Assembly (NCBI RefSeq): GCF_037042905.1
Contig: NC_087245.1
Coordinates: forward strand, 21,018,001-21,082,000
DNA: 64,000 nt
Direction of reading: 5' to 3'
Source: Lytechinus pictus
Lineage: Eukaryota
The notes under the pieces are model-generated. The model searched no databases. It was not told the origin of the DNA and saw only the letters and a program-made list of their open reading frames with translations. Below are positions 1 to 64,000 of this stretch, in pieces (the first letter of the stretch is position 1; every line of letters starts with the position of its first letter). The position numbers and the translations under genes were made by a program.

Positions 1-92
1 GTAATTCCCAAAGCCAGAGCAAACCACTAACTAATGTGTGATTAACTCCCATGCAATGTATATCAGTGATGCACTAATAATGGATGATAAAT

Positions 93-164
93 CTAACTAT
101 TTTACTTTTCTCTCTCCCTATTTTCTTTCATGCAAACCATTGCTGTCGCACAAAACAGGTAAGT
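93..164 (+). other. Candidate recursive splice site (3' splice site directly abutting a 5' splice site)
   Basis: CTAAC at 93-97, polypyrimidine tract at about 99-129, no AG until 157-158, then CAG|GTAAGT. Confidence 0.4.
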
Positions 165-213
165 GAAATGTTTGTCAGTGTTAACATATTCATGTATTAA
201 TTTGTTGTATGGT

Positions 214-379
214 CCGGGGGGGGGGGGGCACTTCCATTGACAAGTGGATACCATGCGTGACCATGGGATTCCAAAAGGCACCCTAAACAAGTATTTCCAT
301 GTTATAAATTTTTTTTTTTTTCACTTTTGGTCACTTATGGTATCCACTCGTCAATGGAAGTGGCCCCCCTACCCCCGGG
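214..379. mobile_element. Short internally deleted MITE with G-run/C-run termini
   Basis: Left CCG(G)n CACTTCCATTGACAAGTGGATACCAT is the reverse complement of right ATGGTATCCACTCGTCAATGGAAGTGG(C)n..CGG (1 mismatch in the core); CCGG at both ends. Confidence 0.85.
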
Positions 380-979
380 TGTGTGGTCTTTGTGTTATAC
401 ATACATATAAGCTCCAAGGAGTCCTAACATTTGATTAGATATGAGTCTACAAATTACTGAAAAAATGCATGTGTATCTTATTCATATAAACTCAAAAAAG
501 ATATTAAAATGATTTTGTTTTCAAATGCAAGAAGCTTGTCTCTACAAGTAAATTGTTTGTGTGGTTATTTTTTTAAAAGGGATATTTTCTTCATATTTTG
601 ACATAAAAGATGCTTTCAATTCCTTTTCAATAAAAACTTCAGCAGGGAGCTACCACCTTTGATGATTTATTTCATATACAACATACGTTTATTTAAACAA
701 AAAAAGTTTAGTGCAATAAATCTGACCTTGCATTTTTCCCAGCAATTTATAGAGCCAATTATAAATCCTCATATTCATTCTGTTGTAAACATCTTTCTGT
801 GTATGTTATCTATTTTTGTTCATTTTTGGGTTGATTTGTAATTACTCGCATGCTTTTAGTAGAATTAGATTGCACATGTTTTCTTTGTTGAATCATAAAC
901 AAATTAATATGGCGTATCCTGATGTATGACTACAATGTATGACATCTCATACCAGAGTTCCAAGCAGTTTCGTGTCCAT

Positions 980-1290
980 AGAGAGAGAAAGAGAGACAGT
1001 GGAACAGAGAGAGAGAGAGAGAGAGAGCAGGGGGGCGGTGGAGATATTGAGAGAGGTAGAGATTGATGTACATTTTATAACTGTCAATGCTAGTTAGTGG
1101 GGAAACTACAGGGAAAGTTGTGAGAAGAGAAAGGAGAAAAGGGATGGAGTAGGGCAGGAAGAGATTAAAGAAAGAAAATAAAGGAGGAGGATGAGAAGGA
1201 TTGAAAGCATGAGAATAGAAGATAATGAAGTTTAGAGAAGAAAATTTATATAAGGCAAGGGAAAGGAGAATGACTATATAGATGAAGAAT
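980..1290 (+). repeat. (GA)n microsatellite and purine-rich low-complexity tract
   Basis: (GA)n at about 1006-1027 within a near-pure purine run. Confidence 0.85.
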
Positions 1291-2044
1291 TGTTATTACT
1301 GTACATACATTGTGTGTAAAGTAAGACTGCCAACAATAATTCTGGTCTGCGAACACCCACTCACTAATAAATCATGAAGAACTTCAAGAAACTGCTCCGA
1401 CATAGATCAATAGAGAGAGCAAGAGGGGGGGGGGGGCTAGATGGAATAAAAGTTATTAAAATACATCATACCACATTTCATCTCGATGTACCTCCTAGAG
1501 GGCAGGTACAGACCATCCAAAGTTCATCCTTCCCATCACATTATGTTAGAAAGCTAATTTAATGAAACTTTCCCAACCAGCCAATCAGATCGAAGGCTCT
1601 TTACCGAGTGCATTGTAGCCAATATGATGATGCGTAATTAGCATAGTCAATTTGATGGAGGTAATATTCCGAGTACCGGGATTCTAATTTGATATTTTTT
1701 TTGTTTGCCCATGTATCACTTTGTCTGTGTGTGTCTTTTTATGACAAGGTGTAGTGAGTGAGCAATAAAGAGCTTTGGGTGTGTTTGCCAGGTAAAAAGT
1801 CATTGCATTGATTGGCACACTGGTAACACACATTAAGATCATAGAGATTACCCTTAAAATCGAGGTTGACAGCTTTAGGAAATTGGATTTGTTTATAAAT
1901 ATACATTGTTCTTGTTTAGGTACCATTATTAATTTTATTTTTTGTTTATTGCTTGCCTTGGTTTTTTGTTCTCATAATTGATTTTATCATCCATTTATTT
2001 AGTGTAGCAACTAAAGTTCACTTTACTGCTCTTTCCAATGTATA

Positions 2045-2240
2045 TCATTATTACCCCGGCTTTAGTCAAGGAGCCGTATAGGCAACTAAAGCATTCAAGG
2101 AAACCTACAGGTATCCATTGACTACACCTGGGTCGAGTGCAGCACATTTGTGTTCATTTTTTTCTGAAGGATATTAATGCCTGCGGAAGGATTCAAACCT
2201 GTGACTCACTGATTGAATGACATGCTTCAGAACCACTATG
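2045..2240 (-). mobile_element. tRNA-derived SINE, family 1 (diverged full-length copy)
   Basis: Minus strand: A-box-like TAGTGGTT (2231-2238), B box GGTTTGAATCC (2189-2199), body TGCACTCGACCCAGGTG, tail GCCGGGGTAATAAT; homologous to 30467-30680. Confidence 0.8.
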
Positions 2241-5200
2241 CTTTGATCTTATCTGTTTTTTTTGGTTGGGTCACTTTCTTAAAAGCAAGATACATATTTC
2301 ATGTAGGGAAGGGATGAGGTATATACCTGTCTTGGCCCACTGTTTTCCTTCTTGTTTTTCTCTTATGGATATTGGTCGTGTTGGTGATAAACAAGTCGTA
2401 TGGAGCAGAAACATGACAACAATTTTCTATAAAGGTCATTCCTGTATACATTAGACTTGGAAAGGGTAAGAGATGGGTAAGGCAGCATGCAAATTTCATT
2501 TTTTTGCCTCCCATTTTCCTTTGCTTGTCTTTTTTCTGTTCAGGAGTTTAACAGGTATACTCAGAGTTTTGCTGAGATGTGGGAGCAGAATGACCCATGT
2601 TAAATCAAATGAAATTGAAACAAATTTTGAAGATCATTGTGTTGACTTTTAATCATTTAATTCTCATAGGCTTGTACATGGAATTATCAGGCCCAGTGGG
2701 TAATGAGTTAAACATGCCTGTAGTTGAACTGAATCAAAAGGAATAAATTATAAAATGAAATAGAATTTTCAGGAATAAAACAATCTGTCTTTTTTTTTGC
2801 ATTTGTGGAAGTGTTTTTGTACTTTGTAAAATCTGCCCCCCCCCCACTCAAAAAGTGAAAATTACAACAAATCAATACATTGAATAACCTCAGTTGATTT
2901 CACACTTGTAACCACCATCATCACTGGAAAAGCACATACTCTAGTTATTTTGTTTCTGAATCAATTGGGCTCTTATTTTGATTGCGAGAAATATATATAT
3001 TTTTATTATAATATATAAATTGTTAAATTTATATCATGTAATGTGGCATATGTTGCCTTGTAAAATACACATTTTGGGGTCAAATTTCAATAATCATTAC
3101 TTGTCCAACTTGATAAGAGTGATTCGTGGAGAGAAAGTAAAGGTTTAACAAGAGTTATTTACCCCCTCTGAGAAGATTTTCCTTCCAATTTATGTATGTG
3201 ATTAATATCTGTGATTTTCTGTCTATTAACTTAAATTAGTTTTCAATACCCCATCCTACCCCCAAACCCCCCCCCCCCCCCCCCGTGTGAACCAATCTAG
3301 ATTTTTTTTTCTTTTTAATTCTAGATGTGATTAAGGTTTCATAACTGCATAATTGGCTTCCATAAATATCCGCAAATCTAGATCGATATTGGAATCTCTG
3401 TGAGCATTTGATCAATGTAATTAGATTTCTCCCTGCTATGGCACCTATTCATTATGGTCCACATTACACTCTTTAAGAATTGAAGATTGCACACATCTTA
3501 GGAGGCTGTAATGAGATATGTGGACGCAGGGAGCTGGTAGGATTATAGAGAGAGAGACCAAGGGGGGTCGATCGGAGACAGTGCCATTGGCTGGGGGATG
3601 GTGAATTATTGAGCAGCTCTTTAGATTGCTGTTGCTCCATCATCTGTCTGCTCAAGAAAAGTGTCTGGAGAAAAATAAATGTCATTCTGGATGAAGTTAA
3701 CCCCTTTGGTGCCATTTGAAGGGATTGGAGAAGATTCACTGGTAGTTTTTTTTTATGGGATAGTTCCATTGGTGCCAGTTATGGAAATGATTGCTACAGT
3801 TCCGATATTGATTTCAAGATGGTATAGCCCGGTTTGTCAAAAACCATTTAAAGGATATCTGCACCCAAAAATATTTTCTTGAATAGAGATAGAAATACAA
3901 GTATAGTACATTGTGAAAAGATGATTCTTATGACATGATTCACATGAATACTAGTTTACTATCTAAAAAATACTATTATACATTAAAGAAGTATTATTCA
4001 TTAATATGAATTCATTGATGACTGAATAGTATTGTTCACATAAACTTCTATATTGATCTATCCTTTTCAATAAGACTAAAGGTTCAGTTGTTTCAATTTT
4101 ACTTGTTTTCTACTTATAATCATTTCTAACAAACGAAATAGAAAATCTTGATTAATATGAAAAAATAGAATACATGCAATGCAAAACATATCAGAAATAT
4201 AAAGATTTAAAACTCAAAGAGATCAAGAAATATAGCAGGTCTAATGAATTAAAATTGGCTGTAGAAGCTCAAGATTCTCTTGACTGATATCTTCTTTAGA
4301 TATTAAGTTCTTGTTTGAATCAGGATATCCCGGGATGATGGCTTTGGATTCTGAAAGTCAATCCAGCTATATTATTTCAAGTCTTTCAAAAGTAAAAGCA
4401 GGAGTGATTTTTGGCAAATTGATCAGTAGATTTTTTCATATTTGAACAAGGTTGCTCAGTGTTGTTGACTGATAACATCTTCACAGTAAAATACTGTCTA
4501 GTTTTTTAATTTCATACAGTAAACAGCATTGTATACAATTTTAAACGGCATTTTGGATATGTACATTGCTAATGTAAAATACCCATTTTGACGTCATACA
4601 TATAACCTGATTGAAATTGTAGTTTACTCCTTTTCAGCTTAATGCTTACACAACAATAACCCCTTTGATGTATCTGAAGGAAATCCTCTGTCAATCACTA
4701 ATGAGTAGTCTGTCCTTTATCTTCTTGGAGATTTAAATTGCCAACATTTTTGTCTCACCTTAAAGACGTCACTAATTGCCATCATCTCCTAATTAAATTG
4801 CATTCTCCCAAGTGATGGAACAATCGTCAGCATTTAGATCTTATTGCCTAGGTGATCATCGGAACCTTGTGATCAATTAAATGTTAATTAGTTTTAGAGC
4901 CGTTGTGAATGAAAGAGAATTAATTACTTTTAAAGATACTGTAAGCCTGGGGTGTGGACTACTAGCCTGATGGAAAACATTGTTTTATTTATGTAATTCC
5001 CATAAGCTTTTTTTGTCTGGAACAATCTAGTTCAATTGAGCATCTGATTAATGGAGAGTTTGGGGAGGATATAAGTTCATAATGGCTGATAAGATGCCCG
5101 ATGTGCTCAATGACTTATTCAATGAAACGGCTCATACCCTAATCAACCTTGCATGGATATTTTGTTCAAAATGTCAAAATTTGCATTAGCTGTTATCAAC

Positions 5201-8200
5201 TTACTGTTCCAAGAGCGTGCTATAATTAAGTATTTCAGATATTACAGTTTGTATTTGACATGCAACTTCTTTTGATGGATGGCTAGGGAAATAGTTTGAA
5301 GCTGAAAGAAAATAATTTACAAGTAATGATCCAAGTCTACTTCATTCTTATTTTCCATTCTTATTTTCCATGTAGAAAGTGGGTACAGGAAGAGTATTGT
5401 TTTCAGTGTTACCCCTACTAAATTTTGTTTAATCACTTTGGATGTTTCAAACCCTTCACTTTTTTATATTTCTACTTTTATATATTCTCCCTCACAGTCT
5501 GTGGCTCTGTATCCTCTTTGATTCACTTGTTCAGTCTTTCTTTCTGTCTGTGTCTTTTTTTAATTATCTGCCTTTCTTTTTTCTCTTTCCTCTCTCATTT
5601 CTCCCCCAACCCCTCTCTTTTTATCTCCTTGTCTCTTGCTCTCTCTCATTTTTCTCCCTCCCTCAAACCTCTTTTAATGTCCCCATGAGGATGAACTGCT
5701 TTTAGTTGAACCTGTTGATTGCAGCACTGAATGTGGCTGACTACATCAAGAGCAATTTTCGTGACTGGAATTTCAACTTCCAGTTCTGTAGAAAGGACGG
5801 TCACAAATTCAATATCATTATTCTGTATTTCTGTAATAAAGCACACAAAAAACAGTGAGGACTAAGAGAAATTTAGAGGAAAATGGAGAGGGTGGTAACT
5901 ATACTTTATTATGAAGGGGGAGGGGAGAATGGGAAAAAGAAACATTACCACTTTAAAGGAAAATTAAGAAAGAGTTTGAGAGAGTATATTGTGTGGTATA
6001 TATTTAAGCACTGAGGGAATATAATTAAGTTGCTCTGTGTGTATACAATTGTGTGTGGTGAGCACGAGCATGACAACACTTTCAAGTCTATATGTAGTAT
6101 TTGCCCGATGATACTTGGTATTAGCCTCTAGTTATAAGAGGAACAAGGACAGAGAGGGAGAGGGGGGCAGAGAAAGGTAGAGAGAGAGGGAGGTAGAAAG
6201 AGAGAGGATATGATGAGTAACCACACTGCTAAGTGCAATCAAAAAGCAATATGCTAATGTCAACAAATGATTGCCTATGCATTTTTATCTGCTCCTGTCT
6301 CGGTGGCTCATCATGGTCAGCCACTGAGAAAGAATGACAAATAAAACAAAAACAAGATACACCTAGGTCGGGGTGAAACTTGGCCGAGTAGACTCTCTTC
6401 TATCTACCTGAATGAGTGGATGCTCACACTCTACCACGTCTGTGCCCATGCCACTAAATTAACTCAATTATCGATAATATATGGCTGGGGCAATACGCAA
6501 GGGGGCCAGGGTGGTGCTGTAGCTTCGGGGATGTGGTCTTTTCTCTCTTTTTTCTGGAACCCAATTTCTCTCTGTCTCACCGGAGATGCTGTGAGGTGGA
6601 TTTTGTTTATGAAGTAGAGGTGTTCGCTATACTCTGCCTGGCCGCGACCTGTAGGCTTGCTTCTCTTGATTCAATTTATCCGATACGCTTGCCTGCCATT
6701 TGGAACACGTTTGCACACCGAAGGCGACAGCCATTCTTAACTTCACCACCACCCCTCCCCCCCTTCCACCATCTCTCTTCATCATCATGGAACATGTGAG
6801 GGTCTGGTGAGGGCAAGAAGCTGTAGGAGATGTGTGTATCTCCCATGAGCAGCCATTAGCTGAGTTTGTCATGCTTCATGTTTTCACCCCTTCTCTTCTA
6901 ACGCTCGTCTGACTAATTCACCATCCTACATCCCACCAACTACTATCTCTCATCCATGTTTGGATTATATACATACCCACACCTGCAGGTGAATTGGCAT
7001 TCGTCAAGCTTTTCATCAGTTCCACAATTGGAGAACAATTTTCTGGCGGCCTGATTTCAGGAATGAATTTTATCCAGCGTTATTTTTCACTCCCGAACCC
7101 GAAAGAGTGCGTTTGTGACTGTGGAAAGGATGTTAAGCTGCGGGCGGAAAGAGGGGAAAAATACAACTGGTAATCCCATTTTGCGGAGGATGGCCGTATA
7201 TATAAATGGTAATTGGAGGAGAATGAGATGTGCTGAAAAAAGCATGTTTGCTTGACATTTGGATGGCAAAGATAGAGAAAGACAATTTTTTCGATGCATA
7301 TTGGTAATCCCCCTTCCCCCTCGTCAGATGGAGATAGAAAGCTGTATTACCCATGCTTGGACAGTCATGCTTGGACAATCCAAGTAATCTGGTTTGGATG
7401 CTAAGAGGCAGAGACGGGGTGAACTATATTTGATCCTCTCTCATTGATTTGCTTCTTTTTTTATTTGTACTGCAGTCTGGAATAACCGAGCCCTATTTTT
7501 TTTCCCTCGGAGCATATTTCCTCTTGCAGCTAATACTCATTATGTTGCGCACTGTCTGAGATTAGGACATAGTATATATGAATTATCTACAATCCTCTTG
7601 CTATCATGTGTCTGCATTGTTGCTATGGAGAAGCAGTGTATCTTTGCAACACACTTGTTACAGACTTGTAAACAACTGACTTGTAAATAAGTAAATGTAA
7701 GATGGAATAACTTTTTTGACGTGTGTAAAGGAGTCATAGAACTGATATGACGTTGTTTATTTTGAACAGTCTCTTGAGGAGCTTGATGAAAGGAAAAGCT
7801 TTTATTTCAATTATAACTGTGAGAAGCCATCACTGTGAGTATATCAGAGGAGAAACTTATGGTGCTTAGGAGATGATATCAACCTAAGAATGCCAAAACC
7901 TGTCACTTTAAGTAACCTTGCATTTTACTTTGGGTAGGTTTTAATTGTTGAGATATGAGGCTATGCCCCCCATCCATGCTGTCACATTCGCCTGTCTGCA
8001 CCGTTGGCCAAGCCGAAACACCAGCACATGTCCCCAGGGAGTGATCTCTTTCAAATACAAAAGGGATAGCAAAGGGCGAAACCGAGGAGGCGTAACTATT
8101 TCCTTTGGAGTATTAGCAATCAAGGAAACCACCTGTGAATTGAAGGCTTCGGTGTGAGATGTGCAAGGGTGACAGTCATGCATGTTAGCTGCAGTTAGCG

Positions 8201-9561
8201 AGAATTAGTGCCAATTATTCATAGCCGACGCTACAGCGGTAAATCGTCTGCAACCAGATATGGCATAATGCAATGTTTCATCTTTTATCACTGATGCAAT
8301 TATTTGAATGTCTTTATTTAGACATAGGCTGATTTTATTAGCACCACAAACATCGATTATCGTATCAAGTATCGGGAGTCTGTGATGACTATGTGGTCGT
8401 TTACGGGGATGAGGATAACATTCACATGGCTATGCGTGACAAGTCTGTGGAATAGAAGTGACTAGAGATGGATCAAAACGGAAAAGTGGAGCATTGATTG
8501 TCATACCTCAATAATTCACTTTCTATCTCTGTCATTATCTCTGTCAATCTATCCATCTCTTCCGTCTTTCCTTCATCTTCTCTTCTCTCCCAGTGGAGAT
8601 AGATGATAGCAACAATTTGCAATGCAGAATTTGCCATCTTGCCTGAGGAAACTATCATTGAGACTGTCAGGCCGAACCATGCACGCTTTATTTCCTCCAG
8701 AAGTCGTGAAAACATTCCCGCCAACAAGCTCGTCACGCTCCTCGCCGCTGTTGTGGACGACTACAAATTCAATTTAGCCATTGGCATGAATACGACTTCT
8801 CGCTTGCACCTGTGATATATTGTTTTAGTTCCTTGGAGATTTTATCAAAACACCTTCAGTCTTTTTGAGAGCGATTACAGCGAGCTTGGTCCATGTTGTT
8901 TTTTCAGCGTGTAGGGCTATCCATCATGTGGGATTTAAGGGAACACCGGATAAGCCTGAAGAAAGAATCGTATGTCCTGATCTCTTACATTATCCTTACC
9001 TCAAGTCACGACTCCACTAATAATGACATGAATGCAATTATCTAACGATTTATATCTACTCGATCATCTTTTTTTCCCCTGACAAAACGGCTGTGGAATA
9101 ATATGCATGGAGACTGACTGGATTGAGAATTATAAGTATATCCTTATTGATACAGAGGGAGCCATATAATTGCCTATAGTCATTGTACATTGGGAACTTC
9201 ATTTTCGTCTTCAAGCAAATCCTTGAGGAAATATAATGATCCTGTAATTTTTCTAAACACATAAAGACCAACATCTCAGGGAGTTCGAGGGAGCCAGCCC
9301 TCCTTGATTTATATTATCAAATTACATGCCGGGGACATCTTTATTCTGAAAACATTGCCATAAAGCACTCTTGTGCGACCCAGATTTCAAGTCCCACATA
9401 GGGAGAAACAGAAAGAGAGAGACGCCTCGTTGCCGTGGGGGCAGCAAGCCCAGGTGGATTTGTTACTCCACCCCACCCGAGCAGAATCCTCTGCGGCCGA
9501 CAATTTGATTGTCAAAATATTTTTTCTTGTTCTCGCGCGAGCGATAAAAAAGACTTTCCAA

Positions 9562-9741
9562 ATGACGACCTTCATGCCGGACGTCCAGTCCTTCTCCAAT
9601 CCGGAAAACATCTTCCGACTTTACTTCATCCCGCCCTCCTCCCAAAAGCGCAGGCGTTACAGATCATTCTCCTTTCGCCACAAGATGCGTCTCTCTACAA
9701 CTGCAACCGCCAACACATCCGGAGATGCGGCTGAAAAAGAA
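9562..9741 (+). CDS. Candidate alternative first coding exon (60 aa, MTTFMPDVQSFSNPENIFRLYFIPPSSQKRRRYRSFSFRHKMRLSTTATANTSGDAAEKE), phase-0 donor
   Basis: ATG at 9562, open for 180 nt, GC/CpG clearly above the flanks. Ends GAA|GTAGGT, after which the sequence becomes AT-rich and intron-like. No domain recognised. Confidence 0.6.
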
Positions 9742-11767
9742 GTAGGTAGTCAAATCCACTGAATTATCCACTTTCTTGTTTCTTGAAAACTCATTTCTTT
9801 GTAATTATTATGTGGATATTTATATAATTACATATATTTATCTTGATGCTTGCGATATACATTGTATGGGCTCATGCATTGTTTATTCATCCACTTATTT
9901 CCAAAATTTCATGTTCCCCAACATTGTGTTGCCAGTGATCATTATTCTGTCAGTTTGAGAATTTTGTGATGTATTGTTTTTTTTTCTTTCTTTAGTTTTA
10001 TGTGAATATCATATAAACACTTCTCTGTATGAAGTCTAAATGTTGATTGATAATCTTTCTAAAAATGCAATTTCAATTTCATTCCATTATTAAATATAGT
10101 TACAATATAGCTAAGAACACATCCTGTGTGCATTGTTTTTGCATCTCATAGGAATAAAACCCCACTTGTTGATCCAGGGTCTTATTTCAATATTTTGTTC
10201 TTTTATTTGACCTCATATCTCCAGGTAACATCAATCATATTTTCATGTAAATTTTAGAATATAACCCCCCCCCCAAAAAAAAAAAAAAAAAAAAAAAAAG
10301 GCAGAAAATGCATGATTAATGCAATGGTTTTTTAAAACTTTTTTTTAACTTATAGACTTGTAATAATTTACAAAGGATAGTTACAATGTACATAGGTAGA
10401 AATTTTGTACTCCAATTTTATGTAGCTGAATAAATGTAAATTATCATGTCTAAAAGTATATGACACGATGGGCACCTCTCTTTATTTTAATGACATACTT
10501 ATTATTTTCCACTTTAGTTGATTCCAGTCAAGATATTGTTAAATACCTTTCACGTCCCTAAAAAAATATTTAAGTGAAATTCATAAATCAAAACAATTTT
10601 GTTTTAAATTTGATAACAAGATTTATAAAACTATGTCACTTTTCAGATACTTGTGCCTCAATTTATCAAAAGTTTTCAGGACAGGGAATTTTGCACTTAC
10701 ATTCGTCTTCGCTTCTTTGCCTCAATGTTTCTTGCTCGACCTATTCATTGCATTTAACTGGTATCCCCTCCCCACCACCTCATAATAAGATCAACCCAGT
10801 CACTCTTATACCCGAAATTTGCGTTGTTTCCCCTTTCATTAAATAAATTTCTCCCTCCCCTTCTTGTAAGTGAATTTTTCACTCACAGGCTGAGAATTTG
10901 TGTACAAATCCCCATTCCTCACTCTGATGTGAGAGCATCTCCCTTTTCTTTTTCTAAAAAATATAATTTAGTATAAAATATATCAGTTGTCTGCGAGTGA
11001 CAACCTTTTCTTTTTGCTTGTCAGAAAACTTTGTAAAACAAAAGTGTCCCAACTCTCAAGAAATCTTTGATCTAGCTTTTGATCACCTATAATTCCTTGG
11101 TTTTGCTACTGTCTATGTACTGCTTTATGCTGTATATTATAACATGCCTTTAATAGTCACCAGCAAACCATTTCATGATGGTTATCATGCATGGGCAAGA
11201 ATTGCTTGCCAATTACCCTGTTTTTAGATGTGTGTGCAAAATGCGACAAAGCAATATTGATATGTGTTAATGTGTTTACATGCAGACACTAGGAATATGT
11301 TATCATTTTCTCCTTGATATATTTTGAATCCCCCTCTGTTTAATTCTTGGTTTTTGTAAAAACTTTGAATGATTTACAAAAATATCACGCCCTCAATATC
11401 TGCATGTGACTTGGTGAATTTGTTTAAAGAAAAACATTACAAATATAAAAACAATAACATCCAGTTCTTTGAAACCATACAAATTCTTCAAATGATTGAC
11501 CTTCCAATCTAATATCACTGAAAGTGAAGTGGGATTCATGTCTCAACCACACATGTATTGATCAGTATGTAATGCACAATATGAACATTTATGACCTTAA
11601 CACTTTATTGTGAGGTATGCATGTTGTCAACGGCAACTGTTTAATGATCTCCAAATGATCTCCATTAAAAAAGTCACCGTATGCAACATGTGCAAAACCT
11701 GCAAAAAGGCTATATTGGCAACACAAATTACCCATAAATTCCACAGACCTACTATTTTTATGACATC

Positions 11768-12613
11768 AGGTGGTTTCAAACCGCCTCGATCACAAGAATC
11801 CCCGTTAAATTACTAGACATTTTTCATGCTAAAAAATACCAGATAATTATTCTAGCATTCAGACCGCCCCGAAACACACTCTGCGGGGAAATTTCTCTAA
11901 GTTATGAGCATGCGCAGTACTGTCTATTAGCAGACGAAGAAGCGCGCGCTTTTCAACAGTGGTACGTATCGCGATCGTGGGACGGCCGGCCGGGACAGGA
12001 GATCTGCCTGCGGCCGGCCTAGCTCTAGCACGTACTAACTATACTCGATCGTATGCGCAAATCATTTGTTCTCTTGATCATCATCTGCAATTGCACTAGA
12101 TTTCTCTCCACATTGAAATTAAGGCCTTGGTGGCCTCCTCACTCCAGTGCGATGTCATCTGGTATGAAAATGTAGAATACCGGTAAATATCACCCTTAAT
12201 TCGCTAAACTAATTTTTTGAAGAAGAAGAATGAACTGCCGAGTCAAAGTCGAACCCCGAGTCACGTCGCATGAAAAGTGTTTATCGCTGCATACACTGGC
12301 GCTGGCCAGCCGTGCGGGCTTGCTCACTCGGTATGCCTCGCATCAGCCTCGTATATCATGCATATCGAACAGCGCGCACTATGCACCGGAAATTCATTTA
12401 TCGCGGTGATCGATGGGATACAAGTTCTCGTACTTTGCTTTCAGATCGCCAAAATACCCACGACCTTGGAAAAATCCCCGCGAAAGTTCTTGTAATTTCG
12501 CCAAGTACCTACTATTTAGCGGGTATTTTCTTTCGGGGAAATTACGCGTAGTTTGCTTTCACATTACCAAAATACCTGGAACTGACGAACTTCGAGGCGG
12601 TCTGAAACAACCT
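11768..12613. mobile_element. Non-autonomous TIR element, PIF/Harbinger-like, CpG-rich body
   Basis: 22-bp TIRs AGGTGGTTTCAAACCGCCTCGA / TCGAGGCGGTCTGAAACAACCT (2 mismatches), flanks ATC/ATT (probable 3-bp TSD); no transposase ORF. Confidence 0.85.
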
Positions 12614-13205
12614 ATTTTGTGAACGTAAATTTCAGATTCAGTCTTCCAGGTGTTTATTTATATTAATGACTACATTTCACCATTTCACAGTGACATCTTT
12701 CAAATTGTACTCCATGTATAGAAACTTAACAAATAAGGTGATGATATGAGATGATAATATAAGTGAATACATGTCTTGAATAACTTTTATGTAGATCTGA
12801 AATTCTCATATCATTTTTAAATTAAGTATAATTAAATATGAATTTTATTTCAGTTTTAGTTATATTTAATTTCAAAATAATATGATTCTAGACGTGTATT
12901 TTGCAAGAAAAGAAAATTTGCTAACTACAACAAAATATTCATATTTAGATTTTCTTCAAACATTATATCATTTTTTTTTCCTCAATGACATTGTGCCAAA
13001 ATGGAAATAACTGAAAGATACAGCCAGCTTGTGACCAAAACAATTCTATTAAAAAACAAACAACCCCCCCCCAAAAAAAAAAAACAATTCTATTCCATCT
13101 TGAACTATCTTGGGCCTACTAGTGGTTCTTTGCAAACTTGCATAGCACAATAAATGGTATATCAATTGGCTTAGTCACATGTGATATTTCATAGAAGCTT
13201 TCCAG

Positions 13206-13417
13206 GAGGGAGTTTTACAAAGATTTAAGTATGACTTAAGTCGCACTTAAATGCTGACGCGTACATGATATGCAACGCACGATCTTATTGATAGGTACGT
13301 ATTAGTACGCGTCCTCATGACCCGATCTGAACAATGCGGTCAAGCCTTTCATACCTTATGCTACTCGGTATTTAAGTGCGACTCTAAGTCATACTTAAAT
13401 CTTTGTGAAACAACCCC
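13206..13417. mobile_element. MITE (Harbinger/Tourist-like), copy 1
   Basis: ~45-bp TIRs (..ACAAAGATTTAAGTATGACTTA(G)AGTCGCACTTAAAT / ATTTAAGTGCGACTCTAAGTCATACTTAAATCTTTGT..); homologous along its length to 49535-49745. Confidence 0.88.
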
Positions 13418-13603
13418 CTCATCCAAATTGTATTGTCTGTGCAGAAAAGGGAAGATACGCTTTGTGTGAGCCCTGTTTAATTTTGCAGTGTATTGAAAAG
13501 TGCCCCAGTCTTGTTTTAAAAAAGTCATGATGAAAATAATAATGATCAGTCCATTTATATAACTCAGTTACATGCATATACTCTACTGGGCTTAATACTT
13601 GGT

Positions 13604-13751
13604 ATCATTATTATAATATAATATTACCCCAGCTGTAGCTGAGCTGCTATAAAGGCACTAAAACATTCAAGGAGTAATCCTTCTGGGTACCCATTCACCT
13701 CACCTGGGTTGAGCGCAGCCAATATGGGCAAATTTCTTGCTGAATTAAAAC
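13604..13751 (-). mobile_element. tRNA-derived SINE family 1, 5'-truncated (tRNA head missing)
   Basis: Matches body and tail of 30467-30680 on the minus strand (TTCAGCAAGAAATTT...CCCAGGTGAGGTGAATGGGTACC...GGGGTAATA). Confidence 0.75.
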
Positions 13752-14075
13752 AATTATGTAATATCAAACTTATAAACTCATGTCCTTAACAGCCCCCTTG
13801 CACTTTAATGCACCTTCCTAATGCCACAGTTACACCAACGAAAACCGAATCCAAACCCATTTTACCAGTGTGACTGAGGTATTAATGTGCACCCATTCCT
13901 TTAATGTCAACCAATAGATTCAAAGTACATCATTATCCAGCTCATATACCATCTCTTGATTCCACCCATATTTTCATCTTCTCTGCAATCTTCAGTTTCA
14001 CTTCTTCTCATCATCTTGTCTGTGAAGCATCCATATGCTGGGGCCTTTACCCTTCACAGGCGACTGCTTACTTAC

Positions 14076-14147
14076 ATGACTGTGCCCAGTGGCACGAGAC
14101 ATCAGAGCCCCACGGTTTCTATCTCTGACCTTTTAAAAGACGAAAGA
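14076..14147 (+). CDS. Possible alternative first coding exon (24 aa, MTVPSGTRHQSPTVSISDLLKDER)
   Basis: ATG, 72 nt open, locally raised GC, moderate phase-0 donor AGA|GTAATC. Confidence 0.3.
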
Positions 14148-15823
14148 GTAATCAGCATTATGTTCGTGTTCTATTCTCATAAGGGTCTGTTCACATCATG
14201 TTAAACTGTCTCGCTTGTAGCTGCAGGCCTCTCCGGCAACACTAAGGAATTCTTTAATCAACCTCGATCGTACATGTAATTTCTTTGCTCCATATGAACC
14301 AACCAAAGTATGAGTGAAAACAGAATGGAATGTAGCACAAACAGATTAAAACAAAATAATCATTAGGTTAGTCAACATAGAATTGAAAGAATTTTGTGAT
14401 TTGAGTAGGGCATTTGTCTGAAGTCTTTATTTTCCATTTATTGTGTTTGATTTATTGAATAATTTAAATTACATGTTCAAGGAGAAATGCAACAGTGTTT
14501 GAAAATGTGAATGTTTACAAGTGTGAAGATATGTAACTGAATGTCATTAACACTAAATAGATATCTTTAGGAATGGCAATTTGACAAGAAAAATAAGTAC
14601 GCATGCTCCACAAACTTCCCAAAATGCATGATAACTGGTTTAGAATAAAGAAATCATGCAGTATTGAAATGCAACCAATGACTGTTCTATACTATTAGCT
14701 CATATGCAAATTCAAAAGCTTTCTCTTACATAAATTGAAGGGAAATATGAAAGATGTGAGTTTGGAATTTGATAATGCAGTAATGAAATTGCATTACAAA
14801 TTTTGTCTGCTCCACCATTAGGGGCAGCACACATGTTATAGCACTTAAGGTAATAAGGCCACAAACCAGAATCATGGTTGACTGACTCTTAAAATCCAGA
14901 GAGAATTTGTCAATGGTACAGAATTTAAAGAAATATTCACATAGATGAAATAACAAGTTCACATTTCGAGAGGGGATAGAGAGATATATATAATTACAAA
15001 AAAGACAGATAGAGAGACAGACAGACAAACAGAGCTTGAGAGATACAGTTTTAGTAGTGCATGGAAGAGGCTCAAAGCACAAAGGATATTGTTTATTCAT
15101 GACTGTGAACATGCTTCTTGTTGGCAACTATATGGAATAAGGATTATTTTCCTCCAAAAGAAAAAACAAGTTGACAAAAGGAGTGGGAAGTGTAATAAAA
15201 ATGTTCTGCCCCCTGTCGGAGTATGTTTGGTTTGTGTAACAAGTTTGGTTACATCATTCTAAAAAATAAAAGGCTTGACTCTCAAATATTGCTAATCACA
15301 TAATGCTATGCAAATTTTCTGAATTACATTTTTTTTTACATCAGCTTTCATTTTGGTTTATTGTCAAACAACCTTTTCCTGAATAAAAAGATTCATTTCC
15401 TGAGCATTTCATTAAAATAATCTTGATATTCCACGCAGTCGGTGTTGGATTCATGGATATTTTTGTTGAGTCTTGTCTCTTAGCCTCCTGCCTCTCAAAA
15501 CTATAATGCAATTAACAACAGAGGGAGCAATTCAACCATCAACCTGATGGTAACTCTAAAATAGCTTGAAGTTGAATTGCATTCTATTGCATTTCTATTT
15601 CAATACCAGCCAAATATGTATGGTGAAAATCATGAATAGAAAATATATGACTTGTTGAAGTAAGGAGAATATATTATCATTTATCACTTAAAGAATCACA
15701 TTGTAAGAATATTGTAGGTTCCACTGTACCAAAGAATATGAGAATTAAAACTAATATACCTCAAAATAATTTATTGATGTGTATGTTTCAACTTTGAGAG
15801 GATTAGATCAGTTATGGTCTATA

Positions 15824-16649
15824 CAGTGCGTCCCACAAAAAACGAAACCGAGATTTATCAATGATTTTTCATAGCTTTATCACAAATACAATAGATAAAT
15901 GACCTCCCATTTTGAAGCTTAGAATCTCCTCTTTCATCTGACAGTACTTAGACTATTTCTCATTCACGCATGAGTGAGCAAAAACAATTTGAAAAGGGGA
16001 TACCAAAAAGTCACTTGGCGGGCCGTATCTGGGTTTTAAAAGAAAACCACATTTTTAAAAAGTTCAATATCTGCTCTTTAATTTGATACCTCAATTACAG
16101 AAAATGGTCAAGAAATAAGAAAGTTCTGGTTATTTGAAATAAGGCTTGAATTTCCATAATTTCATAAAATGAAGAGGTTTTACAGGCTAGCGTTCAAACT
16201 CACTCCACACTCCGTTTTGTTGACGATCAGCCATGCATTAAGTCTTGTTAAGTTTTGTTACCGTGCAATAGCTTCTGTGGGAAACCGGTGAAAACACGTT
16301 TATTTAATGAAATTATGGAAATACAAGCATTGTTTCGAGGGATCATAACTTTTTTACTTCTTGACCATTTTCTGTGATTAAGGTATCAAACAAAAGAGCA
16401 GATATTGAACTTTTTAGTCATGTGATTTTCTTTTTGAAATTCAGATACCCCCCGCCAAATGAGTTTTTGGCATCCTTTCTTCGAATTGTTTTTGCTCACT
16501 CATGCGTGAATGAGGATTAATCTAAGTAATATCAGATGAAAGAGGAGATTCTAAGCTTTAGATTGGTAGGTCATTTGTCTATTTTATTTATGATTAAGTT
16601 ATGATAAATCATCGCTAAATCTCGGTTTCGTTTTTTCTGGGACGCACTG
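15824..16649. mobile_element. Tc1/mariner-type foldback MITE with ~350-bp inverted arms
   Basis: TA|CAGTGCGTCCCACAAAAAACGAAACCGAGATTT ... AAATCTCGGTTTCGTTTTTTCTGGGACGCACTG|TA; TA TSD; arm complementarity continues to about 16175/16295. Confidence 0.93.
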
Positions 16650-18098
16650 TATAAGGTTTTTTCCCCTTTCAAGTTACCAAATATGTCTTCTTACTTGTTA
16701 TGAAATTCATTTGAATTAACCTTTAGCTTGTATAAGATTTGTGAACAAATGCATTATATTGAAATGTCAGATGAGTGAAATAATTTTTCTGTGGATTTAT
16801 AATTCTTACTTTCATACCGATTATTATAAGTGATATGAATTATAGATTTTGCTTATAGATCATCCTGAATAGTTACAGAGATTTGACAATATATTTTCAG
16901 CAGGAGCGAATATTCAAAATGGCTCTCAGGAGAACTAATCCTTATATATGATTTTAAAAACATTTTCTCTATTTTGAAATAATTTTGATATTGTTTTGAA
17001 AAACAAAATTCCATATGAATCAAATGCAACACTATTAGATTGGTATTTTTGAATTATGACTGGTGTGTTTATATGATTCCAAAATACAGAATATTGATTT
17101 GAAATCTAGAAATATTAATCAGTAACTTTAGTATCAACATAGTTCATTGTTCATATAAAAAATATCAAATATAAGATAAAGCATGCTTGAGAAGTGTTAT
17201 GGATGTTTGCATTAGTAAATTAGGATGTTTTATTTTAGATTTCGCTGATAATAATTAGTGCTAAGTCAAACAAGTTGCATGTTTGTAAATTGATATGCAT
17301 GTGTATTATATTGATCTCATATCATATTATGATCATTGATGTTAGTTTGAAGAAAAAAATCGCTCCCCTTTCAACTTCTGACCCTGGTTGTCTATTTAAA
17401 TGTTTGTCAGGTAAGATTTCCAAGGATTTTTCTTTTAAATAAAGAATTGTTCTATTTCCTTTCATTTTTATCCCCTAAAATTTGGGATTTGGATGCATAC
17501 CCCCTTCCTCATTGATAGATCACATACCACTGAAAACAAAGATCTTGAGCCGTCAATCTATTTTGTTGGAAGAAATATAAATTTTTTTAATGCTGGATGG
17601 AACTACATTTTATATGAATTGAAGTAAAACTAGCTGCATTATTTATGTCTTCTATTTTTGTCCACGGCTGTTTATGAAATATTCACTAGTGGGATGAAGT
17701 TTTGTCAATCTTTAGGCAATATCTTTATGATGGTGATTTTGTGCTGTCAGTTTGACAGATAGTGATTATATCATCGGATTTAGATAAATATATGAAAGGT
17801 GTAGCTATTTTAAAGCAGATACGAACCAATAGCCCCATCTCCAGTCCAACTACTCATACCTGGCCAGTTTCCTGACCCATAATGCTAGTGTAGTCTAGTT
17901 ATACAGTCCCACTTGAATGATAACATGTTAATTAACTACTCAATACATTTATACCACAATAATTATGTTACCCAGTAGCAAAACCATTTTTTCTCTCTCA
18001 AAACATTTTAGTTTCTCTATACAAATACAATTATAGGTCAATTTATTCTCTGTAGTAGGCTATTAGTATATATTTGAAAACATACATTTTAAGACCAT

Positions 18099-18904
18099 GG
18101 GTGCGTTTATCCGCCACTTTTTTACCCTAGAATCATGATTTGAATCATGATTCTGCAGAATCACGATTGCGTTTAGTCGAAATTGAATATAATCATGATT
18201 AGAATCACAAACATGAAACACGAAAAAAGGGGCGTTTGGAAAGACGTTTCTGCAGAATCACGTACGAAAATGTTCGAATAAACGATATCGTGATTACAAT
18301 CATGATTATATGACCTCACTGTTGTGTCGGGCTACTTTCGGTTTGACTCTTGCCAAGCTCAAGGCGCTCTATATGCTCATTGTATGTACATGACTATGAA
18401 TTCATTTCTTGTCATGTTCAAGTTCTGTGTTGGTCATCGCATCGTCCACTACTTTTCATTTTTTGGTCATGTCTTCAACTTCAAGTTCTAGTAAATGAAT
18501 TAACTGGACAGACAATGATCTCAGTTGTTGTTGAGTATACAGTATCAATATCAAATTGGATCTACGCTGAAATTCACTTCCGAACACCATTTTGGATAAA
18601 CTAACAAGATGAATAGAAGCATATGGACCCTTTATGATAGAAGTAAACAAAATGAGGTATAGACTGAATTCTGATGGAAGCAAAATAATTTTTGAGAGCC
18701 GAAACACGTGCGAAAAACTTCCTCTGTCAAACTGCGCACTAGTGATGCGCACTGGATTGGCCCGAATCTGAGGAGAAACAGCATTGGAATGAAGGTCGTC
18801 TAAACGCTAATTCTGTGATATTGTGATTCATGTTTGTGTTTTGAATCATGATTCAAATCATGATTCAAATCATGATTCTGGCTTGAGGTCGCATAAACGC
18901 AGCC
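18099..18904. mobile_element. Non-autonomous TIR element (PIF/Harbinger-like) with subterminal AATCATGATT repeats
   Basis: CAT|GGGTGCGTTTAT ... ATAAACGCAGCC|CAT (12-bp TIR, 1 mismatch, 3-bp TSD); tandem palindromic AATCATGATT units at both ends. Confidence 0.85.
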
Positions 18905-19128
18905 CATGTCTTTATAACACACAGTCAATGAGAGACCACACACTGTTCACTTTCCCTTACTTATCTGCCTCAATACAAAATTAAGATATGATCTCTATCT
19001 TTCTATATTATTCTAGAATACTCTCTAGGATCCTGTGGCACAAAACTTAAAAATTGATTGTACAAATGATTTTCAGGTTTGTGATCATTCATATAACATA
19101 TACAATGATCAATTGCTTAGCTGTGTGT

Positions 19129-19155
19129 ATGACTATCGCAAGCAGCCTCGGACAG
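19129..19155 (+). CDS. Possible very short first coding exon (MTIASSLGQ)
   Basis: ATG plus 27 nt, strong donor CAG|GTAACC, phase 0; short enough to be chance. Confidence 0.22.
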
Positions 19156-19419
19156 GTAACCTTTTAAAGTGAAAGTATCCTTATTACTGCAGTGTCTATT
19201 TAGTTGGTTTATCAGTACCTTGGTTCTCTTAATAAAGCCAGGCACTCGGGCGAGGAGTGGAATTGCTTTCAGTGGAATCAAACAAGCGGAACTTTGCCAT
19301 TTTTATTATTTTTTTTTAAATGAGAGTGGATCCAAGTGTCTTCTTTGGCCGGTCAGGCATGCATGGCATATGATGTCAGGAATGACAGATTCAAGTTTAT
19401 TGCATATCTATAGAGCGAT

Positions 19420-19620
19420 GAGAGAGGAGGGGGGGGGGAGAAGGAGAGAAAGAGAGGGAGATGGAAGGAAAAAACAAGGGATGATTGGTGGGCTGGGAAA
19501 GGGAAAAAATAGAAAGCGAAAGAAGCAGATGGTTCAAGGAAAGGAAAATAAAGAGATGGAGAAAAGAGGAAGATAGTGAGAGGCACGAGGGGAGGAGGCA
19601 TGAAGTGGAAGGGGTCGATA
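19420..19620 (+). repeat. GA-rich low-complexity tract
   Basis: Purine-only runs including a G run at about 19429-19438. Confidence 0.8.
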
Positions 19621-21974
19621 GTAAAAGATTAAGAAATTGTGAATAAAAAAGTAAACGTTTTAATTTGTTAATGATATTTCTTGGGATTTAAAGAATTAAG
19701 AAACAGGCAAGATAAATTATTCATTTATCTCTGTTTAAAGAAATATGTCAAAAAATTATTACTTCGAACATTTCTGTTGAATACTTTGGAATCATTGATG
19801 TTGGTAATGATAAGAAGAGTATAGACAGGAAATGATACCTGGCACCAAAATATTGCAGAAGTAGAAGACGAGAATAAGACAAAGAGCAAGAAATAGAAAA
19901 GGAAGAAAATATAGGTGATGAAAGAGGGAGTGAAGATAGGGAGAAGTGGCAGGATATGATTTTTCTACCAGCTGTCGGTAGGTCGCCGTGACCTTGCTTC
20001 ACACGACATGATATTGGGAACGCACGCCAGTTATTCCAAACATAGCTCGGTGTGAGATTATAGTGCTATTGGTAGAAAGATCCACTGTGCAAAGTCGGGG
20101 TCGTGTTGGAGTCTGGATTGTGTACCTCCGAACAAGACGTCCATCGATGGTGGTGGTAGTGGTGGTGGTTTTGATGGTGGTATAGAGAAAGGCTTGGAGC
20201 AGCTTGAGTATACATGTGGTATAGGTTCCACTTATTGTAAACAGAGCACGTGTCCAGCAGTGGCTTCTCCTATACTACAGTTCTAACTTCTCAGAGCAGT
20301 TCCTATTTGTATGTGAAGCTCCGGATATGATAACTAGGTCATAACAGAGAAGACCTGATTTGCAAACCACAGACTTCAATTCATTACTTATAGTGACAAT
20401 TAATCTATGTTTGATCGGTAGCATCGACTTTAAGGACTCCTCGCGCTCCAAAAACAAGCATCAAAAGACATTTCTATGCTGTTATTCCGCTTCATGAGAG
20501 ACTACCAGGGTAAGGCTATGTGAAATACCTTTCCTCTCGACATCTTAATAGAAGCTAAGAATTCTCCTGCACAGTGGAGCAAATCAGCAAGCATGTTTTA
20601 ATCTCAACTTTGTCAGTGATTAGTTCAGTGTAACAAGAGGAAACCATTCAGGAGTTCACTTTTGTCAACAGCCATTTTGTAGTCTTCTACAAAAGAAAAG
20701 TTAGGCTTTTCAAGGACTAGACACATTCTTACACCACTTTTTTCCCTGTTTCTCCATGGTTGCTTACCTTTTGCAAAAGCATTAACAGTGGAACTTCTAC
20801 CAGTTTATTTTGCTGAATTTCTTTGTTATACAGACCAGTTTTGATGAGCCAAAGTGTTGTTTTTTCATTATTTTCTGAAGAACAATATAACTCACCTGAT
20901 AATATTTGACAAGAGTTATAAGACAGACAGCATTCAGACTTCATTCGAAATTGGGACACCTGCTATAGTGAGGTATCTGTTTCTCCGAGTTGTTTGAGTC
21001 TTATTATTTAGGATCAAACTATTGTATTTTTTGTCTGGGACTCAGTGAGCAGACGGGAATCATCTTTTGAATTCAAACTTGCATGGGGTATTATACTATT
21101 CAAATCAATCAGAGTGACCTCAATTCATTCACACAGTTCACCAACTGAGCTTGTTTATTGAGGTATATCAATAAGGTCATTTTTACCTGTGCTTTATTGA
21201 TATGTTCTATCACTTCACAGTTACTCTGTTTTGTGAATAGTTTGCTTAATACTGTCAGTGTGTTTATGCATGGTGGAATAGTGGAGAGACCAGACCAGTG
21301 ATTCGGCACTGTATGATTCTCTACATGGTTGATTTCAGGTGCTCAGCCGGGCACCCTTTCTTTTCAAAGTAGATCGATGCACATCACAAAGATCACTCCG
21401 TAATTCTATCTCAGGAAGGCTACCAGCAGTTTTGTCTCTGTCATAAGTAACTTATAGCAGCCATTTAGCAACAAGCTTGGTAAAGTGGATTGCCTCATTA
21501 ACCTGAATGGGATTGTGTGCTACAAATAACGGAAGAATCACAACAACTTGAGAAAGTCATTTTACTTTTAGCCGTTCCACCGCAGCAGAACATCAAATCG
21601 TCTATATCGTTTGAGAGGATCGAACGTTTCGATATAGATATTAGAAGTGCATGTGAACTTTATGGATATTGTGATGAAGGAGAAATATGACTTTTCTAGG
21701 CTCCATGCATGCCACAGCAAATTGAGGCGATAGTCTCCACTCGGCAGCGTGTTTTCCGAATGGGGTCATAAATTGAGAAATCACCTTTTAGATTTTCTTG
21801 AAGAGGCTGACCAATTTGCAAAAAAGTCTTTAATGCATCAACGTACTCTGAGTCTGTTTCGTATGTTATTGTTTAAGTCTTCCAAAGGTTATATGCAGAG
21901 CTATACAAATATTCGGAGTGTTCATTTAAACAGAAATGTTTTATGGACAGCGTCATTTCTATGTTTGATGTTCT

Positions 21975-22040
21975 ATGGAATCATACGCGGTCTTCCTCTT
22001 GTCAACAGGGCGAATTAAGGAGCTGGTGTGTGCCGTCTTA
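21975..22040 (+). CDS. Possible alternative first coding exon (22 aa, MESYAVFLLSTGRIKELVCAVL)
   Basis: ATG, 66 nt open, donor TTA|GTACGT in phase 0; could instead be a uORF in the leader of the 22666 exon. Confidence 0.25.
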
Positions 22041-22665
22041 GTACGTATGAATTTATTTTGACGTGGAAATAAAAGAGCTATCTTTGTCAATGCCTTCATA
22101 AATGCATTATACGAGAAAGGAAGTAAACTAAGCTATTGGCTTTGATAATTGGTTATGATGCAGTGGAGAAAAACAGTGGAAGAATTCAACCTGGACAGAC
22201 ACCGGAGTGACATGTCATTGCAAAGATTTCAAATTAACTTCTGATGCATTCCTTTAGTGATTATATGTACGAAGTGTATCATCCTATCTGAATTTCTGGG
22301 AACAAAAGTACAACTGGCAAGTAACTAGTAAAAATAAAAACATTAATACCACCTGTTCTTCCAACCATATCATTCTAAAGCAATATAAAAGTTATAGTAC
22401 GTCATCTTATACATTCCTGCTGGCTGTGGAGCTATACGTAATAAAGTTGCATGCAGCCGTTTCCCAGAGCCCTCGAACCTAAGGTACCAGCACCTGATAA
22501 ATCAGATATCCAATATCTACAAACTATTGATTCATAACCTTGGAAACAACTGAAAGTATCACCTGGCTAGACTTTGAGTGATACCACTTAACTGAAGTGA
22601 GTTTATCTGGTGACCATTTGTTAGCTTATATTGACCCTACTGGACCCACTGCCTTCCTAAGAGTG

Positions 22666-22746
22666 ATGGGTGATCAGAACCAGTATGACTCCTACGGGTC
22701 ACTTCCAGGAGAGTTTTCATCAGAGGACGACGACGGTAGTGACAAG
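22666..22746 (+). CDS. Candidate alternative first coding exon (27 aa, MGDQNQYDSYGSLPGEFSSEDDDGSDK), phase-0 donor
   Basis: ATG in GTGATGG context, 81 nt open, acidic protein-like peptide, strong donor AAG|GTAATT. Confidence 0.6.
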
Positions 22747-24076
22747 GTAATTGAACTTAACCCATTGGCTTCTGAACTCTGTGGTTCCCATGCATTTTGT
22801 ATAGGGACCACCTGGTTTCAGTTGGCAGCGGGGTCAGAACAACTTATTGATATCTACATTTCATATTTTACAATTAAAGCCTGTATAAGATTTAGGTTAA
22901 TTCAATTATTCGATTAAGAGTGGGATAAAATAAATTATAAATCATGTTAAAAAAGATAGGAACAAATTCTGGTATAAGCGGGTTAAACTTACAATGGAAA
23001 TGCTGGGTGTAAGTACAAATTTTGGCCCAAAGATTAAATAGTTTACATGTTGTGTTTGGTAAAAGCAGGGAATTGGTAAACATTGCAGGATACAATATTT
23101 GTATATAGTTTTCTGATATGCAATAAGAATATCTGTAGGATGAATATTTAAAGGATCGTAATGACGAAAAATAGTGAGGCCTGCATTCTTGGGAAAGAGA
23201 GAAAAATCTTAATGTATCAGACAAATTCTAATTTTCACAGAAGATCAAGTGTTAAAAAAAAAGATCTAACGGTCACTGACCTTTGAATGTAAGAATAACC
23301 TTTTTCATATAATATTGAAAAGTTACCAAAACTTACACAGGCTTTAAAGAATAATAATGGCATGAGTAATAGCCACATTGATAAACTTTGGCATTACAGT
23401 AGCACATAATCTATTTTTTTTTACCACAGGTTGCTTCCATTCATTGAAAGAGAAAGATATGAAATCATAAAATAGATCTGTATCAGTGACTGCTATAGGA
23501 TTGTATGCTTGCATGGTCCATGGTTCAGGCATATAATTGCTGTGTACTGTAAACAAGCAAAGTGATTTTAGAACATGCAGTATTTGATTTGTATTTCTGG
23601 TTGTGCTATGTTTGCATGGGAGAGCTAGTTTAAAGCGGTGCATGGGGAAATAGTAGAATAAGACACAGGAAAGATGGAGAGAGAGAGAGAAAGAAGTGGA
23701 AGGAGAAAGGGTAGGCAGACATAACCTATATATTGTCATTAAAAGTGAGGAAGAGAGAGAGAGATAGATAGACAGACAGACAGACGGAAACAAACAAAAA
23801 GACAGAAAAACAACCCAAAATTACTTATCAGGAGAAAAGCAAGCGCATTTGGCATACCTGGGAGGCCGAGGAGGGGGTGGGGGATCAGGGTCAAGGATCA
23901 AGTCAAGCAACCCCGTTTCTATCTCTCTTCCCTTTTTTTTTTGGGGGGGGGTTGATACTCATCAGGGGATGGACGATTAGCCACATATGTTACTGGTATG
24001 GTGAATGAAAAGCAAGCATTATTTATAGTGCATTTTGAATGATGAAATCTGCACAAAGAATACAAAATAAATTTAA

Positions 24077-24606
24077 CCCTTTGGACCCTGAATTTATTGG
24101 GACGATTGTGACCCTCACCCTTGATTATAATCAGATATCCAGCTTATCAAGGAATACTTGACAATGAAATACATGATCTCCTATTGTCATGATTCGAGCA
24201 CAGCCATGCCAGCGGCACCTTAACTCCGCTGATACCCTGCCTGGCCTGAATGGTGCTGATTAGCTTCCCGTACTAACAATAATCTAAAATTCTGTATGAA
24301 AATCACTGCGCGTATTACGTATACAACTCGCCGTGCAATATCGCACTAGCTTCCTTTGTATGATAGAATATTTTGGTCATTTTTTATGCTAAAACCTTAT
24401 AAATGAAAGCCAATCGTCATTGAAAGTATAAACTGAAGTTATCGACTGAATATCTCTAAAATGACTATTTTTAAAGGTCATCTGTTATTGTAGTATCTTA
24501 AATTCTTTCTTTTTGAATCACATGACTTGGAGCCGGTATTTCGGGTTTTTCGGGTATACGCGCGTTCACGGTGAAGCTGGTATTCCGGCTTTTTTGGTTC
24601 AAAGGG
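24077..24606. mobile_element. piggyBac-like MITE
   Basis: TTAA|CCCTTTGGACC ... GGTTCAAAGGG|TTGA (TTAA TSD with one change, CCC/GGG termini); CpG-rich interior. Confidence 0.75.
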
Positions 24607-25668
24607 TTGAGAGCATCTTTAAATGGTGAATTATACTTGTACAGAGCATGATTATACTTATATAAAGTACTCTACATTGTGGTAAAAGGAACATGCAGAC
24701 ATATAAATGGTACGGTATGAAAAAACCTTTTATAACATAACTGTTGGGAAAGTTGAGCAATCTTATGGACCGTTCAGTCCATTTGGATTGGATGTGAGGA
24801 GAGGTTGTGGCATCTTAGGGATATTCCACCAAGTTTGAGTTATGAATTATTGCTTGAAATATGTGACAGGTTCACAAGACCCATAAAGAGGCATCCATAT
24901 AAATATTTTTTTTAGGAGACAGGGGATATATTAATCAGACATGTTTAGATTATCCTCATTAACAAAATAATATATAACTGAAATGTTATATAATATACAC
25001 TCTTGACATATCATAGAAAGAAAATAATTTTGACTATTGGTATCGTCAGGTGGGTCCAAACATTGGACCATGCCCACAACAAGACTTGTATCATGATAAA
25101 TGATTAAGATGTCTAGACTTGAGTAGAATGATTCACTAATTTTGCTTGTCAATTACTTTGATTCAGATATTTTTTTGCGCTCAGACAACCATATATCATG
25201 TCCGAACAGACATACATGAATTTCAAAGCTGAAAGCTGAATGACAAAAGTTTGAACACGTGGTAAAGTTTGCAATACATGACCATGCCTAAACCCACATT
25301 CATTTAGTGCAGTAAAGTGATACTCAAACATTTACATGACATATATTGAGGAAAGTATATTTGCCTTTCAACTCCCAAGTAATAATTGTGTTTGAGCTTT
25401 ACTCGGATCTATCTGGAGAAATAGAGAATATTAGATTTTGTTCTTTATTACATTGGTATATTAATATGGAAGGGAATATAGTGCAGAAGTTCTGTATATT
25501 CCCATAAGAATCTAAACAAGTTTAGGCCAAAAGATAATTAAGCATTTGTTTGAATAAGATGATTTCATCAATGTTTAATTAGTTATACTATTGTAATTTT
25601 TCGCCTTCAGTTGTTTTTGTATTCTACAAGGTTTCTAGGTATTTCTGTTTTGTTTGTTATATTATACA

Positions 25669-25813
25669 CAGGGGCTGTGGAATGGTTTTGAAAGTGGGGG
25701 AGGGGAGGGGGGCTGATCATGCATAAAATCACAATCAGATGGTCATTTTACATTTTTTGTACACGATTTGGGGAAAAAGTGCCCCCCCCCCCTCTGGTTC
25801 CACGACGTACATG
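25669..25813. mobile_element. Degenerate short hAT-like MITE with internal G-run and C-run
   Basis: Starts CAGGGGCTGTGGAA, ends ..TTCCACGACGTACATG; GTGGAA/TTCCAC complementarity and facing G and C runs; TSD not clear. Confidence 0.45.
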
Positions 25814-25837
25814 CTAATTCTGATGATATCATTTCGT

Positions 25838-27070
25838 CTACCTCTACTACTACCACAAACTAATGCTGCTGCTGCTACTTCTCCTCCTCCTGCTCCTCTT
25901 CCGCCTCCGCCTCCTCCTCTTCCTCCTACTACTACNNNNNNNNNNNNNNNNNNNNNNNNNNNNNNNNNNNNNNNNNNNNNNNNNNNNNNNNNNNNNNNNN
26001 NNNNNNNNNNNNNNNNNNNNNNNNNNNNNNNNNNNNNNNNNNNNNNNNNNNNNNNNNNNNNNNNNNNNNNNNNNNNNNNNNNNNNNNNNNNNNNNNNNNN
26101 NNNNNNNNNNNNNNNNNNNNNNNNNNNNNNNNNNNNNNNNNNNNNNNNNNNNNNNNNNNNNNNNNNNNNNNNNNNNNNNNNNNNNNNNNNNNNNNNNNNN
26201 NNNNNNNNNNNNNNNNNNNNNNNNNNNNNNNNNNNNNNNNNNNNNNNNNNNNNNNNNNNNNNNNNNNNNNNNNNNNNNNNNNNTACACTACTACTATACT
26301 NNNNNNNNNNNNNNNNNNNNNNNNNNNNNNNNNNNNNNNNNNNNNNNNNNNNNNNNNNNNNNNNNNNNNNNNNNNNNNNNNNNNNNNNNNNNNNNNNNNN
26401 NNNNNNNNNNNNNNNNNNNNNNNNNNNNNNNNNNNNNNNNNNNNNNNNNNNNNNNNNNNNNNNNNNNNNNNNNNNNNNNNNNNNNNNNNNNNNNNNNNNN
26501 NNNNNNNNNNNNNNNNNNNNNNNNNNNNNNNNNNNNNNNNNNNNNNNNNNNNNNNNNNNNNNNNNNNNNNNNNNNNNNNNNNNNNNNNNNNNNNNNNNNN
26601 NNNNNNNNNNNNNNNNNNNNNNNNNNNNNNNNNNNNNNNNNNNNNNNNNNNNNNNNNNNNNNNNNNNNNNNNNNNNNNNNNNNNNNNNNNNNNNNNNNNN
26701 NNNNNNNNNNNNNNNNNNNNNNNNNNNNNNNNNNNNNNNNNNNNNNNNNNNNNNNNNNNNNNNNNNNNNNNNNNNNNNNNNNNNNNNNNNNNNNNNNNNN
26801 NNNNNNNNNNNNNNNNNNNNNNNNNNNNNNNNNNNNNNNNNNNNNNNNNNNNNNNNNNNNNNNNNNNNNNNNNNNNNNNNNNNNNNNNNNNNNNNNNNNN
26901 NNNNNNNNNNNNNNNNNNNNNNNNNNNNNNNNNNNNNNNNNNNNNNNNNNNNNNNNNNNNNNNNNNNNNNNNNNNNNNNNNNNNNNNNNNNNNNNNNNNN
27001 NNNNNNNNNNNNCTTACTACTACGACTACTTCTACTACTACTACTACTACTGTTGCTGCTGTTATTACTT
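25838..27070. repeat. (CTA/CTC/CTG)n trinucleotide microsatellite spanning an assembly gap (N 25936-26283, 26301-27012)
   Basis: CTA/CTC/CTG triplets on both sides of the N blocks and in the 17-nt island between them. Confidence 0.9.
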
Positions 27071-27929
27071 CTGGTAGTGGTGATCGTAGTTGAAGCAGTG
27101 CTATAGTGGAATTGAAATGTCTCCTAAATGCTAAGTTTTTACAGTAAATGTAAATTTTGAATCATCACGATGAATTTAAGAACATTCCAATCAACCTCAA
27201 GTTCTAAAGAGGTAAAATGTTTTGTTTTTTTCATTTAAAAATGTCTTTCCATTCAATTGCAAATTTTCAAAAGCAGACTGTTGTTGACATTTGAAAGTAT
27301 AAATTAAGTTTCTATACTTGAAATTTATCCATCCTTTGCAAAATCCAATATTGATTGATTGATTGATTTTATTCGTCAATGAAATTGAAGAATTCCTTGA
27401 CAGGATAGCCCATGAAAGCCGAAAGGACATTGGAAATAGACATTGGCAATCAATGGTAAATAAATTCCTTGCAAGATTATCTTATTAGATCATATTTTTC
27501 ATAAAGTATTTGCACAAATCACACTTGTTTTGATCGAAGTATTCAATAATACTACACCACATCCATTTTCAGATGTCTTGGCTACTATATTGATTTCATA
27601 ATCAGATTTAGCACTTATCCCATATTAGCATAATCTTGTTGGGAAGCTTACATTGAAACCATTGAAGCGTATTGAACGCATATTAGGCTTGAGTGCATTA
27701 CATAAAAATAGATTTCTTAAAATGTTTCAATATAACATATCAGCAATTTAAAGATAAATCTGAATATGAGTTCACGAAAAATTACAAAATATTAAGTTGT
27801 GATGCTACTTCCAATGAATGAGAAATAATGCTATTTTTTATGATAAAATGTTTTAAGGCCTCAATGCATGAGGCAAATAAATAGTATGTCAAACTTAATC
27901 ATCAATTAGTATAGACTATAGGCTTCAAG

Positions 27930-28174
27930 ATTATTATTAATAATAATAATAATGCTTTATTTTACCCAGGGTAGCCACTTCAGTTAAGAAACTGCTCTAC
28001 CCGCAGGCCTTGCATGAACATAATGTTATTATTACCCTTCTCCAATCTAAATTGCTGAGCCCCTAGCAAGAAGGCAGAAGGTCTCATTTTTATAAGTCTT
28101 TGGTATGACTCGGCCGAGGATCGAACCCATCACCTCTTGTTCGTGAGGCAGATGCTCTGCCACCAAGCCAACAT
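27930..28174 (-). mobile_element. tRNA-derived SINE, family 2, with (ATT)n tail
   Basis: Minus strand: A box TGGCTTGGTGG, B box GGTTCGATCC (28118-28127), body GAGTCATACCAAAGACTTATAAAAATG, 3' end CCCTGGGTAAAATAAAG then (ATT)n. Confidence 0.85.
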
Positions 28175-30466
28175 GCCCGCTTGAATGAGGTTTACCTGAT
28201 GACGCAGTCTAAACAAGACCGAATCCAAACCGGCGTATGGTATGTCATTAGACACATCGTTATAGCTTTGATCTGTCTGGTGTTTGTTTCGTTGAGGTGG
28301 CTGCGGTATAAGATACCAAAATAATAAAGTAACAACATTCAAATAATAATATTGTAAATCAATTTGGAGGCATTTTAATCACAGATACGCGTTTAACTTA
28401 CAATCAATTAGATTAATGTCTAATTCTAATAATTTTCTTAGAATTTGCCTAGATTGAATTTGCATACAAAATAATGAATGTGCTTTGGTTGATGGTTCAC
28501 ATATTTAATATATCGGACTGTGGTATTGATATTTTGAGGGATCATTGTCAGAGTTCCTCGTCTCCGTTTTCACCTTTATTTACTCCTCGCTGGAAGCTTG
28601 ATACTACGGACTCAACCAGGAGAGTCTCTGGTTTATTAGCGTAGTATAGCCGAAAGCTCCTGTGTCTGCATGACATTTTAAATGTCAGTTTATTGATTGC
28701 CCACTTACCCTGAGACAATACCAATGTGATGGTGCAAATAAAAAGATCTCACTCATTCAGTATGCGCGCTCATGATTGTTGGCTTATTATTGTGGGTGCG
28801 TCTTCTATTCTCTCTCTCTCTTTTTCTTTCCCTCTCTTTTTCTCACTCCTTTGCACATTCCGTCTCGTACTTTTCATAATTAATTAATCTTTTTTACACT
28901 CTCCATCTCATAGAACTCTTCATGATAGTACCAATTTCATTTCCTCTCCCAATTTCCCATTTCCCTCAATTCTTTTCTATCTGTCACTCCCTTCCCCTCT
29001 CTTTATCTCTCTTTTCCTCTCTTACTCTCTCTCTTATTGATCTCTTTCTCTTCATATTTCCCTGTCACAATTTACAATGTCCATCATTCTTTAATATTCT
29101 TCTGCATGTCTGATGTATTTAGACCAATGCTTTCAGCACCTCACTTTTTGTTTAATCTTTAACATGGCATAATGGTTGATCCATTGACTCGGTTCAGAAA
29201 AAAATTTAGGATTTTTTATTATTAATTTCTATCGCACCCTATTTCATGATTGTGGTCATTGACCACAGAACATTTAATTGCAAATCTCTTTTCCTTTTGG
29301 TTTGATTCATTACACAGTCCTTGCTTTATGTTCCAATATGTCATCATCTTCATTAGATTACTATAAAAGCATCAATCAATATTGCGGTCCTACAAATCAA
29401 AGCTTTTTATTTTTTTCCTTATATTGATGTCTATTACAGCCATCCTCATCATTGAATTAATGCTGTTTATTGTCATGAATTTGGTTTTATTACAATCATT
29501 AAGAGACACCTATAAAAATTCAATGAAATACTTGTTAAATTTAACATTTTCGAAAAGCACTTATTCTTAATCATCTTGATTTTGTTGTCAAGATTTATAT
29601 GGCATAATTTTAGAAATGCACAAAGAATAGTTTACTTTTCCTGTTATGTTTCAGTTAGCCCATTGGAGACATTTTAAAGCCCACATTTAAATACGTTGTT
29701 TTTCATAAACCACAATATGATACCACTGAGTGAAGCTTCATGTAAACTCATTACCATGAAGGCCATATACCCCCATCATGCACGGTGGAAAGTAGATTCC
29801 CTTTAAACTTCTTCCCTTTGACATTTCCCTTCCATCTTCACTTTTCTTTCCACCAGCCACAAGCTCTTAGTCTCCATCACCTTTAACTCATCTCACAGAC
29901 CTCTAAACTCACCCTTTCCAGACTCTTTTATAGGTCATCCAACTAAAGATCACCCCCAAGATTGAATTCCCTTCTGTTACCTTCCCCCATCCTTTCCCCG
30001 TTTTGACGTTAGCATCGTCGGTGACAGGATGTTACACAATATTACCATGTGTGAGGCCTCCCACAATGCAATGCGATGGTAGAAATTTCCCAATCCAATG
30101 TTCCGAGAATGTGCATGTGCCTGCCATGCTTCTAGCTCACACTTTTTAATCTAATATTGCCAAGATGGGATCGCCTGCACTTACTAAGCAAATAGTGAAG
30201 ATGCATTTGAGATGTTAGAGAAAGGCTGAAGTGCAAGTATGTTGTTGAGAGCTATTCCTTCCACCACATTGCTCGAGGCAGACACTGTATTAAACACATG
30301 GGACTGAAAGAATTCATTTGTCACTAAGGCAAAGACCCCATAAGCCTCTCTTGTGAACAGCTTTATGAAACAACCCTGTAGCCTTGTCCCTGTAAGTGAA
30401 ATTGGTAACAGATCTGTGAAAATTTTTGACACCAATCAAATTGCTGGATTTCAGTAACCCTTAACA

Positions 30467-30680
30467 GGGGGTCCAGTCGTCTAGTGGTTATGACTCCCGT
30501 CTTTCAATCAGAGGGACGTAGGTTCAAATCCTAGCCATCGCATGTTTTGCTTCAGCAAGAAATTTACCCACATTCTGCTGCACTCACCCCAAATGAGATG
30601 AATGAGTACCCGGCAGCTATGATACCTTGTATGCACCAAGCACCTTTAGCAGATATAGCTTAAGCCGGGGTTATATATAG
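30467..30680 (+). mobile_element. tRNA-derived SINE, family 1
   Basis: A-box-like GTCTAGTGGTTA, B box GGTTCAAATCC (30521-30531), followed by a non-tRNA body shared with 2045-2240 and 13604-13751. Confidence 0.85.
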
Positions 30681-31410
30681 TGTGCAAAAAAATGAGAGAA
30701 GATAGAGACCATAAGTTAGATTCATGTTCAGTGTACAAACCAAAATAATTACGTTAAATTAATAGACAGATTTTGCAAAGTATTAAACGTTACTATACCT
30801 ATTAATACATTGTGGCTGCCGTGTGGGAGAGCCGTAAGCAAGCTTTCAAGTTATGGCATCAGTATATGTTTGCAATTTGGTTAATACACTGAGAATGTGA
30901 TTTGTTTTCAGACCTTTATCGCGCTGCTTGCCTTGACAGAATGCTTCTGTTCTTGCTGTAATGCATTTAACTATCAATAGAAAATTGTCCCATTACTACG
31001 AGATTCCTAATGGAGATCAAACTGCTCTTTGCTGAATCCCTCCATCAACTTTGGCACTCACAGAAAATGAATGGCCTATCTTGATTTGTGACAAACCATT
31101 TTGCTTTTGAAACAAAGTCCTCTCTTTGGTTTATCCCATAGTAAATGGGCATGGGATCAATCTTGAAGTATCCCTCATGGTTACAAGCAGACAGTTCAGC
31201 ACGATGGCAAAATTTAAAATTTTGCCTGTATGAGAGATAGAAATCATCAAGAATTGTAGAATGAAAAAAGGGAGGAAAGAGGTAAAAAAATATAGTTTAC
31301 AAGGAATCTCACTCTTGATATGTTTGAAATTAACATGCAGAGCAAAGATGTTTTAAATCTGCTAAAGTGTCCAGAATTCGGACTCCCACTCTGTTTTACC
31401 ATGTGATATT

Positions 31411-31962
31411 TATATTATATTGGATGGCTCTGATGGAATACAAGAAATATTCAAAGAGTTCAGGAAAATATTCCGCGAATCGAAGATGAGTGGAATATTG
31501 GCCCTCAAGAGTGGAATATTTCTGGTATTTCATGAAATAACGCCATCCAATATAATTATTATCATCTATCCCACCCCCCCCCCCCAGAAAAAGAGGGAGA
31601 AATTTGATTTAACAAGTGATATCACTTATCACATCTTGCCATTATCACTTATATATTGGTCTTTGACATGCGACTTGCATTTAGTTTATTATGACGTCAT
31701 GGAGCATAGTTGTGCTCTATGCTGCGCATCGCATTGCTTTCATTGTTGTACGCGTAGTATATTTCACGCATTCGCGCACGCGCCTTAAACCATTGAATAA
31801 GCTCTCATATTCAATAGCAAATTTTTGTACAGGAGTCTATGGGATATTCGTCGGATTTCGGTCCTTTTTAGGGATACGCTCTGATACTGCACGGGCAATT
31901 GATGCAGACCAAAATACATGTTTTTAATGCATCGCTAAAACACTCTATATAGATGATAATAC
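31411..31962. mobile_element. Non-autonomous element with two overlapping inverted-repeat pairs (class uncertain)
   Basis: IR a/a' at 31413-31452 and 31514-31562; IR b/b' TATTATCATCTAT 31557-31569 and ATAGATGATAATA 31949-31961; CpG-rich body; no evident TSD. Confidence 0.6.
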
Positions 31963-32777
31963 TAGATTTTTTAAAAGTGAGACTGCAACTTGAGGCAACA
32001 AGATCTGGACCCTAAATCGGCTCAATTTGTAAGATGAGCATGTTGTGAATAGCCCCCTCTTGTGTCTAATATAGAATATTTGTTTTTTACAGGATTCATT
32101 TACAGTAATGGCCGAAAAGGTTACTATCTCGTTGTGTGCTGGTCGCACTAGTGCCTAGTGTATGAGAGGGAAATAGTGTGTGTATCCTTTGAGGGTACCC
32201 TACATTGTTCACTGCACGTTGATGTCAAGAGGCAATGAAAGGGTGACATTTATTAAGTATTGTCAATTTCTCATGCATTCATGTCTCCTATAGAGCATAT
32301 GGAATTTCTACATAGGATATGACAATATTCTGCATGCTTTAATTTTCTTCATTTCCTTTCTTAATCTTCCATAGTGTAATCTACCATCAAAAAATTCCCT
32401 GGCTCATTGCATTCCATATGATATGGTCATTAGCAGGACAATTTTTTTAAAATATAATCAGTCTTGGATTAAAGCTAATGCCGGTTCTAATGAGATTAGG
32501 TGGCATACCTCCGGAATGCCTTTTTATATTCTTATTATATTCTTATAAATGTAATATGCTCAATACATGATGTCTAAATTTACATGTCATCTTATTAATT
32601 AAAATGCCATCTCCCATGATTCAGTATAATTCCTTGTGATAAAACATACAGAATATATAATATTTTGGTAGCTCAAATATTCTTCAACCTGCAATCCATA
32701 TTCTATGTTTACATCTACCAAAGATAAAGAATCTAACACATTATTGCTTTTCATCTTTTATTAAACATACTTATGAT

Positions 32778-32791
32778 GTCACCATGGTAAC
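32778..32791. promoter_or_regulatory. RFX X-box motif GTCACCATGGTAAC
   Basis: Exact match to the GTHNYY-AT-RRNAAC consensus; function untested. Confidence 0.4.
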
Positions 32792-33800
32792 CATACACTT
32801 CATTTAATCCATATTGTAAGAAGTGTCTTTATTATATTGACAAGCAGGTCACATTGTTGTGTTCCATGCATGTATGCAACACCACAGCACGTACTGCCAT
32901 TACAGATGGTGTGTGGTGTTCAATCATGATGGGCCTTGCGTGTCCTACTGTGCAGAGCTGTGAGGCACAGTCATGTTGAATGCGGGTAAAATTGATGACC
33001 CTATTTCATCCCTCAAGGAAATGTAATGTGTCCTTATAGTGAATGTTGATGAGATGAGTGGTGTTTGTTTAATAACAAACAAATATTTACTTTGATATGC
33101 CATATTCAGGGAAGTATCTGTTTAATATTTAGACTTTCAGACTAAGAATAAATTTGAAGTCTTAAGTCATTTTTCATCTCATCAAGAGGAAAATAATACA
33201 CGCCTATTCTGAAGGTGGCAGTATGTTATCGATTTTTCCTTTCCTGTGATAAATCAGCTCTGTGTGAATGCGATAGCCTCAAGTAAAGTGTTTTGTCCAG
33301 TCTAGTCTCCGTAATTTAGTCCTTGAACTCATTGGCAATATTTATTTCCAAATCCAGGCCCTTTTGCTTCATGGAGATCATAAATGAACAAAAGTTCTTG
33401 CATGATCAAAAAATTCTGCATATTCTTGAGTCAAATGGTGGATGCAGTTTGAACCGTTCCACACCTTACTCTTCTCACCAAGTGATGTGTCTGTGTTTTT
33501 AGACTAATCTCTTTTGCCAATGACCCCCATGGCCTTCTAGTATATCATCATCAGTATTAGACGAGTAGTAGGAGGGTATCAGTATCTTTGGAATGCTGCA
33601 ATCAGCATCACACGGTAGCTCCTTGCAGCGCCATGTTGGTTTTTCCATCTTCGTTTCTGGGTCAGATGAATTGATGGAGTGTTCTCCAAGGCATCGGCAA
33701 AAACGAGTTGTGACGTGAAATGATGTCTTAATTACTCAATGTGCAGATACTCATTTGATGGTCATATGATATGAGTATATCCATAGCCTTAACCTATTTA

Positions 33801-34030
33801 CAGTTGTGCTCAAAAGTTAGTGAGTCTTACCACAAAATGTTCTGATTCATGCTGAGTGTTGAATGTAGACAACAACACTACAATGTTTGGCAAGCCAAGA
33901 GAAATAAACTTTATTGAATGTAATATTTTATCACCTGGCTTCACAATGAAATATCTAAAACAAGGTAGAACTTGAACACCTAAGATATGTTCACTTGCTG
34001 GTGGGGTTCAGTTACTTTTGAGCAGTTCTT
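33801..34030. mobile_element. Old Tc1/mariner-like MITE
   Basis: TA|CAGTTGTGCTCAAAAGTTAGTGA at left; TCAGTTACTTTTGAGCAGTT at right (degenerate TIR). Confidence 0.55.
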
Positions 34031-35479
34031 TATCTTTTTGGTTCAGCTATGAATATTTTTGCAAAGTTTCCCAAGTCATGGTATATTGACGTAAGATGCG
34101 TCAGTGAAGAAAAGGTAATCTTTACGAAAAATTCTTGGGAGAAAAGGAGATGGATCGTAGTAATTTGATGAAAAAAGCAATTACACTTCTATTTATCTTT
34201 TTTGAAAAATAGTTAACATATTTTCTTACATCCTGTATGTTGTTTATGCCATTGTAATGATTTAAGTTTCATCATCTATTAGGCATTTGGATCCTTGACA
34301 CATAAATATTGTTCATATAACATCGTTATAGTACGTGCCTTGAATTTGTTGAATACTTCATTTCACCTGCAGTTAAGAATATCATATTATCAACAATTTT
34401 GGAGACCTACATCTTCAAAAGAGGATGGTTTTATGCGTTCGGGCGTATGGTGGATCCTGCAATTCTACTGAGCGACAAGTTCATCTTGGAATCTCCATAA
34501 TTATGCATCATTGTTTATTGAAATGTAGTGAGGGATAAACTTTAGTGGTTTGTAGGGAGTTGACACCTTTCTAGCCTTGTAGTCAGGACAAACATTATAA
34601 CGTACATTTGGGGTACATCCATGACTGATGATTTAAGCAAGAAACCATGATAATCATTTCCTGTTCAGTTTGGATTGTACCCAATTGTTTTCTGTTCCGT
34701 GAGGAAAAGCCCTTTCTTGACACAATGACCAGGGATGTACTATTCTCAATAACAGTTCCTTGCATTGACTTCTGTCAACTTTTTACAGGATCCTGTTATT
34801 CCCATAGACTTTGTACATTTACTGCCTGATTCCAGTCAACAGCAGGTTAATAAACATTTTAAAACATTGCCTTTTCTAAGCTTCTGCTCTAGGTCATCTA
34901 GGTCAGGTTTCCAATATTACTGTGACACTGTCACAAAAAGTAACTAGCAATGATTAAAAATAGATTGTTTAAGTGATCTAAATCATGTTCAATTTAGGAA
35001 AAATCTTTGCCCTTTCCCCTTAAAATAGTGTGTGGGTGTACATGATGTTTTTTATCTAAAAATCTCATTTGATACAATATTTTTTACTTTGAATTTCCTA
35101 CTTGTTTAATTAAGTACACCCACTCTTCTGTATCTCGTTTCATTTCACCCACCTTTAATAACATTATCGTCATCACACTTTACTTCTTCGAGCCAACACA
35201 TAGGGTAATGCATGTTTCATTAAGTAAAGGACTAGCATTCAATCATGTATGCATTTTCTATTAGTTGGCTGATGTAATATGGCCTGCTAAAAGCCAGAAT
35301 AACGTTAACTCATCGTCGACTATTTATTATTGATGCCTTTTTAGTTGTTAGCAGATGATGTATAATCAAAGACCAAGGCCACACCACTATCTTTTCAATG
35401 AAATTTGTGTGCCTCAACGCTGAAATGAAAAAAATATTTTGAACGAGAACTAAGAACAGCTTCTACTGTCGACATGCAT

Positions 35480-35750
35480 GGCCCCGTCTTACAAAGAGTT
35501 ACGATTGATCCATTCAATTGTAACTCTATGGAAATCCATCAGTGTCATAATTTTTTCTACTGGAAATGTGCAAAATGTCCTTTGTAAACAAAGGAGAACA
35601 CCCCAAATTGTCAAGAAATCAATGACTTTATGGATATACATTCTTATCTAGATTTTTATTTTAATAAACATGCATTTTATATCTTGACTTTGCTGGCTTT
35701 CCATAGTATCGATTGATTGGATCAATCACAATTCTTTGTAAGACGGGGCC
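35480..35750. mobile_element. MITE (Harbinger/Tourist-like)
   Basis: TIRs GGCCCCGTCTTACAAAGAGTTACGATTGATCC / GGATCAATCACAATTCTTTGTAAGACGGGGCC; flanks CAT/CAG. Confidence 0.88.
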
Positions 35751-38559
35751 CAGTTTACCTCTAACCACCTACCAATATACCCTATGTATCCTCTCTCCTC
35801 CCCCATCACTCCATCTCTTGCTATCCTATCTCTCAATCCCCATTTCTCAATTTCTCTATAGCAAGGGAGCATATCTTTATTTTTATCCCTTTCTCTTTTG
35901 CAACCTTACTGTGCCAGAAACTAATTTACGGATCTATATGCCTTTGGTAAATATGAACATTTGGTAGCATGGCAAAAAATAAACATGCTTAAATGTTTGC
36001 AACTGGAATGCAGTTATGCAAAGCATTAATTACGGAAGGGGGGTGGTATTATTATGATTGGAGGAAGGGAAAATTCATACAGAAATCTTATTTTATGCAG
36101 GGCTTTTTATTTCCAGCCCACAGATGTCTTTTCTTGCTATTCCCTTTTCCTTACCTCTGCTTTCCTTTTCTCCAATCATCTCTCTGTCAGTAACACCATG
36201 GACCTAGGTCCATGATAAAACCGTTTTCAAAATTTAAGTTAGGTATCAATTGTTTAAGAAAAAAAAAAGAGTTTAAGTCTGAAATGAAATTGACTTGTTA
36301 GCAATGGTTTTGGCATTCCATAAATCAGTGAATAACTTTATACAAATAACTACAAATGAGATATATTTGCAGTTAAGACATTGACACTCATTTGGTAGAG
36401 GAATAGTGAGAAAGAAAAGGGATGTGAGAAAATCATGGTGAATTTAGGATCATCTTACTCTCTCGTCGAAAGATATCTTTCCTTCTTTGAAGTTATTCTA
36501 TTATTCTCGAAGGGATGCAGCTTCCCCGCCTTGAATAATACATTCTGACCATCCATCTTATATTCCCCGTCGTGCCATCCGATCTTCGCCTTGTGATCCA
36601 CAGACAGACTGGGTATCCTTGGACCTTGCGCATGGTTCCGTCCGGAGATGACCTGTTCAGACTTTGTAGCTGCATTAAACTCCGGTTAAACCCACAATTT
36701 GTCATTTTTTTTATGTGCAACTGAACAGTACATCTCATCTTTGCTTTGTGAGCAGTGCCTTAAAGAATGGTTGGTATTTGGTGAGGTAATTTCAAGAAGT
36801 GTAGATATTCTATAAAATCAGGTTATCCAAATCAATTTGTTGCTCATTATCAATAGGGGCACGTCAACCTGTTATCCCAGAATCCCATAAATTTTATCTG
36901 ATTCCTACTTTGTGATCCATCTGGTTTCCTTAGAAACAAAAAAAGTTCAACAGAGGCCTTGTTTGAAAATTAAGATGGGTTCAACTTAGGAAAAGGCCCT
37001 ATTGCTCAGTATAATTGAGATTCTCTTCAATGATAAGCAATACAATATCCAGTTCATATTTCCTTTAAATATTTGTCGGTAGTTGCATCACATTTTGAAT
37101 GCATGATCCATATCAAAAGACGGATATCTTAAACATTTTGATGTTACCTCTTTGCTGACTCTATGGATTTCAATCTGAAATGGGATCTCTTTTTTAAACC
37201 TTTATTTCTAAATACTTTTCTGAATTTGAATATTTTCTTCATTAACAATTACAAAAGGGGTGTATATTAAAATAAAATAAAAGATGTACTTCAATAGAGA
37301 ACACACTACCATGTATACCTTTGGAAACAGTTTTATTTCAGTGTTCTGAATCCATTGTTGAATATTCATACACATGCAGCATTTAGTGCTACCCACCATA
37401 CTTTGGGGAATAGAGCTGTCAGCCATTTTATCAGACATTAATGATCGATGGACGTGCCCTTTACCATACTGCCGATCTTCAAACTTCCTCTTGAAACGCT
37501 CGTTGGAACTCCAAGTCATTTTCTAGAGGTTTAAAGCCTCTTCTTCTCTCTACACGTTGATGTACATATATGTCACTGATCCATGCATTACAACTGAAAT
37601 AATCCATGCTCACATTGTGATGAGTTTGACTTCAGCATTTTGCAAGCTGTTCAGAGTCAACAAACTTATTTTAGAAAGCTTTAATTTAAGCTTGTCAAAG
37701 AAAAATGCAATATCAAATAATCTAACAAAGCACATGTACCAATAAACTTGTAAGAATAGAGACTAAAATTGATATTGTTTCTATATCAAAAGCTTCAGTG
37801 GTTTTCCAAATTATTCTATCAGTGCTCGTAGAAAATGTCAATGTACTCTTTGACATTTTTTAGTTGACATTATCAGAAGACAGTTGATAGGCACTATTAA
37901 AGTCCTATAAATTGGCTTGTTTCCTTCCAAGCAGTTTTCATCCATATTACTTTGAAATGATTAATGATGAAAGACTAAGAATAAAACGATAAGTTTTGTC
38001 TCATATACCACCCACACAGATAATTTCAGTACTCTTGATTATTGTCTTAAATGTAATACCATGATAAAACTGCTCAAAGGTTTCTGAGTGTGATGTTGAG
38101 AGCAAGATAGACTATGTCCCCCCAGCAGAGAACACAAAAGAGTCAACACCCAAGTGAATGCATCTAATTTGCAAACTAGGAGTGAAAATCAATTGAAATG
38201 TTCATATTATTATAAATAAATAAGAGTTTATAGGAAGATATACAAGATTAGCAATTCCATCACGAAATGAGACTTTGGGCTTTAAGGTGATTAGAATCTA
38301 TATTTGTTTTGTTTTATGGTGTTTCCACATGAGCTGCTTGAGTCCTCACCCATTGACGTCAGCGTTGTTTTAACCCCTGGGCCTTTTAGGATGTGCTTTG
38401 TTTGAAATTGTATCATTTAAAAGAAAAACAACATAAAAGGATTCATCACGTTCCTGATAAAAGCAGAGTTCAGGCTGTGGCAATATTTTCAAAGTGCAAA
38501 TCAAGGAGGCACAAAAAGAGATTCAAGAAAGTAATGCCAATAGATTATGGTTAGAAACA

Positions 38560-39140
38560 AGTCAACATTTATTGATTTATTTATTATCAATTCAGCAATT
38601 ACAATATAAAATAAGGATTCAACAATTTATGAATGAAAACAGAAGCATGGATGGGTACATGTACCTTAGCTGCCTTGGTTTGGGAAAAGCTTACTTGATA
38701 ACTGTGACCAGAGGGTCTCCCTCCTTGACCAAGCTACATGTACCCAGAACTGGTCTATAATAAAAATAATTGATAGAACCTTAAAAAGATAAGTACACAA
38801 TAATAATGATGTAGAAAATTGGTAGTAGATCTATACAATAAGACCAGTCATTTTAGATATAAACGTGCATAATTATGAAGTATCATAAAGAATTGGAGAA
38901 TTGAATTAAGAATTGATGGAGATTAAAGGTAAGACTGAGAATAATAATGAAAAAAAAAATTGGTTTGACTGCACAGGGAAACATATTGTTTTGGCTCAGC
39001 AAGCTGTTTGCGAACAGTTTGTAATCTAGGTATACATTTTAAAAAATGACATGCTATGTGATTTAGAAGAAATAAATGATTATTGTATATGTGGGTATTT
39101 CAAATTTATTGGATGTTTCTATAAGAAGTTTGACATTTTA
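38560..39140 (-). mobile_element. Possible highly decayed LINE 3' end
   Basis: Minus strand has AATAAA-rich tail near 38565-38585 and a GC-richer stem-loop-like 3' UTR segment at about 38650-38745; no intact ORF; assignment by resemblance only. Confidence 0.25.
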
Positions 39141-40569
39141 TACCTATTCCTGCTGAAAGAATTTCCCTGAAAATTGTTTAATTGATTGGATTCTTCGATT
39201 TATTTTGAGCAGTATGCAAATAGAATTATTTAGTGCAACATTTCCCTTTTAAAAATAAAGTAGTGCTCATTCTCAGAAAGTTTTATTAAAGTGAACTTTT
39301 AAAGTCTAAAAATTTAGTTGTAGGTCACTTTAGTCTTGCATTTGATATCCATTCAAATGACAAACACATTCCAATTGTTTGGTCATATCCTTATTCATTT
39401 CTACCCACATCTACTCTAGATATGAAAACATAGATATGTTTTTTCTCATTGTTCAGAGAAAGAAGTGCATAAGTGCTTTGAAAGTGATATGAATTTAATG
39501 TAAAAGCTTTCTGATCAAATTATGGTGAAATTTATCTTACTTTGAAATCAAATAGATATTCACCTCATTCAACACCATGCATTACAGATTGCTATGAAAC
39601 AGCACTGAACTTCCTGTATGAAAGTGAGCAAAGATCTTTTTTCATAATCTGATTTTTTTGTTAATGAAAATCAATCTAATATTATACATTTTTCATGTTG
39701 AAGCATGCATTTCTTAATCTATTTCACCTTAGCACTGTAAAGTATCAAAGTTTAGAAAACATATATCCATAATTATCCATGTCAGTTTACTGTTTTGAAA
39801 TGTTAAGTGATGACACCAATTATGAAATTTTATTAAAAAAAGTATTTAAAAAATTGTAATAATCTTAATTTGTGAACATTTATGACATAGCGATTTGTCT
39901 AATTTTGTTTCAATCTTTCATTAGATTTGCTAACTATTTGGCTAATACTGATAAATCAAACTCAATTCAACCATTAACATTATTTTTGTTTCCAAGCTTA
40001 CAATACTGTTTTATTATCTTTTAATGAATTTCATTTGTCCTCAAAATATGTTAACCTTGAGAAGGCCTTGGATATCATATTATGTCAAATGGGAGGAGTC
40101 ATTATACTAATGATTATTATTACTATTATAGTGATCATTGATGATAGCAATTAATATCTTTGAAATGAATTGTGTTAATGCCATTAATACATTTTTTTTG
40201 CAATTTCAGGTAAATGAGATATATCTTCAATTTATCATTTCCGTTGAGGATAATTTGACAAAAGGAGGGGGATATTGCCTTTTTTGCTTGACTTCATATT
40301 GCCATAATGATAATCATCTCCACTCAGCAGGTAACTCTTACTTGAACAAAATTTGCTCATGAGATTTTGATATTACACGTTTTGTTGTGTTGAGAGGGAA
40401 GAAAAGGTGAATCGCTCTACCGGGTATTGAAATATGGGGCGGCAGAAATTGAAGCCGTCTTTAAATTTCCATTTTTTGTATGCTCTGCTCATTAACGACT
40501 GCTCTCTCAAGTCGTGTAAGGAGGTGATGCTTTTAGCAATCGAGGCATTCATATTTTCATAATTCTATG

Positions 40570-40955
40570 CCTTCTCATCTCACTCTCTTTCTCTGTTTGT
40601 CACTTTTTTATAATTATTTTCTTCTCTCTTTGCTTCTCTGCATCCTGTGTCTTCTGCCTCTGACAGTCTCTTGCTCTCTCTCTCTCTCTTTCTCCTTTTC
40701 TCTCTCTTTCTATTTGTCTTCCTCTTCATTGTTTGCTTTAACTCTGCTATTACCTATGTTTCTGCCTTTTCAAGTTTCTCTGTCTATCTGGACCTTGTTT
40801 TTCTTTTTCTCACTTAATTCCCCCTTTCTCCCTCCCTCTTTCCCTTTCTCCCTTGATTTATCTATCTATCTATCTACCTTTTTATCTACCTATTTCTCTA
40901 TCTCCTATCTCCAACCTCTTGCCTCCTTCCTCCTCTCTTGTCATCTCTCCTCACC
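40570..40955 (+). repeat. CT-rich low-complexity tract with (TCTA)n
   Basis: ~390 nt of mainly C/T; (TCTA)4 at 40861. Confidence 0.85.
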
Positions 40956-43536
40956 TCCTTACCCTGGTATCTGTGTGTACCAGGTGGGAGGATACTAGCG
41001 CTGTCGTCCAAGTGAGAAGACGAGTGTGTCATCCTCAATCAGGACTGCATCATCTCACAGATGCGTGTTGAAGGAGAGAGTGGAAGACATTCACCATCTC
41101 TCATTCTGTAGGCAAGAGAAACTCACTTCATGTGTTGCTTGGCATTGCAATGCCGTGAACTGGCTCACTCGCAGTGGCATACACTGCATATTTTGGAGTT
41201 GCGATGCCTTTTTGGTGGTGGAACCGCCGATCTGAACCTCATTGTTCAGTGCATCTTTAAAAAATTTACACCTGTGCAGCAATCTGAAGCGTCTTAAGGA
41301 ATCAATATATCTTCTCAAAGGATCACCTTTATAAATTCAGGAGCAAGGATAAAGATTTGGCTAGCAGCCGTGCTTCGAAATCAAAATATGTTATAATTGT
41401 GAGCTGACGTGGTCGATTTTTAATTATCTTTGGCATTTAAGTCATCTTTAAATGGTTGCAAACAGAAAGGGTCATGCCTGTAGGTTATTCTAATGCAGTG
41501 GAGTTAATGGAATCTTGTGCAGAGAGCTCAATCTTGATTCAAGGATCCAAAGATGTGTCTATTTTTGTTTGAAGTGTTTTCTTTTTCAACTGGAGAAAGA
41601 AACTGTTCCTTGTCTCTAAATTTGCTGATAAATCAGTATTTAATGAAGATATATTTTGATATTGCTGTTAGAGGTGGTCATCAATTGGAACATTGTCAGA
41701 GTATTCAACCATCAATTAATCTCTGAGTGTCGTTTGTCATCAAATCAGATCTTTCATTGGATTCTGTTATTTCAAGTTTTTAAAATTTATGATCAATCAC
41801 ATCTATGTGTGTAATCTGTTTTATACCTGTTGGAAAGGCTTCCAACAATTTGAGTTGCAGAGTTTTACATATTGTTGGTTTGTGGCAGTTGCACATGTTG
41901 CTGTGGTTGATACAGAAAGTCAAGTTGTGAGGTATATATACTTTCTGTCCTATTAACCCTGTTATTGGGTTTTTTCTTCAAAATAGTGAGATCATAGAAT
42001 AAACAAAAACATTACCTATTGAGTTAGATATTCAATTATTTTTCTTAGATCTAGCTACATTTTATTATCATAATTATATACTGCAAATGATAATAAAGAA
42101 ATATTTCCAAGGCAAATCAGATTATATGGAGGGTGAAGATAATGTGGGGAAATTATAAAAGTAAAGTTGATAATATTGAAGTGTCAAGTCATTGAAAATA
42201 TACTTTCTTTTGATGAAAATGATGTTAATTCACATTTTTATATGAATTTTAGGGGATACAATTGAATTAAAAACTAGGCATCTGACAATATTCCTGCACT
42301 ATTTTGAACTTGCTGAAAACTATGAATGGACTTGTAAGCACACCATCATGGTCATAGTGAGACATACACATGATTTTAAACGAAAGTTTAGTTCATATCT
42401 TACTCTAATGACTTTGAAGTTGGTTAGATTGTCAGGTTACAATGGAGCAATTTTTTCTTGATTTGTATTATTTTGACAAGTTTATTATTGAGTAATGTGT
42501 GAGATGGAAAAGCTTTGTTTCAATCAGCAGTAACCTGTTCCCCTAAGTATAGGTCCCAGTATACTGTTATGGGGAAACACAGCATTCAGAAGTCATTAAA
42601 TTGGCATATCTTTAAAATGCAATTTACTTGTATATCCATTTGATCCGAGGAGGATATAGAAAGAATTACTTTGTCACATGACCATGTATTGTGCACATTA
42701 TCCCCTACCTAGGTCTTCACCGAGCTCTCTATTTGGCTTGCTAAAGTTCATGGCTCTAGTGTTTCAATCTTGTCCTGGAGATTATAATCCAGCTTCTCAT
42801 TACGGGTAGAGTCGGATATATACATTCTTTATCAAGTTACCCCTCAAGTGGAGAGTAAACGGTACTATACACTCTACCCAATGCTTCTTGCCTATCTCGA
42901 TCAGTAACCCATGCTATGTTGCTTCAGTTTCTCATTTCTCTGCTTATTTAGAGCATCTCAAAGATGCATTTCTGAAAATGACCTTGATGCATTTGAATTT
43001 GGATAACAATCGTTACATATGTTATTTTTCTTATACCCATTTCAGTGATTTTTTCCCCTTTCTTATTTGCACCCCTTCTTTCACACACTCTCTCTCTTCT
43101 TTCCTCTTTCTCATCTCTTTCTTCCCCACTCTTCTTCTTTTCACCTATTCCCCATCCTCCTCTCTCCTTCCGTCTCCCCCCTCTCTCTCTTTCTCTCTCA
43201 CCCTCTCCTACCAAGCTACATGCAATACAAGAATAATATATAAGAATGATAATGAAAGTATTTTTTAATAATATTTTCCAAGTCCCATTCCTGAATTGTC
43301 TGAATAATTCATCATTAGGCATTTATGGATGCATACTGAATAGCCAAGCATTCATTCCTTCCGTCCAGCAATTTGCCCTGACTGTTCTCAATGGGACAGA
43401 ATGCATTTTGCATATATCAATTGGTGCTCTGCCTGTAAAGCCTTGGGCAAGGCCTTGTACCATGATCAAAAACAATATTTTTCAAGAATGAATGCATTAA
43501 TCTCAATTGCAAAACAGTGAGTAGTTATATTCCTTA

Positions 43537-43951
43537 AGGCTACCGCACACCTTACGATTGGTCTGCGACTCGATTTTGGAATAAAACGTAGTAGAATTTG
43601 ATGCCAATATTGAGACTTGGAATATCTTACTGTTTAATGTCCTAAATCATCGTACAAATACCTATGTTAAACTCTGTGACTATGCTATCATCCTTCTTAG
43701 AATAAAAGCAAATTAAATATGTAGTCGTAATGACGTCATAGCAGTCGTACGATTGGCTACGATTTGAAACTAATTTGGCCTTTACTCCAAAATAAAGGCT
43801 TACAATCTTTCAAAATGGTTATATTAGTATTCTTTCCATTAATTTTAACCTCAAATAAAATGATATGTTCCATTCACATTTTCAGAAAATGAGCAAAATG
43901 CGATTTGTTCCAAAATCGGATCGCGAACAGTCGTAAGGTGTGCGGTGGCCT
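43537..43951. mobile_element. PIF/Harbinger MITE
   Basis: TTA|AGGCTACCGCACACCTTACGA ... TCGTAAGGTGTGCGGTGGCCT|TTA; TIR extends imperfectly to ~45 bp; perfect TTA TSD. Confidence 0.92.
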
Positions 43952-44809
43952 TTACAGTGAGGATTCCAATTTTTCATAAAGATAACCATGTCATGCATGG
44001 TGTGTTTACTTAAGAAATTAGACAATGCATCTAAATTCCTGTGAATAAGTATTGCCTTTAGCAGAACTCTTTACTATCATGCCCAATCGAAAACAGTTTG
44101 TGGGTTTGTTTTTACTTTGATTTCAATAGATGTATCATGTGTGCAATGAATTTGGCATTTGTTTACCAGGTTGTTCTCTCACAGTTTTCATTGTTAATGA
44201 AATGTGACCTATTACCTCAAAATCACTCAATGGTGAGGAGCGACATATTAAATGAATACTGCACTTCATATTGTTTCTACTTTTTCTATGCTCAGCACTG
44301 AAATATGTATCCAAGGCCAGAAAATGTGTCCAAATATATACACCAACATGTTTTTATGTTCAAATCTTTCAGGTTCCCAGAAGTTTCCATTATACTTTTC
44401 AAATCACTGAAATCATTTTCCCTTTTTTCTTTTCATCTGACCCGGCCAAGCAGATCAAGATTTTTCATTGAATGGTCCCATACCTCGATTTCCTTGTTTG
44501 CTCAATATATTATTCTATAGGTCAAGATAAACATGAGTTGAAATAGGGCGCTGTATTTATTTTAGCTGCACTATTATGTAGATGACAAAGCGTGTCAATC
44601 TGATGTTTGCCAAATTGGTTCACAGTGACTCGGCCTGTGTGTGATCATTAAAATCCTGGTGTAATTCAAATTGGCAGCTTTCATTAGGTCTATAGACTGG
44701 TTCTACATCTAGTACCTGATATGAAGATTTCTACCTGTTGTTGTTTGGAGGTTAAATGATTATTTGGAGAGAACTTTTCTGAAGAAGTGAGAATTCATAC
44801 TGGTGACAG

Positions 44810-44884
44810 ATGTTTGGGTTTATCGCCCGAAACTTAGGCAAGGGCGACATGGGAGGCCAGAAAGAAGGAGATAAGGTCTTCATT
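44810..44884 (+). CDS. Possible alternative first coding exon (25 aa, MFGFIARNLGKGDMGGQKEGDKVFI; second in-frame ATG at 44849)
   Basis: Two in-frame ATGs, locally GC/CpG-rich, phase-0 donor ATT|GTAAGA. Confidence 0.35.
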
Positions 44885-47800
44885 GTAAGAATACTTTCAT
44901 TTTTTTCTGCGATAAAGAGTATTGGTATTTATAGTGACTATACATTATGTATGCCAGAGAGTATCATAGACCCGTTAGTCATGTAAAATCTTCAAGCTTT
45001 AAATATATGAATTGAAAATGTAAATAAAAAAATGAACATTTGTATACTTTAATGCATTTGTTTGGTCTCCATATACAAGAAGATAGAAGAAAATAGCTTT
45101 ATTGCTTAAGATATATGATAGTTATATGTCTAGTAAAATATTAAAAATTTATTTTTTTCTATTAATTCATTTTCCAAAATGTTAATTTAACATGCAGATA
45201 AGAATCAATGTGTACCCCTTCCAAATAGAAATACATGATATCTATACCCATTAAGTTCCACTGGTTTTTTCAGTCACTAACCTTGACAAATGGTAGAACA
45301 TTTCTCTCCAATACCTCTCACTTAGCATTTCCATAATTCTTTGATTTCTCTTTCTGATTCTACGAGTCATTAGTATCCATTATGTCTGTAAATGCTCCTG
45401 TTAGAGAGACTTATTTACATCATTAGAGAACATTCTTGTCTTTCGTTGATGGGATTTATAACTTGGCTTTCCTACTTCCAACATTCATTTTTTATCAAGC
45501 TTGTTAGATGTCCCCATTTCATGAAGACTGGCAATTATTATAATAATATTCCATTATGTTAACTACCAAGGAATCTGTGATTTTGATTGGCTGCTGAGCC
45601 CCTGTAACCATGGTAGTTTAAGGTCTTTTGTGAAAAGGGCTTTGCAATTTAAGATCGACCAAAATTGGTGGAGTCTCTTAAATTGTTACTGATTTGGCCA
45701 TTTGCTGTTATCCTCCAGTAATATCCCATCTTAATCTATATAGATCTCCCAGGGTTTTAGATTGAAATATTTATTATGTTTCTTCCCTCGTACATTTATA
45801 TAATCTTTAAAACTTGCCTCGCTCAGTAATATATTGTGCTCTGCATGAAAAAGATGCCAATAGGTTTTACATTTCTGTATAATATACTTCTTCTCTTTCC
45901 TCCTCTCTTTATTTTTACTTCCTATTTTATTTCTTCATTTTCTTTATCTTCTTTTTCATCATCTTATTGTTATTCAACTTTTTCTAATTCTTCTTCTTTG
46001 TCTTCTTCTAATAATAATAAAAATGATAATAATAATTATGTGATTTGAAAAATACCATTCTCTTTTTAAAAACCAGCTAGCTCTTGCATAATACTGAACA
46101 GTGAAATAGTTAATATTTTTATATCATTTTCCTGTTGACTTTTAATAGTGTAAAAGAACCACAAATTTTTGACAATTGCAATGCTACAGCGTCTCTCACT
46201 TTAGCTGTACGTGCTTTACATAATAGGTACTTTTATGTAGATGGAAAGGTATACAAACATCTTTTGTTTTTTCTTGTGCTTTGAACGTGCAACTGTAATT
46301 TGGTATTCATCATGGGGGATTCAAACTGTATATTGGATCCATTCTGACATCAAGATGTTGCCATGGTAATTCCTTTGTTCAGTATCACTGAATGAATGTC
46401 TTTGTTTGTAACACGTTTTAATCAATATCATAGCCTTTTATAATTGACAAAATGCTGAATATTATTGAACCTTCTTAATCCTTTTCAATCAAGCCATGCT
46501 ATTCTTTGATAGGCTCTTTCAAATCAAAATTGTACACAAATTTTAATAAAACTATATCAGTTTCAACTTTTTTCATTTTTTAGTTCAATAATGTTTTGGT
46601 TTTATTAGATTGCAAATTGGTTTGTTGTCCATTTTTATTTGCACTCACTATATTCATTTCATGATGATTTTTTTTCTACCTGAAGTCTGATTTATCAAAG
46701 ACTACAGATTACAGAACCACATCTGAATTTGACAAGTAAATCAAATTTTTCCCCTTTATATGCATTACCGGATTATACCGTCTAACTTCACTGAAGACAT
46801 CAAGTGGTTGGGCAGGGACATTGGGGACTGAAGTATTCAATCACTTCTCCTGCCATCGGGTGCCATGTACGACTTTGCTATGCAATGGCTTGCGTGATGA
46901 CTCCCTATGTATTTTAGTCTTTAATGTAATTGATTGAGAATGGAAGAAGACATTACTGGAATGGAACTCCCCCGAGTGTACTTCCTACATATGTTTTAAG
47001 AACTTGTTTAACTGACACAAATGGGCAAGCAAAGCTTCAGCATGTCTGAATGGGTTGATTTGAATTGTTTACAGACATTGATATGATTAATCTATCTCTC
47101 TGGGAGAGTTTTCACTTTCCTACTTACTTTGATTAAACTCTCTGACAAAAGAGACTAGAAGTATTGAACAATCCTGAAAAATTATTAAGTTGTATATTGA
47201 CATTAAAAATGCTAAATAAAAAATCTCTGTTCATCCATTTATTTTGTAAGTATGAAACAACATCGTTTCCATCCAGATTGCAGTACTTAACTGCAGTATG
47301 TTAGATATCCCCCCCCCCCCCCTGCACAAACAAACAGTTTGAGTCACTGTAAACTGCATTGTATTGGGTCTTGTGTGGCCTCGTTGTAATATAAATTTTG
47401 CAACATGTTATTAGATTTGCCTAGTCCTTACAACCCAATCTGTTTTTTTTTGTTATTGGATTAAAATATTTGATTTCCATTCATGCATGATGTAATTGCT
47501 TTGACAGAATCTGCAGCATTGCACGCTTTCTGGGTTTTCTCCATAGAATTATTCTGACTAGAGCTAAAGCAAATGCAATTTGTGAATGATTGATTTTAAC
47601 AATTTTTTATCTTTTTAAATTCATTTGATCATTGTCCAGTGTACATGAACTTTGTATACACAATTTTGTTGAAATCATGAAAAACTTCAGGCAAGCCTGT
47701 CTTGTACGATTAGAATTGCTATTTGAAAAAAGTTTTCCTCATCAAAACGAAATATATAAGAATTTGATTAAAATGAAAAAATTGAAATGAGAAATTCTGA

Positions 47801-48966
47801 CAAAATTTGATAAAAATTACAATGAAGATAATACTCAGTGAGCGGAGTCATGAAGATCTTCATGAAAATTAAACTGATGATGATATTCTGTTCGAAAAAG
47901 CAATAAAGTTCAACATGTCCCTATTTTATTGCCCACCGTTGATGAGCTTCTCTGCTATCCATCTTGGAAAGTTTAATAAAAAAAAGAGGCTTATATCCGA
48001 GTAGCTCTCATAAATTTTATGTCCTTTCAGAAGTAGCAGAAATATCAGTGTTTGTGGTTGTTATTTTCATACGTTTTGAGCTAAACATTTACACTATAAT
48101 AACGATTTATTTTATTTATTTTGGTATAAAAAACATTGCACATAGCAGCCTTACGGCTAAATTGCGTACAATTTACAAAAATGATTGATACATACAATAC
48201 ACATACAATAGTTGATAAAATATAAGATAGTGAAATAAGACATAAATAACTAAACTCTGATCTAGATTTAATGAATATTGGTAAAATCTTTCGATACAAA
48301 CCGATGTAAGCTTTTAAAGCCATCACCCTAGTCCTGTCAGGAAAGGGTGTTCTTTTTATCTATCAACCCTTTTATTTGCTATACCACAGAGACCACTACC
48401 CCTACACTGCCCACACCACTTAACATCATCTGATTAGAGATGTAATACAATCCAATAGAACCAAGATGTATCACCTCTTGGCATCTAGAAAGACACTAGA
48501 TATATCTTCAAACTTGATAGACAAGCTACAAACTTCCAGGTTCGAAAGATTTTATCACTTTTGAAGAAAAATTGCCTTTAAAACACTTTTACATTGGAGT
48601 TGAAAAGAATATTCCTTCTGCCTGAAATAGATATTATCAGTTTTTAGGTAGATAGGGGCAAGTCTTTCTCAAATAAAAAAGTTATGCTCATCCTTTGTCT
48701 TAAATATTATTTTACACTCATCATCCACTTATATGCAAAAAAAATATTATCCGCCTCTGCTTTAGTTAACTCCTTTTGACTTCAAACAGATCATATCAAA
48801 CTCTTAACTCTATGGAACATTTATTTAGCTCTATCTTGCAGTATAAGAGTCAGTGCCCTTCTGTATCCAACACTTTATTAAAGCATATTGGCTTTCTAAT
48901 TGGCCCTCTGCGTCTTGTTTTGATGTTGGTGTCGGCACCGCTGTTTTGGTCGGTGCTCTGTTTCAG

Positions 48967-48996
48967 GTGCGGCATTCAGATGGTCTTCGCCTTTTG
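48967..48996 (+). CDS. Candidate 30-nt frame-preserving cassette microexon (VRHSDGLRLL in phase 0)
   Basis: CTAAT branch-point motif at 48896-48900, ~80-nt AG-free U/G/C-rich tract, TTTCAG acceptor, 30 nt stop-free, weak donor TTG|GTGACA; downstream intron rich in TGCT/YCAY. Confidence 0.4.
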
Positions 48997-49534
48997 GTGA
49001 CATTCTATTCTTTCCTTTGATTTGCAAGCCGGTTCATCACTGTTCATTCTGCTAAGTAATGCTGGAGGCAATCGTGCGGCCTGTCTGTTTAAATCATCAG
49101 TCCCTCCTATTCTACTTTATGTACTCCTTTCTGGTTGTTCACATTTCTTTTCTTTTACGCATGGATGAGGGAAATGTACTGCTGTCATTTTTCCATGCCC
49201 TGCTTTCATAGTTGATGCTTGATGCATATTTATTCTATTTCTCTGCTTTTCATGGTTACCAGAATATTTAGATATTCAGTTATGTCTTGGACACTTGTTT
49301 AAGTATTGTCTAAAAATACAGTTTTTGATGGAATGTAAATAAGTAGTGAGAGGTATAATTAAATACTTTATTTGATAGATTATAATATTAAACATGTAAT
49401 TTTACTCAATGACTTTGCAGTGGTCACACTTTACACTTAGCAGCTAATCTTGATAAGATATGAAAGTAGTTAACAAAGTCTGCTTTTAGAACTAGATGGC
49501 CTTTAATCCAACATGATCAACATTATTGTTCCAG

Positions 49535-49745
49535 GGAGGTGTTTCACAAAAGATTTAGGTACGACTTAGAGTCGCACTTAAATGCTGATGCGTATATCTT
49601 ATACAATGCGCAATCTTATTGATTAATATGCAGTAGTGCGCGTATGGGCAAGATCTGACCAATGCGGTCATGTCTTTTATAACACGCACAACTAGGCATT
49701 TAAGTATGACTCTATGTCATACTTAAATCTTTAGGAAACACACCC
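49535..49745. mobile_element. MITE (Harbinger/Tourist-like), copy 2 of the 13206-13417 family
   Basis: Same TIRs and interior as 13206-13417, same orientation; flanks CAG/TAG. Confidence 0.88.
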
Positions 49746-50000
49746 TAGCTAATGGCAAGATAGATCCGAGACAGTGCTAAGATATTTTTTTTATCCTGAA
49801 GTCGGTTATATGCAATGAAGATGGTTTGCATCTAAATAAATTTTAACAAGAAGTACCTTAAACCAAGCTATGATCAACTCTGAGATTTAGATGACATTTA
49901 TTTAGTCTTTAAGAAACTACAATGTCCTGAAATATTCTTTAATTCAATTACACATTGATTGTCTCTGACCTCAAAGGATGCCTCCATCAAGATATTAGCG

Positions 50001-50014
50001 GTTATCATGGGAAC
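50001..50014. promoter_or_regulatory. RFX X-box motif GTTATCATGGGAAC
   Basis: Exact match to the GTHNYY-AT-RRNAAC consensus, at the start of a G-rich, CpG-containing block. Confidence 0.35.
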
Positions 50015-53000
50015 AGTCCGATTTGTTTGTCTTGGAATCAAAGAGCATCAGATGCTCTCCAGCGGTAATCACAACTGTGAACAGTACGGGGGTGGTTTGT
50101 TTTGAAAGGAAATGGGAGTAATTTTTTGTGTAATACAAGTATCCTATAAAGACTGGAGGCAAGGTTTTGGGGAGGGGTTTGTACTGATGTGCGCATGGGG
50201 GGTGTTACTGTAGGGATGAAAGGTAGAGTGGCTTTTGCGCGAGAGCTCTCAGGCGGAAGGATCAGTTGCTCACAATTTTGCATCAAGACGACATTGATCT
50301 AATCAAGATTCAGAGAAAATGCTGTTCGGATTAGATTTTCATATTCACTTGAGAAGAATCTGATTTTAGTCTCAACACCAAGAGGTTGCTTTATTTGGAG
50401 CGTTGAAAACACATCTAGGATGGAAATTTTCTCAGCAGCGTCATCCTTTGTATTCCAAGTGACGTTCTTCGAGCTCCCTTATGGATAATTCAAAGACTTT
50501 ACTGGCGGGTGGTGATGTTTTGTCTAAAAAGGAAACCTCCCAAAGGAAGCATGTGTTTGTTTTCTTTAAAGATTATTCAAAGCATGTTTCAAGTTATGGT
50601 AGACCGAAGGAATAACGATACACATATAGGGGTGTTGCTATAATCCGAGGCACTGCTGACGTATGAAAGGTCGATCATATTAATAATTTGAGCCTGCACC
50701 TGGGTTTAGCTGAAGCGGTGCTCAAATATGAATTTTATACATGATGTGTGCTTCAGTATTGCATCTTCGCAAGAGATGAAGGGATCTATGTAGTTTCATA
50801 ATGTTGAGAGCTTGAAGTGTGTAAGCTCTTTTTTACTGTTTGCAGATTCTCTCACCATCTAAGAGTAGAGTGTTATGAGATTTTAAAATTCTCAATTTGA
50901 ACTGGATATGATCTATTGTCCATGATGACTTAAAAAGAAGTGAAGTAAAAATTAATTCCCTCTACACGTAAATTATGTGCACCGATTAAATTGCAATTTT
51001 AAAACACTTACTGAATTGTTCAGTCTAAAATAAATTTCCATGTATCATCTGATGTTATTTTGTGTCAAGTATTAATGAAATTGATCTTTACCAGAAGAAA
51101 ATATCTTCAGTTATGATAAGAGTAGGTCAGGAATTTTCCCTTACTTATCAATCCAAGCCTTCCTTTCACTCTTGCATCTAATCTGTCTACAAATATATTC
51201 CTTATCTCCAGACATGATTTATTTTCAAAAGTCAAGAGTCTTTTATCTTTTTATAATATTGGTATTCATGATAAGCCTGTACCCTATGTGTAGAATGACA
51301 TAAACAATTCTTCAAGAAAGGGCTTAGGGGAATTGATAGAGAGACACCAATGTCTTCATGCGTGTCTCTGGGCTGCGTTCAATCAACATCTTTTTTAGAC
51401 TGTAGAACGTCATGGTATCCAAGTATATTTTCATCCATCGCAAAAGTCAGTGTCCTTCAAAGGACAAACATTAAATGCTGAAATATATTCCTTTTGAGCC
51501 AAAGTCGATAAAACTTGCTTGAAAGCAATGGCCGTCTCAGAAATGATTCCATGATGGGCCTTTTTACGGTTCAGACATGCATTGCGTGCACTTCAGCTGA
51601 GCTATACTGTTTGGCTTGAAATGAGAGATGATAAAAAGTTAATGAAAAAAATATCTTTAATGCTATCAAGCAGTGCCCATATTTTGTGCAAACTGGCATT
51701 GTGATTGTTTTATCATGTTTATAAATCTAGCTCAAGGAAAGTAATTGAACACACCATGGTCATCATGCATTGCCAATAGTTTGGGGCATCCATCTTGTGT
51801 TTTTGTTTTCATATCAATAAATTACTATCAATCTCCAATGAAGGATACTGTCACATTCAGAACCATAAGGAATTTATGTTTTCATATGATACAAATCTAA
51901 TGCCCTTTTAGCAGTGGTAAAGACCCTTGTCTTGATTTGTTTGAGTGTTTTCGGTCTGATGATTATTTCAGCTGTTTGTTCGAGGGTCAGCTCTTCAGAG
52001 ACATATCTGTGTTTTGCAGTGAAAGTGACATTTCATTTCATCCATGCCCTCAGGGTATCTCACACCGCAATCAGAAACCCTTCTTGAAATGGAATGTGTG
52101 GGACTATTAAATGATGTTTGTGTTCCGGCCAATGGCAAATGCACACAGGGTCAGTGAACTGTGACATTTAGGCAATTTTTAAACATCTAAGTATTACGTG
52201 TTCCTGATGATTCCTTTTCAAATTTTAGAGCTCCTCAAACCGTCCAATGAAAATTTAGTTTCATAATGGTATTTTGATTTTGGTTTATTCATTCATTCTT
52301 AGAACTCATTCTACATGAATAAATCAGAAAATCATGAAAATCCCTCTTTTGACAAAAATGATTAAAATAAAAAAGTTAATACATGATCTAAGTAAGATGT
52401 GAAATCATCTTTTTTCTGGATTTTAGGGTTGTTAACTACTCAAAGTAGTGAAATAATCAGGAATTGCTTGCAATTCATTGAAATAATTATAATTGTTCTT
52501 TTGGAAGAAGATATTGGAAGATTATTTGTAATAGACAGCAAAAGTTCTACAATCTGTAGTCTACTATCAACAAGTTTTATGTGCATCAAGAAACATGTAT
52601 CTCACCTTGAGCATACAAGACTTGTTCTGATTTAGCATTGATTAAAAACTTGTTTCTTATACATCTCGTTACTTCAACTTGAGTCCAAAGGGGGTGTTCC
52701 AGCAAGTAATATGGAATTTAAAGATTGATTATAAGATTGATGCAACAGCTGATGGGGGAATCAAAGAATATTTCAAATTATGAGATATGATATTGCAACA
52801 ATCCACAGACTTGCCAATAATGTCAATTAATTTTGCCTAATCCTTAAGTTTGTTTTAATTATCAACTAAAACCCATTTTTAAATAGTTTTAACAATGATG
52901 AAACACAGACAAGTTTTTATGATAAATTGCATCCATACCACGTAATAGGTAACATAATTTGCTACTCAGGGCATGAGGCAATTATTGCTTATTCCACGGA

Positions 53001-55421
53001 GACTAATAGGCGAGAATTTTATCTCATTAAAATAGAGGTCATTGAAATCATTATGTCATACCTTGTAAGTTTAATTTAATGTCTCATTAGCGACGGTAAG
53101 AGTGCTTGAGGAAAACTTGACTAGTCAGTCCAGCTGATAATTAACACTTATTAAAGTACAGTGCAGACAAAGTGAACCTTATAAAAATGCTTCAGATACT
53201 CTTCTTTTGTGGTACTCTAGATTGGCAAACATCTAACCATTTTTTAAAAACATACTGAACAGTAGCATTATTTTGTTCAAGGTTATTCTTCCAATTGTTC
53301 CTGATGACTATGATTTCAAGCTAATTATTGTCCCTCAGACTTTGAATATAATAGATGATATTTAAAAATATCAATCATATTACTACATGTATATATTCAT
53401 GTTTTAAGGTTAATACTTAAAGTAACCATGCCCTAGTAACTCAGGGTGTTAGTTATCAAATTATACTTTTTACTTTTTTATAGATTATACTTGATAATGA
53501 TGTAATCAATAGCAAATATCAGTCATATTATTAATAATTAGGATTTGTGTGATGGGGCTTGGCTAGATAATGTTCCTTCTGGAAATAGAGAGTGCTTCTT
53601 CCTATTCTAGTATAATCTAATTATATCATCATCATTGGAAACTCTTAATCCCCTGCAGCTGGTCCGAAGATTGAGATTTGGTAATACCACTTTATTAGAT
53701 AATGGGATTCGTCTATCATATTTATGTAGTGACACAGTTCTCAACATATCAAAGGCCCTCATATGTTAATTGCAACATAGGACATGGCTAGGAATAAAAA
53801 AGATTAGAATAGAAGAATCCTCTAATTTGGAGGTGTATGATGGAATATTGATGGATTGATCAATATAATTAATTCAAAGAACACTCACTGACAGGAAGTT
53901 GGATTGGTAAAAAATGAAAATGCTAATTAAACTGTTGTCATTTTCAGCTGTCGTGGTTCAATATGAGATTGTCAAATAGATTCGTTCTTTAAAGATTTAT
54001 TTTGTACAAGCTTTTCCAAATTCATCATGATAACATTTGCCTTATACTAGAGATAGGAAATATGACACATTTTTTAAATTGAAAGCAGAGGCTTAGAAAG
54101 TCCTGCTTTATTTTCATTGAAAGGATAATTAGCGATTATTTTGGCTGAGAAAATGTAATATTTTATTCTTCATATATACAAGGGGAAACATTCTTTCATT
54201 TGAGAGAATATCAGACCTTCAATCCATTTGACTAGAGGCCATTATAAATGTATGAAGCCATTTGCACGAGAATTACTGCATAGTATGTCGTCTAGAGCGA
54301 TGAGTATTACATCTTCAAGATGAATAGTACATGTATGGTGTTTTGACAGTTTCTTCTGAAACCGATGAAGGCTAATTTTTTACGAAGGCAGATGCGCTTT
54401 CAGGCTGTATCTTTGATTGATGGAAATTGCGAATATTGTTTTTTTGTAAAAGGGACTAGTGTTGCACATTGCAAGCGCCAGATCCTGTCTACTGTTTAAT
54501 TGTTGTTGTTTCAATAGCTTCGTATCTATCTAGCGGAAGTATCATTCTTGATGAAGATGGGAGCATTCATTATTAGTCCCGGTGCATAATAGACTAGATG
54601 AATTTTTAATAACCATCCTGTGGATGCAGATTTTTTGTATGTGAAAGGGGTCGAGTCTGGTCCTTGTTTACACACATGCCCCCTTCTCACATGTAACTCA
54701 TTACTGATTCCAAAATTAATGTGTACATTGCATTTCCAATATCCAGCTGTTGCTTGATGTATCAACCGTGAATCTATGATTATGTCGGGGATGAGCCACA
54801 TCGCGGATTCCTATTCCTAGCGGCGTCAAAATCTGTTCCCTTACCTCGCCTTCTAATGAGTTTCGAGGAATGCACGCCAGACTGAGTGCAATTACCAAAA
54901 TGGGCTAAGAAGATCCCCTGATGGAACAACGAATGTTGCCTGGCCTGGTTGATGAGTTTATTTTTCTTACACAATCTTCCTTTTCCAGGTCGTAATTTCT
55001 GCATTGATCAGAGGCATGATATCTAATGTGAGCTGGACTATCTGTGAAGAATTTGATGATTTTTTGTGTATTTTTTGTACTTCTTCCATGAGAAATGTGA
55101 TGTAATACCAGACAAAGAGGCACATAGTAGACTTTACATATAGGTTGAGTTTCGTATTCTCTTCCACTGTAATTGAAAAAATGTGCAAAGGTCATCGCAG
55201 TCGCCATGGAGATTTGAAGCACCAATAATGACTATGAGTTGTAATAATTAATGATGTCCATTAACTTTCGATAGCCTACGACCACAACCTATCGTCTGCA
55301 AGTGAAAATCACCTGAATCGTCTCGTTTTGTAAATTTGGAGAAACGTGTGAATTGGTCAACTCAAAGATTTGTTAAAATCGCTCTTTGATCAGGTCATTG
55401 GATTATTCTTACCCCTGAAAT

Positions 55422-55442
55422 ATGGATGGCATGAGCAAAATT
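55422..55442 (+). CDS. Possible very short first coding exon (MDGMSKI)
   Basis: Ends at consensus GTAAGT in phase 0 and marks the end of a ~1.1 kb CpG-containing block (about 54280-55440) before AT-rich sequence. Confidence 0.3.
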
Positions 55443-58289
55443 GTAAGTTACCTGAAAATATTATTGATTTATATTATTTAGTAAGCCATGCATAATGAAG
55501 CAAATTAGAGGTATAGAAAATTAAGAATTATAATTCAAAAGAAACTTCTCTTTGCTGTTACTTTAATTTACAATTTTCTAAGAGACCTATCTAGAATGCA
55601 AAATTTAAGGATACCTGCTCTTTATGGAACTATATTATGTATTAATGATTTTACAATCTACATAGTCTTGTAAAACATTGAAAATACTGTGTATTAAAAA
55701 AGAATTCAGTAATCTAGAATTTATATAAACAGTGGTAATCAACTGCTTTTTAAGATTAGGTACTTGATATTCAAAATCAAATGTTATGCTTTAAACATTA
55801 TGCAACATAGGAGAAGGCAATTCTATTCTGTGATATACCACATGATAAAAATGTGATCATATTGAAATGTCTTTCTGGTATAAAATTTGAATTTCTTCTT
55901 GAAGCGTGAATTTTTTATTGATCAACAAACAAGGCAGCGTAAAAAAGCTCTCAAATATAACCTAAGATTTAAGATTTTTTTAAAGCAGAATGTAACTTGA
56001 TACTCCATGTGATATTTTTTCACCTGTAAACAGGCCGAGCGGCTTCAAAAACAACCAAAGGTGAGAGAAATAGATTGTATTTACAGACAGAGAAGTGTTG
56101 GTTGCATGTTCATGAGTAAAGTTTTTGTCTTTAATTAAAAAAAACCACAAAGATACCTTTTCTTTCCTTTTGTATGTTAGGAATAGCCAAGGATACATTT
56201 AATTTAAATTGTTAATTGTGCATTATATCTTTGTCTTGGTTATCCAGGAAGTTAATTTGAGAGGTCTGCCTGAACTCTTGGATAACTTAAATTGTGGTGA
56301 AAATCTCTAGTGAGCTGTTCCCGGATGTGAATAAAAAATCTCTAACAGAAGATGATAAATTTATCAGGTCATTTAGGCTCTCAAACTATAAAACTGTCTC
56401 AGAGTGATGACTACAAAATGATTTTTATTCTTTCCCTATTCTTAACATTTAATCATGAGAAAAAAGGCCATCAAATGTATCAAACATACAGTGTAAACAT
56501 GTTTTTTTTTACATCTTTGGCATCTGAAATTTCCAGCATTAACTTATATACCACAGCTTAAGTTAAGTCTTTGCCAATGATAATTCAGAATAGCGGCATG
56601 TGGAAAGTGCACAGGCTAATCAAGAGTTCAGAATCTGAACAAGACGATATCAAATGACTGATCTCTTATTGTCAGTTTGATCAAATTTGATAGTAAAGTA
56701 GTGCTGTGATTTGGCATGTTGAGAGAAAGAGAGAGTGAGAAAGATGAGAGAGTGACAGACAGAAAGAGGAGGGATGTATTATGAACCGATAGAGACAGAG
56801 AGAAAATGAAATGATTATTATCAAACCGGAATGTGAGAACAGAGTATTAAGAGACATCAGTCTGAATACCTCACTGTATATTGACACTATAATCTTATAG
56901 ACACGACCACTTTTGGTGAAGTTATGTTAAGTGTCTTAAGCTCTCCTGAAATGAACTGTTCATAGATTTTTTTTATACCTTCCTCCTCTCACAGTGCCAC
57001 CACGATGCCCCTCCCATGTTAATATTTCATCCCCCCCCCCCTTCCCTCCCCTCTCTGCATAGCAAGGGTCAAGCCAAAATTGACTCTTCAGTAAGATTGA
57101 CTTGACATAAGTGCCTTCACACCCCTGTACGGCTGGTCACCCTGTCTCCTCACCTCTCCCGTGAACGGTCTCACAAAAATTGATTTTCACACCGTCAAAG
57201 GTCAGATTTGCCTACATCTTCTAGCGATTAACTATTGGCCATGAAGCAGGGGATGAAAGGGTGAAATTATCCCTCTTATGGGAAATTAAACCAATTAAGT
57301 CTGGAGAAGACAGACTACCATCTGCGATGGTTAAATTTTTCTCCACCACTCCCAGATAAAAAATATCGTGTAATGGATTATAATTGAGAGATTGAAAATG
57401 AATAAATGATTTTAAGAATAACATTTCATAGAGATGGAGCATGAATGAAATAAGGCACAATGAAAATAGAAATTGAAAATATAGAGGAAGGAAAAATTAA
57501 AGAACGAATTATTAGAAAGTTTATGAATCAATAATTGAATAGTGTTTATAGATACATCTACAAAAGACCAAGTGAATCGATCATTCATTTAATCATTCAA
57601 TAATTACAAACAAGCAAATAGGACACAAAAAAACCTGATAAGGTAACCTCATATATCAGTTTATAATTGAAATAGAAATATAACCTGTGCACTTCTTTAT
57701 TTGAAAGGTAAATGTACAAGATTCCTTACAATATCAAAAAGGACCGTTTGCATGTAACCATAGTATATTGCATTATCAGTACTGAATTTGTCTATATATG
57801 ACTTTACTTAATAACCATATATCCCATTAAATATTTAAAGTAGAAATACAAGCTGACCTTCTCTCTGCAATTAACCAGTAATCAAACCTTGATGCTTTGT
57901 TCCAGCTTGTCATACACAGTTCATTGTCAAGCTAACTTTTATGCAGTTTATATAAATGGGGTAAATTATAAACCTTGACATTTTAATAAAAATAGGAAAA
58001 ATGACAGGGCACCTGTAGAATCCAATAACGAAAGCTTCACAAAGGGACAGCAACAAAAGGCCATATAATGCTTGAGATCCGGAGAAGGTTTATGAATTGC
58101 GGTTGTCGTCGTCGCATGATTAAATTTTGTCCTGCTGGTTGTTGCCATCTGAAGTAGATATGAAAAGAGTGCTCATTAGTGAGCTTTTGTCCAGCTTAAT
58201 CCAATTAAAAACATTCTACCCAGAGCCCTCCCATTATTCATTACCCTTTATTGAGGCTTATCTTTATAATGCCTTTTCTATAACACTAT

Positions 58290-58410
58290 CACTTTCTCTC
58301 CCTCTCTCTCTCTGTTTTCAGTCTCTACCCCACCCTCTGTCTCTCTTTCTTTCTCTATCTTCTCTCTCTATTTTCTATTTTTCCCTTCTTTCTCTCCCCT
58401 CTCCCTCCCA
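58290..58410 (+). repeat. CT-rich low-complexity tract
   Basis: Pyrimidine-rich (CT)n-like run. Similar tracts at 5520-5670, 28810-29060 and 43060-43210; GA equivalents at 6150-6210, 23680-23800 and 61280-61440. Confidence 0.8.
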
Positions 58411-60513
58411 ATACAATCCCACTCTTAATTCCCCTGATAAAAGTTCAATATAACCTTGCATTATCCGGCTTACGTTAGACCAACTAAGGGAATGCAATGT
58501 GTGCATAGATCGCTATCAGCCATTGATCCGATCAATACCGGCATGTGTTTCAAGCTGAAAGATATCGACAGGTCCCGATCGGTGCAGGCTGTTAACACGT
58601 TGCTCCCATTCTGTCCCTTCTGCGTTTTGGCATATTAACAAGTGCTTTTTAATGCTGATGAAGGCAAGTGGAGAGAGCGAGAGAGGGTTGACGCTCGACT
58701 GGATGACAATAGATAAGGGAAATTGGTAGACAGATGGTGGTAGATGATGGTGGTATTGGTAGAAACATCCATTGATACCAGGATATTTACAGATCTGAGT
58801 AGCAGAGAGAGAAGTCATCACAACTGGTTATCAGGACCAAACCCATCACTGAAGCAGAAGAAGTCCATGAAAGAACACCCTAAGGTCATCTACAAACCTT
58901 GTCATATTCAAGAAGTTGCATACAGCCTTCGTCATCTCCTCAATCCACTAAATATTTTAAAGTCCATGCGACTGGTCAACAATGGGACTGAATAGGTTTA
59001 TTAAGTGCATTAGTATTGCTACACCATGAGAGTCTTGTAATGCTATTCTTTCATGATGAAACATTGACATGCCACCGTTGTTGTTGACAATGACGGGATG
59101 ATGATGCGACCCCTGGCAAGAGGGTATTGTTGAAGGCCTAAGACTTTAATCAGCTGATGGAACATGGCTTTTATTCTCTGAAACCTATCAACCTTGCATG
59201 AGATGCAATAATAATGCGGAGGGACAAAAATTGACTCTTACTTCAATAAAATGAACCAAACCCACGTCGTCGGTATGATGGATCATACGTCGATATGACT
59301 TTTTATTCAAAGTCATTTGCAACGCTTCCAATATCCCTGACAGGCTTTGTGAATCCTTGGGGTATGGAATATGATGGAGGTTCCAATAAAGACTGACATA
59401 TTGACTAGTAATTCCTTTTTGGCAACCTAGCACCAAATGTGCAAAAATATTGGATACAAAGACAATCTATCAACAACAAACATAGCCCTGTGTATAAATA
59501 GAAAAGTGTATTCAACTCTTTCAGTTTTCATCATGTGTTAAAGACAAGATTATGGATTTTTCATACCGTTACCCAGGAATATCCATGCATTGAAAATGCT
59601 GTGATCTGTGAAGTCACCAGCTTATATATAACTGGTGCCACACTGCCTCAACAGGTTTAGCGTGTCAAGTGGAATTTCATGCATTTAAGATGCACTTAAA
59701 AGGTCAGGAATAATTATATTGGTAATAGGACCAGGAAAAGAGTTTCATTTGCAATTTTCATTTGCAAAACGAGGAACAAAGTTTAGGGCGGACACCCATT
59801 CGGAAGTTTGACATTGCCGGTGGCGTATCAGTGCTAGCAACTGAACAGGATAGATCACCATCTTACTGAAGATCACAGGTCACAGTCGTACAATCTTAGA
59901 CATGCCTTTAAATAATGTCTTCAAAACCCTTTCATAGGGATTCTTGCTACATTCCAGAATTACCATGGATTAATGAATGGAAACAGGAGTTATATCTCTT
60001 CAGACTCATACACAGAGGCTTTGTTCATTTGGTTTTGCAGTATTTTCTTTTGAAGTCTCATCTAGACTGCTGGATTGTTTCGTCCAAATGATCATGTGAG
60101 CTTACATGGAAGATTTATACAGTTGAGCCACGATGATCTCTAATTTGTTTCTCTAAAGCTGTTGCTGTGAGATGGATGTTGTTTTGTAGGTGCTAAAAAA
60201 GATTGGTATGAATCCTCAGTGGACAAGTAAATTGAAGACATAACAGGAAAAGCTCTGAAAAATATTGTGGGAGAACACAACATCTATCAAAATATGACTA
60301 GAGTGTGAAGATCTATTATAAAACTGAGGATATAAAAGGAATAAATCAGATAATAACATACATAGCATGAATGTGCCGTTCTGATGACTTTTTGCAATTG
60401 TGAAAAAAGCCTGCCTTAGAACACGGGTGCTTCTAGAAAGCTTTCTAACAACCTTTATCTCAAGGCTCTTTGTCTTGTAATCATTTGGCACTTGAATATC
60501 TACCGGCTACAAG

Positions 60514-60642
60514 ATGCTTAGTGGAACCGTTGGATCCGCCGGGGGGCCGGGCAAGTCCCCTTCTAAAGGGGGCAAGAAGGTTTCCCTGCCCCAAAACCAG
60601 CAGGGCAACAAGCTAAATGGCCCTACGATGATCGAGCTAGAG
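60514..60642 (+). CDS. Candidate alternative first coding exon (43 aa, MLSGTVGSAGGPGKSPSKGGKKVSLPQNQQGNKLNGPTMIELE), phase-0 donor
   Basis: Sharp GC-rich island in AT-rich DNA, AAGATG start, 129 nt open, donor GAG|GTATCT followed by a T-rich intron-like tract. Confidence 0.65.
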
Positions 60643-63600
60643 GTATCTGTCTTTTGGTGCGGTTGGTGCCTGTGTTTGTGTTTTTTTTGTTTGTAGATCT
60701 CAACGTCACTTGAACCCAATCCTTTAAGGTATCTAACATATGAGACTTTTCTATTCAAGCAAGAGATTTATCCATCTTATATATTTGTTTTTATTGTGGC
60801 TATAATGAGGTATCAAATATTGTCCATTCCAATAAAGACTTTGTGGAATCCAGGTCGTGTTAAAATTTAAATAATTCTGAAAATCATTGTGAGATGCTAA
60901 AAATTACCATAGCACCTACAGAGAATGATTAATAAGCACAATCAGAAGTTTGAGGTAAAAAACAAAAATGGCATGTCTTTTTAAGGCAAGATTTTAGTAT
61001 TCGGTCAAGATGTACATGTATTGACCATATTTCCACATGTACACCCTGTTTCTTTGTTATACTTCTAGCATTGACATGCGGTATTAATAGTAGTGGATAG
61101 ATAGATGCAAAGACACTGAAGCCTCGAGGCAGCAATCATTTTTATCATTAAATTGATTGAATCATGGCCGGATTCTACCTCCGTCACAAATGGATGCCTT
61201 GTGGCACAGGTACAAATGGAGACAAATAAACAAAAATGGATATCATCAACGTCCTAATCACATCACAATGTAGAAAGGAGGTAGAATGAGAAAAGGGATG
61301 AGAGTACAAGAGAGTTGAAAAGAATGTGAGAGAGGAGGTATTAAAAGAGAAGAGGACCAGAGGGAGAAATAAGGCGGAAAATGATACGAGAATGCAGAAG
61401 GGAGAGTTGGTAAGTTAGAAATGGGAAATGGGAAGTAAAAGAGCAATGGTGGGGAGGGGTATCCTACTGATGTTACTTGAGTGTATGTGAACTAGTGTGG
61501 CCTGAAATTATTAAGAGAGATACATTGCAGCTTTGTTCACTATATGATTCCATTATTTATATTATTTATATGATATTTATATGATAGAGAGGAATAGAAC
61601 TTTGTTGAAGTTGACCCCTAAGAGTGTAGAAACATTGTAATACAAGATGAGACCGCAGAATCAATATAATCAAGAGCTGAGGTAGGTGGATCTGTATCCA
61701 TAATTAAAATATGTAAAGTCAATATCACATTTGATCCTCCAAGCTGCATCATAGAGTTGGCTCATGCATTAATTGCACATTCCAAAAGCTCCTGTATGAC
61801 GTACCATACAGTGCTAAAATCAATATACAGAAAAGTGTGAATAAAAAATTCTTAACATTGTGCAATGCTTCTCACCATGGAGATATCTATCCATAAACAG
61901 AAGAACACTTTTTTGGTTCTTGCAAATATGAACATATCAACTAATGCATGGCATAACTTTACGGATGGCAGCTCAATTTAACTAGCCTCCTCCCAAGTGG
62001 GAAAGATGATACAACCTTCGCAAATTACTTTGATCAAGTTATTCTGGAGGCCTTTATCCCAGCCAGCCCACCCCACCCCCAAGGGGGCAGGAGGAGCAAA
62101 CACCCTGTATGCAGTGATATGAATTTATGATGAAGTTTTCACTGAATAATGAAAAGATCCAATATGATCATGAGTGTTGTGTCTACTGTATGTAATTACC
62201 TAGACCATCCCCACGCTTTCGGGTTGGGACGGGCATCGTCATATTGCTTTTCCTTTTTGTACATGTCCCTTTTCTGTTTTCATAGATTTAGCATATCCTA
62301 TATGATACACTCAATCTGTACGATGGCTTTTTCTGCATTATTTATTCATTTTTTTGTGTAAATTGATTTTTTTTTGTTTCACTTACATTTCATCTTATTG
62401 TTTCAAATTGAAATATTCTGCCCTATTGCAGGAAAAATCTTTTCCCAAAAAAATTTGATAATTTTTTTATACATAATATGAAATTTTCCTTTGTTGAATT
62501 TTTACTACTTTTCACTGTCATTCATCATCAATAATACAAAAAAAATCCTTCCAATATCTAATGTAAACATTACTTGTGTCTGGTTAATTTTTTTCATATT
62601 AGGCCACATTAGTAGTATTTCCATGCATCATCGCTATCTTACTTTATAGAGGCTTAGAGAGGTTTAGGTAAAACACTAGGTTTAGACTTTGGATGGGTAT
62701 GCCATTGTGTGGTTAACAGTGGCTTACTTGCCTGAACAGAGAGGTGTCTATATCTGCATCAACCTTTCTCCTATGCGCCCCCCCCCCCCCTTCATCACCC
62801 CCCATCTTGTTCAATCTCAAGATGAATACAGCCCTTGCAAGCAGTAAGCATCATTATTGTCTCTTATTACATCCAACACAGTATAAACTTAATGAGCTCA
62901 TTAAACAAAATCATCTGGGGTTATTTGGGGGTTAACATGCAAAGAGTGCCTATCAACGGCTATGTGCTACCAGGTACACTGCTTTCCATTTTGCATCAGA
63001 ATCAGATTGATGTTCTGTTCAAAGTCATAGTAGATGCATAGAGTAGCCCACGAGTCTGACAGAACTTACACCAACAGTTAATATGACCAAATTTTTATCA
63101 GACCAACAAGATGTTGAAATAGATGGTAATAAAAAAATGAAATATACCCATAGACCATAATAGCTATTTACTTCTGCATGGAAGCTATTTCTTATGTGTG
63201 GTTTTTTTCCCGCTGAGATATAGTATTAATGATGAATTGTATAGAACGTCATGATTGCAATGATTCAAGATTGCTCTGAGTTTTCCATGTATAACCAATA
63301 TGAGACAGCTTGCTGCAATGGCTGGTAAAATCCTATAATATTTGATGTATATTATCAGAACTTGGAAATTCAAGTAGACCTGGGCATTTCTCTAGTGGGA
63401 ACAACTCTATGATAAGTCAGTTTCAGTCGATTTCATGTCATATCTCTTGAAAAAAAAAACTTAAAATTCACAACCATCACAACAATCATCTGTCTGTGTC
63501 TTAAGTAATCTTTATGTTACACCTCATTTCATTAAACTAAACCAAAACCTCATGTATTATTCAATACAGACATTGCTGACGTATTTGTAGTCCATTACTT

Positions 63601-64000
63601 AAGGGGCCCTTCTGTTAAAGTCTTGTTCTTGCACAGCAGGCTGTGAATTCAACACTACACATTGTAACCTTGTTAATTACAGAGGATCTTGTCTATAATA
63701 TATATAAAATAGTTTTTTTGGAAAATGTAAAAAGAAATATAGAGAATGTTTACAAATAAAGCTCTTACTGCATGCACTTCATATTACTTCGTATGTCAGT
63801 CATAAGCATGCAAATGAATTAATGGACATAAAGGGGCAGGGCAAGGAGATGAACATATACCCCTTGATCCCCCCTCCCTCCATTCTGCACAGTTGAGTAG
63901 TGATGGCAGACATACAGCTTCTCTTCATATTCAAAACCAATCTGAAATCTCACCCCACCAATCAATCCTTAGTCAACTTCGTAAATGCATCGCTGCAAAA

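What the first reader, a model, noticed from the sequence alone, without database searches (positions are those of the whole stretch)
9562..60642. Putative array of alternative first exons, all in phase 0, feeding one downstream gene
Seen: at least three compositionally distinct ATG-initiated mini-ORFs (9562-9741, 22666-22746, 60514-60642) and about five weaker ones end at GT donors after a whole number of codons. All are on the + strand, with unrelated peptides and no obvious acceptor at the coding start. Known: ankyrins, plakins, PDE4s and clustered protocadherins splice many promoter-specific first exons to a shared exon in a fixed phase. Inference: this 64 kb is a promoter-choice cassette generating many N-termini for one protein whose constant exons lie 3' of the window. 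Caveat: I looked for phase-0 donors, so the short candidates may be chance matches.
Basis: partly seen in the sequence, partly recalled or inferred. Interest (0 to 1): 0.8.

Follow-up and report, generated by a model that had tools for sequence, protein, structure and literature searches.

The report
Two real first exons, rest chance
Two of the eight proposed mini-exons are real, conserved, transcribed protein-coding first exons 51 kb apart on one strand, probably alternative starts of one large animal gene whose other exons lie outside the window; five others look like chance ATG-to-GT patterns, one is untested, and the architecture is an ordinary, well-known one.

Summary
All eight named ATG...|GT mini-ORFs exist as described. 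As a class they are chance. The + strand in phase 0 holds 127 ATG-ORF|GTA hits of 7 or more codons and 40 of 27 or more. The other phases and the minus strand hold as many or more.

Two strong candidates are real:
- Exon 9562-9741 is held whole in RNA contigs. Against a relative it shows only in-frame indels and third-position-biased substitutions.
- Exon 60514-60642 is an exact conservation island, with 12 of 19 changes at codon position 3. RNA contigs and raw RNA reads stop exactly at its donor and continue into an exon reading E-L-V-G-G-T-A-E-K-R in phase 0. That exon is not in the window.

Candidate 22666-22746 could not be tested. Whether exon 9562-9741 joins the same acceptor was not shown; I put it at about 50%. 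The gene was not identified. The assembly gap lies inside a trinucleotide microsatellite and touches no candidate. This is alternative promoter and first-exon use, a known kind, with two supported exons rather than eight.

The parts
9390..9561 (+). Conserved upstream block, probably promoter-proximal sequence and 5' UTR of first exon A. At least 9440-9561 is transcribed. It sits in a CpG-rich patch (o/e about 1.0-1.2 against a window mean of 0.45).
   Evidence: Alignment A1 with the relative's contig L001 shows long invariant runs. All 30 sampled words of 9440-9745 are held in RNA run X1. CpG profile.
9562..9741 (+). First exon A coding part: 60 codons from ATG, ending in phase 0 before donor GTAGGTAGTCAAA.
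   Evidence: One search gives the frame. RNA contigs of organisms A and B hold it; the orthologue P0001/L001 is 88% identical in protein, and the donor is conserved; the only indels are 3, 3 and 9 nt; substitutions by codon position are 5/3/11 (P=0.024).
22666..22746 (+). Candidate exon B: 27 codons, donor AAG|GTAATT. Status unknown.
   Evidence: One search shows it exists. One search found no homologue for the read-through ORF, which is a blank and not evidence. One search shows 40 equal-or-longer phase-0 hits on this strand by chance. No RNA test was possible.
58593..60513 (+). Transcribed block upstream of the ATG of first exon C, probably a long 5' UTR. One contig runs unbroken from 59600 to the donor. 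The transcription start is not mapped: about 58.6 kb in X1, possibly about 60.33 kb in some transcripts.
   Evidence: X1 and X2 contigs and X19 reads cover about 58593-60643, with nothing at 58001-58592; a more distant relative (L002) aligns at 75% over 58392-59264.
60514..60642 (+). First exon C coding part: 43 codons from ATG, with an in-frame stop 18 nt upstream, ending in phase 0.
   Evidence: orthologue P0004/L002, with the conservation island at 60506-60646 only; 85% identity against 61-64% in the flanks, no indels, substitutions 4/3/12 (P=0.007), 11 synonymous against 5 non-synonymous codons; held in RNA runs.
60643..60648 (+). Donor GTATCT of exon C, shown to be used. RNA continues with (G)AATTGGTGGGAGGGACAGCTGAAAAGCGCA, which reads E L V G G T A E K R in phase 0.
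   Evidence: table 7: the same loose end in X1, X2 and 3 raw reads of X19; those letters are absent from the window at up to 3 mismatches.
14076..14147 (+). Weak candidate, not supported (chance level).
19066..19155 (+). Weak candidate, not supported (chance level). Hydrophobic, AT-rich peptide.
21975..22040 (+). Weak candidate, not supported (chance level).
44810..44884 (+). Weak candidate, not supported (chance level).
55422..55442 (+). Weak candidate of only 7 codons, not supported (chance level).
25936..27012 (.). Assembly gap (two N runs with 17 bases between them) inside a trinucleotide microsatellite. Not part of any candidate.

Best explanation
The window is the 5' region of a large + strand animal gene in a CpG-depleted genome of 35.6% GC. 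It holds at least two real first exons, each with its own start. Exon A is about 9440-9741, with its ATG at 9562. Exon C is transcribed from about 58.6 kb (or about 60.3 kb) to 60642, with its ATG at 60514. Each carries its own start codon, encodes an unrelated and probably disordered N-terminal peptide under purifying selection, and ends after a whole codon.

Shown: both are transcribed, both are conserved as coding sequence, and exon C splices from 60642 to an exon outside the window that continues the frame as ELVGGTAEKR.

Inferred: exon A splices to that same constant exon, so promoter choice gives one protein two or more alternative N-termini.

The five short candidates are chance ATG...GT patterns. 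Candidate 22666-22746 is undecided. The gene was not identified.
For: Transcription:
- 9440-9745 is fully held in RNA run X1 and partly in 10 other RNA runs of two closely related organisms.
- 60400-60645 is held likewise.
- In the same runs, 58001-58592 and 60800-64000 are silent apart from one 155-nt contig. The contigs are therefore RNA, not contaminating DNA.

Splicing:
- Contigs in X1 and X2 and 3 raw reads in X19 leave the genome exactly at 60642/60643 with identical following letters.
- Those letters are absent from the window.

Coding:
- Substitutions are biased to the third codon position: 11 of 19 and 12 of 19.
- Exon A has in-frame indels only.
- The conservation island matches exon C to within a few bases.

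Same gene (indirect):
- Same strand, and the same phase 0.
- None of the 20 ORFs of about 100 aa or more tested matches any Pfam family.
- Holdings differ between runs, as expected for alternative promoters.
- Both Logan contigs end 26-27 nt into the downstream exon, within k-1=30 of the junction. Elsewhere the same assemblies show 61-nt SNP-bubble arms with 30-nt overlaps. This suggests a graph branch, meaning the downstream exon has other upstream partners (my inference).
Against: - No junction read was obtained for donor 9741, so the shared acceptor is not shown for exon A.
- The inferred other partners of the downstream exon should end in ..GAG or ..AGAG. Neither exon A (..GAA) nor candidate B (..AAG) does, so the branch argument does not implicate them.
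- A polymorphism 27-28 nt into the downstream exon could also end the contigs there.
- Exons of a separate small gene between 9.7 and 58.5 kb cannot be excluded; short exons escape ORF and Pfam checks.
- A 1.9-kb 5' UTR full of upstream ATGs is unusual. The 58.6-60.3 kb block could be a separate transcript merged into one contig.
- Rate-limited homology searches found no annotated full-length protein carrying either peptide.
Confidence: 0.5

Rival explanations
1. Exon A and exon C are the first exons of two different + strand genes. Gene A would finish inside the window before about 58.5 kb, or overlap gene C. Nothing is shared.
For: Only exon C's splice was read. The two peptides are unrelated. 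RNA runs hold the two exons in very different proportions, which also fits separate genes. Phase 0 is the commonest intron phase, so agreement in phase is weak evidence.
Against: No recognisable coding content lies between them: the ORFs of about 100 aa or more tested have no Pfam match. A 48-kb stretch with no detectable exon is more typical of a long first intron. Contig ends suggest the downstream exon has several upstream partners.
Confidence: 0.3
2. One reading: about eight or more promoter-specific first exons across 51 kb all feed one constant exon.
For: Two members are real. Candidate B has a good donor and ATG context.
Against: There is no excess of phase-0 + strand hits over other phases, the other strand or shuffles. 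None of the five weak candidates ends in GAG. They are AT-rich or hydrophobic peptides of 7-30 codons. No conservation or RNA evidence exists for any of them.
Confidence: 0.07
3. Exon C is the only true coding start. Exon A is a conserved non-coding or uORF-bearing leader exon or a lncRNA, and its apparent coding signal is noise.
For: The codon-position signal for exon A is modest: P=0.024, with 7 synonymous against 7 non-synonymous codons. The relative used is close, with flanks at 80% identity, and the upstream non-coding block is almost as conserved.
Against: Three independent indels are all multiples of three, whereas the flanks carry 5- and 15-nt indels. The open frame is kept from the ATG to the donor in both species.
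Confidence: 0.08

Closest known systems
Multi-promoter genes with unique N-terminal first exons (PDE4/dunce, ankyrins, plakins such as shot/dystonin, KChIP genes); from my own knowledge of these families
   Same: Widely spaced first exons on one strand. Each has its own transcribed leader and ATG, an unrelated short peptide, and the same splice phase into a downstream exon. Usage differs between samples.
   Different: Only two exons are supported here. The shared acceptor is demonstrated for one of them only. The gene is unidentified, so orthology to any of these families is untested.
Clustered variable-exon arrays (protocadherin alpha/gamma, UGT1A)
   Same: The idea of several first exons spliced to one constant region 3' of the array.
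   Different: Those variable exons are large paralogous copies of one another. Here the peptides are 43-60 aa and unrelated, and no repeat family links the candidates.

Membership tests
Alternative-promoter gene with isoform-specific coding first exons (PDE4/ankyrin type) | Two or more first exons, each transcribed with its own upstream leader and not entered through an acceptor at the ATG | tested here: met
   9440-9745 is wholly held in RNA run X1. Contigs run unbroken from 59600 or 60332 through the ATG at 60514, so the AG at 60512-60513 is not used as an acceptor. Transcription starts are not mapped precisely.
Alternative-promoter gene with isoform-specific coding first exons (PDE4/ankyrin type) | Each first exon is protein-coding from its own ATG | tested here: met
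   Third-position substitution bias in both exons, in-frame indels only, and the conservation island equals the exon.
Alternative-promoter gene with isoform-specific coding first exons (PDE4/ankyrin type) | All first exons splice to the same downstream acceptor in the same phase | tested here: inconclusive
   Donor 60642 joins an out-of-window exon in phase 0. Donor 9741 is also phase 0, but its partner was not read. Contig ends hint at several partners for the acceptor.
Clustered variable first-exon array (protocadherin/UGT1A type) | Variable exons are tandem paralogues of one another | tested here: not met
   The peptides are unrelated. The window-wide repeat search finds no family linking the candidates.
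Clustered variable first-exon array (protocadherin/UGT1A type) | Many (more than 5) functional variable exons | tested here: not met
   Only two are supported. The weak ones are at chance frequency.

The most novel reading that the evidence does not exclude
The constant exon beginning ELVGGTAEKR receives four or more unrelated ATG-bearing first exons spread over more than 60 kb. These would include exon A, exon C, candidate B and the unseen partners ending ..GAG or ..AGAG. That would give an unusually rich N-terminal isoform series for an unannotated invertebrate gene.
Probability: 0.15. Interest if true: 0.4.

Novelty: new member of a known kind. Interest (0 to 1): 0.25.

Why it matters
It gives two verified coding first exons and one verified splice donor for annotating a large, otherwise featureless 64-kb stretch. 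It also gives a 31-nt tag for finding the gene's constant part. Finally, it shows that scanning for ATG-ORF-GT patterns in one chosen phase has no discriminating power in this genome. If the two exons share an acceptor, the gene has promoter-specific N-termini, a common way to target or regulate isoforms. That would be useful for annotation but not conceptually new.

Tried and rejected
Searches that found nothing useful:
- The exhaustive phmmer search with exon A found only a read-through ORF in a relative and two spurious repeat proteins.
- 90%-cluster searches with exon A, exon C and the candidate B ORF found only P0001, only P0004 and nothing, respectively.
- The query-length rule of the cluster searches prevents short peptides from finding full-length isoforms.
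- The ESM Atlas and PDB sequences gave nothing.
- Exact look-ups of three window ORFs, meant to walk beyond the window or name the organism, were not on record.
- Two metagenome scans, one for the downstream-exon tag and one for a conserved exon C 26-mer, gave 0 hits.
- A paper search for the two SRR accessions gave 0 hits.
- Earlier scan notes gave nothing on the downstream region.
- Rfam found no families.
- RNA run X16 laid no reads, so it gave no test.

Tests and ideas set aside:
- CpG o/e as an exon discriminator: exon A is in the top 2%, but the real exon C is unremarkable, so the measure is not usable.
- Looking for the unseen partners by the ..GAG|GT ending gave 40 sites, too many to discriminate.
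- The CpG-rich block at 11.8-12.6 kb, considered as a further promoter, has 22-nt terminal inverted repeats and is transposon-like.
- The apparent strand bias of X19 reads at 59.4-60.2 kb rests on 2-4 distinct molecules and was not used.
- A bulk Pfam scan of 150 ORF references was left out to avoid sending a very long typed list.
Full report
**What the window is.** It is 64 kb of eukaryotic DNA with 35.6% GC and CpG o/e of 0.45, the signature of a methylated animal genome. Rfam finds no RNA families. None of the 20 ORFs of about 100 aa or more tested matches any Pfam family. The two N runs (25936-26283 and 26301-27012) lie inside a (CTC)n/(TAC)n microsatellite that continues on both sides. 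No candidate exon touches the gap and nothing in the finding is read across it. The gap only makes distances approximate and could hide a small exon.

**Checking the observation.** All eight named sites are as described: an ATG, an open frame, and GT directly after a whole codon on the + strand.
- With a GTA donor, + strand phase 0 has 127, 40, 12 and 3 ATG-ORFs of at least 7, 27, 43 and 60 codons.
- Phases 1 and 2 and all three minus-strand phases have as many or more.
- Four other donor definitions give the same picture. All phases and strands sit only about 1-2 sd above Markov shuffles.

The pattern in itself therefore carries no information. The five weak candidates (14147, 19155, 22040, 44884, 55442) have no support beyond it.

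**Exon A (9562-9741).**
- All 30 sampled 31-mers of 9440-9745 are present in RNA run X1. Shares of 0.2-0.63 are present in ten more RNA runs of two closely related organisms.
- The exhaustive phmmer search found one true relative, P0001. This is an ORF called on a 3-kb Logan contig (L001) that reads through the donor.
- L001 aligns to window 6835-9790 at 74-78% identity.
- Inside the exon, identity is 89%. The only indels are 3, 3 and 9 nt, whereas the flanks carry 5- and 15-nt indels.
- Substitutions fall 5/3/11 on codon positions 1/2/3 (P=0.024). The donor GTAGGTAGTCAAA is invariant.
- The exon sits in the second most CpG-rich patch of the window.

I conclude it is a real, coding, promoter-proximal exon with at least 122 nt of leader.

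**Exon C (60514-60642).**
- The region is held in RNA runs, with shares of 1.00 in X1 and X2.
- A more distant relative (P0004 on L002) aligns only in islands. One island is 60506-60646, which is the exon to within a few bases.
- Exon identity is 85% against 61-64% in the flanks, with no indels.
- Substitutions fall 4/3/12 (P=0.007), with 11 synonymous and 5 non-synonymous codons.
- An in-frame stop lies 18 nt upstream of the ATG.

**Laying reads on 58001-64000.**
- RNA contigs of X1 and X2 and raw RNA-seq reads of X19 cover about 58593-60643. They are absent from 58001-58592 and from 60800-64000, apart from a 155-nt contig at 61305-61459. This serves as the silent-stretch control and shows that these are RNA.
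- All three runs leave the genome at 60642/60643 with the same continuation, (G)AATTGGTGGGAGGGACAGCTGAAAAGCGCA. In phase 0 this reads ELVGGTAEKR.
- That sequence is not in the window at up to 3 mismatches.
- Contigs run unbroken through the ATG from 59600 (X1) and 60332 (X2). The AG just before the ATG is therefore not used as an acceptor, and this is a first exon, possibly with a leader of up to 1.9 kb.
- L002 also aligns to 58392-59264, which fits a conserved promoter and leader start.

**Do the exons feed one gene?** This was not shown directly.

In favour:
- Same strand and same phase.
- No detectable gene content in the 48 kb between them.
- Very different holdings across RNA runs: X3 holds 0.60 of exon A and 0.05 of exon C, and X24 holds 0.00 and 0.47.
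- An argument from the assembly graph. The Logan records behave as k=31 unitigs, with 61-nt SNP-bubble arms at 59569-59629 and 30-nt overlaps. Both exon C unitigs stop 26-27 nt into the downstream exon. That is where a branch is expected if the downstream exon is also joined to other upstream sequences.

Against:
- The implied partners should end in ..GAG or ..AGAG, which fits neither exon A nor candidate B. There are 40 such sites in the window.
- A polymorphism could mimic the branch.

My estimates are about 0.5 for a shared acceptor, 0.3 for two separate genes, and under 0.1 for the full eight-exon array.

**Candidate B (22666-22746).** It has a good donor and ATG context. Its read-through ORF found no homologue, which is a blank result and not evidence. 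No RNA test remained.

**Comparison with known systems.** The architecture matches multi-promoter genes with unique N-termini, such as PDE4/dunce, ankyrins, plakins and KChIPs (from my own knowledge). It fails the defining features of protocadherin/UGT1A-type arrays: the exons are not paralogous and are not numerous. The gene was not identified. Searches of protein clusters, the Atlas, PDB, exact look-ups, metagenome contigs, papers and earlier scan notes all came back empty.

**Verdict.** This is an ordinary and useful annotation result. Two exons are real, one donor is proven, five candidates are chance and one is undecided.

Noticed in passing
window 11768-12613: An element of about 846 bp that is the most CpG-rich block in the window (o/e 1.1-1.3). 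It is bounded by 22-nt terminal inverted repeats, AGGTGGTTTCAAACCGCCTCGA / TCGAGGCGGTCTGAAACAACCT, 91% complementary. It looks like a young non-autonomous DNA transposon, not a promoter.
   Followed up: partly
window 15820-16653: A large nested inverted repeat with arms of 227 nt (86%) and 144 nt (83%). This is a hairpin-forming or foldback-type element.
   Followed up: no
window 13239-13417 and 49570-49745: Two copies, about 80% identical, of a repeat of about 180 nt that itself contains an internal inverted segment. It is a dispersed repeat family.
   Followed up: no
window 93-164: A polypyrimidine tract followed by AACAG|GTAAGTG, an acceptor juxtaposed to a strong donor. If real, a + strand intron already spans the start of the window, so further exons of the gene may lie upstream.
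   Followed up: partly
window 58392-59264: A block of about 870 nt conserved at 75% with a relative whose introns are otherwise unalignable. It starts about 200 nt upstream of the first RNA coverage and is a candidate conserved promoter and leader of exon C.
   Followed up: partly
window 61305-61459: A lone 155-nt RNA contig at low depth (2) in run X1 only, purine-rich, inside the intron after exon C. Its meaning is unknown.
   Followed up: no
window 59926-59935: Organism B reads (X19) lack about 10 nt here and differ at 3-4% across the leader, while the coding part shows no listed differences. This is an indel between the two organisms, not a splice site.
   Followed up: partly
window 9416-9470: A near-invariant stretch, GAGAGACGCCTCGTTGCCGTGGGGGC..CAAGCCCAGGTGGATT, about 100-150 nt upstream of the exon A ATG. 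It is a possible conserved promoter or leader motif.
   Followed up: no
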